Under the pieces are notes generated by a model, which did not search any database, was not told the DNA's origin, and worked only from the letters and a program-made list of their open reading frames with translations. This document shows, in pieces, positions 1 to 64,000 of a DNA stretch of 64,000 nt; the stretch's first letter is position 1; each line of letters opens with the position of its first letter. The position numbers and the translations under genes were made by a program. Origin of the DNA: Candidatus Eiseniibacteriota bacterium. Its GTDB lineage: Bacteria; Orphanbacterota; Orphanbacteria; Orphanbacterales; Orphanbacteraceae. Where the stretch lies: positions 1 to 64,000 of the forward strand of contig JBDROZ010000025.1 in assembly GCA_043809585.1 (NCBI GenBank), in the 5' to 3' direction.

Positions 1-413
1 CGCTCAACCCCCTCCCCGGGTAACGGCTGAAGGAGAAGTGACTCGATAGCCCGATGTAGTGAAGACCTCTTGAATCGTTTTGTTGATTTATAACGACTTA
101 GGATCCCTCAAACTCCCGAATCCGCGAAGTCGGGTTAGGGCTCTGCGGCGAGTTCCGCAGCGCGCCGGCCTCACCCTGTGTGGCGGAACGCCACGATGCC
201 TGGGCCGGCGCGCGAGGACTGTTTGAGCAAGCCAGCCCTGACCCCCTGGCTCCTGCCCACCGAATTCGGGGCCGCAGATTCTGCAGGATCATGGCTAGGC
301 GCTTTTCCGGTTCCGATACCCCTTTCACGTCCTTCGCGATCTTCATGTCCTTCGTGGTGGGTTCTCCGAGATTCAGTCATGGAGAAGACCATGAAGAGTA
401 CGGAGCCAAAGAA

Positions 414-441
414 GAAGGCGGGTAACCGATCCCCCGCCTTC
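414..441. terminator. Hairpin downstream of ppdK (candidate intrinsic terminator)
   Basis: GAAGGCGGG...CCCGCCTTC 9-bp perfect stem about 25 nt after the ppdK stop; followed on the minus strand by TTCTTT. Confidence 0.6.
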
Positions 442-465
442 GTCGTCTTCGATGATTCGACGCCG

Positions 466-3400
466 CTACCTCTTCTTGCGGGTCGTCTTCTTCTTGGTCA
501 CCGGCCTCTTGGCCACCGGCCTCTTGGCGACCTTCTTCTTGGTCACCGGCCTCTTGGCGGCCTTCTTCTTGGTCACCGGCCTCCTGGCGGCCTTCTTCTT
601 GGTCACCGGCCTCTTGGCGGCCTTCTTCTTGGCCACCGGCCTCCTGGCGGCCTTCTTCTTGGTCACCGGCCTCCTGGCGGCCTTCTTCTTGGTCACCGGT
701 TTCTTGGCGGCCTTCTTCTTGGTCGCGAACTTAGCGGGAGGCGTCGTCCCTGCCCGCTCCGCCAGGGCCGCATGGGCTGCGGCGAGACGGGCGATCGGCA
801 CCCGGAAGGGGGAGCAGCTCACGTAGTCGAGGCCGAGCCGGTGGCAGAACGCGACCGAGGACGGCTCGCCGCCGTGCTCGCCGCAGATGCCCACCTTCAG
901 GTTCGGCTTCTTGGACCGGCCCTTCGTCACGCCGATCTCCATCAGGTAGCCAACGCCTTTCTGGTCGATCACGGCGAAGGGATCGTCGGGCAAAATGCCG
1001 TGCTCCACGTAGAAGGGGAGAAACCGGCCGGCGTCGTCCCGGGAGAGCCCGAAGACGGTTTGGGTCAGGTCGTTCGTCCCGAAGGAGAAGAAGTCGGCCG
1101 CCTCGGCCACTTCTTCGGCGGTCAGGGCCGCCCGGGGCAGCTCGATCATGGTCCCCACCAGGTAGGGTACCCTGACCCCTTTCTCCTTCATTACCTGCTC
1201 GGCCGTCCGCTCCACGATCTCGCGCTGGAGCACGAGTTCCTTCTTCGTCGCCACCAGGGGGGATCATGATCTCGGGAAGAACCTTCTTCCCTTCCTTCTT
1301 CACCTCGCAGGCCGCCTCGATGATCGCCCGGGCCTGCATCTCCGTGATCTCCTCGTACACGATGCCGAGGCGGCATCCCCGGTGCCCGAGCATCGGATTC
1401 ATCTCGTGGAGCGTGTCGACCGTGTCCTGGAGCCTCTTGGGGGTGATCCCCAGCTTCGCCGCCAGATCCTCCACCTCTTTCCCCTCGTGGGGGAGGAACT
1501 CGTGGAGCGGCGGGTCGAGGGTCCGGACCGTTACCGGCAGACCATCCATGACCCGGAAGATGCCGACGAAGTCCTTCCGCTGGAGCGGAAGGAGCTTGGC
1601 GAGGGCCTCCTTGCGGCCCTCCTTGTCTCGAGCGACGATCATCTCCCGCATCGCGTCGATCCGGTCCCCCTCGAAGAACATGTGCTCCGTCCGCGCCAGG
1701 CCGATGCCCTGGGCCCCGAACTTGCGGGCCCGGTCGGCGTCGACCGGCGTCTCCGCGTTGGTTCGGACCTCGAGGCGGCGGACCTTGTCCGCCCACGACA
1801 TGAGCTTTTCGAAGTACCGGTAGAGATCCGAGTCCTTCGCGTTCTTCTGGCCGAGCAAAACCTGGTTCACCTCGGAGTCCATGGTCGGCACCTGGCCGAG
1901 CATGACCTGGCCGGTGGAGCCGTCGAGTGAGATCCAGTCCCCCCGCCGGACCGTGTGGGAACCGGCCGTGAATTCCCCCTTCACCCGGTCGACGTGGATG
2001 GACCCGCAACCGGCGACGCAGCACTTGCCAATGCCGCGGGCCACCACCGCCGCGTGGGAGGTCATGCCCCCCCGGGCGGTCAGGATTCCCTGGGCCACGG
2101 CCATGCCGTGAATGTCCTCGGGCGAGGTCTCGGTCCGGACAAGAATCACCCGGGTCCCCTTGCTCTCCTCGACCTCCGCCACCGCCTCATCCGCCGAGAA
2201 TACGACCCTTCCCGTGGCGGCACCCGGCGACGCGTTCAGGCCCTTGGCGATCACCTGGCGCCTCGCCTTCGGATCGAACATCGGATGGAGAAGTTGGTCG
2301 AGCTGGCCCGGATCGACCCGGCGCACGGCCTCCTCGCGGCTGATGAGCCCTTCGGCGACCATGTCCACGGCGATCCTGATGGCTGCGACGGCGGTCCGTT
2401 TGCCCGAGCGGGTTTGAAGCATCCAGAGCCTGCCCTGCTGGACCGTGAACTCGATGTCCGCCATGTCGCGGTAATGCCTCTCAATCCGCCGATAAAACCC
2501 CTCGAGCTCCTTGTAGACCTCGGGCATTTCCTCCTCGAGCGTGACCCGCCCGCTGTCCCCCTTGCCGACGATGTTGATCGGGTGGGGCGTCCGGGTGCCG
2601 GCCACCACGTCCTCGCCTTGGGCGTTGGTCAGGTACTCGCCGTAGAAACGCTTCTCTCCCGTCGAGGGGTTCCGTGTGAAGGCCACTCCCGTGGCACTCT
2701 CTTCGCCGAGATTGCCGAAGACCATGGACTGCACGTTCGCCGCCGTGCCCCAGTCGTTCGAGATCTTGTGGAGGCGGCGGTACTCCACCGCCCGCTTTCC
2801 GTCCCACGAGCCGAAGACCGCGCCCACGGCGCCCCAAAGCTGCTCATGGGGCTCTTCCGGGAAAGGCCTTCCCCCCTCTTCGGAGACGACCTTCTTGAAC
2901 TCCCCCACGAGCTCCTCCAGGTGCTTCGCCGAGAGGTCCTTGTCGAGTTGAGTGCCGGCCGCCTCCTTCTTCTTCTTCAGAATCTCCTCGAAGCTTTCGC
3001 CGCCCACGCCGAGAACTACGTTCCCGTACATCTGCACGAAGCGCCGGTAGCTGTCGTAGGCGGTGCGATCGTTCCCCATCGCCGCGGCGAGTCCCTTCAC
3101 GGTCTCGTCGTTCAGGCCGATGTTCAACACCGTGTCCATCATGCCCGGCATGGAGACGCGGGCCCCGGAACGGACCGAGAGGAGGAGGGGGTTCTTCACG
3201 TCGCCGAACTTCCCGCCCATCACTTTCTCGACCCTCGCGATGTGCTCCATCACCTCTTCCTTGAGGCCCGCGGGGAACCGCTTCCCGATCTTCTGGTACT
3301 CGTTGCAGACTTCGGTGGTGATCGTGAAGCCCGCCGGCACCCGGATTCCGATCCGGTTCATCTCGGCCAGGTTCGCGCCCTTGCCGCCGAGCAGATTCCG

Positions 3401-3478
3401 CATGTCCGCGCTGCCTTCCGCCTTGCCGGCGCCGAAGAAATAGACCATTTTTCTTCGCTTGCTCTTTTGGGTGCTCAT
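466..3478 (-). CDS. ppdK: Pyruvate, phosphate dikinase, frameshifted at G6 run 1257-1262, with C-terminal K/R-rich histone-like tail
   Basis: Motifs [50 protein letters not shown] (phospho-His), [13 protein letters not shown]. The downstream frame continues [30 protein letters not shown]. Start ATG 3478 has an AGGAG SD. Removing one C restores EIMIPLV and gives about 1003 aa. Confidence 0.95.
480..724 (-). repeat. Coding tandem 30-bp repeat (7 full copies plus partial) encoding (T/A)KKK(A/V)A(K/R)(K/R)PV
   Basis: Unit TTCTTCTTGGTCACCGGCCTC(T/C)TGGCGGCC repeated on the + strand, in frame with the PPDK C-terminus. Confidence 0.95.
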
Positions 3479-3605
3479 GGACAAGCCGCTCCTTCTTTCG
3501 AGTCTCTGCTCGGAAGTAATAATGAAGTACACCGGGTGGATCGGAAACCGCGGGGCCGCCTCGGGAACTCCAGCGGGAAATTCCGACAAAACCTATAGAT
3601 TTTGC

Positions 3606-3634
3606 AGAGTAGCACAGCCCTCGGGGAACGGCAA
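3606..3634 (-). promoter_or_regulatory. Putative sigma70 promoter of ppdK
   Basis: Minus strand TTGCCG-17 bp-TACTCT with a TG extended -10. Confidence 0.45.
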
Positions 3635-3690
3635 GTTTACCGTAAGCCGCCCGGGGCCCCCCAGGAAGGGGGCCGCCGGGCGAGAGAAGC

Positions 3691-3871
3691 TAGCCTGGAT
3701 TATGCACAAATCTCCTACTGCGATCTCGGATCGCCGCCTGCGAAGCCTCCTTTCCTTCGCCGCCTCCTCGAAGTAGTGCATGACTACACCTCCGGTGGCG
3801 GCTCGTCCAAGTCAGCTTCTCGTCAGGCGATCCGAGCCCTCGTGACGGAGATTCATGCATAATCCAGGCTA
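3691..3871. mobile_element. MITE-like element copy 1 (TA-flanked, ~25-bp terminal inverted repeats, nested hairpins)
   Basis: TAGCCTGGATTATGCACAAATCTCC ... GGAGATTCATGCATAATCCAGGCTA (2 mismatches); inner stems CTCGGATCGCC/GGCGATCCGAG and GTAGT-GCATG-ACTAC; homologous to 52833-53105. Confidence 0.75.
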
Positions 3872-4489
3872 GAAGACGCTGAGAGCCTCGGTGAGATTCT
3901 CGATCGCCCTGATCAGCTCCAGAACGAAGGTAGCCGAGTTCGGGTTGAGGAGGATCGCCGAGTCGACGGCCTCGATCTGGTCGAGGGCTTCCAGATACTC
4001 GCCGAGGGCGAAATAGGACTGGGCCATGGAGAGCCGCACGTCCCGGACGTCGACGGTGATATCCGCTTCGAGCTCGAACCTGGAATCGATGGCCAACACC
4101 GCCTGGCCCGCGAAGACGCACTGGCGGTATTCGTCGAACCGGTTCAGGATCACGCACCGTCCCGCCTGGGCGTCTGCACCCACGAACCCCTTGGCCACCG
4201 CCATGTTGAATGCATCCAGGGCCGTTTCGAGCGAATCGAGCCGGAGGTAGGACCACCCCCGCCCGTTGTGACCATCGCCGATGCCCCCGTTCATGGCGAC
4301 GGCTTCGTCGAACTCGATGATGGCGCCGGTGTAGTCTCCCGCGGAAAAGAGGGCCCATCCGGCGTCGAGTTTCTCCACTACCGGATCCACCTGGGGGCCC
4401 GGATTCTCGTCGCCGCAGCCGATGAGAAGCGCGGCGGGAAGGAGCGCGATCGCCGCGACGATCCGACGGGGCCGCTTCGATTGAGTCAT
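3869..4489 (-). CDS. TPR-containing lipoprotein
   Basis: Likely start MTQSK (4489); basic N-terminus, hydrophobic stretch and lipobox LLIG-C; TPR-like helices (GWALFSAGDYTGAIIEFDEAV, NGRGWSYLRL, AQSYFALGEYLEAL). Directly follows the 2207-aa gene. Confidence 0.8.
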   Translation of the reverse strand: MTQSKRPRRIVAAIALLPAALLIGCGDENPGPQVDPVVEKLDAGWALFSAGDYTGAIIEFDEAVAMNGGIGDGHNGRGWSYLRLDSLETALDAFNMAVAKGFVGADAQAGRCVILNRFDEYRQCVFAGQAVLAIDSRFELEADITVDVRDVRLSMAQSYFALGEYLEALDQIEAVDSAILLNPNSATFVLELIRAIENLTEALSVF

Positions 4490-4511
4490 GACGAACTTCC
4501 CTTCCTCCACG

Positions 4512-7500
4512 CTAACGGATCAACATCATCTTGCGGACGGCCGTGTCTTCGCCCGCCGTGAGACGATAGAAGTAGACGCCCGAGCCGACCGAACGACTGT
4601 GATCGTCTTTGCCGTCCCAGGAATAGTCGTAGCGCCCCGCCGGCAGGGGGGCGTCCTCGAGAACCCGGATCTGCCGCCCCCGAATGTCGTACACCCGGAG
4701 CGAAACCTCTTCCCGGACGGGAATGTCGAAGACGATCCGCGTGACCGGATTGAACGGGTTCGGCGTGTTCCCGTAGAGGGCGAAGGTCTTCGGCACGACC
4801 GTCCCGCTCCGGATTTCGGCGGAGTGGAAGAGCGCGAAAGTGCCCCCCCCCTCGACGGTGGCGACCACTTCCTCCCGCGCGGGATCGACCCGGGATTCCA
4901 CGTGAGCCCAGCCGTCTTCCTCCAGCCGGTAGAGGGCGAGACCGGAGAAATCCTCCGTTTCCACACCGAGGCCGGCCGCGCCGACGGTCAACTCGATCGG
5001 CCCCCTCGGTGCGATCTGGGTCAGGTGCAGCGTGTACGGTCCGGCGAGAGGCCGCTCGGGCCCGTCGTTCTTCTCGAGGACCTCCATGAGCGCCACGCCG
5101 CTCTTCCCGAAGGACGAAGCCGGAACCCGGACGAGCAAGCGCCGGTCGGTGCTCCGCATGACCCCGTCCTTCCCCGTCACGAACTGACGGGACGAGAAGA
5201 ACCGCCGGACGGTGCCTACCTTTCCGCAGAGGTCGACGGCCCTGGCCTCCACGATCAGCGTATCCGCTGTCCGAAGCTCCAGATTGTCGCTCCGGAAGAT
5301 CGAGAGAGCCGTGTCGCTTCGTTCCATCTCCACTTCGGTCGAGTCGAAGTTGTACACGGTCAGGAGAAGCGTATCGTTCCCGATGACGACCTCCTCCTGC
5401 TCCTCGTCGGCGTACATCATCCGGAGGAGGATCGAGTCCCGTCTGATCGTCTCGGTAGGGATGACGTAGACGTTCGCCGCTCCGGGAATCGTCGAGTGAA
5501 GCACGAACGCGATCGTGAGCCCGGGGCTCACCGTGTCGGCGCAGACCGGATCGCTGAGACGGGCTTGGCCGATGTGGGCGTTCAGGTCCGAGAGGGGATC
5601 GCTCCCCGCGAACAGCATGGGCGAACACTCCTGATAAGTGAAGAAGTCCGTCTTCGCCCGGTGGAAGAGGGTATCAACCGGGTTTCGGGTGTTGCAGAAG
5701 AGCGGATTCGTCGAGACGGAGCCTTCCCCACCCTCCAGGTTGCGGAACTGCCCGGACGAGTTGGCCCAGACGTTGTTGTAGGAGAGTTCTGGTTTGCGGA
5801 TACCGTCGAAGTAGGGGAAGAGACCGATGCCGTACCCGCCGTTCCGGGTGACCACGTTGTTGCGGATGATCACGCTCCCCTCGGGCTCCGAGAGGGAGAT
5901 CGCCCCGCGGGCGTTCTTCCGGAACACGTTGTTGTCGATCGACGCCCCACCCGTCAGTTTCTCCATGCGGAGGCCGCCGTACTCGTCCGCCTCGTTCTCG
6001 GAGAAGATGTTCCCCCGAATCACCGGATCGGAGGTGCGGAAGAGATAGACGGCGCCTCCGACCCCCCCCTCGTTACGGTAGAAGTAGTTGTCGTAGATTC
6101 GGGGAGAAACCGCGTCGGACATGGAGATGGCGCCTCCCCAGTTCTTACTCGAGTTCTTCTCGAACCAACAGTCCCGGATCGTGGGGCTTGCCCCATCCAG
6201 GCAACGGATCGCGCCGCCGTTCGTCAGCTCCGCCCGTCCGTTGACGAACATGATGCCGGAAACCACCGTGGAAGAATCGATGATCAGCGTGCCGTTCTCG
6301 GCCGCCTCCCCGGACTGACGGATCGTGAGAAGGGACCCCGCGCTGCGCTGGAAGTTCCGCCATCCCGGCGCGGCGATCACGGTGCGGAGATTGAATGAGT
6401 CGGGGTGGGGGTGCTCCAGGGTAAACGCCGCGTCGAAGCCGCCCCGGAGCACGACCGGCTTGTCGAGGGTCAGCACGCCGTCGTAGACCGCCCCATCCAG
6501 AGGAAGATCGTTGTTCGGGCCCGAACCGGCGACATCAATGGTGTCTCCGGGATTCACCCGGTCGAAAACGACCGACAGGGAACGGGCGGCGTTCTGGGAA
6601 CAGACATAGGGGAAAACGGGCCGGTTGATGTTGGTATGGTCCCAATAGACGAGGAAGCGGTGTCCCGGCCGGGTGCAGCCGACGCCCTCCGACCCCCAGA
6701 CCGTGACGGCGCACTGGTCCCGAATCGGGCTTTCACCGGCAGTGATCGCGTCCAGATCGAAGAGCACGCCGTACTTCTCCGCCTCGCGATCGCAGAATCC
6801 GGGGTCCGCGATCACGTGGGCGCCGCCATGTCCCAGGGGGAGCGAATCGCCCCCCGCGTTCTGCCAGAAGAGGTTGTTCCTGACGTAAGCGGTGTCCCCC
6901 TCGAAGAAGAACCCGGATCCGCCCGTCGAGTAGGCGACGATGTTCTTGTAGAACCTCGGATTGGAACCGGTGAGGTGCACCACGCCCCCCGTGTCCACGG
7001 TGCAGTGATTGTCCGCAAAGGTGTTCAACGTGCAGCGCGAGGTCGTTTGGAACTCGGCCCCGACGCTCTGCACCATATAAAGTCCGGCCCCCACTTCGGC
7101 CGTGTCCCCGTACACCAGGTTCCGGGCGAGAATCGGGACGGCCCCCTCGGCGACGTAGATCCCGCCTCCGAGAGTCGCATCGCAATGGCGGATGTAGTTG
7201 TCATAGACCTGGGGGCGGCCGGCTTTCTCGACGCGGATCCCTCCTCCGAGATCGCCCTTTCCTCCCTGGACCGTGAACCCGTCGAACCTCGTGGTCCTGC
7301 GCCCGACGCCTCCGGCGCCGGAGTCGATCACCACCGCCGTCCCGCTCCCCGCGGCGTCGATGATCGTGCGGTTCGCGTCCGGGTCTCGAACTCCGAATCC
7401 CGACGTGTAACCACCGAGCACCCTCACGTTGGTGGGCACCCGGATGGACCCGGTGTACGTTCCCGCCGCGACACGCACCTCGTCGGTCGAGTCCGCCGGG

Positions 7501-10500
7501 TTCGAGAACCCGGCCAGCGACGCAACGTCGAGGGCGTCCTGCAGGTTGTGGGCGGCCGTGGCGGCCGTCGCGTAGGGGTACACGTTCGATCCAGAGAGAC
7601 TCACAAAGTGCCGGGGAGTGCTGCAGCCGACGCCCAGCGCCCCGATGATGGTGCCGTTCCGGCCGGCCGCCACGTTCGGGGAATGATCGAAGACGGTGTA
7701 AATGTACTGGTCCCGCCGGCAGTAGAGCGGGCCGTTCGAGATATTCGCCTGGCCCGTCGAGTCAAAGTCGACGTCGTAGTCGACGTCGTGACGGAACACG
7801 TTGTTGTGATCGAAGATCACGCCCGTGCTCCCCGTCGCCCGCACTCCGTTGTCGTTGTAAGTGATCGAATTGTTGTAGAGCTCCGGAGCGCACCCGTCCA
7901 CCCAGACCGCCCATCCGCCGCCCCGGTTGTCGGTGATGGTGTTGTCCGCGAGAAGCCCCCCGGCTCCCGCGAGATGAATGATCGCACCCTCATCGTCCAC
8001 CGAGTTCAAGTAGAACTGATTGTTCTCGAATCGCGGAGCGGCGTCCTCGATCGCGAGGACCGCTCCGCCGGTGATATTCGCCCGGCTCTCGATGATCTTG
8101 CAGTTCGTGAATCGGGGTGTGGCGTTTCCCCTCAGAAAGATGGCCCCGCCCGAGTCGGCCCGGCCCCCCGCGATGTTGATCCCGTCGACCCAGGTGGTGC
8201 TGTCGACTCCGTCCCCTCCGAATACGACTCGATGGGCCGAGTTCCCTGCGATCCGGGAGACCCGCCCCCGGTTGTTGTCCCGGAAGGTCTCGACGCTGTA
8301 GCCTCCCTTGTAGACAACGCCCCCCACGAGCTCGAACTCGTCCTCGAAAGAACCCCCGCCGATCTTGACCGTGTCTCCCGCGGTGAGGAGGGAATCGAGC
8401 CACGAGATCTTCCGGGACGCCGAATTCCGTCCCGAGAACGGGAAGCGGGCATTCGATGAGGCCGGGTTCACGAGCCAGACCTCGTTATCGCAAATGCAGC
8501 GGGACGAGATCTTGAGGGCGCCGATCACCGTGTCCCCCGAGACGCTCGCGATGGCCGGAGAACAAGTGCTCAGTTTGAAATCGCCCCCCTCCGTGTCGCA
8601 GAAGAGAGGGTCCCGGACCTTGATCTTCGTGGAATCGAACGTGACGAACGGGGAGACGGAAACATAGTTGCTGTCCGCGGCCGCGGCGTTCACGTTTCCG
8701 AAGCTTATGTTGCGCACGAACTCGACCCACACGTCGTCGAGGACGAGGCCGGCGCGGCCCCCCTCGTTGAACGCGAAAATGTTATCCCTGAAGCTGAACT
8801 TGTCCGTCGAGCCGACTCCGGCGAACCGTATGAATATGCCCGACGCCGCAAGGTCCGAGGTCGCCGCGCCTTCCATGACGTTCTCGGCGATCGTGTTGTT
8901 CCGTAGCGTCGCCACCGACTGGCTGTCGACGTTGGCCCCTTGGATGATCACGCCCGCCGCCCGATGGTCCGGACGGGAAACGAAGTCGACCCGGTTCGCG
9001 TGAACCGTGTTCCTGCGCAGAACGGGCCTCGCTCCCCTCCGGACCAGGATTCCCGGACCGTTCACGCCGTCCGCGTGGGTGATGAAGAACCCGTCGAGTC
9101 CCCCCTTCGGGGCGAACTGGGAAGCGAACCCGTCGAAAGTCACCGTCGGCTCTCCGGCGACGGTTCCCCGGAGCACGGTCGGGTAGACCGCATGGTTTCG
9201 CTTGGTGAAAGTGCTGTCGTTCCACCCCCCCTCGAGGTAGATCCCCTTGGAGACGGTGAAGACCCCGTCGTACGTCCCGCTCGCCAGCCGAATCGTGTCG
9301 GCCGGAAGAGCGATGGCGAGAACCTTCGAGATGTCCGACGTGGCGTTCGCGGGGGATTGATAGGGGAAGACGCCGTCCCCGGCGGTGGTGAAGACGTAGT
9401 GGGAGGAGAAGTTGCAGCCCACCGAAAGGGCCCCGAGGGGCGTTCCCCCCGGCGCCGGGTCGTTCAGGTCCCCTTCGGAATAGAAGCGGAAGTCTCCGTT
9501 GGCGGGGTCGCAGAAGAAGGGGTTCGTGCGGGTCGTGTCGGAAAGGGAGGGGGAACAACCAGGCGCGAACTCCTGCTCGTTCTCGTAAAAGTTGCTCTGC
9601 TCGATGGTCAGGCCGCCGTCGCACTCGAAGACGGCCGCTCCTTCGTTCATCGCCGCCATTCCGTACCGGAACAGCATCGACGCCCCCGAAGAGATCCGGA
9701 TGAGGGAGCCCGAGAAAGCCGCGTCGTTGCCCACGACGGAGATGTGGTCCAAAGTCGCCGCGCCTTCGCCGATATCGAGAAGCGCGCCGTCCCCGTCAAA
9801 GGCCCCGGTCAGCACGAGATAGGAGAAGTTCGTGGCGGCGCTTCCCTGGATCCGGATCGCGGGACTCTCCGCCTCGGCCGGCCGGATCCGCGTTCCGAGG
9901 AGGAACGGATCGAACACGTTGAAATTGGCGTCCCACCCCCCCTCGAGGACGATCCCCGCGGGAATCACCACGTTTTCGACATACGTTCCGGAGGCGACAC
10001 GGATCGTGTCTCCCGGAGAGGTGATGGTCAGCACATCGGCGATGGAGGTCGCCGCCTTGTTCGGTTCGTCGTAGGGGAAGACGTCCCGACCCGTCTGGAT
10101 CGAAACGTACTTGGTCCCCGCCCGGCAGCCGATGCCCCACGCCCCGGGGGTTTCCCCGTTCGCACCGGCACCGAGGATGGGTGATTCCAGGAAGATCCGG
10201 TAGTCCTGATCCACGTCGTTGCAGAAGACCGGGTTCGTGGCGAATAGGTTCGTCCCGTCCCCGGAGCACCCGACAATGTCGTTTCCCCCGTTGTCGAAGA
10301 ACACGTTGTAAGCGATCAGCGGGGAATCGGCCGCGCCATCACAGGAGATCCCGTAGCCGTCGGCGATGGCGTAGATGATGTTGTTCCGGATCGTCGGACT
10401 GCCCCCCGCGACGTGGATTGCACCGGCCTCCTGATCGGAAACCGTGAAGGCCACCGTGTTGTGCTCGATCCGGGGCGAGCCCCCCCCGACGAAAACGGCC

Positions 10501-11135
10501 CCGCCTCTTCCGACGGTCTTGTTGTCGACGAGAACGTTGTGCGTGATCGTGGGGGACCCGACTCGGATCGTGACGCCCCCTCCGTCCCCGGTGGTCCGGT
10601 TCGTGCCGAGAACGGCGAAACCGGAGAAGACGGTGTTGCTGTCCGGCCCGCTCAAGACCCACGCCGTGTCGATGACGAGATCGGGGTCGGTTCCCGTCGT
10701 GTCGAACACCATGAAGGAATCGACCTCGAACTCCACCCCCAGGTTGCCCGCCGGCGTGAGGAACGTCCAGAGACTGTCGGGGGCGAAGAGCCGCTGGTCG
10801 ACGGATGCCCCGAAACCGGCGAACGCGGCCGCGATGTCCCATCCGCCGAGGAGCACGACACCCTTCGGAATCGTGGCGGAGCCCGGGTACGAACGGCCGG
10901 TGGTGAGAAAAGCGCGGAATGGAATGCCGGCGACGAGCACCGTATCGCCGGGGACCGAAAGGTCGAGCGCTCCTTGCACCGTTCCCGCCGCGAAGAAAGG
11001 ATTGTCGTACGGCGGGACGGGGACGTTGCCGAACTGAGTCGTGTTCGCGACGTACCGGGTCGCCCCTTCCGCGCCGCAGGGCGGGATCAGGAGCAGGCCC
11101 GCGAGGATCAGGAAGAACGCGTTTCGGCCCTTCAT
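4512..11135 (-). CDS. Large secreted protein (2207 aa): six tandem right-handed beta-helix modules plus C-terminal FlgD-Ig/T9SS-type sorting domain
   Basis: Signal peptide MKGRNAFFLILAGLLLIPPCGAEG. Repeated modules YV..FPY..A..GDT(I/V)..GTY..GG(W/Y)...GGA(I/V)..P.I.NN...NP.FC...GA..VGC. C-terminus YGNTPNPFNPVTRI.F...VYDIRGR...WDGKD...SGVYFYRL...RKMMLIR. AGGAG SD. Confidence 0.9.
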   Translation of the reverse strand: MKGRNAFFLILAGLLLIPPCGAEGATRYVANTTQFGNVPVPPYDNPFFAAGTVQGALDLSVPGDTVLVAGIPFRAFLTTGRSYPGSATIPKGVVLLGGWDIAAAFAGFGASVDQRLFAPDSLWTFLTPAGNLGVEFEVDSFMVFDTTGTDPDLVIDTAWVLSGPDSNTVFSGFAVLGTNRTTGDGGGVTIRVGSPTITHNVLVDNKTVGRGGAVFVGGGSPRIEHNTVAFTVSDQEAGAIHVAGGSPTIRNNIIYAIADGYGISCDGAADSPLIAYNVFFDNGGNDIVGCSGDGTNLFATNPVFCNDVDQDYRIFLESPILGAGANGETPGAWGIGCRAGTKYVSIQTGRDVFPYDEPNKAATSIADVLTITSPGDTIRVASGTYVENVVIPAGIVLEGGWDANFNVFDPFLLGTRIRPAEAESPAIRIQGSAATNFSYLVLTGAFDGDGALLDIGEGAATLDHISVVGNDAAFSGSLIRISSGASMLFRYGMAAMNEGAAVFECDGGLTIEQSNFYENEQEFAPGCSPSLSDTTRTNPFFCDPANGDFRFYSEGDLNDPAPGGTPLGALSVGCNFSSHYVFTTAGDGVFPYQSPANATSDISKVLAIALPADTIRLASGTYDGVFTVSKGIYLEGGWNDSTFTKRNHAVYPTVLRGTVAGEPTVTFDGFASQFAPKGGLDGFFITHADGVNGPGILVRRGARPVLRRNTVHANRVDFVSRPDHRAAGVIIQGANVDSQSVATLRNNTIAENVMEGAATSDLAASGIFIRFAGVGSTDKFSFRDNIFAFNEGGRAGLVLDDVWVEFVRNISFGNVNAAAADSNYVSVSPFVTFDSTKIKVRDPLFCDTEGGDFKLSTCSPAIASVSGDTVIGALKISSRCICDNEVWLVNPASSNARFPFSGRNSASRKISWLDSLLTAGDTVKIGGGSFEDEFELVGGVVYKGGYSVETFRDNNRGRVSRIAGNSAHRVVFGGDGVDSTTWVDGINIAGGRADSGGAIFLRGNATPRFTNCKIIESRANITGGAVLAIEDAAPRFENNQFYLNSVDDEGAIIHLAGAGGLLADNTITDNRGGGWAVWVDGCAPELYNNSITYNDNGVRATGSTGVIFDHNNVFRHDVDYDVDFDSTGQANISNGPLYCRRDQYIYTVFDHSPNVAAGRNGTIIGALGVGCSTPRHFVSLSGSNVYPYATAATAAHNLQDALDVASLAGFSNPADSTDEVRVAAGTYTGSIRVPTNVRVLGGYTSGFGVRDPDANRTIIDAAGSGTAVVIDSGAGGVGRRTTRFDGFTVQGGKGDLGGGIRVEKAGRPQVYDNYIRHCDATLGGGIYVAEGAVPILARNLVYGDTAEVGAGLYMVQSVGAEFQTTSRCTLNTFADNHCTVDTGGVVHLTGSNPRFYKNIVAYSTGGSGFFFEGDTAYVRNNLFWQNAGGDSLPLGHGGAHVIADPGFCDREAEKYGVLFDLDAITAGESPIRDQCAVTVWGSEGVGCTRPGHRFLVYWDHTNINRPVFPYVCSQNAARSLSVVFDRVNPGDTIDVAGSGPNNDLPLDGAVYDGVLTLDKPVVLRGGFDAAFTLEHPHPDSFNLRTVIAAPGWRNFQRSAGSLLTIRQSGEAAENGTLIIDSSTVVSGIMFVNGRAELTNGGAIRCLDGASPTIRDCWFEKNSSKNWGGAISMSDAVSPRIYDNYFYRNEGGVGGAVYLFRTSDPVIRGNIFSENEADEYGGLRMEKLTGGASIDNNVFRKNARGAISLSEPEGSVIIRNNVVTRNGGYGIGLFPYFDGIRKPELSYNNVWANSSGQFRNLEGGEGSVSTNPLFCNTRNPVDTLFHRAKTDFFTYQECSPMLFAGSDPLSDLNAHIGQARLSDPVCADTVSPGLTIAFVLHSTIPGAANVYVIPTETIRRDSILLRMMYADEEQEEVVIGNDTLLLTVYNFDSTEVEMERSDTALSIFRSDNLELRTADTLIVEARAVDLCGKVGTVRRFFSSRQFVTGKDGVMRSTDRRLLVRVPASSFGKSGVALMEVLEKNDGPERPLAGPYTLHLTQIAPRGPIELTVGAAGLGVETEDFSGLALYRLEEDGWAHVESRVDPAREEVVATVEGGGTFALFHSAEIRSGTVVPKTFALYGNTPNPFNPVTRIVFDIPVREEVSLRVYDIRGRQIRVLEDAPLPAGRYDYSWDGKDDHSRSVGSGVYFYRLTAGEDTAVRKMMLIR

Positions 11136-11231
11136 GGCAACGTATGGCTCCTTTCTCGTATCCGAACGGGGAGCTCCCGCGTCGGGCCGCAGCGTCCGAG
11201 GCCGGCACCCGGGGCTCCCGCAAGAGGCGCA

Positions 11232-11260
11232 ACTATACCAACCGATTGAAATCGTGTCAA
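11232..11260 (-). promoter_or_regulatory. sigma70 promoter for the 2207-aa gene and the TPR lipoprotein
   Basis: TTGACA-17 bp-TATAGT with a TG extended -10; the -35 overlaps the asparaginase stop codon. Confidence 0.8.
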
Positions 11261-12279
11261 TTGTACCTCCCGGGCCAGTCGGCCTCGGGGGAGGCCGCGA
11301 ACCGGAAGTCGCATTCCAGCCGTCCCACCTCGCGGCCCGCCCAGTTTCTCATCGGCAAAGCGGTGATTCCTCCGTCCGGTTCGGAGAGAGCGCCGAGCAG
11401 TCCGAGCGCGTGCCTCACCACGGGCCCCATGTCCTCGAAGTAGCCGTCCTCCATCTTGAGGGCGAAGCCGAGCCTCCGGTCGAGGAGGCCGACCCCGATG
11501 ATTCCCATGGCGCCCTGCTTCGAAAACACGCGTCCCCCTCCCTCCCGCATCACGTCCGTGTCGACCCGGTCGGTGCCCGCGATCAGATCCGGGCGGGCGA
11601 CGGCGGCGCTCACGATCCTGGCCGCGGCGGAGCGGCGCGGTTCCGGCAGGTCCCCCGTCGCCACCCGGGCGAAACCACGGGCGACGGCCCTCACCGGAAG
11701 CGCGAAGGTCGGGATCCCGCATCCGTCCACCCCGGTCTCCGCCGGGCCGAAGCGGACGCCGGTGACCTCCTCGATCGCCTCCTTGACCGCCCTCTGCACC
11801 GGGTGGTCCGGGTCGAGATACGAATCGAGGGGCCAGCCCTTCAGCTTGGCGAGGGCGAGCATACCGGCGTGCTTCCCCGAGCAGTTGTTGTGAATCGGTC
11901 CGAAACTGCCGCCCCGGCAGATCACCTCGTATCGGGACCTCTCGTGAAAGGGGGGATGCACCCCGCCGCGGAGATCCTCTTCCGAGATCTCGACCCGGTC
12001 GAGGATCTCGCGCACCGTATCGATGTGAATCCTCTCGGCGTTGTGGGAGGCGATCATCACGGCCAGGTGACGGTCTTCGAGACCGAAGGCCTCCATTCCC
12101 CCCGCCTCGACGAAGGGGAGCGCCTGAAACGGCTTGGCGGCGGACCGTAGAAAGGCGACGTGGTCCGGGTTGCCGATGGAGGCGACCAAACGGCCCTCCC
12201 CGTCGACGACCGCCGCGTGTCCACGACGCTCGCCTTCCGTCACACCCCCGCGCCGAGCACGAAGCAAGATGTTGTCCAT
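11257..12279 (-). CDS. L-asparaginase II (Rhizobium etli-type, class 3)
   Basis: Signature motifs RSAAKPFQA, ASHN and HNNCSGKHAGML, GVDGCGIP; likely start MDNILLRARRGG at 12279. Confidence 0.88.
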   Translation of the reverse strand: MDNILLRARRGGVTEGERRGHAAVVDGEGRLVASIGNPDHVAFLRSAAKPFQALPFVEAGGMEAFGLEDRHLAVMIASHNAERIHIDTVREILDRVEISEEDLRGGVHPPFHERSRYEVICRGGSFGPIHNNCSGKHAGMLALAKLKGWPLDSYLDPDHPVQRAVKEAIEEVTGVRFGPAETGVDGCGIPTFALPVRAVARGFARVATGDLPEPRRSAAARIVSAAVARPDLIAGTDRVDTDVMREGGGRVFSKQGAMGIIGVGLLDRRLGFALKMEDGYFEDMGPVVRHALGLLGALSEPDGGITALPMRNWAGREVGRLECDFRFAASPEADWPGRYN

Positions 12280-12398
12280 TCGGCGACTCTCTGCTCGTTC
12301 CGCCGCGGTCCCCGGCGCGAAGCGGAGGCGTCCCGGAGAACCCTCCGCTTCGTCCCGCCCCCCCTCGCCCCCCCCAATGCCGTGGTTCCGGCGCGGGG

Positions 12399-13919
12399 TC
12401 AGCGAACGATGATGAACTTGCCGACCCGCTCTCCGCCGGCGGGCGACTTGACGTAGTAGACATACACGCCGCTCACCACGAGATCCCCGCCGGCGTTCCG
12501 GGTGTTCCAATCCGAGTTCCCGCCCCCCGAGGGATCGTCATGCTCCCACTCGCGGACAAGGTCCCCTCCCACCGTGTAAACTCGGATCGTGGCCCGCTTC
12601 GGAAGATGGGTGAACTGGACCTTCTCCGAATCCTCCTCCCATGCCACGTTCCGCTTGTACGGATTCGGGACGACGAGGATTCGGGAGAGGTCTTCGGTGG
12701 CATCGGTCCGGGGGAAGACCCGGTCCGTCGCCCGAGCCTCGCTCTCACCACCGGTGAGCGTATCGAATGCGGTCACGAAGTAAGTGTAGGGGAATCCGTT
12801 GTGAACCCCTTCCCGGTCCACATAGCGGACCGGACTTGCGAGGAGGGTCTGGAGCTGGTCGTCGTCACAGAACGAGAGTTCCCTGAGAAGAACGAAGCGG
12901 TCCGGATTGGTGATGTCGCCCCGGTAGACCCGGTATCCGTCGATCTTGCGGTAGAGAACCTGCATGACGCCGAGGCTGTCGCCTCCGCTGGGCACGCTCC
13001 CCACGATCTCGGACTCGGTCACCGCCGATGTGTCGATGTCGACCGAGAGGGTCTCTCCCGATTCCGGGTCGATCTCGTAGGTCGTGTCGTAGACGGTCGT
13101 TTCGGTGAAGACGGTGTCCACGTCGATGGTGAGGGAGAGGCCGAACCGGAAAGGAACCACTTCCCCCGGCCGGCAGATCGTGATCTCCGTCTCTGCCGGA
13201 TCGGAAGAAGAGACCCGGTCCGTCTCCGTCCCCCCATGGAGAACGTAGTCCCAGGCGAGCTGGACGTCGTTCGACCTGACCCGAATGGTCAGTTTGTCTC
13301 CGGCGTTCACGTTCCCCGGTCCGAACCCGACCAGGACGCCATTCGAAACCGGGATCGAATCAATCCCGGCGCGGTAGTCGGCGGGAAGGGTCAGCGTGTC
13401 CGTGACCGGAACGTCGATCCAGAAGAACCGGACTCCCCCCCCGGAGGCGGTCCCCTCCGCCGTCAGGGTGTCGGAATCGAGCGCCACGAGCTGGATGTTA
13501 TGGTTCTCGCAGACGTCCGGCGCGCCCCCCGCGTAGGGAACTGCCGTACCGATCCAGTAGTTCGGACGGTCCGGATCGGCCGTTTGGGTGAGGATCCTGT
13601 CGACGAAAGGATCGGTGAACGTATCGACCGAGTTCGTGGTCCGGAAACTCATGTCCATGTCGCAGTGACCTGAATAATCGCCCAGCACCTTCAGGGTCGC
13701 CGTCCCCCCCCAGCTCGAGTCCTCCACGACGAGGTTCGAGATCACGGAGAGAGAGGGGTTCTGCCACTCGATGACGACCTCCCGGTCGAGAGGGGTCACC
13801 GTGATGTCGATGGGGGGAGTTTCTACCACGTTCTCCGCCCCGGCGGCGCCCGCCCCGGCGATCAGACCGACCACGGCGCCCGCGATCGCGAGCCGGAGAC
13901 CAAGCCTCGCTCTCATCAT
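12399..13919 (-). CDS. Secreted protein with FN3-like regions and C-terminal FlgD-Ig/T9SS-type domain
   Basis: Signal peptide MMRARLGLRLAIAGAVVGLIAGAGAAGA; GYRVYRG...NGFPYTYFVTAFD (FN3-like); C-terminus ILVVPNPY...IRVYTVGGDLVR...VSGVYVYYV...GKFIIVR. Start is uncertain (13919 or GTG 13976). Confidence 0.82.
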   Translation of the reverse strand: MMRARLGLRLAIAGAVVGLIAGAGAAGAENVVETPPIDITVTPLDREVVIEWQNPSLSVISNLVVEDSSWGGTATLKVLGDYSGHCDMDMSFRTTNSVDTFTDPFVDRILTQTADPDRPNYWIGTAVPYAGGAPDVCENHNIQLVALDSDTLTAEGTASGGGVRFFWIDVPVTDTLTLPADYRAGIDSIPVSNGVLVGFGPGNVNAGDKLTIRVRSNDVQLAWDYVLHGGTETDRVSSSDPAETEITICRPGEVVPFRFGLSLTIDVDTVFTETTVYDTTYEIDPESGETLSVDIDTSAVTESEIVGSVPSGGDSLGVMQVLYRKIDGYRVYRGDITNPDRFVLLRELSFCDDDQLQTLLASPVRYVDREGVHNGFPYTYFVTAFDTLTGGESEARATDRVFPRTDATEDLSRILVVPNPYKRNVAWEEDSEKVQFTHLPKRATIRVYTVGGDLVREWEHDDPSGGGNSDWNTRNAGGDLVVSGVYVYYVKSPAGGERVGKFIIVR

Positions 13920-14016
13920 CGCCGACCCCCGTTTCGCCGGCCCCGGCCGCCGGGCAACGTCAATTGCGAAGAACACATACAGCTCATTGCCCTCCTGCTG
14001 AGACTACGTGGGAGGT

Positions 14017-14025
14017 ATTCTACCA
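14017..14025 (-). promoter_or_regulatory. Extended -10 element upstream of the 12399-13919 gene
   Basis: Minus strand TGGTAGAAT, followed about 20 nt later by an AGGAGG SD. Confidence 0.45.
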
Positions 14026-14342
14026 CCCACAGGCTTCTACTTCGAGAAAAAGGAGCCGATCCGGGAGGCCTGCCGGTGTCACGATCGAGGCTCCTCGCCG
14101 CGGGAATCCGTCAGGCTCGTCTCCACGCAGAATGATCGGGCGGCGACGGGTGGGACGCTCCGGAAGGCACGCATCGGACCTCTCCCCTCTCGTGCGCCGG
14201 TCAGAGAAACCGCCTGGAGATCTCCCCGCGAACCCGCGCGGCATGGGGCGCGGGGAATCGGTTCCCGCCGTCGCGGGAGCGGGCCTCGGGGGGCGTCCGG
14301 GTCAGGACCGAGAAACCGGACCAGGTTCCCCCCGGACGATTC

Positions 14343-16373
14343 TTACATTCGCGTGTCCTCGCCGAACAAGGCGGTCAGAATCGTCTCGATCAGATCCCTC
14401 GTCTCGGTCGATCCGAAGTAGTAGAGCGGCATCCCCATGTACACCACATGGCCCCGGATCCCGTCCGAGGGAACCCAAAGAGCGACCGCCCGCATGTTCG
14501 GCGGTTCCGTACTGGTGAGGGGGTCTTCCGTCCGGCTGTAGGCGTAGAGCGGAACCACCCCCCGGTCCTTCCGGAACGTGAGACGTTCGCAGTTCCAGAG
14601 TCCATGGCGCTCGAAGAACTTCGAGCGCCTCTTGTCGACGTGGAGGTCGGGGAGGTTCGGCAGCAGCGCTTTCGCGCCCCATAGGAAGTCGGCGGTCTCG
14701 TCGAGCCAGGTCGTCTCGAGGGCGCAGTACTCGTACAACGGGTGGGGGAACGAGTCCGCCAACAAGGGTTGGTACCAAACCAGCTTCGACCCGCAGCTCT
14801 TCGGACTGGACGTCGGAAAGCACGGGTCGGGTATGGGGAGGGGCAAGGTGTCGTTGACTATGAAGTTGTTGTCCGGCAAGAAGTTCCATGTAGGGAAGAA
14901 CCCCAGAAGCAGCAGATTGCCGCCGGCGTCCACGTAAGACCAGATCGGGTTCACGTCGTTTCGGTGCCACTCGGCCACGAGCGGAACCTGGCCGCTCGAC
15001 CCATCCTCCGTCGGGAGAATGATGGTGGTGGAGCGGCTCATGATCCGGATCGGCGGATCCGGTTCACCCTCGGTCCGGGGATCGTAATACTGGTAGTTGA
15101 AACCCACGAGAACCGAGTCGGTCCAGAATCTCTGGTATTTCACTGGATTCGGATAAAAGGCCTCGGCCGCTTCCACGTGGAAGTTGTTCAGGAGCAGAAC
15201 ACGGGTGGTGTCGAGGTTGACCGGCCCCGCGAACACTTCAAAGGGGAACTCGCCGGTGACGATCTGTCCCGCCTCGTCCTTGGCGCGGGAGAAGAACGAG
15301 TGGCGGCCCCGGAGGGGGATGAACTCGCCTTGCTTGGGGAATCGGGTGTCCAAGATGTCCCAAGCGGACCAGAGGAGATTGTCGTAGGCGTGACTGTATC
15401 CCGTCACCACCCCGTCGTAGCTCCCGAGGTTGGCCGACCAGGAGAAGACGATGCGGGTCCCCTCGAAGATCTGCCCCACCTGATCCACGTTCGTGCCGCC
15501 CGTTCCCATCACGTTGGTCCGGATCGTGATGGAGCCCGCCGCGTTGTTGCTCGCCCCCCACTCCCGGTAGTTGACGCCGCGGACGGGGAGCTGTTCCACA
15601 GCGCCGGCGTCGTCGATGGACCGAATGAAGAACATATGCCGGTTCGCGCCGTCCACGCCGAATCCGGTCTCCAGGCCGCGGAGCACGACCTGGGTCGTGT
15701 CGGCCCCCACCCGGATCCAATCGAGCGTGTTCCACATCTTCTTGGTCACCCCGACGGCGTCGACGAAACCGTACCTCTCCCGGAGCCGCCCCTTGGTGGC
15801 ATGAAAGTACTGGTAGGCGGCCACGGAGTTGTCGGGGCTGTCCGGATCGAACCCCTCCCAGTGGATGCTGACCGCACGACCGCTCACGGAATTCATCGGC
15901 GGACCCTGAGTGATCTCGCTGCTCGGCGCGACGGTCGTGGAGTTGAAAGTCCGGTTCGCCGGACTCGGATCCCGGGCCCCCTTGTTATCCATGGCCCGTA
16001 CGAAAAAGGTGTGATAGCGGAAGAAGCGCTCCACCACCGAATCGGTCCCCGCCGAAGCCGTCAGGGTGTCGAAGATGCAGCAGGTGTCGCTCGACACGAC
16101 GAAGGTGGACCCGGTCAGCACGGTCTCGAACCACTCAGAAGTGTCGTCCCAGGCGTACTCGTATCCCTCGATCGCGCCGTCCACGTCGATGCCGAACCAC
16201 TTGAGATCCACGAGGTACGAGCTCTCTTTGAACCCTGCCGGCCCGCCGGAGATCGTCGTCGAGGGGGGCACGTTCGATTCGGGCGCCGTCGAGTCTACAT
16301 CGTCGCACGCGCCCGCGATCCAGAGGAGCGCGAACAGGGCGGCGGCGATTACGCTGAATCTGACGATTCTCAT
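14343..16373 (-). CDS. Lipoprotein with FN3/Ig-like modules and a C-terminal alpha/beta domain
   Basis: Lipobox IAGA-C; repeated module P.T.I..GP...W.G.D.D...FF(V/I)R(A/S).D..G; C-terminal RVLLL...YVDAGGNLLLLG. GGAG SD. Confidence 0.85.
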   Translation of the reverse strand: MRIVRFSVIAAALFALLWIAGACDDVDSTAPESNVPPSTTISGGPAGFKESSYLVDLKWFGIDVDGAIEGYEYAWDDTSEWFETVLTGSTFVVSSDTCCIFDTLTASAGTDSVVERFFRYHTFFVRAMDNKGARDPSPANRTFNSTTVAPSSEITQGPPMNSVSGRAVSIHWEGFDPDSPDNSVAAYQYFHATKGRLRERYGFVDAVGVTKKMWNTLDWIRVGADTTQVVLRGLETGFGVDGANRHMFFIRSIDDAGAVEQLPVRGVNYREWGASNNAAGSITIRTNVMGTGGTNVDQVGQIFEGTRIVFSWSANLGSYDGVVTGYSHAYDNLLWSAWDILDTRFPKQGEFIPLRGRHSFFSRAKDEAGQIVTGEFPFEVFAGPVNLDTTRVLLLNNFHVEAAEAFYPNPVKYQRFWTDSVLVGFNYQYYDPRTEGEPDPPIRIMSRSTTIILPTEDGSSGQVPLVAEWHRNDVNPIWSYVDAGGNLLLLGFFPTWNFLPDNNFIVNDTLPLPIPDPCFPTSSPKSCGSKLVWYQPLLADSFPHPLYEYCALETTWLDETADFLWGAKALLPNLPDLHVDKRRSKFFERHGLWNCERLTFRKDRGVVPLYAYSRTEDPLTSTEPPNMRAVALWVPSDGIRGHVVYMGMPLYYFGSTETRDLIETILTALFGEDTRM

Positions 16374-16388
16374 GATTTCTCTCCAGCC

Positions 16389-18713
16389 CTACTGGGGCCT
16401 GACGCGGAATCGCACCGTCCGGGTCGGACCGGCCTTGCCGCGGCCTACTCGATCAATAGGGGTGACCTTGAACTCGACTCGCTCCCGGATGCCGAAAGTG
16501 GCCAGCCGGACCTGGATCACTCCTTCTGAGGTTCCAAAGAGCCCGGAGGCGTCTCCGTCGTCGAGGAACACGTTTCCCACGGTTCGGAGCTCGTATTCGT
16601 AGATGAGGTTCCGAGGCGGTCCGTCATCGTCGAACCCCCGCATTGTGATCGTGACACTGTCGCGAGCGACAACGTCGGAGTTGACGGTAGGACTCTGAAT
16701 CTCCACATCCGGGGGGAAGTTCACCTGGAAGCTGAACCGCGCGCCGAAGCGCTCCCGGCGCCCGAAAGAATCGACCCCCCCCACCTCGAGGATGTAGCCG
16801 CTCGGGGGACTCGAAACGAGGGGCCCCGCCACGTCGCAGGAAACCATCGTCGACTCCAGGCTGTCCGCCGAGAAGAAACCGGCGCCTACGACCCCCCACC
16901 ATGAGCCGACCACCGAGTCGCCCTGCACCGTGTCCCTGTCGGTGTGGCGCCAGCAGAAGTGGATAATCGTCGAGTCGGGAAGGAGCGTGTCCGCCGCGGT
17001 GAGCGGAATCGGACCGGCGTCGGTGTAGGGGCCGGTCGCCCAAATGGTGTCCAGATAGGACTCGGGGTCGAAGTTCACCGTGAAGTGCCGCTCGGCCTTC
17101 TGTTCGCCCGAACTCCAAAGCCCGGTTTCATCCTTCGTCTCGACGGCGAAAACGTATTCGTCCTTGGGAGGGAGGTTCCGGTAAAAGATCTCCGTCGAAT
17201 CGGGCGCGACCTCGACCGGCTCGTTGTCGATCCCCTGGAGCTGGTAGCGGTACGCCACCACATGGCCGCCCGGGGAGACGCCGGACCAGCAGAACTTCAC
17301 GGACGAGAAGGCAAGAAGCGTCTCCGCTTCGGAGGGGCTCTCCGGACAGAATTCCGTGGCATTCTGCTCGAACAGGGTCACCGCCGTCGGGTCGGACGCA
17401 TCGAGAATACGGAGCCCGCGGTCGCCGTTGCCGGCGATCAGCGTGTCCCCCAAGAAGGAGACGCCGGTGATGTTTCCCGAAAACCCGACGTGGGAGCAGT
17501 AGGAAGGATCGGACGGATCGGCGAGGCTGAGGACACACACTCCGTTGAAGCTGTTCGCGACATAGACGTAATCGTTCCGGACCTTCACCTGGACCGCCCG
17601 GCCCTGGAGGTTGCGGCTCGACGTTGCCGTGAGGACTCCGTCCGCATCGACCCGGTACGTCGCGAGCCCCCCCTCACCGTTCGCGACGTAGAGATAATCG
17701 CCCAACGATTCGAAATCGAAGACCTCCTCTCCCGTCACGACCGGGGCGGGGTCCCCTTCGGGCAGGGAGAGAAGCACCAAGTCGCTCCGGCCGGGGCGGA
17801 ACGCGAGAACCACGATTCCCCGCCTCCCCCCCGCCGCGAAGACGAGACCGTCATTCGCCTCGACGCCGAAGAACTCGAAGGCGGGCGTCGGACGATAGCG
17901 GGCGAAGAAGACCGGTTCCTCGGGCACGGAGAGGTCGAGCACGACGATTCCGTTGAACCCGTCGGCGACGAAAAGGTAGGGCGCCTCGTAGTCGAGGGAG
18001 CGGGCACCCCCGAGCGTGTCATACCGGGTGACCAAGACTGGATTCGCCGGGACGGCGACATTGAATACGGCGATCCCCTTGTCCCCGTCCGCCATGAACA
18101 GGTAATCGCCGTCGGCAACGATATCGGAGGCGTACCCTCCCGTGAAATATGTGGTGATTCGGTCGATTCCCCCGCCTCCTAACTCGAAAACGTCGAGGCC
18201 GTTGTCGCCCCCCGCGAGGAACACGTGGGACCCGATCACGGCCATCCGGTTCGCCGTGTCCGTCAGCAGGATCGATCGCGGCGCGGCCTCGGTCTCGGCG
18301 AAGAACTCGACGAGCGCCGGCGTGGGGTCCTCCTTCCCTTCGTTGTCGATGGCCCGGACGTAGTAGCGATGATACCGGCGCTGGAGCTGGCCGAGAGGCT
18401 CATCGGTGGCCGTGTTGAAGACGAACTCGGAATCGCTCTTCGTGGTGAAGGCCCAAAACCCGCCACGGCTCGTATCGTCGACGGCGTACTCGAAGCCCCG
18501 AATCAGCCCGTCCGAATCGAATCCCTTCCAGAATAGATGGACCCGATAGAAGGCCCCCACGCTGTCTACGGGACCGCTGGTCAGCTCGGTTTCGGGCTCC
18601 TTGTTCTTGTCCGGCTCCGGCTGCTCGATCCCTTCACAACCCAACTGAAAGATGTAGAGCGCAGTAAGCGCCAGGGTCAGGACGATCAACTCCAAGACAC
18701 GCCGTCGCGCCAT
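16389..18713 (-). CDS. Lipoprotein with FN3-like modules and LVIVD-repeat beta-propeller
   Basis: Lipobox FQLG-C; repeats YLFMADGDKGIAVFNV..P..P, YLFVADGFNGIVVLDLS.P..P, YVYVANSFNGVCVLSLADP; N-terminal module is paralogous to that of 14343-16373. Confidence 0.88.
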   Translation of the reverse strand: MARRRVLELIVLTLALTALYIFQLGCEGIEQPEPDKNKEPETELTSGPVDSVGAFYRVHLFWKGFDSDGLIRGFEYAVDDTSRGGFWAFTTKSDSEFVFNTATDEPLGQLQRRYHRYYVRAIDNEGKEDPTPALVEFFAETEAAPRSILLTDTANRMAVIGSHVFLAGGDNGLDVFELGGGGIDRITTYFTGGYASDIVADGDYLFMADGDKGIAVFNVAVPANPVLVTRYDTLGGARSLDYEAPYLFVADGFNGIVVLDLSVPEEPVFFARYRPTPAFEFFGVEANDGLVFAAGGRRGIVVLAFRPGRSDLVLLSLPEGDPAPVVTGEEVFDFESLGDYLYVANGEGGLATYRVDADGVLTATSSRNLQGRAVQVKVRNDYVYVANSFNGVCVLSLADPSDPSYCSHVGFSGNITGVSFLGDTLIAGNGDRGLRILDASDPTAVTLFEQNATEFCPESPSEAETLLAFSSVKFCWSGVSPGGHVVAYRYQLQGIDNEPVEVAPDSTEIFYRNLPPKDEYVFAVETKDETGLWSSGEQKAERHFTVNFDPESYLDTIWATGPYTDAGPIPLTAADTLLPDSTIIHFCWRHTDRDTVQGDSVVGSWWGVVGAGFFSADSLESTMVSCDVAGPLVSSPPSGYILEVGGVDSFGRRERFGARFSFQVNFPPDVEIQSPTVNSDVVARDSVTITMRGFDDDGPPRNLIYEYELRTVGNVFLDDGDASGLFGTSEGVIQVRLATFGIRERVEFKVTPIDRVGRGKAGPTRTVRFRVRPQ

Positions 18714-18788
18714 TTTCCATTGCTCCGATCGTGCAACCCCAAGGGATTACAGGTGTAAGGGGACTTTTCCCTAACTCTTCGCGACGCG

Positions 18789-18818
18789 ACTATACCAAAC
18801 GAATTGGCGTAGTGTCAA
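18789..18818 (-). promoter_or_regulatory. sigma70 promoter for the lipoprotein pair
   Basis: TTGACA-18 bp-TATAGT with a TG extended -10. Confidence 0.75.
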
Positions 18819-19072
18819 CCCAATTGCCTGTGACCGAAGCGGTTCCCGTATCGTGAGTTGCGGCGTTCGAGACCCCGTCGGGCGTGAGTGGGGGGCGCTG
18901 GGAAGTGGATTGAATCTTCCTCTATATATATATGCAAAGGCCGCCGGAGCGGATCACCCCGGCGGCTCGGAGAGAGAAGAGGGTCCCGGTCGGGGGGCTG
19001 CCGGAGGAATGGAGTGCGGTACCATCAGCCTGATCGACCGCCGGGAACGTCCCCTCCCCCTTCGAAGAAGAA

Positions 19073-19098
19073 GGGCCCCGGACTTGCGCCCGGGGCCC
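19073..19098 (-). terminator. Intrinsic terminator of the 1170-aa gene
   Basis: GGGCCCCGG/CCGGGGCCC stem followed on the minus strand by TTCTTCTT, about 27 nt after the stop. Confidence 0.7.
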
Positions 19099-19124
19099 CA
19101 GATGGCTTGACTGGCCGTTTCATA

Positions 19125-22100
19125 CTACCGGAGCAGCACCATCTTCTTGGTCGACGTCTCCTTGCCGGCGTCGAGCCGGTAGAAGTAAACGCCGCTGGTC
19201 ACATCACGACCATTGTTGTCCTTGCCGAACCAGGTGATGTTGTGCTCCCCGCTCTCCAGGGTGCCGTCCACGAGCGTGCGAACCTCGCGGCCCGCGATGT
19301 CGTAGATCTTCAACGTCGCCTTGCTCTTCGAGGGCAAGTTGAACTTGATGTTCGTGACCGGGTTGAACGGGTTCGGACGGTTCTGGTGAAGCACCAGCCG
19401 GTCCGTCGAAGGAACATCGGGCACGCCCGACGTGGGGCCGATCGTGCAGTTCGTCCGCGGTGTCGGAATACCCACGTTGAAGCAGCCGCTCCCCAGAATA
19501 CCCTGGGTCACGCAGTCCCGCTCCTGCACGCTCGCCAAGAACTCCATGCTGATGAACGACAGGACGACCTTGGAGCCGCTCGGATGGGTCTTGAGGAACA
19601 TCGCTGATTTGAGATCGTTAGCGTACTTCAAGATCGGTGTCGCGGTGGAGGCATTCGCCCCGTCATCGGGGTGCTTCCGGAACGGACAATCCCAGTATCC
19701 GGCGGCCTTGGTGATACCCGCGAGCGGGCCTGTTCCACCGCTGGTGAGATAGTACTTGTACGTTCCCGGCGCCACCGTGGAGATGTGGCCGCCGTCGTCG
19801 GGACAACCGCCCGGAACGGCCGCGAGACCACAGAGGACGGTCCAGAAGTGCGCGCCGTTCGTCGTCTGCACGCCGTTGCCGTCCACCCATGTCGGATCGG
19901 TCAAGCCATCGTCCTCGCAGAGATCGTCGCCGATAACCCAGACGTTGGCCGACCCGGGGAAGTTGACCCCGTCCTTGTCGATGAAAGTGGCGAGTTCGAG
20001 CTGGGTCGAGTCGACCACGGTGAAGTAGTTGAACTCACCGAAGAAGTAGATCACGGTGTCGTAACGGCGCGCGGGCGTCCCCAAGTTGTGGTTGATGACA
20101 CCGCCGTACCCGTCGTGATCGAACGGCTGTGAGTAGATGGGAGCGGTCCCCCGGCTCACGCCGTACCCTTCCCGGTACGTGTCGTACTGAATGCCGAGAC
20201 GGTCGAGGGATTCCGAGTAGATCTCCAGGGCCGTCGGGAACGCCTCGATGCCCGCGAAATCGAAACCCTCGTCCGACGCGACGTCATAGACGGCACGCCC
20301 AAAGCTGTCGACCAACAGAACCCTTTGGTTCTGGCCGTCCGGCAGAGGGTCTTTCGAGGTCGGGCAAGGCAGGACCCTCACGTTGAAGGGCCACGGATTC
20401 CGGCGGTCGTGCTCCTTGCCGGGGGTATCCTCGACGAGCAGGAGCGAGTTCCGGGCGAGGGAGTTCCGGTTCGGAACCGTGTCCGGTTGCGCTCCCGGTG
20501 TGCTGTCCAGACCGGTGAAGAAGTACTCGATGATCGTTCCCTCGGGCCAGAGCGTACCTCCGCCCAGGTAAGCGCTGTTGTCGGCGACCGTAACGATCGT
20601 ACTGTACACACCGTTGAACTCGGCCTTCGTTCCCACGGCTTCGGGATCGTCGGGCACCGAGAAGTTGCAGGTCTTCACGTTCCACGGCACGCTCGGGAAC
20701 TGGGTCGCCCCGAAGGGTCGGGCCGGTTCTTTGTCCCACGTCTGGCCGCAGTTCGTCGAGATCCGCCAGCAGATCTTGATGCTCGAGTTCAGAGGCGGAG
20801 GGCCGCCCATGACGCCGTCGGGGTCCCGCACCTGGATGGTCATCGAATCTTCCTGCTCCCAGATGTCGGTCGGGAAGAGTTCCCAGTTCTCTTTGAAGAG
20901 GGAGTGCATCGCCACGTCCCTGGCGTACGTGTCGGCGAAGGCCTCCGAGGCGCCTTGAGCCCAGCGCATTTCGGTAGACTCGAAGACACCCACGCTCATG
21001 TTGTCGACGATGTACACCGCTTTCCGGTGGGTGCCCATGCAGGGCAACTTCGAGGCCGCGTTGTAGTCGCAGCGGTCCAGGAACTCCCAGGAGAACTGGA
21101 TCGAGTCGATGTTCTCGCCGAGGTACTCGGACCAGTCTTCCGTCTGGTCGACGTTCCAGAACTGGCAACCGCCGACGATCACGTAGTTGTCGCCGTTCCA
21201 CTGGCTCCAGCGCTGAATCGAGCCATCGAAGACGCGGACCTGAGTGTCCGTCACGTCGCCCACGTTGCTCTTGATGCAGAGATACTGGTCGCTCTCTACC
21301 GCCACGCCGGTCCACCGGTCGTTGGGATCTCCCGATCCGTTTCCGTCCGGATCCCAGTACGGGTTGTTCACGCCGGTCTCGAAAACCGGAGTAACGAGAC
21401 GGTAGTGATAGCTGTCTTCCGTGTTATTGACGTTCGTCGCCTCGTCGGCGGAATCCCACATCCAGTTATTGGAATACTCGCAGGTGTTCCCCTTGTTCGC
21501 ATAGTTCGGATCGAGCTCCAGGTGCCACCAGTCTACGTAGACCGGGGTACCGTTCACCCAAACGCCGGCGGTCCAGTAACCGCCGATCTGCGCCTGCGGC
21601 AGGGTCGGCGTGCTCCACTCGGCGGGAAGACCGCTCTCGAAGTCCTCGTACGCCGAAAGGTCGAACGGGTAGCTGCCCGTCCCCCCCGTGGCCTCCGCCC
21701 AGATGTGGTCGATCCGCCACGCGCCGAGGGTGTGGACACCGCCGGACGCGTCCTCGTCGTCCCACGCGCTGTCCGAGGCGAAACGCCAACGGACCATGAG
21801 ATCATTGGTCGCGTTGTTCGCCGGAGGACCCACGACCGTGAAACTGTCGTACTGGGCACAGCCGTAGTCGGCGCCGCCCGTCCCCGAGCAATTCGAATCC
21901 GGGAGGCTGGTACCGTTGTAACGGGCCATCTCGAACCAGATCGCCGTGTTCACGTCGTTGCTGAGGCTGTACTCCAGGTAGCAGTAGTCGTAGGCGATCT
22001 CGACGTCGTACAGGTGAACGCCGCCCACGGTGAAACCGGTGGCCGCGTTAAACCCGTTGACGTCGCCCTGGTCACCCAGGTTCAGGATGATGGACCAGTT

Positions 22101-22637
22101 GTACTGCGGACCATAACCCCAGTCGTTCTTCCAGACCAGGGGGTCGCCGAATTCACCGCACCAGGGCGTCGAGTCCTCGGCCCCGCCCAGCGGGTAGTTC
22201 ATGAAGGTGTCGAGGTGCCACTGGTTGGCGAGAAGGGTGTACACGTCGTAGTGAGTGAAGCACCCGGGACGAGGAGGAGAGCCTCCGTAGAACGTCGTGG
22301 ACGAGCACGAATCGTAGGCGCCGGGGGCGTACAATCCGCGCTCCCAGCACCACGTGCCGTATCCGGGCGCGAGGCCGACACCCTGGCCGCCGTCAGTGGG
22401 AGATCCGGTCTCGTCACAACGGTCGTCGTCGTGAACCCGGATCCAGACGGTATCGCCGGGCGCGGCCTGTTTGGTAAAGAGAACATCACCGGTCTTGGTG
22501 ATGATCTCTCCGGGGACGGAACTGAGCGTTGTCATTTCTTTGGGGGTCTTCTCGGTCGCGGCCATCGCCGAAACGGCCATGACGAGACTGAGCCCCACCG
22601 CCAACGCGATCAGCGTCAGGAGTTTGGTGTTCCTCAT
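19125..22637 (-). CDS. Secreted Cys/Asp/Trp-rich protein (~1170 aa) with jelly-roll (MAM/immune inhibitor A-like) regions and C-terminal FlgD-Ig/T9SS-type domain
   Basis: Signal peptide MRNTKLLTLIALAVGLSLVMAVSAMA; YDYCYLEYS...VRWRFASD...AWRIDHI; C-terminus LHQNRPNPFNPVTNIKF...IYDIAGREVRTL...SGVYFYRL...KKMVLLR; GGAGG SD. Confidence 0.88.
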   Translation of the reverse strand: MRNTKLLTLIALAVGLSLVMAVSAMAATEKTPKEMTTLSSVPGEIITKTGDVLFTKQAAPGDTVWIRVHDDDRCDETGSPTDGGQGVGLAPGYGTWCWERGLYAPGAYDSCSSTTFYGGSPPRPGCFTHYDVYTLLANQWHLDTFMNYPLGGAEDSTPWCGEFGDPLVWKNDWGYGPQYNWSIILNLGDQGDVNGFNAATGFTVGGVHLYDVEIAYDYCYLEYSLSNDVNTAIWFEMARYNGTSLPDSNCSGTGGADYGCAQYDSFTVVGPPANNATNDLMVRWRFASDSAWDDEDASGGVHTLGAWRIDHIWAEATGGTGSYPFDLSAYEDFESGLPAEWSTPTLPQAQIGGYWTAGVWVNGTPVYVDWWHLELDPNYANKGNTCEYSNNWMWDSADEATNVNNTEDSYHYRLVTPVFETGVNNPYWDPDGNGSGDPNDRWTGVAVESDQYLCIKSNVGDVTDTQVRVFDGSIQRWSQWNGDNYVIVGGCQFWNVDQTEDWSEYLGENIDSIQFSWEFLDRCDYNAASKLPCMGTHRKAVYIVDNMSVGVFESTEMRWAQGASEAFADTYARDVAMHSLFKENWELFPTDIWEQEDSMTIQVRDPDGVMGGPPPLNSSIKICWRISTNCGQTWDKEPARPFGATQFPSVPWNVKTCNFSVPDDPEAVGTKAEFNGVYSTIVTVADNSAYLGGGTLWPEGTIIEYFFTGLDSTPGAQPDTVPNRNSLARNSLLLVEDTPGKEHDRRNPWPFNVRVLPCPTSKDPLPDGQNQRVLLVDSFGRAVYDVASDEGFDFAGIEAFPTALEIYSESLDRLGIQYDTYREGYGVSRGTAPIYSQPFDHDGYGGVINHNLGTPARRYDTVIYFFGEFNYFTVVDSTQLELATFIDKDGVNFPGSANVWVIGDDLCEDDGLTDPTWVDGNGVQTTNGAHFWTVLCGLAAVPGGCPDDGGHISTVAPGTYKYYLTSGGTGPLAGITKAAGYWDCPFRKHPDDGANASTATPILKYANDLKSAMFLKTHPSGSKVVLSFISMEFLASVQERDCVTQGILGSGCFNVGIPTPRTNCTIGPTSGVPDVPSTDRLVLHQNRPNPFNPVTNIKFNLPSKSKATLKIYDIAGREVRTLVDGTLESGEHNITWFGKDNNGRDVTSGVYFYRLDAGKETSTKKMVLLR

Positions 22638-22978
22638 ACTTCTGCCCTCCATCGCACAAGGAACGTGAAGTCCGTGGAATTTCCCCTCCCAGGCCTCTCC
22701 CCAATTGGAAGTCGGCTATGGCCCCGGGAAAAAGATCTCCCGTCCGCAGCCTCACAGGCACGCCGGCGACGGAACAACGCCCCCGCCCGGCTGCGGGCTT
22801 CCGAAATCGCGAATTCAAAAACGATTTGTTTCCCGATCACCTCCTCGTTGGAAAGGACACGTACCCCCTCGGCACCCCATGCTTTGCTCTATCCCATTAC
22901 GGGACAAGCGGTTGTAGAGATTGCCGCGCCGTGGGAGGTACTATCGCCACAGTATTGCCCAATGCTGCATCGGTGGCC

Positions 22979-23008
22979 ATTATACCAAAAGAAGAGTGAC
23001 AGTGTCAA
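22979..23008 (-). promoter_or_regulatory. Consensus sigma70 promoter, implying a ~335-nt 5' leader
   Basis: TTGACA-18 bp-TATAAT with a TG extended -10. Confidence 0.85.
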
Positions 23009-23059
23009 CCGCTTACCTGGCGCATTTCGAAGTGGTTAGGGCCGTTTTTCGAGGCGGGC

Positions 23060-24742
23060 TTATCGTCCCGTCACGGTGCTCACGTCCACCATCCAAGCAT
23101 CGTATTCCGTCCCGTTGTTATCCGATGACGGCTTGTCGATGCATGGGCTGAGGGAGACCAGAATCTTGGTCCCGTCCGAGGACCAGGCGGGGAAAGCGAC
23201 CTCCCGATAGCAGATGTTGACGCCCGTGGCGCCGGGCAGAGGGATATGGGTTTCCACGGTCCAATCACCTTCCCCGTCCCGCGCAATGAGCTTTAAACTA
23301 TTAAAATCAACCACATAAGCAATGTACTCCCCGAAGGGATCGATCGCCGGGTAAGAAGGGAACTCGTGGCGCTGAGAGATCGGAGCGTACGCCCCCGAAC
23401 CGGCGTCGTAGGACCAGAGGGACTGGGTTCGCTCGTCCTGGAAGAGATCGCTCGTTTTTCCGGCACGCCGTTCGGGGCGGACCCGGACGGAACCGGCGTC
23501 CGGTCTCTTGCCCGATCCACAGGAAGCATCGAGTCTGACCAGGAGGGTTTCGAGTTCGGCCACTTCGGCCCAGACCGAATCTCGCTTGAGATTCCCGAGC
23601 GAGTCCCGGCAGGTGAGGGAACGGATCTTCAGCTCGTGGAGCCCGGGGAAGACGCAGTCGATGAAGGTCGTGTCCGCCCTGATCGACGTCTGCTGCCGGC
23701 CATCGTAGTAGAAGACCGATCCCAATGGCCTGGCGATAAGACGGATCGCGCCCCGGGGGTTGTCGAACCTGAAGACCGCCTCGCTCGTGTCGTTTTCGAA
23801 GACGGCAATCGGCGTGGTCAGGAGGGTGTCGCAATAATCCTCTTCGGCGCCGCTCTGATTCCGGAAAGTGGCCCCCACGAGATAACCGCCGAGAGGACGG
23901 CCGCCGACGACACTCGGGGTGAGGACGCCGGTCTCCACACCTTCGAGGGAGATTTCCGCGCCGAGTTCATCACCCGATTCGGTGTCGAAGGCCTCGACCA
24001 GGATCGACCCGAGGGGCTGGCGACTGTCGGAGACGAAGAAGATGAGATCCCCTTCGGGAAGACGAATGCCCGTCGGCTGGTTCTCCACGAAATCGTTGGT
24101 TCCGGAGAAGATGAAGTCCGAGGGATCGTTGATCACTTTTTGCGTGCCGGCCGTTTCATCTCCGTCGAGGGAGACGATATAGACATTTTGACCATCCGAA
24201 TAGAGGATGGTGTCGTCGTCGAGCCACGTGGAGGCGGAAGGTTTGGAAACCGTCGCCTCGTCGGAAAGGTCCGTGTTCGTGAGGCGCACTTCGTCTCCCG
24301 GATTGTCGAAATCGCCTACGTGAATCAGGTAGAGTTCGTAGCCCGCGACCGTTTCATTCTGGGGGCTCGTGACCACACGGGTGAAGGCGATGCGCTCCCC
24401 GTCGGGGGACCAGGAAGGATCGAAATCGTCCGCGGGCGATTCGGTGATCCGGTGATAGACGATTTCTCCCGAGCCGTCGCCGAGTTCGGCCACCCAGATT
24501 TCTTCGTTGTTGTCGGTGTTTCCGCGGTCGGAGTTGAATGCGATGACGTCGGTGCCGCCGGGCCGGAACGAGGGGTACCGGACGTTGCCTTCCAGGAGCT
24601 TGGTCCAGTCGCCGCAGTTTGGACAGTCGAAGATGGGCGTCGGGTTGTCGTCACTCCCGCAGCCGGCGACCGAGAGAAGGAACGCCGCGAAGATCGTGAA
24701 AGCACCTCCCGTCCGCCACAGAGAACCCGCCACTGATCCCAT
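23060..24742 (-). CDS. Lipoprotein with TolB/PD40-type propeller repeats interrupted by PEGA-like domains
   Basis: Lipobox VAG-C; DFDPSWSPDGERIAF, FPAWSSDGTKIL, YPAIDPFGEYIAY; central AEISLEGVETGVLTP and SVFYYDG...PGLHELKI (PEGA-like). Confidence 0.82.
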   Translation of the reverse strand: MGSVAGSLWRTGGAFTIFAAFLLSVAGCGSDDNPTPIFDCPNCGDWTKLLEGNVRYPSFRPGGTDVIAFNSDRGNTDNNEEIWVAELGDGSGEIVYHRITESPADDFDPSWSPDGERIAFTRVVTSPQNETVAGYELYLIHVGDFDNPGDEVRLTNTDLSDEATVSKPSASTWLDDDTILYSDGQNVYIVSLDGDETAGTQKVINDPSDFIFSGTNDFVENQPTGIRLPEGDLIFFVSDSRQPLGSILVEAFDTESGDELGAEISLEGVETGVLTPSVVGGRPLGGYLVGATFRNQSGAEEDYCDTLLTTPIAVFENDTSEAVFRFDNPRGAIRLIARPLGSVFYYDGRQQTSIRADTTFIDCVFPGLHELKIRSLTCRDSLGNLKRDSVWAEVAELETLLVRLDASCGSGKRPDAGSVRVRPERRAGKTSDLFQDERTQSLWSYDAGSGAYAPISQRHEFPSYPAIDPFGEYIAYVVDFNSLKLIARDGEGDWTVETHIPLPGATGVNICYREVAFPAWSSDGTKILVSLSPCIDKPSSDNNGTEYDAWMVDVSTVTGR

Positions 24743-24817
24743 CCTCCTTTCCCATCGCCGGGAGAACGGAGCCTCGCAAGGCTCCGATCGCTAACCTCAT
24801 GGATTTCAAGCCCGTTC

Positions 24818-24846
24818 ACTATACGGGAGGCCCCCTTGAGTGTCAA
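24818..24846 (-). promoter_or_regulatory. sigma70 promoter for the PD40/PEGA lipoprotein
   Basis: TTGACA-17 bp-TATAGT. Confidence 0.75.
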
Positions 24847-24953
24847 GCCTCCGGCGGAGTCTCCCCGGCCCGTTGTGAACGGTCTCCGGCCGTGCTACGG
24901 TCACGTCCGAACGGGACGAGGCGACCGACGCTGGGGGGGAGGGTATCACGAAC

Positions 24954-26912
24954 GTGCGGGAAAAGCGACTCAGCCGAGACCGCTTGGCCGGCGCCCTCGG
25001 GCTTCCGGTGGCTCTCGGGCTCACGGCCTATTTTTTCCGCGCCCATCCGCCCCGTCCCGCGTTCGGCGGGCCGGCGCCGTGCGACGGAGCGTTTCCGATC
25101 GGGGTCCATGCCGCCTCCCTCCTCGGGGCGGCGCTCTTCGGTCTCCTGCTTCTCGCCGCCGGGACCGGTCTCCGACGACTCCTCCGGGCGGGCCGGGGCG
25201 ACGGCGGCGCTTCTTTCGCGCTGGGCGCGGCTTACTGCTCGATGCTCTCCCTCCTTCTCCTCACGATGGGGGCTTTCCGGCTTTGGATTCTCGTCCCCCT
25301 CCTCTTCCTTCCCGCGCTCCTCGCCGGCCCCCCCCGCATGCCGGGCCTTCCGAAGCCGATCCGGCCGGGACCGGGGGAGGCGGCCGGGGCAGTTCTTCTC
25401 GCCTTGGCCTTGGCGGACCTCCTCGTCCGCGCCCTCGCGCCCCTCACCGCCAACGATCCGATCGTCTACCATATGACCCTCGCCCGGGGATATGCGGCGG
25501 CGGGCGGCCTCGACGGCGCGCCCGATTTGATCTACGCCAAGATGCCGCACGGGGGGGATCTCCTCTACGCCGGCGCCTCACTCTTCGGCGGCGAGGGGGC
25601 GGCCCGGCTATTCCACGTACTCCTCGCGGCGGCGGGCGCCCGGCTCGCCGCCTCCCTCGCCCGCGCGCTCCGGCCCGGATCATCGGGGCTTCCGGCGGCG
25701 GCGCTCTTTCTCACCCTTCCCCTCGTCCTCGATTCCCGGATCGTGGGCGACGTGGACCTCGCGGCGGTCCTCTTCTTCGGAGGCGCCCTTCTCGGTATCG
25801 TCCCCCGGGGCCGGAGCCGGGGCGATTTGATCGGCGCCTCCCTCCTGGCCGGGGCCCTTCTTACGGTGAAGTACAGCGCCCTCGCCGCCTACGTTCCCCT
25901 GGCGCTCGCCCTCTTCCTCCCGGCGTTCGGCCCCGCGCGCCGGGGCGGCCGGGGGGGGAGAATTGCGCTCTTCGCCGCGCTCTCCCTCGCTTTCTTCCTC
26001 CCCTGGGGGTTGAAGGCGTGGGTCCAGACCGGCAACCCCCTCTTTCCTCTCCTTCCCCGTCTTCTCGGAGGGCGGGGGTGGGACCCGGTACTCGACGGCC
26101 GGCTCTTCGCCTGGCAGCAATCGATCGGCATGGGGCGCGGCGTTGCCGACTGGCTCCTCCTCCCGTGGAACGTGGTCTTCCACGGCCAGCCCCGGTACGA
26201 CGGGTTCGACGGGGTTCTCTCGCCCGTGCTCCTCCTCTGGGGTTTTTGGGCGGCGGCCCGAGGAGGGTCCGCCGCGCGGGCCGCCCTCATATTGGTACTC
26301 GTCGGGCTCCTGCTCTGGGGACTCGGGTCGCAGCAGCTCCGGTTCCTCCTGCCGTTGGTGCTCCTCCTCGCCGCCGTCGCGGGGGCGTGGTGGCGTACCG
26401 AGAGGGGATGGCCGGGCGCGGCCCAAGCGACGCTCTTCTTCGGCGTCGCCGCCCTCCTGCTCGCTCCGGCCCTCCGGGAGACGGCGAGGGACACGCTGCC
26501 CGTCGTCCTCGGCCGGGAACGGTCGGAGGCCTATTTGGAAAGGAAGATCCAATCCTACGAAGCGTTCCGATCTTTGGACCGGGTGGTGCCGGAGGGGGAG
26601 CGGGTCGCTCTTCTTTGGGAGAACCGGGTCTACTACTCTCCGAGGCCGTGGATCGCGGATAGCTTCTTCGAGGCTTCCGAGATGGCCCGGCGCGCCGAGA
26701 TTGCAGGCTCGGCGGACCGCTTTCTCGCGGCCCTCCGGGCCGAGGGGGCTTCCTGGATCCTCGTCAATCACGCCTTGGGGGGCGCCTTCGCCCGCTTTTC
26801 CTCCGCCGAGGCGCTCTCCGTGATGGAAGGGGCCTTGCGGCGTTCGGAGAGCGCCGGAGCGTGGAAGGGGCTCGAGCTCTACCGGATTCCGGCGGATTCT
26901 GCACTCCAATAG
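24954..26912 (+). CDS. GT-C fold (ArnT/PMT-like) integral membrane glycosyltransferase
   Basis: Many TM helices; first-loop motif NDPIVYH...YAKMP, DVDLA, KYSAL, PW...TGNPLFP, QQLRFLLP; periplasmic tail ENRVYY. Confidence 0.75.
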   Translation: MREKRLSRDRLAGALGLPVALGLTAYFFRAHPPRPAFGGPAPCDGAFPIGVHAASLLGAALFGLLLLAAGTGLRRLLRAGRGDGGASFALGAAYCSMLSLLLLTMGAFRLWILVPLLFLPALLAGPPRMPGLPKPIRPGPGEAAGAVLLALALADLLVRALAPLTANDPIVYHMTLARGYAAAGGLDGAPDLIYAKMPHGGDLLYAGASLFGGEGAARLFHVLLAAAGARLAASLARALRPGSSGLPAAALFLTLPLVLDSRIVGDVDLAAVLFFGGALLGIVPRGRSRGDLIGASLLAGALLTVKYSALAAYVPLALALFLPAFGPARRGGRGGRIALFAALSLAFFLPWGLKAWVQTGNPLFPLLPRLLGGRGWDPVLDGRLFAWQQSIGMGRGVADWLLLPWNVVFHGQPRYDGFDGVLSPVLLLWGFWAAARGGSAARAALILVLVGLLLWGLGSQQLRFLLPLVLLLAAVAGAWWRTERGWPGAAQATLFFGVAALLLAPALRETARDTLPVVLGRERSEAYLERKIQSYEAFRSLDRVVPEGERVALLWENRVYYSPRPWIADSFFEASEMARRAEIAGSADRFLAALRAEGASWILVNHALGGAFARFSSAEALSVMEGALRRSESAGAWKGLELYRIPADSALQ

Positions 26913-26924
26913 GACAAGAACCGA

Positions 26925-29222
26925 TCATCGCCCGCCGCCGGCCCCTCCGAGTAGGGCGCGGATCGCCGGGTCCTCCGGTCCGCCGGACCGGAGATAACCC
27001 TCCGCGCAGCGCCTCGCCTCCGCCCCGTTCCCGGACCGGGCGGCGAGCAGGGCGGCACCCCTCCATGCCGGCGCGAAACCAGGCTGCGTGCCGGTCTCCC
27101 GAATGAACCGTTCCATGGCTTCGGCGGGCCGCCCCCCGGATTGGGCGATCGCGCCGAGACCGAACTGGACGTAGGGCGCCCCCGGGTCGGCCGCCTCCAC
27201 CCTCTCGAATCTCGCCCGCGCTTCTTCGAGCCGGCCGGCCCGGAGAAGAGAGAGCCCGTAGATCAAGATCGCCGCCGGGTCCCCCCCCTCCTCCGCGGTC
27301 CGGTAGAGACCGTCCGCGTCCGGCCGGTCTTGGAGGAGCTCGGCGACCACCGCGCGGCGGGCCGCTTCGGGAAGGGGGGCCGACTCTCCCCGGACGAGAC
27401 GCCACCGGCCGAGGTTTTCCAGCTCCCGGGCCCGGGCCGCCGCCTCGGCGGCGACGGCCCGGTTCGAATCCCCTTCGGGGAGCGCGGCGAGCGCCCTCCG
27501 GGCCTTCGCCTCGCCGTCGCCGGTCCCATCGAGCAGGGCGAGGGCGGCGAGGTGGAGCCACGCCTTCCCGTACTCCCGGTCCAGTGCGACCGCACGCTCC
27601 AATGCCCCCTTCCCCTCTTCCGTCCGTCCCTGCCGGTAGAGAAGGGTCCCCAGGTTGAGGTACGCCTTCGGATAGTCCGGATCGATGGCGATCGCCTCCC
27701 GAAAGAAGTGCTCCGCCTCTTCCATTCTCCCCCTGCGGGCGAGCAGTGCGCCGAGGTTGACCCGGGTCAGGGCGTGGTTCGGATCCCCCTCCGCGCTCCT
27801 CCGGTACTCCCCCTCCGCCTCCTCGATCCTCCCCTCCCTCTCGGCAATGAGTCCGAGGCGGAAGTGGGACTCGGCGACGCCGAGGGTCGGCGCCACGTGG
27901 AAGAAGTTCATGTTCGAGAGAACGAAGAAGGGGAGGGTGGCGCCGGCGTGAACGAGGACGGTCCGCCACCGGCCGCGCCTCGCCTCCTCGACGATCTTCG
28001 AGAGGAGCCAGGCGGCGAAGAGCAAAAGAAGAGGCACGAAGGGGAGGCGGAACCGGGTGACCACGAAGAAGAGGACGAGGGAGAAGGCGTAGACATAGAG
28101 AAAGGAAACGGGGAGGAAGGTGCGACGGGTCCGGAGAAAGACCGTCGCGCCGAGGCCGAGGGCCACGATCAGCCCGAAGGGGATATGGAAGATCGTGAGA
28201 AGCCGGCTATAGGCCATCTCCACCGGGTAGATCTCGATCTGGGGGATCTCGAAGTTCGAGAAGGTGAAGACCAGCTTGCGGAGGAGCAGGTCCGCCTCCC
28301 TCCCCGGATTCTCAGCGATCCACCGGAAGGAACGATCGAGCCAGATCCGGGAGGCCCCCGCGGGCGTGACCTCGCGGCCGAGTTCCTTCTCGAGCAGCCG
28401 GCGCCCCGCCGGATCCGTGTATACATCGAGGCCTTTCGGCCGCCGGTATCCGCCGTCCGACTCGGGGCCGTTTCCGATGTAGAAGTTGAGACCGCCGTTG
28501 GTCGTCACGAGAACCACCTCGCCCCCGGAGGCGTAGTTGCGGGCCGTGACGGCGCCGATGACGACCAGAAGGCCGGCGAGAGCGAACGCGGGCGGGGCGA
28601 GGCGCCAACGGATCTTGACCTCCGTCCCCCAGGCGAGCCCGAGCAGGGCGAAGGGGAGAAAGAGGACGACGTTCCCCTTGCCGATCACGGCGAGCCCGAG
28701 GAGGAGCCCCGTCAGAAACCGGTGGAGGCCGGGCCGCGCCCCCGGGACCGCAGTCAAACGGTCGAGGATCCAGAGAAGGAGCGTCACCGCGACGGTCGTG
28801 TAGAGGAGCGCCGCGGCGTAGAAGATGAAGGGCCCGTAGAACGCGGCGGCCGCCGCCGCGACCAACGCCGCGGTGGGCGTGAAGACCCTCGATCCGATCC
28901 GGTAGAGTAGGACCGGGACGAAGGCGGCGATCGCCGCCTGCAGAATCCGGACCAGCAGGATGTTCCGCCCGCCGAGGCCGTACACCGCCGCGAGCAGGTG
29001 CGGGTAGAGGGGCCCCATGAAATACGGCTCGTCGCCGATCAAACCCTCGTCCAGGATCTCCATCGCCCGCTTGTCGTAGTAGCGGGCGTCGAGGCCCAGG
29101 TTGTCCTCCGACTGGAACGGGTTGTCCCCGGACTCCCAGAGGTAGAAGAGACGGAGAACGAAGGCGGCGGCATAGAGGGCGAGGAGAATCTTCCTCCGGG
29201 AGACCCGCCGCCGGCCGGTCAC
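26925..29222 (-). CDS. GT-C (family 39/83-like) glycosyltransferase with C-terminal TPR repeats
   Basis: GTG start overlaps the upstream stop (GTGA); LDARYYD...YFMGPLYP, NGGLNFYIGN, RFRLP; TPRs such as NLGALLARRGRMEEAEHFFREAIAIDP and YLNLGTLLYRQG. Confidence 0.82.
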   Translation of the reverse strand: MTGRRRVSRRKILLALYAAAFVLRLFYLWESGDNPFQSEDNLGLDARYYDKRAMEILDEGLIGDEPYFMGPLYPHLLAAVYGLGGRNILLVRILQAAIAAFVPVLLYRIGSRVFTPTAALVAAAAAAFYGPFIFYAAALLYTTVAVTLLLWILDRLTAVPGARPGLHRFLTGLLLGLAVIGKGNVVLFLPFALLGLAWGTEVKIRWRLAPPAFALAGLLVVIGAVTARNYASGGEVVLVTTNGGLNFYIGNGPESDGGYRRPKGLDVYTDPAGRRLLEKELGREVTPAGASRIWLDRSFRWIAENPGREADLLLRKLVFTFSNFEIPQIEIYPVEMAYSRLLTIFHIPFGLIVALGLGATVFLRTRRTFLPVSFLYVYAFSLVLFFVVTRFRLPFVPLLLLFAAWLLSKIVEEARRGRWRTVLVHAGATLPFFVLSNMNFFHVAPTLGVAESHFRLGLIAEREGRIEEAEGEYRRSAEGDPNHALTRVNLGALLARRGRMEEAEHFFREAIAIDPDYPKAYLNLGTLLYRQGRTEEGKGALERAVALDREYGKAWLHLAALALLDGTGDGEAKARRALAALPEGDSNRAVAAEAAARARELENLGRWRLVRGESAPLPEAARRAVVAELLQDRPDADGLYRTAEEGGDPAAILIYGLSLLRAGRLEEARARFERVEAADPGAPYVQFGLGAIAQSGGRPAEAMERFIRETGTQPGFAPAWRGAALLAARSGNGAEARRCAEGYLRSGGPEDPAIRALLGGAGGGR

Positions 29223-30196
29223 GGAGACCCTCCTTCCGGGGCCTCCCGGGAACCACCGAAGAATCCGCGAAGTCCATAGACCACCCCGCCGATCAGTCCG
29301 TTGAAGACGAAGATGCCGTAAATCAGGATGGCGAGGAAGACCGATTGGGTATCGGTCACACCGAAGAGACGGAGCATGAGAATCATCACGCCTTCCCGGA
29401 TCCCGATCCCGGAGAGGGAGATGGGGAGCATCCTCCCCACCTCGACGAGGGGCATGATCAGGAAGAAGTGGGCGGGCCGGAGGTCGATGCCCACCGACTC
29501 GGCGAGCACCCAACAGCTGTACACCCAAACCGCCCGGGAGAGGAGCGAGAGGAGGAGCGCCGCGAGCACCGGCCCCTTGCGGTCCTTGTAGGCGTCGAGG
29601 CAGTCGTACAGGCGCCCCGCCTTTCTCTTCGCGTCGAACCGCTCGAGCATGGGCGTGAGGGGCCGGAGGAGAGGCTCGATCCGACGGATCGTGCGACGGC
29701 GGATCGCGAGGGTGCCGAAGAGGAAGAGCGCCGCCATCCCGGCCTCGGCGACGAGGAACCACCCGCGCTCGGGGAGCCCCGGATAGAGAGCGGCGAAGGC
29801 GACGATGCCGATCGGGAAGAGCGCGTAGAGACCGAGCAGGCGCTCGACCATGATCGAAGCCATCGCCGACGACCGGTCCTTCGTGTGCCGGGCGAGATCG
29901 AGCACCCGCATCACGTCGCCGCCGATCGACGTGGGCATGAAGTTGTTGAAGAACATGCAGACGAAGTAATAGGAGGCGAGCCTCGGCAGGGAGACGATCG
30001 CCCCGAGGGGCCGGACCAGCACCCTCCATCTCCAGGTGTTCAGCGCCACCATGACCAGGTTGAGCGCGTACCCGAGAAGAAGGAGGCCCACGCGAACCTC
30101 TCCCAGCACCGACCGGAACTCCCCCCAGTCGACCCGGGAGATGACGAACCCGACCAGGACGACGGTGATGATGAGACGGATGATCTTGCCCGTCAA
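29219..30196 (-). CDS. Lysylphosphatidylglycerol-synthase-TM / UPF0104 flippase-like membrane protein
   Basis: RW..L, FFNNFMPTSIGGDVMR, ERLLG and LPISLSGIGIREG motifs. Confidence 0.85.
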   Translation of the reverse strand: MTGKIIRLIITVVLVGFVISRVDWGEFRSVLGEVRVGLLLLGYALNLVMVALNTWRWRVLVRPLGAIVSLPRLASYYFVCMFFNNFMPTSIGGDVMRVLDLARHTKDRSSAMASIMVERLLGLYALFPIGIVAFAALYPGLPERGWFLVAEAGMAALFLFGTLAIRRRTIRRIEPLLRPLTPMLERFDAKRKAGRLYDCLDAYKDRKGPVLAALLLSLLSRAVWVYSCWVLAESVGIDLRPAHFFLIMPLVEVGRMLPISLSGIGIREGVMILMLRLFGVTDTQSVFLAILIYGIFVFNGLIGGVVYGLRGFFGGSREAPEGGSP

Positions 30197-31770
30197 AGGC
30201 CCGCTTCCTTTCTCCGGTAGATTACCAAATTCCCGAATTCCTCGACCGGCTCGAAACCGCGTTCGATGGCGGCGTAGGCATTCGGGGCGAACCGGGAGAA
30301 GCGGCGCTCGTTCCGCCCGTCGAGGGGGGTGTCCCGGAGGAGCACGATCTTCGTCGGCTTCTCGAGAATATCCCGGGCGTACCGCTCCTCCTCTTCGGGG
30401 GAATCGAAGGCGCGACGGACGTGGACGTAGGCGGTCGGGTTCGCGCGATCGAAAAGGAAATAGAGGAGTTGGAATCCGGGGACCGTGACCATGTAGTCGC
30501 CGGGCTTCGAGTAGCGGTCGATGGCCGATTGAATCGCGCGGAGGTAGGCCGCTTCGTCCGGCGCCATTCGCACCCGGGCCCGCCGGATCGGCAGCCGGAC
30601 CGTCCCCCCCCGGAGCTGGGAGACCGATCCCAGATAGTAAGGCGGGATCGGCTGGAGGCCTTCGGAGGCGATCAAGGCCGGTCCGATCGGGCTTTCATAG
30701 GTCCTCGCGTAGACGAGAGTTTGGAGGAAGATCAGCGCCGGAAGGGCGAACGCCGCCCCCAGAGCGAGGCCGGCGCTCCACCGGCGGAGCCGTTCCGCCC
30801 CCCACGGGAGGAGGAGCCAGCAACAGGCGAGGGCCTGGAGGAGATGGGCGAGATCGCTCCGCCAGACGGCCTGGTTGAACGACGCCGCGCCGAGAAGGGC
30901 GGCGAGGAAGAGGGCCGCCCCTTCCCCCCGCCGAAGAAGGCCGAGAAGCCCCGCGACCCCCGCGACGACGTAGAGAGGGAGGGGAACATAATAGAGGAGG
31001 CGAAGCCCGAGAAACGCCGCCCCCGCCGGACCGCCCGAAACCGGGTGGAAGAGGGGCGGGAAGGGGAGGGCGTTGGCCCGGTTGTCCGTCGCCCCCGCGA
31101 GGAGCACTTTCGACGCCGCCGCGCCGAGGGCCCCCTCGGCGGTGAAGTAGATCACGACCGGCAGAACGGCGAGGAGGGCGGATAGGGAGAAGAGGGCGGC
31201 CCGCTTCGGCGATTCGCCCGTCCACCGGCCGAGAACGAGGAGCGCCCCGTAAGACACGCCCACGAAGATCCCCAGATCCTGCCGGAAGAGAAACGTGACC
31301 CCCGCGAGAAAACCGGCCGTCGCCACTCCCCGCGCCCCCTTCCCCCGGAGACCGCCGAGGACGAAGAGGTTCGCGAGGAGGAAGAGATGGAAGAACGACT
31401 TGTGCCACGGCCCCGGCGCCGCCATGAAGAAGAGCGCCGCCGCGACGGCCCCGGGCCTCGACAGGAACCGGCGGCCCGAGAGATAGGCGAGAACGACGAC
31501 GACGACCCTCATCACCAGCCAGAGACCGCGCAGGACGAGGAGGTCCTCCCCGAAAAGGCGGAAGAGAAACGCCACGAGATAGAAGCGGGCCGGTCCGTAG
31601 GTGTGGTGGAAGTCGCGGTAGGGGACCTGGCCGTCCAGAATGCGCGTCACGCCCCCGAGAAGATACCCCTCGTCGTCGTTCAGGCCGTAGTCCCAATACG
31701 TGAGGAAAACCGCCAGCGAGCCGAGTGCGAGGACCAGAACGACGACGAGGTCGCGCCGGTCAACCGACAT
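30193..31770 (-). CDS. GT-C fold membrane glycosyltransferase
   Basis: First-loop DDEGY....RILDGQVPYRDF...YGP; RQD motif; multiple TMs; periplasmic C-terminal domain. Confidence 0.8.
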   Translation of the reverse strand: MSVDRRDLVVVLVLALGSLAVFLTYWDYGLNDDEGYLLGGVTRILDGQVPYRDFHHTYGPARFYLVAFLFRLFGEDLLVLRGLWLVMRVVVVVLAYLSGRRFLSRPGAVAAALFFMAAPGPWHKSFFHLFLLANLFVLGGLRGKGARGVATAGFLAGVTFLFRQDLGIFVGVSYGALLVLGRWTGESPKRAALFSLSALLAVLPVVIYFTAEGALGAAASKVLLAGATDNRANALPFPPLFHPVSGGPAGAAFLGLRLLYYVPLPLYVVAGVAGLLGLLRRGEGAALFLAALLGAASFNQAVWRSDLAHLLQALACCWLLLPWGAERLRRWSAGLALGAAFALPALIFLQTLVYARTYESPIGPALIASEGLQPIPPYYLGSVSQLRGGTVRLPIRRARVRMAPDEAAYLRAIQSAIDRYSKPGDYMVTVPGFQLLYFLFDRANPTAYVHVRRAFDSPEEEERYARDILEKPTKIVLLRDTPLDGRNERRFSRFAPNAYAAIERGFEPVEEFGNLVIYRRKEAGL

Positions 31771-33433
31771 ACCCCATCCCTTTCAGGCGGTCGATGATCT
31801 CCTGCCGCTCCGAGTCGCCGAGATCGAGCTCCTCCTTCGCCTTCGTCTCGTAGGGCGGGCGGAAGCGCACCGGGTGCTCCCGAAGCCAAGTCTCGCGGAG
31901 CGCCCTCTCGGCCACCTTCCCGTCCATGTCTTCCGGGACTTCGAGGCCGAGCAGGTGGAGGATCGTGGGGGCCATGTCGCAGATCGAGAACCCCTCCATC
32001 CGTTCCGCCCCGGACCGGACCGGGCCGCCCCGGGCGAAGAAGACGCCGTCCATCCGGTGATCGCCCGAATTTCCGAAGGTGGGCTCCACGAAACGGCGGG
32101 TCGTGAAGTCGACGATGCCGAGGGCTTTGTACTTCATATCCGAAGGGATGAAGAGCACGTCGGGCATCCGCTCTACGTAAGGGCCCTCGTACCGCTCCTC
32201 CCGGGTGAAGACCTCACCGAGAAGGGGACCGTTCCCCGCCGGGTCGGGAATGGCGGCGAGCTTCTCCCGGAGGTCGGCCACCACGGCGTCGTACTCTTCC
32301 GGAGCGACCGACCCGGAGGGTTCCCGCCCCCGGAGATTCACGTAGATCTGGCCGTAGTTCCCTTTCGAGTAGGCCCGGGTCCTCTCCCAGTCGATGTTCT
32401 CGAGGGAGAGGAAGATCCGGTTGATCAGGTCGAAGAGGCCCGAACGCCCCCCGACCCCCTTCGAGAGTCGGAGCCCCGCGAGACCGAGACGCATGGCGGT
32501 CCGGTACCCGAAGGCGGGCGTGATGCCCATCCGGAAGAGGACCTTCTTCAGGCGCGTGGCGGCGTCCCGCTTCAGCGCGAGAAACCCCTTGTCCAGGAGC
32601 CAGACGTTGAAGTTCAGGTAGTCGTGGATCGGCCCGAAGCCGTGGTCGGACATGACGATCTCCGTCACTTCCCCCTTCGACCCGGCGGTCTCGGCGATCT
32701 CCCGCGCCGCGTCGTCCACTTCCCGATAGAACTCGAGGATTCGCGGCTTGTACCGGGCCACCTCCTTCGGGTCCGAGTGGGGGTGGTTCTCGTCGAAGAT
32801 GTGCCACACCTCGTGCTGCAGGCGGTCGGTCCCTTCGAAGTAGGCGATGGCGAAGTCCCACTCCCGCTCGCGGAGGAGCTTCAGCGCCACCTTCCGCCGG
32901 TATCCGAGAATCTCGAACGCCTCGTCGAGGACTTGGCCGACCTTCCCCTTCTGATAGACCTCTTTGTGGTAGATCGGGTACGGCCCGAACTCCCTTTCGA
33001 GCTCGGCGAGAAGTTCCGGCGGATGGGTGAAATCCCGCGCCCCCCGAGGCGTCAGGAATCCGCTGATGAGACTGCCGTTCACCTTGTCGGGCGGGTAGGT
33101 GACCGGGATCCCGAGAACGACGACCCTCTTCCCCTCCCGGGAGATGATCTCCCAGAGAGGGATGCCGTCCCGCACGGTGGCGTTCACCGGGCGCTGCTCT
33201 TCGAGTCCGCCCCGGGTGTAGAGGAATTCGAAGATCCCCGTCTTGCCCGGATTCTTTCCGGTCATGAACGACACCCAGGCGGGGGCCGTGATCGGCGGGA
33301 AGACCGACCGGAGCGGGGCCGTCGCCCCTTCCTTCCGGAGGGAGGCGAGGTAGGGCATGATCCCGTCGTCCATCCACGGGTCGAGGGTGTCGAAGGTGAC
33401 GCCGTCGATGCCGATGACGAGCACGCGGCTCAT
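31760..33433 (-). CDS. Alkaline phosphatase superfamily protein (type I phosphodiesterase/nucleotide pyrophosphatase-like)
   Basis: Start MSRVLVIGIDG (ATGA overlap); PPITAPAW (Thr nucleophile), TGKNPGKTG, DRLQH, SDHGF, GDHR; C-terminal RLKGMGY; no signal peptide. Confidence 0.88.
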   Translation of the reverse strand: MSRVLVIGIDGVTFDTLDPWMDDGIMPYLASLRKEGATAPLRSVFPPITAPAWVSFMTGKNPGKTGIFEFLYTRGGLEEQRPVNATVRDGIPLWEIISREGKRVVVLGIPVTYPPDKVNGSLISGFLTPRGARDFTHPPELLAELEREFGPYPIYHKEVYQKGKVGQVLDEAFEILGYRRKVALKLLREREWDFAIAYFEGTDRLQHEVWHIFDENHPHSDPKEVARYKPRILEFYREVDDAAREIAETAGSKGEVTEIVMSDHGFGPIHDYLNFNVWLLDKGFLALKRDAATRLKKVLFRMGITPAFGYRTAMRLGLAGLRLSKGVGGRSGLFDLINRIFLSLENIDWERTRAYSKGNYGQIYVNLRGREPSGSVAPEEYDAVVADLREKLAAIPDPAGNGPLLGEVFTREERYEGPYVERMPDVLFIPSDMKYKALGIVDFTTRRFVEPTFGNSGDHRMDGVFFARGGPVRSGAERMEGFSICDMAPTILHLLGLEVPEDMDGKVAERALRETWLREHPVRFRPPYETKAKEELDLGDSERQEIIDRLKGMGYVG

Positions 33434-35775
33434 TCCGTTCTCCTCCGCCGCGGCGCGGCGGCGAGCAGGATCATAACGAGCAGGGCGGCCGACGAGAGGG
33501 CCGCGCCGAAGCGCAAGCTCCGGGGCCGGTAGCGGAAGTCTATCACATGCTCCCCTTCCGGCACCGGGACCGCCCGGAAGGCGTAATCGGCCCGGTAGAG
33601 GGTCGCCGGCCCGCCGTCCACCGTCGCCTCCCAACCCGGGTACCATGCGTCGGCGAGGAAGAGGAATCCCGGGGACCGGGCGACGACTCCCACGGTCACC
33701 CGGTCCGGTTCGTACCTCTGAATATCGGCAGAACCGCCGCGGGGCGCCACCGGAGCGGGCGGCCCCTGCCCTTCGAGCAGGAGGGTTTCGGCGGGATCGA
33801 ATTCCGGCGAGCGGAGGCGGAGGAGGATCGCCGCCCCGCTCAGGTACTCCCACCGTCCGTGGAAGGTCGCCCGGGGGAGGGGCCGTGGTCCCGGCATCGG
33901 GAGAATCCCCCCCGAATCGTCCACCCCGTAGACCCGGGCGCCGAGAATCCGAAGCGCGGGCGACTTCAGGCTCTCGAGCCGCTGGAGCGGGCGATAACGG
34001 CGGTAGGAGTAGAGTCCCGGCTCGATCGTCTCCATCAGCTTCCGGTAGCGCTCCAGGTTGAGGGCGTTGATGCCGGCCGTGTCGTCGATGCCGAAGAGAG
34101 AGGCCGTGGCCGGAGGAAGGAAGTCGGTCGCCGCCGGCCCGTACCGGGCGATGCGCCCGTCCGGTCCCACGTCCTCCCGGATCCGGAGGATCTCCGGCGT
34201 CTCCCGAAAGGTGGAGTCCCGGGGAAGGTCGAGATGGAACCGGGCGCCGAAGAGGTAGAGGTCCGCCCCGGCGAGGAGGGCGAGGAGGGCGACGATCCCG
34301 GCGGAAGGGATCCGTCTCCGGACGAGAACGAGAAGGAGACCGGCGGCGGCGAAGAGAGCGGTGGTCGCCGAGGAACGGAGGGCCGTGGCGGAGAGATTCG
34401 CGAGGGGGACCCTTGCCTTCAAGAGCAGGACGACGCCGTTCGTCACGGGAGCCCGTCCCCGGAGAAGCCCCTCGATGATCGGTTCCCGGAAGAGGGCGAG
34501 GGCCGCCGCGCCGGCGAGAAGGACGACGAACCCGGCGAGGACGAACGGCGGGGTTTTCCGGGCCCGGTCCGAGAGGCGATCCACGCCGAAGCCGAACCCG
34601 ATCGCCGTCGCGAAGAGAGGGAGCAGGATCAGGCGGTCGGGACGGGAGAAGCGGAAGCCGGGAAGGCGCCACGCGATGTCGGCGAGGGGCGTCCCGGCGA
34701 GCACGAGCAGGGGGAAGAGGAAGAGCCCCGCGAAGAAGAGCCGGCGCCGGCCCGTGAAGATTCCGTACAGGCCGATCACCAGGGGAAGGGCACCGAAGTA
34801 GTTCAGGGTGGAGACGTAGTTCTGCCGGAACATCCCGTTCCCGGTCCGGAAGAGCGTGGACCAGAGCGTCTCGTTCACCGGGTTGCCGAAAAAGTCGGGG
34901 GCGAGGATCCGGAGCGCCATCAGGGGGTGGTGCGTGCCGGAGCGAAATGTGGCGAGATCCGCCGCCTCCCGGGTGGAGAGCCGGAGGAACTCGAGCGTCG
35001 GGAGAAGCTGCGCCGCGGCGAGAAGAAGGGAGAGCGCGATCGCGGCGCCGAAGGTGCACGCCGTCCGCGCCCGCGGGCGCTCCTTCGAGATCAGCGCGGC
35101 GAGGGAGAAGAAGGCGAGGACGTAGTAGATGTGAAGGAGCATCTGCGGGAAACCGGCGAAGGCGGCGAGGGCGAGGGGGAGGGCGAGAACCCCGGTGCTC
35201 CGGAATCCCGGGCGCCGGGCGGCCCGCTCGGCGGCGAGGACGACCGCCGGAAGCCACGCCGCCGTGGCGACGAAGGTCGGGTGGCCGATCCGGGTCATGA
35301 AGAACGGGTTCAGCTCGAAGACGAGGGCCGCCGCGACGGACGCCCCCCGGCCGATCCCGAAGGCGCGGGCCGCGAGGTAGGCGAAGAGCCCGCCGAGGAA
35401 GAAGTGGATCGCCACGAACCATCCCATGCCGGTCATGGCGTCGGTTGTCAGGGCGAGGATCAGGTTTACCGGATAGAAGAGGGCGGACTGGAAGTTGGCG
35501 AGGAAGGGCTGGCCTGCGAAAGTGGTCGGGTCCCAGAGAGGGAAATCACCCCGCCTCATCCACTCGTGGGTGAAGGCGCGGCGCGGATAATAGGCGAGGG
35601 CGCAGTCCGTGTTCACCGCGGGGGGTGCGATCTCCCCGGGCGAGGCGTGTTCCTTCCAGGGGACCCAGCGGTTCGGATTGCACGGGATCTCGGCCCGGCC
35701 TTGAAAAAGGGACCCCCGGAAGAAGATCAAGACGACGGCGAGAAGAAGGAGTGGTGGAAGGATGCGTTTCGCCAT
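33430..35775 (-). CDS. YfhO-family GT-C membrane protein
   Basis: D....YYP...PLWDP..F.GQPFLANFQSALFYP.N; C-terminal LADAWYPGWEATVDG...FRAVPVPEGEH.I.FRY.P. Confidence 0.87.
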   Translation of the reverse strand: MAKRILPPLLLLAVVLIFFRGSLFQGRAEIPCNPNRWVPWKEHASPGEIAPPAVNTDCALAYYPRRAFTHEWMRRGDFPLWDPTTFAGQPFLANFQSALFYPVNLILALTTDAMTGMGWFVAIHFFLGGLFAYLAARAFGIGRGASVAAALVFELNPFFMTRIGHPTFVATAAWLPAVVLAAERAARRPGFRSTGVLALPLALAAFAGFPQMLLHIYYVLAFFSLAALISKERPRARTACTFGAAIALSLLLAAAQLLPTLEFLRLSTREAADLATFRSGTHHPLMALRILAPDFFGNPVNETLWSTLFRTGNGMFRQNYVSTLNYFGALPLVIGLYGIFTGRRRLFFAGLFLFPLLVLAGTPLADIAWRLPGFRFSRPDRLILLPLFATAIGFGFGVDRLSDRARKTPPFVLAGFVVLLAGAAALALFREPIIEGLLRGRAPVTNGVVLLLKARVPLANLSATALRSSATTALFAAAGLLLVLVRRRIPSAGIVALLALLAGADLYLFGARFHLDLPRDSTFRETPEILRIREDVGPDGRIARYGPAATDFLPPATASLFGIDDTAGINALNLERYRKLMETIEPGLYSYRRYRPLQRLESLKSPALRILGARVYGVDDSGGILPMPGPRPLPRATFHGRWEYLSGAAILLRLRSPEFDPAETLLLEGQGPPAPVAPRGGSADIQRYEPDRVTVGVVARSPGFLFLADAWYPGWEATVDGGPATLYRADYAFRAVPVPEGEHVIDFRYRPRSLRFGAALSSAALLVMILLAAAPRRRRTE

Positions 35776-35787
35776 GGCACCCGCAGG

Positions 35788-38208
35788 CTATCGGCTTTCG
35801 GAGCCGCGGCGCAAGAAGATAAACCGGCGGAAGAAGAGAAGAAGCGCCGCAATCAGAAGAGAGACCTGGGTGATCGCGGCGCCCGTCCGGAAAGAGCGCG
35901 GATCGTAACGGAACTCCACGCGATGCACGCCCGGGGGCACCACGACGCCCCGAAAGATCCGGTTCGTCTTCAGGATCTCCGCCCTCTCGCCGTCGACGGT
36001 CGCCACCCACCCGGGGAAGTACGGGTCGCGGAGGAGAAGCAGCCGGCCCCGGGTCGCCGCGCAATCGACCACTACCCTCTCCGGCTCCCGGGAGACGATC
36101 TTCGCCTGGTCCTCGATCATCGACGAAGGATCGAGGGACGTTTCCCTCCCCCCGTGGGAATCGAGCCAGCCGCCTACGGTGGTTCCCGAAAGGACCGAGT
36201 CCTTCGAGAGGGCGGGGGGCTTTTCTTCGAAAACGGCGGCGTCTCTACCTCCGATCATCGCGAGCACCCTTTCCGCCTCTCTCCCATCGACGGCCCGCAC
36301 GACACGGCCCGCGAGAACCGCGCGGGATCCGGCCCGGAGGTTCTCGTAGATTTTCACGGGCCCGTCAAAGCGCAATTGGACGCCTGCGGTTCGAATCGTC
36401 TCCTGAGTGATGATCCAGCGGGCGCCGAGTTCGGCCAGCTGGCCCGACCCGAGGTCGGCGAGGGATTCGAGAGGATTGATCCTCCTCTCCCTGACCGACT
36501 CGGGCGCGAATGACTCGTAGTACTCCCGGTAGTCCCGGATGTTGAGCGCGTTGTAGCCGGCCACGTCCTCGATGCCGAACAGGCCGGGCAGGTTCGGCGG
36601 GAGGACCGGGTCCCGGTAGCGGACGATCCGCCCCTCCTTCGACCACTCCCGGAGGAGCCGGATCTCCTCCGTCTCCCGGGGGAGCTCCTCCCTTCCCACC
36701 GTCACGTGGCAGGGGCGGGAGACGAGGGCCGGGTCGAGCACGAGCATCCCACCGGCGAAGATCATGAGGACCGCCCTCCGGCGGAATCGCGCCGGAACGA
36801 GAAAGAGGGCCGCCGACCCGAAGAGAAAGACCGAAGCATGAAACGCGCGCGCGCCGTGAGGGGCGTCCGAAAGAGAGGAGACCGCGCCCGGCCCCGCAAG
36901 GAACGAAACGACCGACTCCCGCCCGAAGTAGAGTGCCGCCGTGGCGAGGCCGAGAAGGAACGCCGTGGCGATCGCCGTCCTCCCCCCCTTCCCTTCCCGC
37001 CAGCGGTCGAAGCCGAACGCGGCGACCGCCGTCAGCGCGAGGAGGGCGACGTGGACGATCCGGTCGACCCGCGCCCCTCCGGCGAGAGGAAGGGCGGAGA
37101 CGACGCGAAGGAGGGGCGTGCCGAGGAGAATCAGGGCGGCGACGATCCCGGAGAGGACGAGGAACCGCCCGGACCGGTCCCGCCACGCCCCGCCAAAGCC
37201 GGCGGCGGCGAAGACCAGGGCCCCGACGCCGACGTACGCGGCGGTGGAGAGGTAGGACTGCCAGTAGTGGGCGTCCCCCCGGAGCAGGAGATGAATCCAC
37301 GAGTCCCCGTCGAAGGGGGTGCCAAAGAAGTCGGGGGCGATCATGCGGACGAGCGCCGCCGGGTGCCAGGAAGAGGAGACCAGCGCCGGGTAGGCGAAAC
37401 GGACCCGGTCGGACCAGGCGGCGAGCTCGGCCGTCGGAAGGAGCTGGGCCGCGGCGATCCCGACGCCGAGGAGGAAGCCGGCGGTGATCTTCACGACCGG
37501 CCCGTTCCCGGCCTCCGCCCTGACCCCCCACCACCGGTGGAGCGCCCACGCCCCGGCGAGAAGGCTCGACCAGATCAGGATCGGCGGGAAACCGGCGAGG
37601 ATCGCCCCGGCGTAGACGAGTCCGAAAAGCGCGAGGCTCCCCTTCCCCTCCGCCGTCCGCCCCGCGACGTGCGCGAGGAGGGGGAGCCACGCGGCAGCGG
37701 CGAGCATGGTCGGCTGGCCGGTCCGGACCGCGAGGGCGCCCCCCGTCGCGTAGAGAAGGCCTCCCACGAGGCCCCCCCCCAGGGAGCGCCCCATCCCACG
37801 GAACAAGAGCGCCCCCCCCCACCCCGCGAGCACAAGGTGGAGCCAGACGAAGATCCCCATCTGCCGCGCCGGAGAGAAGGGGAGCAGCGCGAGGTTCACG
37901 GGATAGAAAACGCCGGACTGGAAATTCGCGAGGAAGGGCTGGCCGCAGAAGGAGGTCGGGTCCCAGAGGGGCACCCGCCCCGCCCGGAGCGCCTCGGTGG
38001 CGAGAACGCGCCTCGGATAGTAGGAACGGATGCAGTCGGCGTTGAAGGAGGGCTCCCCGGGCGACTCCGGGCCCCACGGCGCGTACCGGTCCGCCCGGAA
38101 GGTGATCAGGTACCGGCCCGGCGCGAGGTCCATGGAGAAGAGGGCGAGAAGGGCGAGGGGCACCGTGAACAAGAGGAGGAACGTTCGCCTGGAGGCGGTC
38201 CCGTTCAT
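35788..38208 (-). CDS. YfhO-family GT-C membrane protein (paralog)
   Basis: Start MNGTAS (ATGA overlap with GT2); DCIRSYYPRR...PLWDPTSFCGQPFLANFQSGVFYP; YFPGWVATVDG...FRGVVVPPGVHRVEFRY. Confidence 0.87.
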   Translation of the reverse strand: MNGTASRRTFLLLFTVPLALLALFSMDLAPGRYLITFRADRYAPWGPESPGEPSFNADCIRSYYPRRVLATEALRAGRVPLWDPTSFCGQPFLANFQSGVFYPVNLALLPFSPARQMGIFVWLHLVLAGWGGALLFRGMGRSLGGGLVGGLLYATGGALAVRTGQPTMLAAAAWLPLLAHVAGRTAEGKGSLALFGLVYAGAILAGFPPILIWSSLLAGAWALHRWWGVRAEAGNGPVVKITAGFLLGVGIAAAQLLPTAELAAWSDRVRFAYPALVSSSWHPAALVRMIAPDFFGTPFDGDSWIHLLLRGDAHYWQSYLSTAAYVGVGALVFAAAGFGGAWRDRSGRFLVLSGIVAALILLGTPLLRVVSALPLAGGARVDRIVHVALLALTAVAAFGFDRWREGKGGRTAIATAFLLGLATAALYFGRESVVSFLAGPGAVSSLSDAPHGARAFHASVFLFGSAALFLVPARFRRRAVLMIFAGGMLVLDPALVSRPCHVTVGREELPRETEEIRLLREWSKEGRIVRYRDPVLPPNLPGLFGIEDVAGYNALNIRDYREYYESFAPESVRERRINPLESLADLGSGQLAELGARWIITQETIRTAGVQLRFDGPVKIYENLRAGSRAVLAGRVVRAVDGREAERVLAMIGGRDAAVFEEKPPALSKDSVLSGTTVGGWLDSHGGRETSLDPSSMIEDQAKIVSREPERVVVDCAATRGRLLLLRDPYFPGWVATVDGERAEILKTNRIFRGVVVPPGVHRVEFRYDPRSFRTGAAITQVSLLIAALLLFFRRFIFLRRGSESR

Positions 38209-38930
38209 GGGCGGCGAGGGTCTCCCGTGCCGCCGGAGCGGAAGTAGATCTTGATCCACATGTCCACGAGTTCCCGGATCGTGGAGAACACGTGGCTCGG
38301 CCGGACCGTCGAACTGCCCGCCTTCCGCGGGTAGTGGCGGACGCCGATCTCGGTCACCTTGAGGCCGTGCTTCCGCGCCTTGGCGAGAATCTCCGTGTCG
38401 ATGAAGAACTTCTTCGACTCGATGCGGATGACGTCGAACACCTCGCGACGGAACAGCTTGAACGCGCAGTCGATGTCCCGGACCCGGATGCGGAAGAGCG
38501 TCCGGGCGACCAGGTTGTACCCCCATGCGAGGAAGAGGCGCGAGAGCGGGTCGAAGCGGTAGATGCGGAAGCCCACGACCATGTCGTAGTCCTCGATCGC
38601 CCGGAGGAAGTTCTTCAGTTCCTTCAGGTCGAACTGGTTGTCCGAGTCGGAGTAGAAGATGTACTTCTTCGCGGCGCCGTCGAAGCCCGTCTTGAGGGCC
38701 TGGGCATACCCCTTGTTCTTCTCGTGCTTGAGAAGGCGGATGCGGGGCTCCGCGGCGGCGAGGGCTTCCACTCTGGCCGCCGTGGAGTCCAGGCTCCCGT
38801 CGTCGACGAAGAGGACTTCCCAGTCGGGGACGCCGGCGAGTTCCACCGCCTCGATCGCGCGGCGGGCCGCTTCGTCGACGTTCTCCTCCTCGTTGTACGC
38901 GGGGAAGACGATGCTGATCTCTTCGACCAT
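38205..38930 (-). CDS. GT2 polyprenol-phosphate glycosyltransferase (DPM1/ArnC-like)
   Basis: SIVFPAYNEE, VDDGS.D.T, NKGYAQA, DSDNQF, DIDCAFKLFRR, R..G.S; soluble, about 241 aa. Confidence 0.9.
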   Translation of the reverse strand: MVEEISIVFPAYNEEENVDEAARRAIEAVELAGVPDWEVLFVDDGSLDSTAARVEALAAAEPRIRLLKHEKNKGYAQALKTGFDGAAKKYIFYSDSDNQFDLKELKNFLRAIEDYDMVVGFRIYRFDPLSRLFLAWGYNLVARTLFRIRVRDIDCAFKLFRREVFDVIRIESKKFFIDTEILAKARKHGLKVTEIGVRHYPRKAGSSTVRPSHVFSTIRELVDMWIKIYFRSGGTGDPRRP

Positions 38931-38981
38931 CGCGGCGCTCCGGCCCGTTCCTCGTACGGGAGGGCGGGCCATCCGGTTGGA

Positions 38982-41072
38982 TTACGTCTTCTCCCCCTCG
39001 AGGACCACTTTAGAGAGATCGGCCAATCGGAGGAATAGCTGAGAGACGCCACGGAGGAGGGCAATCCGGTTCGCCCGGACCTTCTGGTCCTTGTCCATGA
39101 CGAGCACTTTTTCGAAGAAACGGTCGATCGGGTCCCGGAGGGTCAGGAGCCTCTCCATCGCCTCCCGGTACTCCGCCCTCTCGAGGGAACCCTCGTAGGG
39201 GGCCCGGAGACTCTCGGCCGCTTCGAAGAGGGCCTTCTCCTCGTCCTCTCGGAAGAGGGACGGATCGGGAGCGCCCGTCTCTCCGGTCCCTTTCAGGATG
39301 TTCACCACCCGCTTGAATCCGAGCACCAGCTTCACGAAGGACTCGCTCTCCCGAAAGTCCTGGATCGCGAGGGCCCGGCGCTCCACGTCGGCGGGCCGGT
39401 CGAAACCGGTCTCGAGCACCCCCTCGACCACGTCGTAGGGGAGCCCCTTCTCGACGAGCATATTGCGGAGCCGCCCCCGGAAGAGCGCGAGCGCGGTCTC
39501 GATCGTCTTCGGGGGATCGTTCAGGCGATCCCCGTACGACTCCGCCCCGATCTCCAGGAGCCGGCGGAGGGGGAGGGCGGTCCTCTCTTCGGCGAGAATG
39601 CGGAGCACCCCGATCGCCTGGCGGCGGAGGCCGTAAGGGTCCTGAGAGCCTGTCGGCGCGAACCCGGCGGCGAGGCAACCGAGAATGTTGTCGGTCCGGT
39701 CGGCGAGGGAAAGGACGAGGCCCCCGTCGGTCGCCGGCAGTTCGTCCCCCGCGAAGCGCGGAAGGTACTGTTCCCGGATCGCCCGGGCCACATCCTCCGG
39801 CTCCCCCGCGGCGAGGGCGTATTCCATGCCCATGTACCCCTGGAGGGCGGTGAACTCCTTCCCGTCCTTGATCATCTCCGACGTCAGGTCGGTCTTGGAG
39901 AGAAGGGCGGCCCGTACGGCCGTCTCCTTCGCCGACGGAGCCGCCTCGGCGGCGATCTTCCCGGCGAGCGTCTCGAGGCGCCTCGTCTTCTCGAGGAGCG
40001 ATCCCATTCCCTCCTGCCAGACCATCCGGCCGAGACTCTCGACCCGGTCCGAGGGGGAAAGGGCCCGGTCCTCGTTCCAGTAGAACTCGGCGTCCGAAAG
40101 CCGCGCGGCGAGCACCCGTTCGTTCCCTTCCCGGACGCCCGACTCGTCGCCGGCGACGCCGTTCGCGAGCGTGACGAACCGGGCTTGGAGCGCGCCGTCC
40201 TCACCGGCGACGGCGAAGTAGCGCTGATGGGAGCGCATGGCTGTGGTCACCACCTTCTCGGGCAGATCGAGGAAACGCTCGTCGAAACGGCCCGCGATGC
40301 CGCGGGGCATCTCGACGAGATAAGCCACCTCGGCGAGGAGACCCGGATCGGCGATGACTCGGCCGCCGGTCCCGGCGAGCACCCGGCCGATCTCGGCTTC
40401 GATCTTCGCGCGGCGCTCCTCTTCGGAGACGATGACGCCCCCCTTCCGAAGGGCCTCTTCGTACGATTCCGGGCTTTCGATCGTCACCGGCTCCGGATGG
40501 AGCACCCGGTGCCCCCGGCTCATCCGGCCGGAGGAGACGCCCGCGATCTCCACGGGGACCACGCCCTCGCCGTGAAGGGCGACGATCCACTCGATCGGGC
40601 GGGCGAAGAGGAAACCGGTCGATTCCCATCGCATGGTCTTCGGGAACGGCAGGGAGGCCACGATCTCGGGTATTAGGTCGCCGAGGAGATCGGCCAGGGG
40701 CCGCCCCCGGTCCGTCACCGTCACGGCGATATACTCCCCCTTCTCGGTCTCGACCTTCCGGAGGTCCTCCACGGCCACGCCGTTCGTCTTCGCGAAGCCG
40801 AGGGCCGCCTTGGTCGGGTTCCCGCTCTCGTCGAAGGCGATCCGCGCCGGCGGCCCGGTCACTTCCCGCTCGGCGTCGGGCTGCATCTCCTCCACGTCCG
40901 AGATCCGGAGGGCCAGCCGCCGGGGCGTGGCGAAAGTCTCGACCGCACCGTGGGCGACGCGCCCTTCGGAGAGCCGCCTGGCAAGCGTCTCGGCGAAGGC
41001 CCGGAGCGCGGGCGGCACGTACCCGGCCGGGATCTCCTCGGTGCCGATCTCGATCAGGAGGTGCTTCGTCAC
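38982..41072 (-). CDS. glyS: Glycine--tRNA ligase beta subunit
   Basis: [65 protein letters not shown] start overlaps the glyQ stop. Confidence 0.97.
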
Positions 41073-41950
41073 GGCTTCGCCCCTCCCGGGACCAGCGGGA
41101 ACCCGAGGGCCTGACGCTTCTCGATGTATCCGAGGGCGGCCCGGCGGGCTATCTTCCGGATGCGCCCGATGTACCCGGTCCGTTCGGTCACGCTGATCGC
41201 CCCCCGCGCTTCGAGCAGATTGAACACGTGGGAGCACTTCACGATGCAGTCGTACCCCGGGAAGATGTGTCCGAGCTCCAGGAGGCGGGCCGCCTCCTTC
41301 TCGTAGAATCGGAAGAGCTCGAAGTGGAAGTCCACGTCCGCCTCTTTGTAGTTGATGTGGCACCACTCGACTTCGGGCTCCCTCATCACGTCGCCCCAGG
41401 TGAGGGAATCGTTCCACCGGATGTCGAAGATCGAGTCGACGCCCTGGATGAACATGGCGAGCCGCTCGAGGCCGTAGGTCAGCTCCACCGAGATCGGGTC
41501 GAGGTCGAGGCTCCCGGTCTGCTGGAAGTAAGTGAACTGGGTGACCTCCATGCCGTCGAGCCACACTTCCCAGCCGAGGCCCCACGCCCCGAGGGTGGGC
41601 GATTCCCAGTCGTCCTCGACGAAGCGGAGGTCGTGACGGGCGAGGTCGATGCCGATGGCCCGGAGCGACTCGAGATAGACCTCCTGGGCGCCCCGGGGCG
41701 TGGGTTTCAATACGACCTGGTACTGATGGAATCCCTGGACCCGGTTCGGGTTCTCCCCGTAGCGCCCGTCCTTCGGCCGCTTCGAGAACTCGACGTAGGC
41801 CGTCTTCCACGGCTCCGGGCCGAGCACCCGGAGAAACGTGGAGGGGTTGAACGTCCCGGCGCCCACCTCCGAATTGTAGGGGGTCGCGATGACGCACCCC
41901 TTCTCCGACCAGAAACGATCGAGGGCCATCACGATTTCCTGGAAGGTCAC
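41069..41950 (-). CDS. glyQ: Glycine--tRNA ligase alpha subunit
   Basis: [67 protein letters not shown]. Confidence 0.98.
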
Positions 41951-42708
41951 GGTCTCCTCCTGCCGCCGTCCGTGCGGAGCAAATCGAGGGAGCGGAACGG
42001 CGCCCGACCCAGCCCGTGCTCCACGAAAAACCGGCGGAGCCCCTCCCTCCCCTCGGCGGTCTCCCGGGGCGTGAGGGGGGCCGCGGGCGCTCCCCCCTTC
42101 GAGAGACGGCGAAGGGCGTCCAAGGCCCCCGCCGAGAGCAGAAGCCCCCCCTCTCCGTGGGCCGGACAGAGAACGCCGCCGTCCCGGGGATCGAAGCGGG
42201 CCCCTTTCTCCATGGGAGAGGACTTCCCGCATCGAAGGCAGCGCTCCAGCTCCGGCCGGTAGCCGGCGTCCGCGAGCGCGGATAGCAGGAAGCCCCAGAG
42301 CGCCGGCTCGAGACCCCACGTCTCCGCCGTCTCGACCGCTTCGAAAGCGTCCACGGCGAGATCGAAGAGCCGGCCGGCGGGCGTCTCTTCCCGCTTCAAG
42401 CCGGCGAGGGTCCCGATTATGGCATAGCCGTAGGCGAGCCGCAACAGACTCTCCCGGAGCCCCCCGAAGGAGCGGACCACGTCGGCCTGGGAAAGGAGGT
42501 AGAGGTCCCGGTTCTCCTTCCGGTAGTAGACTGCGTGGATCCGATTCGACGGCTCCAGGACGCCGGCGAAGCGGCTTCGCCCCTTCCGGGCCCCCTTGGC
42601 GATCACTTTCACCGGGCCCCGGCGCCGGGTGAAGAGGGTCGCGATCAGGCTCGTCTCGCCGAACCGGATGCGGCCGAGCACGATCGCGTCGTCCCGCTCG
42701 ATCGCCAT
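41947..42708 (-). CDS. recO: DNA repair protein RecO
   Basis: AIVL....GETSLI..LFT...G...[16 protein letters not shown]...GG.LC..H zinc motif; conserved position upstream of glyQS. Confidence 0.93.
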
Positions 42709-42714
42709 GGGGCT

Positions 42715-44064
42715 TTACATCCGCCCGAGGAGAAGGGCAGCGACGAGGAAATAGATGAGAAGATTCAGGAGGTCGTTCGACGTGGTGACGAAGGGCCCCG
42801 TGGCGAGGGCCGGATCGAATCCGAGCCGCATAAACGCCATGGGAAAGACGGTGCCCGCCGTGGCGGCCACGAGGATCGAGGCGAACATGGAGATCCCGAC
42901 GATGATGCCGAGATCGGCCTCCCCCTTCCAGGCCAGCGCGAGCAACCCGAGAATGGTCGCGAGAATCACGCCGTTCAACGCGGCGATCAGGAACTCCCGG
43001 AGGAGTCGCCGCCCCATGTGGTGTGATTCGATCTCGTCGAGGGCGAGGGAACGGACCACGATGGAGGAACACTGGATGCCCACGTTCCCCCCCATGGCCA
43101 TGATGACGGGAACGAAAAAGGCGAGGGCGATTTTGGCCTCCAGCTGCCCCTCGAACTGGCTGATCATGAGGGCCGAGCCGACGCCGCCCAGAAGCCCGAT
43201 CATGAGCCAGGGGAGGCGGATCAAGGAGATCCGGAAGACCGATGTCTGGCCGATCTCCACGTCCGTGGTGCCGGCCATGCGGGAGATGTCCTCCGTTGCC
43301 TCTTCTTCCATCACATCGAGAACATCGTCGATGGTGATGCGCCCGACGAGGACGCCGCCGTCGTCGACCACGGGGACCTCGAGAAGGTCGTACCGGCGCG
43401 CGACGCCCGCCACCTCCTCCTGGTCCATGTCCACGGGCACGCTGATGACGTCCCGCTCCACGAACCGGTCGACCGAAGCGCCGGGCTTCGAGATCGCCAC
43501 GCGCCAGAGGGGAAGAATGCCGGTCAGACGCCCGCCCTCGTCGACGACGTAGACGTGCTGCACCTGCTCCACCACCTCGGCCCGCTCCCGGAGCACGCCC
43601 ACCGCTTCCTCCACGGTGGCGTGCTCCTGGACCGCCACGAACTCGCTCTCCATGATCCCGCCGGCGCTCTCCTCGGGATGCTCGAGCAGCTTCTGGATGC
43701 TCTCCTGGTCCTCCTCCTCGAGGAGCGCCATGACCCGGTCCGCGTCCTCGTCGGTGAGCTGGCCGACGATGTCTGCCGCGTCGTCCGTGGGGAGTTCGTC
43801 CACGGCCCGAGAGATTTCCTCGTCCGAGAGGCGGGCGAGGAGCACGGTCAGGGTGGTGTCGTCGACCCGGGAAAGGACCTCCGGCCGCCGGTCCTTCGAG
43901 AGGGTGAGAAAGAGGTCGCACTTGTGGTCTTCGTCGGCGAAGTCGATGACCTCCGCCACGTCCCCCGGGTGGGCCTCGGCGAGGAGGGCGGCCGCGCCGC
44001 GCATGTCCTTCGCATCGAGGAGCTCTTCGACCTTTTGGAAGAGAACGGGAAGGGCGTTATCCAT
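42715..44064 (-). CDS. mgtE: Magnesium transporter MgtE
   Basis: DDAAD, SAGGIM, CBS pair, [37 protein letters not shown]. Confidence 0.96.
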
Positions 44065-44728
44065 CGCTCCCTCCTGTCCGCGCCTCCTCCATCGACTCGA
44101 CCTCCGCCGACGCGCGGAGCCGCTCGATCCACTCGTCGGGGACGACCGCGCCGCCGGAGATCACGAACTTCACCCCTTCCTCCACGGACATCGGGAGCGG
44201 GTGCATCTGGTCCCGGGGAACGAGGAGCAGGAAACCGGACGTCGGGTTGGGCGTGGTGGGTAGAAAGACGGCCATCATCTCCGCGCTTTCGGCGCCCGGC
44301 ACGACGGAAGGCATCCGGTTCGTGAGGAACGCCACCGCCCAGATCCCCTTCCGGGGGTACTCCACGGCGACCACGTCGCGGAAGAACTTCTCCTGCTCCC
44401 GGAAGATGACGGCGCTGATCTGCTTCACGCCGAGGTAGAGCTTGCTGACGATCGGGATCCGGTGGACGATGCGCTCGCCGGTGCCGATCAGCTTCCGCCC
44501 GATCAGGTTGGAGGCGAAGAGTCCGACGAAGAGGATCAGAAAGACGGTGGCCGCGAACCCGAGCCCCGGGATGGACCGTCCCGTGTAGCGGACGAAGAGG
44601 GGGCCGAGGTAACCGTCCACGGAGACGAACATCTTGAAGAGGAACCAGACGGTGACGAGAATGGGCAGGATGACGAGGAGTCCCGCGGCGAAGTAGTTCC
44701 GGAGCTTTCGGATCAATTCGCCTCCCAT
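44057..44728 (-). CDS. DUF502 (COV1-like) membrane protein
   Basis: YF.AGLLVILP..VT, IP.V..LY...KQ, VEYPR.G, VFLPTTPNPTSGFL, ISGG. Confidence 0.92.
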   Translation of the reverse strand: MGGELIRKLRNYFAAGLLVILPILVTVWFLFKMFVSVDGYLGPLFVRYTGRSIPGLGFAATVFLILFVGLFASNLIGRKLIGTGERIVHRIPIVSKLYLGVKQISAVIFREQEKFFRDVVAVEYPRKGIWAVAFLTNRMPSVVPGAESAEMMAVFLPTTPNPTSGFLLLVPRDQMHPLPMSVEEGVKFVISGGAVVPDEWIERLRASAEVESMEEARTGGSDG

Positions 44729-44784
44729 CGCCGACCTCTCTCGTCGAATGAACGGATCACCGGAGCGTTCCGGGGCGGCGGGGG

Positions 44785-46101
44785 CTACCGTTCTCCTCCC
44801 GTTCCTTTCCTCCCCTCGGAGATCTCGTCGGACGGGAGCCGGCGAATCCGGACCCGGGCGATGCGCTGCCGGTCCACCTTCTCCACTTTGAAAAGCAGAC
44901 CGCTTTCGGGGTCGGCAAAGGTCTCCCCCTCCACGGGCACCCGGTCGTTCAGATCGTAGAGATAGCCCCCGAGCGTGTCGTGCAGTTCCGCCGGAATGCT
45001 GATATTAAACCGCTCGTTCAGATCGTCAATAGGGATCTTGGCGTTGACGAGCGCCGAATCGGGTCCGGTCGACTCGAAGAGGACGTCCTCCCGGTCGTAT
45101 TCGTCCTGAATCTCGCCGACGATCTCCTCGAGCACGTCTTCCATGGTGATCAGCCCCGCCGTGCCGCCGTACTCGTCGACCACCACGGCGAGGTGGACCT
45201 TCTCCCGCTGGAACTCGCGGAGCAAATCGTCCACCCGCTTCCCCTCGGGCACGAAGAACGCCTCCCGCATGGCCGTCTCCACCGGGAGTTCCGGGTTGTC
45301 GAAGTACGGGGCGCGGAGAAGGTCCTTGGCGTACACGACGCCGACGATGTTGTCGATCTGCCCGTCGTACACGGGAATTCTCGAATGTCCCCGCTCGGTG
45401 ATCTTGGCGAGGGCCTCCCGCACCGGGCTCCGCCGCTCCACGGCCACCATGTCCACCCGGGGGATCATCACCTCCCGCACCGCCGTGTCGCCGAGTTCGA
45501 GGATCGAGTGGATCATCTCCCGCTCTTCCTCCTCGATCTCCCCCTTCTCCTCTCCCGCCTCCACCACGGCGATCACGTCCTCGGCGGTGAGATAGGGGAT
45601 GGCCCAACGGAACCCGAACAGCGTCGCCGTGCGCCGTAGAATGCCGACCAGGACCCGGAGGAAGGGCCCGCTGAGCAGGTCGAAGACGGTCATGATCGGT
45701 GCCGCGCGCAGCGCGACGTCCCTCGCATGGGTGATCCCGTAGGCCCGGGGGATCACCTCCGAGGGACCGACGATGACGATCAGGGCGACGGCGACGTGGA
45801 TCGCCAGGAGGAGAGCGGTGTGAATGCCGAGAACCGGCGCGAATCGGAGGGCGAGAACCGTCAGGAGCGTGACGGCGAGCGTCCGGAGCGTGACGTTCGT
45901 GAGTCGCAGGGAGAGGGTCAGCCGGCGAGGGTCATCGAGGAGGGCGAGCAGGCGCGTGGCCCGGGGGTCCTTCGCCTCCCGGAGCCCCATCCTCTCCGGT
46001 TTCGGGAGGTGGAAGAACGCGCTTTCCGCGGCGGTCAAAAAGGCGCTGACTCCGAACAGGGCGAGCGCCCCCACGACACCGATCAGATACAGCTGGATCA
46101 A
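44785..46101 (-). CDS. Hemolysin-family/CorC-TlyC protein (DUF21/CNNM + CBS pair + CorC domain)
   Basis: TTG start (TTGA overlap); SAF..AESAFF, SEVIPR, VREVMIPRVDM, HSRIPVY, VVDEYGGTAGLITMEDVLEEIVGEIQDEYD, DTLGG. Confidence 0.92.
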   Translation of the reverse strand: MIQLYLIGVVGALALFGVSAFLTAAESAFFHLPKPERMGLREAKDPRATRLLALLDDPRRLTLSLRLTNVTLRTLAVTLLTVLALRFAPVLGIHTALLLAIHVAVALIVIVGPSEVIPRAYGITHARDVALRAAPIMTVFDLLSGPFLRVLVGILRRTATLFGFRWAIPYLTAEDVIAVVEAGEEKGEIEEEEREMIHSILELGDTAVREVMIPRVDMVAVERRSPVREALAKITERGHSRIPVYDGQIDNIVGVVYAKDLLRAPYFDNPELPVETAMREAFFVPEGKRVDDLLREFQREKVHLAVVVDEYGGTAGLITMEDVLEEIVGEIQDEYDREDVLFESTGPDSALVNAKIPIDDLNERFNISIPAELHDTLGGYLYDLNDRVPVEGETFADPESGLLFKVEKVDRQRIARVRIRRLPSDEISEGRKGTGGER

Positions 46102-49010
46102 CGAAGTTCCTCTCCGCCGGGGTTCCCCCGGCCGTTCGGGAGTGTTCCCGAAAGAGGGACGCACGACGCCCCTTCGAGCAGCATGCGCCGGATCTCGTCC
46201 GAAGGACGCCCGGGGGCGCCGACGAACTGAACCAAGTACTGGAAACTGTTCGGCGGATAGTACCAGGTGATCGCGGCGAGAGACCTTCCGCCGTCCTCGT
46301 AGGTGGACCAGAACGCCGGCTCGCCGGAGATCGTGGTCCGCCCTTTCTCGGTCTGTCCGGAAAAGAGACGCTCGAGGGTGAGCAGGAGCTTCTCCTCCGC
46401 GAAATCCCCCCGGGAAATGGCGACCATCCCGAGTTCGTCGCCGGCGGCGCCGATCATGCGCGCCTCGAGGCGGTAGGCGAGGAGCGGCCCCTCGGCGCCC
46501 TCGAGGCGCTCCTCGGGAAGCACGGTCCGGTTCATGTTCGCCACGCCGCTTTGCCACGACACGGGCGACGTGAAGCGGAGGCCCGCGAGGGCGTAGTCGA
46601 TCGTGTTCCCCTCCTGGCGGATGTGGCCCGTCAGGGGGTACCTGTTGTACCGGGGGAATGCATCCAGCATCGACTCGAGGATCTCGGACTGGAGATACGA
46701 GTCCCGGTGCCGGGGGGCGCTGAACTCGATGATCGGCAGGTTGTCCGTGTTGATCGGCCCCTCGCCGACGTACTCCCGGGCTTCCTCCTCGCCGAAGAGG
46801 AAGTAGCCCAGAAGCAGGTAGGGCGTCCCCACGTTCACCCTCTCCAGATCCGCGGCCACTTTCGGCATCCTCATGCGCTCCGCCATGACCGACGTGTCGA
46901 TCATCAGCGGGTCCTCGGAGCCGAGAAGGAAAACGTTGTTGTCCACGTTCCACACCTGCACGTAGGGGAATACGGAGAGGAAGGTGCGCACCGTGATTTT
47001 GAAGTCCCGGGGGCTCATGCTGTAGTAGTGGAACCACTGGCAGGCGACCCCCCCCTTTTTCAGACGCTTCTTGTAAAGCTCGTACGACTCCCGAGTGAAA
47101 AGATTCGACACGCCGCTGATCCACGGTTTCGACGGCTCGGAGATGACCACGTCGTAGGTCTCTTCCGAGGCGAGCAGCCGGTTCCGGCCGTCGTCGAGAA
47201 TGACATTCGCCAGCGGGTCCCTGAGGACATCGTCGTGCCAGTCCCTGAAGTAGTCGGCCGCACGCACGACGGCCGGCGAGATCTCGACGCAGTCGGCGCG
47301 GTCCACCGGATGGGTCAGGACCGAGCCGAGGGTGATACCGCTCCCGAGGCCGATGACGAGCACCTTTTTCGGGTTCGGGTGCACGAGCATCGGGATCTGG
47401 GAGACGAGGATCTGGTTCGACATGTCCGAAGCGGTGGACGCCTCGGTCCGCCCGTTGATCTGGAGGAAGAGGTTCTCCGCCTCGAAGCTGACCGCCACGT
47501 TCGCGTAGGTCCCCTCCTCGTAGTAGCGGATGTCGTAGGAGCGGACGAACTCCTGGAACCCCTTCTGCCCCACCTGGTGCAGGGAGTAGCGGGGGCTGTC
47601 GAAGAGACCCGAGTTCAGCATGTACCGGTCCCAGTTCCCCCCGAGGGACGAGGCCGCCGCGAAGACCAGGACCGCCGCGGCCGAAAGCCCCAAGCGGAGC
47701 GGCCGGCCGGGCCGGGGCAGGAGCATCAGGATCATCACCGCCACGGTGATGTTGACCGCCGAGGCGGCCAGGATCGTCTTCTGGGTCCCCACCAGGGGGA
47801 GGAAGACGAAGCCGGCGAGAAAAGACCCCGCAATGGCGCCCACCGTGTTGCTCGCGTAGACGGTGCCGACGCTCCGGGCCACCCGGTCGAGACGGCTCGT
47901 GAACGCCTTCGCGGCGAGGGGGAGCGTCGCGCCGATGAAGAGGGTCGGCAGGAACATGACAACCACGCAGAGCAGGAACTCGGCGATCTGGAAGACCCAG
48001 AACGAACCTCCCATCTTCCCGAAGAGGATCAGGAAGAGCATGGGGAGGCGGTCGAGGAGGGGCGTCACGCCGAGCACGCCGAAGGCGACGCACACCTGGA
48101 CCACCGCGAAGGCGGCGAATGGGCGATCGAGACGGTCGGCCAGTTTGGAGATGATCATGCTTCCGATGGCGATGCCGAGGAGGAAGGTGGTCAGCATGGC
48201 GGTGAAGGCGTAGACCGAGCTGCCGAGGACGAGGGAGAGCAGCCGGGTCCATGCCACCTCGTAGGTGAGAGAGGCGAACCCGGAAAGGGCGATGCCGGCG
48301 AGGATCGCGCCGTGGAGGACGGGGAGCTTTCCCCCCTCCACCGAGGTCTCCTCCGCGGGCGACGGCTCCCGGGGACCTTCGGACCGCCAGAGGGAGAAGG
48401 CGAGAAGGGCGACCACGCCGTTCACGGCCGCCGCCGCCACCGTGGTGGCGAAGACACCGATCGTTCCGATCAGCAGGTATCCGGTCAGGAAGGTGCCGGC
48501 CACGGCGCCGAAGGTGTTGACGCCGTAGAGGCGCCCCACTCCCGAGCCGAGCCGGTCCATGCGGCGCACCACGTAGCGCGAGAGGAGCGGGAGGGTGGCC
48601 CCCATGAACGTGGTGGGCAGCACGAGCACCGTCGCGCAGAGGAGGAAACGGACCAGGCTCATCATGTAGAAGCTGCCGCCCACGGACCGGGCGGTGAGCG
48701 TGTAGACCGTCGTGACGCCCTGGAAGAGGAGCGGGATCAGCAGGCAGTAGACGCCGATGCCGAGCTCGAGCCAGGCGTAGAGCCGGAGCGTGTCCCCCCG
48801 GCGATCGGCGATCCGGCCGAAGAGCCAGCTGCCGAGGGCGAGCCCCCCCATGAATGCGGCGAGCACGGTGGAGACGGCGAAGGAGGTGGTGCCGAAGACG
48901 AGCGAGAGTTGGCGGATCCAAAGCACCTCGTAGGCGAGGCCCGCCATGCCGGAGAGAAAGAAACAGAGAAATACGATCGTCGAGGCCTGCCGCTCTTTCG
49001 CCGATTCCAT
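46098..49010 (-). CDS. Fused MFS-like/spermidine synthase-family protein with extra C-terminal domain
   Basis: Two TM repeats SG...L.YEV.W.R.L.LV.G...(YG/YA).NT.GA..G; SAM domain LVIGLGSGITLG, VEIS, DDGR, YDVVISEPS.PW, NTDNLP.IEF. Confidence 0.88.
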   Translation of the reverse strand: MESAKERQASTIVFLCFFLSGMAGLAYEVLWIRQLSLVFGTTSFAVSTVLAAFMGGLALGSWLFGRIADRRGDTLRLYAWLELGIGVYCLLIPLLFQGVTTVYTLTARSVGGSFYMMSLVRFLLCATVLVLPTTFMGATLPLLSRYVVRRMDRLGSGVGRLYGVNTFGAVAGTFLTGYLLIGTIGVFATTVAAAAVNGVVALLAFSLWRSEGPREPSPAEETSVEGGKLPVLHGAILAGIALSGFASLTYEVAWTRLLSLVLGSSVYAFTAMLTTFLLGIAIGSMIISKLADRLDRPFAAFAVVQVCVAFGVLGVTPLLDRLPMLFLILFGKMGGSFWVFQIAEFLLCVVVMFLPTLFIGATLPLAAKAFTSRLDRVARSVGTVYASNTVGAIAGSFLAGFVFLPLVGTQKTILAASAVNITVAVMILMLLPRPGRPLRLGLSAAAVLVFAAASSLGGNWDRYMLNSGLFDSPRYSLHQVGQKGFQEFVRSYDIRYYEEGTYANVAVSFEAENLFLQINGRTEASTASDMSNQILVSQIPMLVHPNPKKVLVIGLGSGITLGSVLTHPVDRADCVEISPAVVRAADYFRDWHDDVLRDPLANVILDDGRNRLLASEETYDVVISEPSKPWISGVSNLFTRESYELYKKRLKKGGVACQWFHYYSMSPRDFKITVRTFLSVFPYVQVWNVDNNVFLLGSEDPLMIDTSVMAERMRMPKVAADLERVNVGTPYLLLGYFLFGEEEAREYVGEGPINTDNLPIIEFSAPRHRDSYLQSEILESMLDAFPRYNRYPLTGHIRQEGNTIDYALAGLRFTSPVSWQSGVANMNRTVLPEERLEGAEGPLLAYRLEARMIGAAGDELGMVAISRGDFAEEKLLLTLERLFSGQTEKGRTTISGEPAFWSTYEDGGRSLAAITWYYPPNSFQYLVQFVGAPGRPSDEIRRMLLEGASCVPLSGTLPNGRGNPGGEELR

Positions 49011-49017
49011 TCTGTCC

Positions 49018-49476
49018 TTACCCCTCTCCCGTCGGTTCGCCGCCGGCCGTTCCGATCCGATGGGCCGCGTACAGCTTCTCTTCCAGCTCTCTCATGCGCC
49101 CCCCGTCCTCCTCCCCGTCGTGGGTGTGCCCGACGAGGTGGAGGAGGCCGTGGATCATCAGCCGGGTGAGCTCCTCCTCCAGGGAGACGCCCCGCTCCGC
49201 CGCCTGGCGCCCCGCCGTCTCCACGGAGATGAAGACGTCGCCGATGACGCCTCCGCTCATCTCGTCATTGTAGCAGGAGAAGGAGAGGACGTCGGTGGGC
49301 AAGTCGATCTTCCGGTAGTCCCGGTTCAGCTCCCGGATCCGGTCGTCGGACACGAAGACGACGCTCGCCTCGCCGGAGGGGCCGACCAGAGAAGTCAGGA
49401 TCCGTTCGGCGGTCCCGCGGAACGACTCCGTATCGACCTCAACGTTTCTCTGGAGATTTTCCGAGTAGACCTCCAA
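49018..49476 (-). CDS. ybeY: rRNA maturation endoribonuclease YbeY
   Basis: LNRDYRK.D.PTDVLSF, GDVFIS, HGLLHLVGHTH. Confidence 0.95.
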   Translation of the reverse strand: MEVYSENLQRNVEVDTESFRGTAERILTSLVGPSGEASVVFVSDDRIRELNRDYRKIDLPTDVLSFSCYNDEMSGGVIGDVFISVETAGRQAAERGVSLEEELTRLMIHGLLHLVGHTHDGEEDGGRMRELEEKLYAAHRIGTAGGEPTGEG

Positions 49477-51721
49477 CCGCGAAACGGTCCTCCTCGCGCC
49501 GGACTTCGTCCGGGTAGCGAATCCGGGAGTGCATGGAGCTGGTCAGGATCGGCACGAAGCTCTCTTGAATGAGCCGGAGCTCCCGGAAAGTCAAATCGCA
49601 ATCGTCGAGCTGGCCTTCGGCGAACTTCGCGTTCGTCACTTCGATGATGCGCTGACGAATGCGCCCGGGCGTCGGATCCACCAGGGCCCGGGTGGAGGCT
49701 TCCGAGACGTCGGCGAGCATGATGATGCCGTTCTCCTTCGTCCTCGGCTTCGGCCCGGGGTACCGGAACTCCCCCTCGGGCACTTCGGCGTCCGGCGCGG
49801 CCTGGGACGCCTTGTCGTAGAAGAACGCCATCAGCGTGGTGCCGTGGTGCTCCCGGATCGCGTCTTGGATCTCCGCGGGGAGCCGCTCCTTCCGGGCCAT
49901 CTCCATGCCCTCCCGGACGTGGGAGATGAGCACCAGGGCGGAGAGTTTCGGCGACAGGCGGTCGTGCTTGTTCTCCCGCCCCACCTGGTTCTCCACGAAG
50001 TACTCGGGCTTGGTCATCTTCCCGATGTCGTGGTAGTAGGCGCCGACCCGGGCGAGCAGCGAGTTCGCCCGGATCCTCTCCGCCGCCGACTCGGCCAGAT
50101 TCCCCACCATCAGCGAGTGGTGGTACGTGCCCGGGGCCCGGAGGGAGAGGGTCTTCAAGATCGGCCGGTTCAGGTCGGAGAGCTCGAGCAGGGTGATGTT
50201 CGTGGTCACCCCGAAGAGGGGCTCGAAGAGGGGCAGGAGGATCATGGCCACCCCCGCGCTGCCGAAGGCGGAGAGGAGGCCGAAGCCGATCTTCCGGAGG
50301 GTCTCGAGGTTCGGCGTGAGATGGAGGAAGTCGGACGCGCCGATGGCGATCACGTACGCCGCCCCGACGTAGAGGAGAGAGCGCCAGAAGCCGCTCCGCT
50401 CCCGGACCCCCGCCACGCCGTAGACGGCGGTGGCCCCCGCGGTCCCGAGGGTGAAGATGAGGGGGAGCTGCAGCCCCTCGACGAGGGAGATCGTCAGAAC
50501 CCACGCCCCCGTCAGGGCGATGCCCACGTGGTCGTCGAAAAGCAGGGTGGCGAGCATCCCGACGAGCACCACCGGCATCAGATAGGGCGAGAGGCCGAGG
50601 GCGCCGAAGAGCGCCGAGAGGCCGATTCCGATCAGCCCGATGGTGGAGAGAAGCAGGAGGAGCTTGTCCCTGGCGAAGATATTCCGGCGGTGGCGCCGGA
50701 GGAAGGCGAGGAAGAGGGTGACCACCGTGAGGGAGGCGAGGAGCCGGCCGAGATGGGGGTAGATCCGCTGCCACGGGACCGTCTCGATCCGCTCCTCGGC
50801 CCACTTCTTCTCGAGGGACCGGAGGACCATGACGTGGTTTCTCGTCACCCGCTCGTGGGCGCCGATGATCTTCTGACCCTCGAGGTAGAGTTCGGTATGG
50901 GGCAGGACCGCCTCCCGCCGCGTCTGCCGCCTCACCTCGGTCTCCCGGACGTCGTAGAAGAGGTTCGGACCGGCGAAGTGGGTGACCACTTCGTAGAAGG
51001 TGGTGAGCAGGGCCCGGTTCTCGCCGAACACCTCCCGGCCCCGCTCTGTGGCGAGGTTGGAAAGCTCGTCCACGTCGACGAAGTTGTCGAGCCCGAGGGT
51101 GTACTCCTCGCCGTCCCGCTGGAGCGTGATCCGGTCGTACCCCTGATCGGTGAAGACCGACTTGTCGGCCAAGATGCCCTGGTCCAGGACGTCCTGGAAG
51201 AAGGAGACGGTCTCGAGGCGCAGGCGGTTTTCGCACGCCATGTCGAGGAGCACGTTCCGGGCGGACTCGGTGAGGGGGACGCCCAGCTCGCTGATCATGC
51301 GGTGCTGGTCCTCCGCCTCCCCTTCCGTGTCGATGACGCGCTCCACGGCGAGGAAGAAGTCCCGGACCCTGAGCTCCATCTCCCGGGTCGTCTCGTCGCC
51401 GACGCGCGCCACCGGCAGCTCTTTGGCCGCTTCCTCCGCCTGCTCCCGGCGGTACTCCTCCTCCGGCTTCAGCACGTGGAAGTCGAAGGGGGCGAGGATG
51501 TCCTCCTTGACGATAACCCCTTCGGCGGGGACGAAGACCTGGCTCGTGCCGAGGGGGAGATAGAGGGCGAGGACGACCCCCACCGTGAGGGCGGCGATCC
51601 CGACCCGCGCCGCGGAGACCCGCGCCTCCGACGGCGCCGGCGAGAACCGGACGGAGTTCTTCCGGTCCTTTCCTTTTTTCGAGAAAGCCGATGAGGCCAC
51701 GCGGAAGGGGAAAATCTTCAT
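49439..51721 (-). CDS. pgpH: 7TM-HD (HDIG) phosphohydrolase, PgpH-like c-di-AMP phosphodiesterase
   Basis: N-terminal TM, extracellular domain, 7 TMs, LLELSDLN.P, APGTYHHS, YYHDIGK, F.ENQ, HHGT, FRYPGPKP, MLAD, H.RI.YP. Confidence 0.9.
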   Translation of the reverse strand: MKIFPFRVASSAFSKKGKDRKNSVRFSPAPSEARVSAARVGIAALTVGVVLALYLPLGTSQVFVPAEGVIVKEDILAPFDFHVLKPEEEYRREQAEEAAKELPVARVGDETTREMELRVRDFFLAVERVIDTEGEAEDQHRMISELGVPLTESARNVLLDMACENRLRLETVSFFQDVLDQGILADKSVFTDQGYDRITLQRDGEEYTLGLDNFVDVDELSNLATERGREVFGENRALLTTFYEVVTHFAGPNLFYDVRETEVRRQTRREAVLPHTELYLEGQKIIGAHERVTRNHVMVLRSLEKKWAEERIETVPWQRIYPHLGRLLASLTVVTLFLAFLRRHRRNIFARDKLLLLLSTIGLIGIGLSALFGALGLSPYLMPVVLVGMLATLLFDDHVGIALTGAWVLTISLVEGLQLPLIFTLGTAGATAVYGVAGVRERSGFWRSLLYVGAAYVIAIGASDFLHLTPNLETLRKIGFGLLSAFGSAGVAMILLPLFEPLFGVTTNITLLELSDLNRPILKTLSLRAPGTYHHSLMVGNLAESAAERIRANSLLARVGAYYHDIGKMTKPEYFVENQVGRENKHDRLSPKLSALVLISHVREGMEMARKERLPAEIQDAIREHHGTTLMAFFYDKASQAAPDAEVPEGEFRYPGPKPRTKENGIIMLADVSEASTRALVDPTPGRIRQRIIEVTNAKFAEGQLDDCDLTFRELRLIQESFVPILTSSMHSRIRYPDEVRREEDRFAVGGLLGKSPEKR

Positions 51722-52734
51722 CCCTCGCCCCGCTCTCCCACCCCGCCGCCGTTCCCGGCCTCCGGAGACGAACCGGAGGAGGAATGATTGGCGAAGGCGC
51801 GGATGATGCGCTGGACCAGGTAGTGGCGCACCACGTCCCGGTCCGTGAAATAGCAGAATCGGATCTCGGGAATGTCCTTCAAGATCGGCTGGATCTTGAT
51901 CAGCCCCGAGTCGGCGGGGACCGGCAGATCGACCTGAGTGACGTCCCCCGTGATGACCGCCCGGGAGTTGTTCCCGAGACGGGTCAAGAACATCTTCATC
52001 TGCCCAATGGTCGTGTTCTGCGCCTCGTCGAGAATCACGAAGGCGTCATTCAGGGTGCGCCCCCGCATGTAGGCGAGGGGCGCGACCTCCAGGATCCCCA
52101 TCTCGAAGGACCGCTGGATCCGATCGGCGCCCATGAGGTCGTGTAGTGCATCATAGAGAGGGCGCAGGTAGGGATCAACTTTTTCCTGAAAGTCCCCGGG
52201 CAGGTAGCCGAGGTTCTCCCCCGCCTCGACGGCAGGCCGGACGAGCACGATCCGGTTCTTCTCCCGCGCCCGGATGGCCGAGACCGCCGCCGCAACGGCG
52301 AGGTAGGTCTTGCCCGTCCCCGCGGGCCCGACGGCGAAGACGATGTCGTACTTCTCGAGGGCCCGGACGTAGTCTTCCTGGTTGTGGGTCTTCGGCTTCA
52401 CCGACTTCTTCAGATGGAAGTAGCTCTTCCGCGGCTCGTAGAGGTCGGCGATGCCGTTGCCGTTATCCTCGAGGGCGAGGCTCACGGCGTACCGGACGTC
52501 CGTGTCCTGCAGGATCTTCCCCTGCTTCACGAGCGAGACGAGGTCGAGGAGGAGCGACTCGAGTCTGCGCACGTGCCCCTCGACCCCCTCGATGTAGATG
52601 TCGCCCCCCCGGGCGACCAACTGCACGTCGGGGAAGGAGTCCTGGATCAGGCGCAGGTTCTTGTCGTTCTGCCCGAAAAGATGAAGAGGATCCACCTCGA
52701 CGAGGTGAATCCTTTTGACGATGACGGCTCCCAC
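51718..52734 (-). CDS. phoH: PhoH-family ATPase (YbeZ-like)
   Basis: GPAGTGKTYLA, RPAVEAGE.LGYLPGD, PYLRPLYDAL, APLAYMRGRTL, ILDEAQN, GDVTQVDLP, DVVRH.LV. Confidence 0.96.
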   Translation of the reverse strand: MGAVIVKRIHLVEVDPLHLFGQNDKNLRLIQDSFPDVQLVARGGDIYIEGVEGHVRRLESLLLDLVSLVKQGKILQDTDVRYAVSLALEDNGNGIADLYEPRKSYFHLKKSVKPKTHNQEDYVRALEKYDIVFAVGPAGTGKTYLAVAAAVSAIRAREKNRIVLVRPAVEAGENLGYLPGDFQEKVDPYLRPLYDALHDLMGADRIQRSFEMGILEVAPLAYMRGRTLNDAFVILDEAQNTTIGQMKMFLTRLGNNSRAVITGDVTQVDLPVPADSGLIKIQPILKDIPEIRFCYFTDRDVVRHYLVQRIIRAFANHSSSGSSPEAGNGGGVGERGEG

Positions 52735-52800
52735 CTGGAGCGGAACCCCCTTCCGGGATCGACCCGGGTCGATCCCCCGTCCGGCGCGGACGGACGATTC

Positions 52801-52830
52801 AATCTAAGTCAATTCACGAGAATCTGTCAA
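52801..52830 (-). promoter_or_regulatory. sigma70 promoter of the phoH operon
   Basis: TTGACA-18 bp-TAGATT, immediately adjacent to MITE-like copy 2. Confidence 0.65.
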
Positions 52831-52832
52831 TC

Positions 52833-53105
52833 TACCCTGGACGAGGCGATGGTTTTCTGCTGCGGGCTCGGCTCGCGGGCTACGAGGCCTCCGTTCCTTC
52901 GCCGCTTGCTCAACCGGGCCCGTCGGGCGCTTTTGACTCATCGCGACGGCTAGGAGTGATAAGTGTTAGCGCCCGGAGGGAGGATCTTCAGGCCACGCAC
53001 CTGGCGCCGGGAGTACCCGGAGCGCGGAAGCGCGAAGGGTGCAAGTCGGCCTCTCGCCGCGCGATCCGCGCCCTCGCGACGAAAACCCTCACCTCGTCCA
53101 GGGTA
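52833..53105. mobile_element. MITE-like element copy 2 (TA-flanked, 25-bp TIR)
   Basis: TACCCTGGACGAGGCGATGGTTTTC ... GAAAACCCTCACCTCGTCCAGGGTA (2 mismatches); arms align with 3691-3871 (GCCTCC.TTCCTTCGCCGC; CAAGTC.GC.TCTCG....GCGATCCG.GCCCTCG.GACG). Confidence 0.72.
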
Positions 53106-53252
53106 TCGAATCCACGCTCTATTACCTTGACCATCTGTCGAAGGTCGAACTACGACACAGACCGCCATTATGACAGGAAAGCCGAAGACAGGAGAAACTG
53201 GGCAATGCCGATCTCTCTAACCTATTTAACAACAAATGGTAAGGGGCTTCGC

Positions 53253-54044
53253 TCAGTCTCCGGCGAGGTGCCCGGCCTTACGGAGGGTTCTGACGTGGTC
53301 TTCGGTGAAGAAGAAATAATTGACGCTCCGGACCGCCTTTTCGCGGCGGACGAGCCCCCCGGGGGAGATCCAGTACGGCTCGTATCCGAGGGAGGCGAGG
53401 AAGGCGAATAGTTCGCCGGTGCTCGATTCGGGATCGTCCGGGTTCCGGGAGACCTCGATCAGGAGGGCGGGCTTCCACTTTTCGAGGGTCCGACGGGCGC
53501 CGTGCGCGACGGGAAGTTCGTGGCCCTCCACGTCGATCTTGATGAAGCGGATCGGCTTGGTGTTCTCGGGAAGGGCGTCGTCCATGCAGCGGAGGGGGAC
53601 GGTGAACTCCTGGCCGGGGGACCCGAGCTTCTTTCCCTCGGCGACGAAGGACTGGTAGTAGTTGCCGCCGCCGTCCCGGTAGGAGGGGCACTTCATGAGA
53701 CCTTCCCCCCGCCGGTCGGAGAGGGCGAGCGGGTAGGCTTTCACGTTCGCCACGTCGAGTCGGGCGAGGCAGGAGAGGAGCACCCGGTAGGTGTGAATGA
53801 CGGGCTCGAAGCTGTGCACTTCCCCCTCGGCCCCGACGAGGTTGGACAAGAGGCGGGTGTAGATGCCGAAGTTGGCCCCCACGTCGACGGCGCCGTCCCC
53901 TTCCTTCAGGAGGGGGGGGATGGGGGCGAATTCGGGTTCCTCGTCCATGGGGAGATGCCGGAGAAGGCGGCAGTAGCGCCGGGCCTTCATGCGGATGAGA
54001 AGAAACTCGGGGGCGCTCTGGAGGACGAGAGATTTGAGGCTCAT
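53253..54044 (-). CDS. FkbM-family methyltransferase
   Basis: VDVGANFG.Y, VHSFEP, ALSD, FIKIDVEGHE..V..GA; start MSLKS with GAGG SD. Confidence 0.9.
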   Translation of the reverse strand: MSLKSLVLQSAPEFLLIRMKARRYCRLLRHLPMDEEPEFAPIPPLLKEGDGAVDVGANFGIYTRLLSNLVGAEGEVHSFEPVIHTYRVLLSCLARLDVANVKAYPLALSDRRGEGLMKCPSYRDGGGNYYQSFVAEGKKLGSPGQEFTVPLRCMDDALPENTKPIRFIKIDVEGHELPVAHGARRTLEKWKPALLIEVSRNPDDPESSTGELFAFLASLGYEPYWISPGGLVRREKAVRSVNYFFFTEDHVRTLRKAGHLAGD

Positions 54045-54088
54045 GGTTTTCCTCGGGATCGGGCCGACGATCACCTTTCTACTATAAG

Positions 54089-54166
54089 GAGTTTGGGGGA
54101 CACAATACTTAATTCCGAGTTCGGGGGACACAATACTCAATGGGAGTTCGGTATTGTGTCCCCCCG
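54089..54166. repeat. REP-like cluster: GGGGGACACAATAC, two direct copies and one inverted
   Basis: GAGTT(T/C)GGGGGACACAATACT(T/C)AAT at 54089 and 54117; GTATTGTGTCCCCC at 54151. Confidence 0.85.
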
Positions 54167-54336
54167 ATTCTTCCTGTCCCCCTCCGGACGGATATGGCGC
54201 GCGAGCACAACTGCTCCAAGGTGCAGAGGAGGAGTCCAAGGAGAATGGAACTTTGGAATGAGCGAATCCTTACCTCCTTCCTTATCTTGTAAGAGAGACA
54301 TCCGCGGTCCCCCCGTCGAGAAAGGACCCACCACTC

Positions 54337-56379
<2,043 letters not shown>

Positions 56380-56413
56380 CGAAGAGCCGGTCGGGTGGTC
56401 CTCTCGTCCTAGT

Positions 56414-56965
56414 ACGGGCGGGGCCTGTCCGGGGCGTGGGTGGGGGGATGGCGGCGCAGACAAGCCGTCCGCGCCTACGCGATCTTCCGATGGCAAACCT
56501 CGAACTCAACGGCGCTCCCGGCAACTCGCCGCTTCATCCCCCCACCCAACACCCCGGCCACCCGCCCGTGGCATGGTATTCTCAACAAGGAATGCCGAAT
56601 TCAAACCCAGTGATACCGTTTGTCCTGAGTAGCTCGTGAACGAAGTGAACGAGCGTATCGAAGCCTGTCCTGAGCCTGTCGAAGGGGGCCGACCGGATCT
56701 TCGCAGGGAGGAGAAGAGAGGCGTCCGCCCACCTGGATCTGCGGAGGTCTGTGGTATTCCTACCGCACCTGCTCCCGGCCACCCGCCCGTGGCAGGGCAA
56801 TCTCAGCAAGGACTACTGACCGGATCTTCGTAGGGAGAGAGAGACGTCCGCCCATCTGGGCGCTCGAAGAAGAGCAGCGTTTGTGCCGCGCGCTGGTTCC
56901 CCCCCGTTCGCCCTGAGTGATCCGACCGGAGGGAGGATCGTATCGAAGGGGGAACCGGGGAGAAG
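56414..56965 (+). repeat. Left mosaic repeat block: 156-bp hairpin element A plus REP-like B and C modules
   Basis: A (56414-56569): ACGGGCGG..CCGGGG.GTGGGTGGGGGGATG/CATCCCCCCACCCA..ACCCCGG..CCGCCCGT. B: CCGTT.G.CCTGAG...CGTATCGAAG at about 56616 and 56904. C: GA(G)GCGTCCGCCCA...AGAAGAGCAGCGT.TGTG. Confidence 0.85.
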
Positions 56966-57012
56966 CCCCGGAAGACGCCGATACCATACCTATTGTGATA
57001 TGGCATGACAAG

Positions 57013-57076
57013 GGGACAGACACTCCGCACGCAAGCCATCCAGCCACGCCTCGCACCGGAGCGGAGTGTCTGTCCC
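57013..57076. repeat. 16-bp perfect inverted repeat (REP-like; may also act as a terminator)
   Basis: GGGACAGACACTCCGC ... GCGGAGTGTCTGTCCC. Confidence 0.85.
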
Positions 57077-57150
57077 GACAAGAGTTGGCAGGCAGGCCGC
57101 CCGGGGAGACACAGGTGCCTGTCGCCGGGTTACCAGTCTAAGATTGCTCT

Positions 57151-58884
57151 TCACCGAAGTAGAATCAGACGCTGGCTCTCGACCTCCTCCCCGTCCTGGA
57201 GCCGCACGAAGTAGACGCCGGAGGGTGCGCGCCTTCCGGATTGGTCGCGGCCGTCCCACTCAAGAACGTGGCTCCCCCGGCCATAGCGATCGTTCGTGAG
57301 CCGCCGCACGAGTCGTCCACCGATCGAGTAAACATCGAGAGAGACTGATCCCTCGTCGGGAATATCGAAGAGAAGCGTCGAAGCCTCGCGCGCCGGATTC
57401 GGATAGAGGAGAAGGGATGGCCTTGCGCCACCGGGCAAAGAAGAAATGCCGGTCGTAACCGCCAGGCGTTTGCCCGCGTATAGGTCACGATTGCCTGCGC
57501 GTTCGTCCACCCAGAAGAACAGGGCAGACAGCGAATCCGTTATGAACGGCCGTGGGCGTATTTGATTCTGTTCCGCGCAGCAGATCACCTCCCCGTCGAT
57601 TGTCCAGAGGGGATTGCCGGCCCCATCGAGGTACTGGGAGTAGATGTCCATCCCGTTCGTTGTTCCGTTGCGTAGGTCCTCCCAGACGACGAACGCGCCT
57701 CCGAGACTATCGCTCTCGATCACCGGGTTCGCCTGGTACGCCGGGTCCGCGCAGACCGGGATACCGCCTGTTCCCCATAGGGCCTGACCCGCACTATTCA
57801 GGCGTTGTGCGTAGACGTCCTGGTCGCCCGACAATGACAAGATTATCCAGGAAACGAACGCCCCTCCGGAACCATCGGAGGTAATCGAAGGGGTATAGCT
57901 GCCGTATTCACCGAGCACAGAGCCTCCCACCAGAAGACCATCGGAATCCCACACGGGACCTGAGACCGGATCGAGCCGCTGGGCATAGACGAACGCCCCG
58001 AGGCCGTATTCCGCCCAATGCCAAACCACATAGGCCCCGCCGAGGCCGTCGCCGATGATCTCCGCATATGAGTATCCCCCGGCATTCCCCAGCCGGCCGA
58101 TGCGAGCACCGTTTGAAGGCCATCCGGAAACGCTGTCGCCCGACGCCGTAATGTGTTGCGCATAGACCGAACCCAATTCCTCCCACACGATGAATGCTCC
58201 CCCGACCCCGTCGCTCGTCGTTTGAGGGAGAGCTACAGAGGACCCCACCCGAGTCGAGACTCTGGTGCCAGAGGCCCCCCAAAGCAGGTTTCCGTCCGCA
58301 TCGACCCGCTGGGCGTAGATGTCGGTGTCCTGCTCGTTAGGGTGGCTGGAGCGGTAGTCCATCCACGCGACGATCGCTCCGCCGGCACCATCCATGGCCA
58401 GAGTTGGTAATATTTGCGAACTGTCACTATCGCATAACAGGTGGCCGTCTGGAGTCCAGAGTGGTGTTCCCAGAGAGTCGACTCGCTGGGCGTAGATGTT
58501 CCAGCCCGCTCCAATCCGCAAGTCATCCCACACCATGATGGCGCCGCCGTCGCCGTCGCCGATGATCTTATGTTCTTTAGTCGCCCCCCCCGCATTGAAT
58601 CTGAGATCAGTCGGGGCCGTACAGATCGGCACGCCGCCGGCCTGCCAGAGAGTGTCCCCGACTGCGTCGATCCGTTGTGCGTAGATATCGAATATCACTC
58701 CATCTCGAAAGTCCGGCCACATGATGATCGCGCCGCCAGCGCCATCGTTCGTTGCATACATCAAGCCTTGTTGCCCCGGCGCGTCGCAGACGACATTCCC
58801 GTTCGGTGCCCAATCGGCGTGCGCGTGGATTCCTGCTACCAGAGTGAGACCAACGGCGAAAACGAGAGAGGGTGATCTGCCCAT
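57151..58884 (-). CDS. Secreted ~8-repeat beta-propeller protein with C-terminal FlgD-Ig/T9SS-type domain
   Basis: Signal peptide MGRSPSLVFAVGLTLVAGIHAHA; repeats DG.GGA...W.D.R....DIYAQR.D..G..LW...G..IC; C-terminus LYPNP...VYSIGGRLVRRL...WDGRD..G...PSGVYFVRL...LILLR; GAGGAG SD. Confidence 0.9.
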   Translation of the reverse strand: MGRSPSLVFAVGLTLVAGIHAHADWAPNGNVVCDAPGQQGLMYATNDGAGGAIIMWPDFRDGVIFDIYAQRIDAVGDTLWQAGGVPICTAPTDLRFNAGGATKEHKIIGDGDGGAIMVWDDLRIGAGWNIYAQRVDSLGTPLWTPDGHLLCDSDSSQILPTLAMDGAGGAIVAWMDYRSSHPNEQDTDIYAQRVDADGNLLWGASGTRVSTRVGSSVALPQTTSDGVGGAFIVWEELGSVYAQHITASGDSVSGWPSNGARIGRLGNAGGYSYAEIIGDGLGGAYVVWHWAEYGLGAFVYAQRLDPVSGPVWDSDGLLVGGSVLGEYGSYTPSITSDGSGGAFVSWIILSLSGDQDVYAQRLNSAGQALWGTGGIPVCADPAYQANPVIESDSLGGAFVVWEDLRNGTTNGMDIYSQYLDGAGNPLWTIDGEVICCAEQNQIRPRPFITDSLSALFFWVDERAGNRDLYAGKRLAVTTGISSLPGGARPSLLLYPNPAREASTLLFDIPDEGSVSLDVYSIGGRLVRRLTNDRYGRGSHVLEWDGRDQSGRRAPSGVYFVRLQDGEEVESQRLILLR

Positions 58885-59057
58885 TGTCTTCTCCTCCCCG
58901 AAGGGCGGGTTGCCTCCGGCCCACGGTCCCTTGCGACACCGACGACTCACCGATATGAATGACTAAAGGGAGGAGATGACCGATGGGACCGGCCAGCACT
59001 TCCCCGGGAACAAGGTCTGGCCACCGCTCAACCACAAGGGTAAACTCGATGTTGTAG

Positions 59058-59086
59058 AGCATATCAGACATGAAGGTGCAGTGCAA
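59058..59086 (-). promoter_or_regulatory. Putative sigma70 promoter of the propeller gene
   Basis: TTGCAC-17 bp-TATGCT with a TG extended -10. Confidence 0.55.
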
Positions 59087-59113
59087 CACATTGGGGAGCT
59101 TGGCCCTGTTCCT

Positions 59114-59238
59114 AACCAGATACCCCATTCCCGCTATTCCTTTCGGAACCAGATACCCCTTCGCATCGGTAAGTTCGGGGACGTAGTTCCGTTGCTTCCG
59201 TTGACGTGACTTGCGAGACGAACGGAACTACGTCCCCG
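59114..59238. repeat. Short REP-like repeats: 13-bp direct pair and 18-bp perfect inverted pair
   Basis: AACCAGATACCCC at 59114 and 59147; CGGGGACGTAGTTCCGTT (59176) / AACGGAACTACGTCCCCG (59221). Confidence 0.85.
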
Positions 59239-59254
59239 GGTCGGGGGGAGGACG

Positions 59255-59591
59255 AGCGCGACACAGACGCTGCTCTTCTCAGAGCGCCCGGGTGGGCGGA
59301 CGCCTCTTCTTCCCTTTTCAAACGGGAGTTCGAGGCTCTCCCCGGTTCGCCCTTCGATACGAACCTTCGGTCCTGTTCAGGACGAACGGGATCTCTAAAT
59401 CCTGTTTCGGCAGTCCTTGCTGATCATTCCCAGCCACGGGCGGGTGGCCGGGGTGTTGGGTGGGGGGATGAAGCGGCGAGTTGCCGGGAGCGCCGGTGGG
59501 CTTCGACCCGGCCATCGGAAGATCGAGTAGGCGCGGACGGCTTGTCTGAGCCGCCATCCCCCCACCCACGCCCCGGACAGGATCTGCCCGT
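59255..59591 (-). repeat. Right mosaic repeat block (A', B', C'), inverted relative to 56414-56965
   Basis: The reverse complement of 59436-59591 matches element A closely; B' at 59342-59390; C' at 59255-59310. Confidence 0.85.
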
Positions 59592-59619
59592 GCGACTACG
59601 ACTCAGCCCGAACTCCCGC

Positions 59620-61377
59620 CTACTTCTTCTTCATCTGCAGCCCGAGGTCATCCAGCAGCGCCGGATCCACATCCGACGGGCAGCCGTCCATGAGAGAGAG
59701 CCCGCTCATCGTCTTCGGAAACGCGATCACGTCCCGGATCGACTCGCCGCCCGTCAGGATCTGCACGATCCGGTCCCAACCGAACGCGATCCCCCCGTGG
59801 GGGGGCGCGCCGAATTTCAGGGAGTTCAGGAGAAACCCGAACCGCCGGTCCTGGTCCTCCCCCTTGATCCCGACAACCTCCATGATCTGCCGCTGCACCT
59901 CCGGGTCGTGATTACGGATCGAACCCGACGCGATCTCCACCCCGTTCAGCACCATGTCGTAGAGATGCCCGTGCACCTTCCCCGGATCGCTCGCGAGGAA
60001 CTCCGCCTCCTCCTCGAAAGGCATCGTGAACATGTGGTGCGCCGGCTCCCACCGCTCCTCCTCCTCGCTCCACTCGAAGAGGGGGAACTTGTTCACCCAG
60101 AGGAACCGGACCGCCCCCTTCTCCGCGAGATCGAGGCGCCGCCCCACCTCCACCCGGACCGCGCCGAGAGAAGTGAGCGCCTTCTTCCACGGCCCGGCGA
60201 TCATGAGAACCAGGTCCCCCTCCTTCGCGCCGAGGGCCCCCGTCAGCTTTTCGAAGTCGAAGAACTTCCCGACGCCGCCGTCGAACCCCCCCCCTTTCAC
60301 CCGGGTCCACGCCAGACCGTGGGCGCCATGTTTCTTGGCGAGCTCTTCGAGCGTGTCGATCTCCTTACGGGAGAACGACGCCCCTCCCGACACCACGAAG
60401 CCCCGTACCGCCCCGTCCTTCCCTTCCAGCACCCCGTGAAACGCCTTGAACTCCGACGCCCGCGCCGCCTCGTCGAGGTTCACCAGATCCAAATCGAACC
60501 GGACGTCCGGCTTGTCGCTCCCGTACCGCTCCATCGCCTCGTGATAGTTCAGGATCGGGATGGGAGTCGGTATGTCGACACCGAGCGTCTCCTTCCAGAC
60601 CGCCGCCATCAACCCTTCCATGATGCGGAAGACCTCAGCCTCCGTCGTGAAGGAGATCTCGATGTCGATCTGCGTGAACTCCGGCTGCCGGTCCGCGCGG
60701 AGGTCCTCGTCCCGGAGACACTTGGCGAGCTGGAAGTAACGGTCGAAGCCGGAGATCATCAGGATCTGCTTGTAGATCTGGGGGGACTGGGGGAGGGAGT
60801 AGAACTTCCCCGGATGAACGCGGCTCGGCACGAGGTAGTCCCGCGCCCCCTCCGGCGAGTTCCGGACGAGAAGGGGCGTCTCGATCTCGAGGAAGCCGCG
60901 ATCGACGAGGTAGCGCCGGACCGCCTGGGAGGCGACGCTTCTCTGGACGATGCGCCGGGACATCACCTCCCGCCGGAGGTCGAGGAAGCGGTACGTGAGG
61001 CGCATCTCGTCGGTGGCGTCCACCTCCTCCTCGATGACGAAGGGGGGCGTCTCGGAGCGGTTCAGCACCCGGAGCTCCGACGCCACCACCTCGACGCCGC
61101 CGGTCGGCAGGTTCTTGTTGCGGAGCCCCTCGGGGCGCTCCCGGACCTTCCCGGCCACGGCGACCACGTACTCCCTCTTCAACTCCCTCGCTTCGCCGAG
61201 ATCGACCGGGCCGTCCGGCTCGAACACCACCTGCGTCAGGCCGAACCGGTCCCGGAGGTCGAAGAAGAAGATGCCGCCCTGATCCCGCATTCGGTGGACC
61301 CATCCCATGAGCACCACCTCTTCCCCGGCGTGCCCGGCCCGTAGCTCTCCGCAGTTGTGGGTTCGGGTCCCTTTCAT
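59620..61377 (-). CDS. aspS: Aspartate--tRNA ligase
   Basis: RTHNCGEL, F.DLRD, YRFLDLR, PEGARDYLVP, LPQSPQ, RDEDLRADRQPEFTQID, GAPPHGGIAFG.DR, IRDVIAFPK. Confidence 0.97.
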   Translation of the reverse strand: MKGTRTHNCGELRAGHAGEEVVLMGWVHRMRDQGGIFFFDLRDRFGLTQVVFEPDGPVDLGEARELKREYVVAVAGKVRERPEGLRNKNLPTGGVEVVASELRVLNRSETPPFVIEEEVDATDEMRLTYRFLDLRREVMSRRIVQRSVASQAVRRYLVDRGFLEIETPLLVRNSPEGARDYLVPSRVHPGKFYSLPQSPQIYKQILMISGFDRYFQLAKCLRDEDLRADRQPEFTQIDIEISFTTEAEVFRIMEGLMAAVWKETLGVDIPTPIPILNYHEAMERYGSDKPDVRFDLDLVNLDEAARASEFKAFHGVLEGKDGAVRGFVVSGGASFSRKEIDTLEELAKKHGAHGLAWTRVKGGGFDGGVGKFFDFEKLTGALGAKEGDLVLMIAGPWKKALTSLGAVRVEVGRRLDLAEKGAVRFLWVNKFPLFEWSEEEERWEPAHHMFTMPFEEEAEFLASDPGKVHGHLYDMVLNGVEIASGSIRNHDPEVQRQIMEVVGIKGEDQDRRFGFLLNSLKFGAPPHGGIAFGWDRIVQILTGGESIRDVIAFPKTMSGLSLMDGCPSDVDPALLDDLGLQMKKK

Positions 61378-62639
61378 CCCATCGACTCCTTCTCGATCTC
61401 GTCTTCCAACCGGTCCCTCCGGACCGTGGTCTGCTCGCCCGTGTCCAGCCGTTTCACGGTCACCGTCCCCGACGCGAGTTCCTCCTCGCCGAGGAGGATG
61501 AGCAGGTCCGCCCCCGCCCTGTTCGCGTGCTTCAAGACGGTCTTCAGATTGCGTGTCTTGTTCGACCCGTCCGCGTGGTACCGGTCCCGAAGTCCCGTGA
61601 TCAGGGGGAAGATCTCCCCTTCGGCCCCCTCGGCGAGGGGGGCCACGAAGAGCCGCACCTCCTTCTCCGTTTCCCACGCGATGCCGAGCTCCTCCGCCAC
61701 CGTCACGATCCTCTCCATGCCGGCCGAGAAGCCGACTCCGGGGGTCCGGGGCCCGCCGAGTTCCTCCACGAGCCCGTCGTACCGGCCGCCCCCGCCGAGG
61801 GCGCTCTGGGCGCCGAGCTTCTCGTGGTGGATCTCGTAAACGGTCCTCGTGTAGTAGTCGAGCCCCCGCACGAGGGCGTCGTCCCGTTCGTGCCGGATGC
61901 CGGCGCCGCGGAGGGCGCTTCGCACCTCCTCGAGGTGCCTCCCGCACTCGTCGCAGAGGTGATCGAGGAAGGGGGGCACCCCCTCGATCACCGCCCGGTC
62001 CTCCGTCTCCTTGCTGTCGAGGACCCGAAGCGGATTCCGTTCGAGCCGCTCCCGGCTGAGTTCCGAGAGATCCCCCGCCCGGTCCCGGAGATACGCGACC
62101 AACAAGTCGACGTACTTCGGGCGGCAGGCTGGGTCGCCGACGGAGCCGAGCCTGACGGTCACCTCGTCGAGGCCGAGAACACGAAGGATCTGGACGAAGA
62201 CGGCGATCGTCTCGGCGTCGTAGAAGGCTTCCTCCGAACCGAGCACCTCGATGCCGAACTGGTGGAACTGCCGGAAGCGCCCCTTCTGGGGACGCTCGTA
62301 GCGGAACATGGGGCCCATATAGAAGTACCGGGCGATCGGCCGCTCCCGGCCGAGATTGTGCTCGAGGTAGGCCCGGCAGACCGACGCGGTCCCCTCGGGG
62401 CGGAGGGTCAGGCTCCGTCCCTTCCGGTCGGGGAACGTGTACATCTCCGTCTGGACGATGTCCGTGTCGCTCCCGATCCCCCGGGCGAAAAGCTCCGTCG
62501 CCTCGAACAGGGGTGTCCGGATCTCCTCGTACCCGGCCCGGCCCGCCACCATCCGCACGCCGTCCTCCATGATCCGCCAACGGTCCACGACGGGACCGAA
62601 TAGGTCCTGGGTCCCCCGAATCGCCTTGATACGCGCCAC
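61374..62639 (-). CDS. hisS: Histidine--tRNA ligase
   Basis: RGTQD, TPLFE, EMYTF, LRPEGTA, FRYERPQKGR.RQFHQ, LVRGLDYY, GGGRYDGL, G.ER; GTG start 62639. Confidence 0.97.
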   Translation of the reverse strand: MARIKAIRGTQDLFGPVVDRWRIMEDGVRMVAGRAGYEEIRTPLFEATELFARGIGSDTDIVQTEMYTFPDRKGRSLTLRPEGTASVCRAYLEHNLGRERPIARYFYMGPMFRYERPQKGRFRQFHQFGIEVLGSEEAFYDAETIAVFVQILRVLGLDEVTVRLGSVGDPACRPKYVDLLVAYLRDRAGDLSELSRERLERNPLRVLDSKETEDRAVIEGVPPFLDHLCDECGRHLEEVRSALRGAGIRHERDDALVRGLDYYTRTVYEIHHEKLGAQSALGGGGRYDGLVEELGGPRTPGVGFSAGMERIVTVAEELGIAWETEKEVRLFVAPLAEGAEGEIFPLITGLRDRYHADGSNKTRNLKTVLKHANRAGADLLILLGEEELASGTVTVKRLDTGEQTTVRRDRLEDEIEKESMG

Positions 62640-62644
62640 TGGTT

Positions 62645-63028
62645 CTATCCCTCTCGTTTCTTTCGCGCCCGGGTTTCCTGGATGACCTGGGCGATCGCGA
62701 CACCGGCGCCGTCGGCGAGCCAGTCGTTCCGGTCCCGACTCCGGCCGACGGTCCCCTGGTAGAATTCGTCGATGGCGCCGTAGAGGAGGCCGCCCGCGAT
62801 CACGATCGCCCACGCCCACCGGCGGAGACCGGGGCGGGCCGACCGGCGGAGGACATCCCCCCAGAGCCAGGCGAGGATCCCGTATTCGATCAGGTGGAAG
62901 ATCTTGTCGTAATGGAAGAGCGGTGGGGCCTGCTCCGGCAGCCTCGGGATCGACGACACCCCGATGATGAGAAGCGTCCAGGCGATCGCGAGAGGCAGCC
63001 TCGGAATCTTCCACCCTTTCCCGAACAT
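62645..63028 (-). CDS. VanZ-family membrane protein
   Basis: DKIFH...YGIL, YGAIDE.YQ..V.R.....DW.AD..G. Confidence 0.88.
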   Translation of the reverse strand: MFGKGWKIPRLPLAIAWTLLIIGVSSIPRLPEQAPPLFHYDKIFHLIEYGILAWLWGDVLRRSARPGLRRWAWAIVIAGGLLYGAIDEFYQGTVGRSRDRNDWLADGAGVAIAQVIQETRARKKREG

Positions 63029-63082
63029 TCTGGGGGCCTCCCGCCCGGCGCCGGGAGAGCCCGCGCCCGTTCTCTGAGAATG

Positions 63083-63111
63083 ACGCTAGCATCCGCCATG
63101 CGCCCGGTCAA
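63083..63111 (-). promoter_or_regulatory. Possible promoter of the VanZ-hisS-aspS genes
   Basis: TTGACC-17 bp-TAGCGT with a TG extended -10. Confidence 0.4.
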
Positions 63112-63127
63112 GGAGGGGTGGCGGCCG

Positions 63128-64000
63128 CTAGAGTTTCACCGCCTCTTCGACGAGACGCCGCCGGACGAGGTCTACGTCGTCCGCCGTCGTCCGGATGTTT
63201 CCGATGGTGACCCGGAGGGCGTAGCGCCCCTTCAGGACCGCGTGGGAGAGGTAGGCGTCACCGCTTCGGTTGATCCCCTCCAGGATCGACCCGTTCTTCG
63301 CCACGAGCTCCTCTTCCCCCTTCGTCGTCCCCCCCCCTCCCCGGTGCCGGAAACAGACCGTCGAGAAGGGGGTCGGGGCGAGGCGTTCCCACTCCTCCTC
63401 GCCGTCCACCCAATCGGCGAACCGGCGGGCGAGATCACAGTGAAACCGGATCCGCTCCTCGATCCCCTTCCTGCCGAAGGCGCGGAGCACGAACCAGAGC
63501 TTGAGCGCCCGGAAGCGGCGTCCGAGCTGGAAGCCGTAGTCCATCGGGTCGTCCGCCCGCTCCCCGGTGCGGAGATACTCGGGAAGGATCGAGAAGGCCC
63601 GGCGGAAGGCCTCGGCATCCTTGAAATAGAAAGCGCTTGCGTCGACGGGGGTGAAGATCCACTTGTGGGGGTTCACGACGATCGTGTCCGCCCGCTCCCA
63701 CCCGGCGAAGAGCCCCCGCTTCTCCGGGAGAAACGCGGCCGCCCCGGCGTAGGCGCCGTCGGCGTGGAGCCAGAGATTCTCCTCCTCGCAGAGGTCGGCG
63801 ATCCCGTGCATCGGATCGACGCCGTTCGCCGCCGTCGTGCCGAGGGTGGCGACCACGGCGAAGGGGCTCCGTCCCGCCCCCCGGTCGACCCGGACCGATT
63901 CCCGAAGCGCGGCGACATCCATCCGGTAGTTCCGGTCCGACGGCACCCGCACCACGTGGTCGAGTCCGAGCCCGAGGATGACGGCCGCCTTCTCCACCGA
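63128..64000 (-). CDS. Group II PLP-dependent decarboxylase (aromatic amino acid decarboxylase-like), 5' part outside the window
   Basis: VATLGTT, WLHADGAYAG, NPHKW (PLP lysine), LGRRFRALKLW, VCFR. Confidence 0.92.
   Translation of the reverse strand, partial: SVEKAAVILGLGLDHVVRVPSDRNYRMDVAALRESVRVDRGAGRSPFAVVATLGTTAANGVDPMHGIADLCEEENLWLHADGAYAGAAAFLPEKRGLFAGWERADTIVVNPHKWIFTPVDASAFYFKDAEAFRRAFSILPEYLRTGERADDPMDYGFQLGRRFRALKLWFVLRAFGRKGIEERIRFHCDLARRFADWVDGEEEWERLAPTPFSTVCFRHRGGGGTTKGEEELVAKNGSILEGINRSGDAYLSHAVLKGRYALRVTIGNIRTTADDVDLVRRRLVEEAVKL

Follow-up and report, generated by a model that had tools for sequence, protein, structure and literature searches.

Type IX secretion system (T9SS) cargo proteins and lipoproteins of this uncultured bacterium carry, throughout the genome, an excess of the motif D-(S/T)-(L/I/V/T/A/M), whose residue preferences are those of the O-glycosylation sequon of Bacteroidota. 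The host lineage is probably Candidatus Eisenbacteria, which is related to Bacteroidota and possesses a T9SS; the genome encodes SprA and two PorU-type sortases. We consider the chances evenly balanced that the motif is O-glycosylated in these two classes of protein by a GT-C enzyme using a polyprenol-phosphate sugar, and the system is a probable variant of Bacteroidota-type O-glycosylation with a restricted range of cargo.

Motif counts in exported proteins

The original prediction, made from the window (the whole stretch of 64,000 nucleotides), had counted D-[ST]-[AILVMT] by hand in nine proteins. Every count proved exact: 27, 12, 10, 7, 7 and 5 in exported proteins and 0, 1 and 3 in the cytoplasmic GlyS, AspS and PPDK of the same window. 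The proposed enrichment also holds under composition control, with 1000 shuffles within each protein. The exported proteins are listed with observed and expected motif numbers.

3869..4510, minus strand: TPR lipoprotein, 213 aa (Pfam TPR families; lipobox by heuristic); 2 against 0.5; orthologs in G003 and G004
4512..11135, minus strand: right-handed beta-helix protein, 2207 aa, T9SS-type CTD (Beta_helix 138.4 bits, FlgD_ig 27.7 bits; in the CTD set by our own CTD HMM); 27 against 8.2 ± 2.7 (about 8.3); orthologs 32 and 27
12399..13919, minus strand: exported protein, 506 aa, T9SS-type CTD, without Pfam family; 7 against about 2.9-3.0, P = 0.025; orthologs 9, 12 and 8
14343..16373, minus strand: lipoprotein, 676 aa, without Pfam family; 7 against about 2.5-2.6, P = 0.010; orthologs 6, 6 and 10
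16389..18713, minus strand: exported LVIVD-repeat beta-propeller protein, 774 aa (LVIVD 75.4 bits); 12 against 3.0 ± 1.6; 12 orthologs with 7-11 each against 2.2-4.2
19125..22637, minus strand: T9SS cargo protein, 1170 aa (Por_Secre_tail 34.5 bits, cut-off 27; FlgD_ig 44 bits); 10 against 4.8 ± 2.1, P = 0.022
23060..24733, minus strand: PD40/beta-propeller lipoprotein, 557 aa (560 in the earlier count; PD40 45.7 bits); 5 against about 2.9-3.0, P = 0.18, not significant alone; orthologs 5-7 (6 in G009)

For the 2207-aa and 774-aa proteins none of the 1000 shuffles reached the observed number. Pooled, the seven proteins hold 70 motifs against 25 expected (O/E 2.82, bootstrap 2.19-3.35), and they are strong examples of the motif-bearing class of T9SS cargo and lipoproteins. 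The original caveat that some GDTI/V sites belong to the beta-helix module was justified, 5 of the 27 sites in the 2207-aa protein being a repeated P/A-G/A-D-T-[IV] cap motif of the beta-helix.

The genome-wide survey used a home-made gene caller and signal-peptide predictor, with lipoboxes called by a heuristic. CTD proteins (n = 166) contained 982 motifs against 555 (O/E 1.77, bootstrap 1.57-1.99), and observed exceeded expected in 110 of them; the lipoproteins contained 184 against 119 (O/E 1.54). One giant CTD protein contains repeated Big_2-like 'W-A-V-E-D-T-I-A' units. Enrichment had been predicted for secreted proteins in general, but the remaining 568 signal-peptide proteins showed none (O/E 1.00). 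The motif was likewise not enriched in cytoplasmic (0.93) or membrane proteins (0.89), and the cleaved CTD itself was depleted (0.33).

Two SusD-rich control genomes, taken to be Bacteroidota from their SusD content, gave 2.88 and 2.41 for exported against 1.03 and 0.74 for cytoplasmic proteins in the identical pipeline; unlike here, every exported class was enriched. Neither two unrelated genomes treated identically (1.03 and 1.07) nor 59 loci from other phyla (0.86) showed enrichment. For the same-family genome G002, sampled over 400 kb, the values were 1.01 for all exported proteins and 1.40 for its 11 CTD proteins, and the same-class genome G009 gave 1.23 across readable orthologs. T9SS cargo reached 2.1-2.6 in four genomes (G013, G025, G028 and G037) and was motif-poor in G071 (12 proteins, 0.56) and G065 (4 proteins, 0.25). 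Motif excess does not come with T9SS cargo as such. A review (PMC12871550) mentions motif enrichment for Fibrobacterota, the sister phylum, as well.

Residue specificity and conservation of the motif

Within the CTD set no alternative residue at position -1 gave enrichment (E-[ST]-phi 0.96, N-[ST]-phi 0.83, G-[ST]-phi 1.02, where phi is the permitted +1 set), and neither D-[ST]-non-phi (0.76) nor the reversed motif (0.88) was enriched. Serine (2.0) exceeded threonine (1.6) at position 0, and position +1 favoured L (2.5), I (1.9), V (1.8), T (1.7), M (1.3) and A (1.2), with F, W and Y at 1.0 or less. The Pearson correlation of the +1 profile with the positive controls was 0.85 for CTD proteins, 0.82 for lipoproteins and 0.30 for cytoplasmic proteins, and all three position profiles agree with those of genomes whose motif is regarded as the sequon. 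The original equation of the motif with the Bacteroidota sequon is supported by the residues at the three positions; the motif is also selectively conserved in orthologs.

Of 640 ortholog comparisons, 392 (61%) showed the motif retained at the aligned column; the 19 remaining X-[ST]-phi classes reached 4-37%. Conservation of D, S/T and phi was 0.81, 0.78 and 0.83 inside the motif and 0.60, 0.53 and 0.75 elsewhere; the +1 residue was swapped within the permitted set in 185 of 635 comparisons, the commonest residue outside the set being S. Independent G000-G002 ortholog pairs of CTD proteins kept the motif in 38 of 69 cases (0.55) against 0.20 for other tripeptides, while cytoplasmic pairs showed no excess (26 of 89, 0.29, against 0.33). 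In the 774-aa protein five sites, S/T 424, 556, 595, 600 and 618, persist in 10-12 of the 13 sequences, which interchange S and T as well as hydrophobic residues there. Lineage-specific sites (60 of 128 columns) lay at or below neutral expectation. The excess is confined to conserved sites, and therefore a structural or other functional role would give the same picture. Mapping of the sites had been proposed as a check: the AlphaFold2 model of the 774-aa protein (pLDDT 76.9) places 11 of the 12 in loops or at strand starts, and 7 of the 12 motif Asp residues 0-2 residues ahead of a strand start, against 34% of 50 other Asp.

The GT-C operon and its neighbours

The predicted locus with a GT2, a flippase-like protein and five GT-C proteins exists as described. 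Profile searches and homologs assign the GT-Cs to YfhO (two) and PMT_2/GT39-like (three) families; the original prediction had not mentioned a PF01663 phosphodiesterase gene.

24984..26912, plus strand: GT39/PMT_2/DUF8201-like GT-C, polytopic membrane protein, 642 aa (homologs, atlas features)
26925..29222, minus strand: GT-C (PMT_2 34.4 bits, cut-off 26.1) with C-terminal TPR repeats (many TPR families), 765 aa
29219..30196, minus strand: LPG_synthase_TM / 'flippase-like domain' membrane protein, 325 aa (PF03706 160.6 bits; TIGR00374 75 bits, cut-off 43.2)
30193..31770, minus strand: PMT_2-like GT-C, 525 aa (PMT_2 23.9 bits, below the cut-off of 26.1)
31760..33433, minus strand: alkaline-phosphatase-superfamily phosphodiesterase, 557 aa, without signal peptide (PF01663 137.7 bits)
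33430..35775, minus strand: YfhO-family GT-C, YfhO_A, 766-781 aa (PF09586 58.1 bits, cut-off 28.5)
35788..38208, minus strand: YfhO-family GT-C, YfhO_B, 806 aa (PF09586 47.1 bits, cut-off 28.5)
38205..38930, minus strand: GT2, 241 aa, without membrane helices (PF00535 101.7 bits)

By their coordinates, neighbouring genes of the operon either overlap, by 4-11 nt, or leave gaps of at most 57 nt; the GT2 gene, first in the operon after glyQS, overlaps the next by 4 nt. From its sequence the GT2 is a candidate polyprenol-phosphate-sugar synthase, with NCBIfam matches to ArnC, PgfS, AglJ, Dol-P-hexose transferase and PpgS that are partial and well under the cut-offs. YfhO_B is a paralog of YfhO_A (273 bits), and YfhO_A has weak C-terminal matches to PgfM2/PgfM1. 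The 642-aa protein has no Pfam match of its own; its atlas features match ArnT/PMT_2/DUF8201 clusters at 0.99 and its homologs carry precomputed PF13231/PF26626 assignments, one being named 'glycosyltransferase family 39 protein'. The 765-aa protein has a TMTC-like architecture, and a PDB sequence search matched its TPR part only. The 525-aa protein, without a match in an NCBIfam search, is kept in all relatives, in G001 and G005 as two adjoining matches in different frames. The phosphodiesterase, mid-operon and part of the conserved core cassette, adjoins the GT2 in every relative; of 15 Blastocatellia loci, 14 include DNA upstream of the GT2, and all of these show the same adjacency. The PDB search gave only a weak match, to phosphonoacetate hydrolase.

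The motif might be conserved as a strand-start, turn or recognition site, with the operon acting on an envelope lipid or polysaccharide such as lipid A, some glycolipid or an exopolymer, as in ArnC/ArnT and CsbB/YfhO; we regard this as possible but rather doubtful. It would accommodate the concentration of the excess in conserved columns, the modelled position of motif Asp before strands and the beta-helix cap sites. ArnC is the second-best NCBIfam match of the GT2, and the cassette is shared with Blastocatellia, which are not known to have a T9SS. The family assignment of the GT-Cs is compatible with it too, YfhO and PMT_2/ArnT-like families being described as including lipid and teichoic-acid glycosyltransferases (PMC5836110, PMC8035078). 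However, N-[ST]-phi is depleted although Asn makes the same turns, and position +1 shows no enrichment of aromatic residues, which typically start strands, but does of T, M and A. Also against it are the lack of enrichment in T9SS cargo of G071 and G065, the spread of the excess over 110 of 166 CTD proteins, whose 982 sites have 976 different 9-residue contexts, and the agreement of the three position profiles with those of presumed sequon-bearing genomes.

It is unlikely that the adjacent operon is dedicated machinery, its GT2 making a polyprenol-phosphate sugar, LPG_synthase_TM flipping it and the five GT-Cs glycosylating the sequons of the neighbours. Conserved linkage in relatives was found, the array from the GT2 to the TPR lipoprotein being syntenic throughout in G002, G003 and G004 and up to contig limits in G005 and G009; but the flanking housekeeping genes recO, glyQS and ppdK are likewise syntenic, so that simple retention of gene order may account for the linkage. 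Near the operon, the four exported proteins without a CTD have 26 motifs against 9.0 and stand above the O/E of 1.0-1.5 for their classes, but the window was chosen for this pattern and the local excess is post hoc. YfhO_A is the closest of five paralogs in the genome to the Bacteroidota-like YfhO of G112 (67.8 bits), and contig C44 has a second YfhO-GT2 pair, 2.3 kb away from a lipoprotein that carries 8 motifs against 2.1. Against a dedicated role, the exported genes lie behind a gene on the opposite strand and form transcription units of their own, with gaps of 120-420 nt, and all 15 of 15 Blastocatellia loci contain the core cassette (phosphodiesterase, GT2, LPG_synthase_TM and PMT_2-like protein) but not these exported genes. 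That the system is 'encoded beside its substrates' does not survive as a specific link: the genome holds 37 GT-C-like genes, sequon-rich proteins are scattered genome-wide and distance barely matters, with an O/E of 2.05 for CTD proteins within 10 kb of a GT-C-like gene and still 1.70 for the 133 of 166 that are more than 30 kb from any. What connects operon and motif is adjacency, which is no evidence that the operon serves these neighbouring proteins in particular, and the operon is one of several candidate loci.

Scarcely credible is an artefact of chance, composition or paralogy in repeat beta proteins rich in D, S/T and hydrophobic residues, a caveat raised originally: giant repeat proteins do contribute most (O/E 2.54 for CTD proteins above 2000 aa), but CTD proteins of at most 1000 aa still reach 1.54 (bootstrap 1.35-1.73), and the shuffles, the distinct contexts, the reversed motif and the other residue classes all contradict it.

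Known systems and a possible route

Three-component extracytoplasmic glycosylation combines a GT2 polyprenol-phosphate-sugar synthase, a small flippase and a GT-C; CsbB/GtcA/YfhO acts on lipoteichoic acid, GtrB/PgtC2 and PgfS/PgfM1 on streptococcal proteins. The present locus resembles these systems in its GT2 and YfhO-type GT-Cs in a tight operon. It differs in its flippase candidate, LPG_synthase_TM (MprF-type) and not GtrA/GtcA, in its short GT2 without membrane helices and in uniting five GT-Cs with a PF01663 phosphodiesterase. Streptococcal acceptors are S/T-rich disordered tails, whereas here D-S/T-phi lies in folded domains. The GT2 is partly ArnC-like and PMT_2/GT39-like GT-Cs are present, as in lipid A modification by ArnC/ArnT, but the matches are far under equivalog cut-offs (68.6 against 529 bits) and the cluster lacks ArnA/B/D/E/F genes. 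At the level of architecture and family, the 765-aa protein (GT-C of PMT_2 type plus TPR) is like eukaryotic TMTC1-4/TMEM260, and the genome also encodes TMEM260-like + TPR proteins (PF11028, 143.8 bits). TMTC1-4 and TMEM260 are described as protein O-mannosyltransferases that combine GT-C and TPR parts and modify folded beta-sandwich domains of cadherin and IPT type (PMC10214176); the candidate acceptors here are also folded beta-rich domains.

With Bacteroidota O-glycosylation the system shares D alone before the acceptor, S slightly above T, L/I/V/T/A/M(/S) after it, confinement to non-cytoplasmic proteins and a YfhO homolog. It differs in strength (about 1.8-fold in CTD proteins against 2.4-2.9-fold in the Bacteroidota-like controls), in its restriction to T9SS cargo and lipoproteins, to the exclusion of other exported and inner-membrane proteins, and in its host, which lies outside that phylum.

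For a Bacteroidota-type O-glycosylation we suggest that proteins would first be exported by Sec, that motif Ser/Thr would then be glycosylated at the inner membrane's periplasmic face, and that T9SS transport would follow. The enzyme would be a GT-C glycosyltransferase with a polyprenol-phosphate-linked sugar as donor, for which the operon could supply parts in its GT2, LPG_synthase_TM flippase-like protein, phosphodiesterase, two YfhO and three PMT_2/GT39-like proteins. YfhO_A is the top single candidate. The presence of YfhO does not follow enrichment: a search with a Bacteroidota-like YfhO found full-length homologs in G071 (108 bits) and G065 (76 bits), whose cargo is poor in the motif. 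YfhO-family GT-Cs with a GT2 are reported to O-glycosylate proteins in streptococci, and YfhO members to modify Ser/Thr in exported proteins (PMC12041528). In a 2026 preprint an in silico prediction names YfhO as the OTase of Bacteroidota; according to the same preprint P. gingivalis glycosylates without YfhO (10.64898/2026.07.27.740950). The sugar-attachment motif of Bacteroidota thus occurs in an uncultured bacterium outside that phylum, on surface-bound proteins, in a pattern that fits protein glycosylation.

Motif content of the exported proteins

The window corresponds to C25:1-64000 of the source genome, G000 (4.24 Mb, 66% G+C, 123 contigs), which yielded 3119 genes at 85% coding density with a purpose-built codon log-odds caller. 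Proteins were classed by a simple heuristic based on signal peptides, lipoboxes and hydrophobic segments, with nearby alternative starts also tried. Homologs of two window proteins carry the NCBI name 'Candidatus Eisenbacteria bacterium'. The relevant genes are arranged as follows.

Order of operon and exported genes in the window
(-) strand: glyQ, glyS, then the operon of GT2, YfhO_B, YfhO_A, PF01663 phosphodiesterase, PMT_2-like protein (525 aa), LPG_synthase_TM, PMT_2+TPR protein (765 aa)
(+) strand: membrane protein (642 aa), after the PMT_2+TPR gene
(-) strand: PD40 lipoprotein (557 aa), first beyond the (+) gene
(-) strand: T9SS cargo protein (1170 aa), after the PD40 lipoprotein
(-) strand: LVIVD protein (774 aa), after the 1170-aa cargo
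(-) strand: lipoprotein (676 aa), after the LVIVD protein
(-) strand: protein with a T9SS-type C-terminal domain (CTD; 506 aa), after the 676-aa lipoprotein
(-) strand: asparaginase II, between the 506-aa CTD protein and the beta-helix giant
(-) strand: beta-helix giant (2207 aa), after asparaginase II
(-) strand: TPR lipoprotein (213 aa), after the giant and followed by ppdK

From GT2 to the PMT_2+TPR gene, neighbours overlap by 4-11 nt or are separated by gaps of at most 57 nt. The exported genes lie past the opposite-strand gene and are mostly spaced 120-420 nt apart. Another likely cargo gene is the 414-aa ORF at 57151-58395 on the (-) strand, whose coding score is low (18.7); its C-terminus (G000:C25:57196-57417) matches the sorting-domain part of a T9SS sortase model. 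Just past the window, G000:C25:64670-69349 encodes a 1559-aa protein with its own CTD and 15 motifs (5.5 expected), which resembles the PorU-type sortase model over its N-terminal half, at a score below the cut-off (151 bits).

Both a C-terminal sorting domain and T9SS core genes are present in G000. The 1170-aa protein matches Por_Secre_tail (34.5 bits), SprA was detected with 532.7 bits in total, and two PorU-type sortases scored 551 and 520 bits (cut-off 420).

The original prediction was that the operon glycosylates secreted proteins encoded beside it, which are loaded with the motif D-[ST]-[AILVMT] (D-[ST]-phi below). All nine hand counts of the motif were reproduced exactly. Two proteins contain 27 and 12 sites (8.2±2.7 and 3.0±1.6 expected), and none of 1000 within-protein shuffles reached either number. 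Three further exported proteins gave P=0.01-0.025 in shuffles and one P=0.18, which is not significant alone; pooled, seven exported window proteins have 70 sites against 25 expected. The caveat that some sites belong to the beta-helix fold holds for a repeated cap motif, which accounts for 5 of the giant protein's 27 sites; the remaining contexts are unrelated.

The prediction had itself called for a composition-controlled comparison across the proteome, and this confirmed and strengthened the observation. Among the 166 G000 proteins that match a purpose-built HMM of the T9SS-type CTD, 982 sites were found against 555 expected, an observed/expected ratio (O/E) of 1.77 (1.57-1.99 by bootstrap over proteins), with 110 proteins above expectation. 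The ratio was 1.54 in 117 other lipoproteins and 0.93 in 1374 cytoplasmic proteins. Glycosylation of secreted proteins in general was not borne out: the excess is limited to CTD cargo and lipoproteins, while 568 other signal-peptide proteins gave 1.00 and 791 membrane proteins 0.89.

Within the CTD proteins the sorting domain, which is the last 90 residues and is cleaved, is depleted (12 observed, 36 expected, O/E 0.33). Control patterns in the same set stayed near or below expectation: 0.96 for E-[ST]-phi, 0.83 for N-[ST]-phi, 1.02 for G-[ST]-phi, 0.76 for D-[ST]-non-phi and 0.88 for the reversed motif. Since 976 of the 982 sites have distinct nine-residue contexts, exact repeats do not account for the excess. 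The 774-aa protein was modelled with AlphaFold2 (13 sequences, mean pLDDT 76.9). Of its 12 sites, 11 fall in loops or where a strand begins and one in the middle of a strand; a low-confidence loop contains two of the sites. The motif Asp precedes a strand start by 0-2 residues in 7 of 12 cases; for the 50 Asp residues outside the motif the figure is 34%.

Residue preferences, calibration and conservation

The same pipeline was applied to 400-kb samples of other genomes. Two positive controls gave O/E values of 2.88 and 2.41 for exported and 1.03 and 0.74 for cytoplasmic proteins. We take them as Bacteroidota from SusD content: 13 of the 26 genomes sampled from their phylum, which includes G080, had SusD genes, as many as 31 in one genome, and Bacteroides thetaiotaomicron was alone in having SusD among 14 named control genomes. 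Another genome, G059, was dropped as a positive control, SusD being found in just 9 of 26 genomes of its phylum with one or two hits each. Two unrelated genomes gave 1.03 and 1.07, and 59 loci of other phyla 0.86. As positives and negatives are separated by the pipeline, the test has power and the signal in G000 is real. Compared with the positives, it is weaker and confined to certain protein classes; exported non-CTD proteins of the positives reach 2.5-2.9 and their membrane proteins 1.45-1.57. In a sample of G002, from the same family as G000, exported proteins overall gave 1.01, which splits into 1.40 for CTD proteins and 0.87 for other exported proteins. An unrelated T9SS-bearing genome, G074, split in the same way (1.56 and 0.81).

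The residue profiles at all three motif positions follow those of the positives, both in CTD proteins and in lipoproteins. Asp alone stands out at position -1 (1.8 in CTD proteins and 1.5 in lipoproteins, compared with 2.7 in positives). At position 0 of CTD proteins Ser (2.0) exceeds Thr (1.6), the positives having 3.3 and 2.1. At +1 the order in CTD proteins is L 2.5, I 1.9, V 1.8, T 1.7, M 1.3 and A 1.2, with aromatics at or below 1.0, and the correlation with the positives (Pearson) is 0.85 for CTD proteins, 0.82 for lipoproteins and 0.30 for G000 cytoplasmic proteins. Flanking positions -4 to +4 show a weak likeness (0.14-0.48). G000 therefore shares the Bacteroidota rules: Asp and not Glu or Asn at -1, Ser or Thr at 0, and L/I/V/T/A/M(/S) at +1. 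The residue order also agrees with the preferred order in the available text of a review (PMC12871550). The two systems differ in reach, because Bacteroidota O-glycosylation extends to periplasmic, inner-membrane and outer-membrane proteins and the G000 motif excess does not.

Conserved linkage, which the prediction had proposed as a check, was found. The whole array is kept in three genomes of the same family at 41-66% identity, and in G005 and in G009, a member of the same class, it is syntenic up to the contig ends. Pooled orthologs gave O/E values of 2.36, 2.93 and 3.25 in three family genomes and 1.23 in G009. In aligned columns 392 of 640 ordered ortholog comparisons (61%) preserved the motif, compared with 4-37% for 19 other X-[ST]-phi classes (N 32%, E 29%, G 29%). 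Conservation inside the motif was 0.81 for D, 0.78 for S/T and 0.83 for the hydrophobic class; elsewhere in the same proteins it was 0.60, 0.53 and 0.75. A different member of the allowed set stood at +1 in 185 of 635 cases. Beyond that set Ser was commonest, a residue listed as accepted at +1 in the available text of the review (PMC12871550). Five sites of the 774-aa protein recur in 10-12 of 13 orthologous sequences; at these D is invariant, and both the S/T and the hydrophobic residue vary.

The negative control was a comparison of G000 with the G002 sample over 121 reciprocal-best pairs. D-[ST]-phi was kept at 26 of 89 sites (0.29) in 51 cytoplasmic pairs, against 0.33 for other tripeptides, and at 38 of 69 sites (0.55) in seven CTD pairs, against 0.20. 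Lineage-specific sequons (60 of 128 columns) were not above neutral expectation in a turnover test. The excess thus lies in conserved columns, so conservation alone does not separate a sequon from another conserved role, nor does turnover separate it from a structural motif. With this qualification, the sequence pattern of the motif on the T9SS cargo and lipoproteins of this lineage outside the Bacteroidota is that of a sequon in use.

The GT-C operon and candidate transferases

The adjacent locus was predicted to contain five GT-C enzymes. The two YfhO proteins (PF09586; 58.1 and 47.1 bits, cut-off 28.5, mainly via the C-terminal region) and one PMT_2 protein lie above the Pfam cut-offs. The fourth, a PMT_2 match, falls short (23.9 vs 26.1 bits), and the fifth is assigned by homologs with PMT_2/DUF8201 and a 'GT39' name together with language-model neighbours. 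At family level, two YfhO and one PMT_2 are hence encoded with GT2 in one overlapping-gene operon. The 765-aa protein has PMT_2 at residues 55-206 and TPR at 434-581, and so shares with TMTC-type protein O-mannosyltransferases the architecture of a PMT_2-type GT-C followed by TPR. The counterpart of the 525-aa PMT_2-like gene matches in two adjacent pieces lying in different frames in two of seven relatives (G001, L187:10685-12243; G005, L188:10769-12339), which suggests a frameshift or sequencing error.

The other two components of a three-component polyprenol-P-sugar system, a synthase-type GT2 and a small flippase, are less clear-cut. GT2 matches PF00535 (101.7 bits) and is short and soluble, without C-terminal membrane helices; the NCBIfam models closest to it (ArnC, PgfS, AglJ, Dol-P-hexose transferase, PpgS) all score well under their cut-offs. 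A flippase had been proposed, and the MprF-type LPG_synthase_TM protein does carry the TIGR00374 'flippase-like domain', but no GtrA/GtcA- or ArnE/F-type candidate was found; we know of no established case of LPG_synthase_TM flipping polyprenol-P-sugars. In a PDB sequence search YfhO_A gave no hits at E≤1, the phosphodiesterase one weak match, and the PMT_2+TPR protein matches to its TPR part only.

Phosphodiesterase, GT2 and LPG_synthase_TM form a core that recurs next to glyS in more distant relatives. In Blastocatellia, GT2 (56-62% identical to the window GT2) occurs with LPG_synthase_TM in all 15 loci (L012-L026) and adjoins the phosphodiesterase in all 14 that have DNA upstream of GT2, so that this cassette is common to different phyla. 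Some of these loci have extra PMT_2-like and YfhO genes and up to four extra PF01663 paralogs; the window's exported genes were found in none of the 15. Their 18 exported proteins gave an O/E of 1.05±0.26, a sample too small to be informative.

G000 has 37 GT-C-like genes with at least five membrane segments (about 20 PMT_2+TPR-like, 7 TMEM260-like, 4 TMTC-like and 5 YfhO), a periplasmic glycosyltransferase repertoire that is unusually large for 4.2 Mb and in which many members have TPR. A second large glycan locus (G000:C111:21838-45258, L206) ends at a CTD protein and comprises a YfhO, LPG_synthase_TM, a TMEM260-like+TPR protein (PF11028, 143.8 bits), a membrane+TPR protein, a second YfhO and several GT2/GT4-like genes. 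A third YfhO, possibly a split gene, is represented at G000:C44:41814-47845 (L209) by neighbouring ORFs of 255 aa and 582 aa. Beside it are a GT2 gene and the genes of two lipoproteins, and one of these lipoproteins has 8 motifs (2.1 expected).

Distance to the nearest GT-C gene had little effect on motif density. The O/E of CTD proteins was 2.05 at less than 10 kb and still 1.70 at more than 30 kb, where 133 of the 166 lie. The idea that the operon is dedicated to its neighbours was therefore not upheld, adjacency being what links them. What stands of the original interpretation is a sequon-like motif and an adjacent operon kept in relatives; what does not is its generality. The polyprenol-phosphate-sugar/GT-C operon is plausible as a glycosylation route.

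The Bacteroidota O-glycosyltransferase has been sought for over 15 years, and we found no experimentally identified one in the literature. The available text of a 2025 review (PMC12871550) calls it 'undiscovered', and YfhO was proposed in a 2026 preprint (10.64898/2026.07.27.740950) by in silico prediction only; the preprint, as far as available, gives P. gingivalis as lacking YfhO. Streptococcal proteins are O-glycosylated by YfhO-family enzymes, according to the available text of PMC12041528.

The YfhO of Bacteroidota-like G112 finds its best G000 match in YfhO_A (67.8 bits). By pairwise scores the Bacteroidota-like group scores higher with the YfhO of G074, and the two window proteins fall with the C44 paralog and not with that group. 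With a Bacteroidota-like query, full-length homologs were found in all nine T9SS-bearing genomes tested and none in G069; the Pfam model gave sub-threshold matches in G025, G028, G065 and G071 and none in G037. Homologs are present even in G071 (108 bits) and G065 (76 bits), whose cargo is motif-poor, so that YfhO tracks T9SS-type lineages and not enrichment and was rejected as a correlate. In this small sample YfhO presence is no predictor of enrichment, which neither supports nor excludes YfhO as the enzyme. The N-terminal domain of the PMT_2+TPR protein was rejected too, with homologs in one of five genomes (G074) and none of three Bacteroidota-like ones. PMT_2 counts (G013 9, G025 4, G037 4, G071 0, G065 2) and TMEM260-like proteins (five of five genomes) gave no clean separation in a small sample.

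Motif-rich and motif-poor T9SS lineages

CTD proteins were also sampled from eight other T9SS-bearing lineages.

Motif enrichment in CTD proteins of other T9SS-bearing lineages (genome, proteins, O/E)
G013, 8 proteins, 2.61
G037, 8 proteins, 2.54
G025, 15 proteins, 2.17
G028, 4 proteins, 2.08
G011, 8 proteins, 1.53
G020, 1 protein, 0.80
G071, 12 proteins (15,816 aa), 0.56
G065, 4 proteins, 0.25

T9SS-bearing lineages comprise a motif-rich group (O/E 1.4-2.9) and a motif-poor group (0.25-0.56), and enrichment belongs to lineages, not to T9SS cargo as a protein class. The cargo of G071 and G065, two unrelated lineages (L230-L241 and L266-L269), lies below the neutral value of about 1, which hints at avoidance of the motif in some lineages.

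To our knowledge the Bacteroidota sequon is the sole defined bacterial O-glycosylation motif. Its extension beyond that phylum is not unheard of, since the available text of the review (PMC12871550) reports enrichment in the sister phylum Fibrobacterota. Our literature search found no paper joining 'Eisenbacteria' with 'glycosylation', and no report of a restriction to surface-bound proteins, of a contrast between motif-rich and motif-poor T9SS lineages or of a large GT-C repertoire. We consider it possible, if rather doubtful, that a phylum other than Bacteroidota uses the sequon on surface-destined proteins only, with a polyprenol-phosphate donor and a YfhO-type or TPR-bearing GT-C. If this is true, selection on the motif outside Bacteroidota would date the system before the split of these phyla, and the substrate range of such glycosylation can be restricted. 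Because T9SS lineages split into motif-rich and motif-poor, phylogenetic profiling could identify the Bacteroidota O-glycosyltransferase, and G000 together with the motif-poor T9SS lineages would offer a comparative handle on the transferase.
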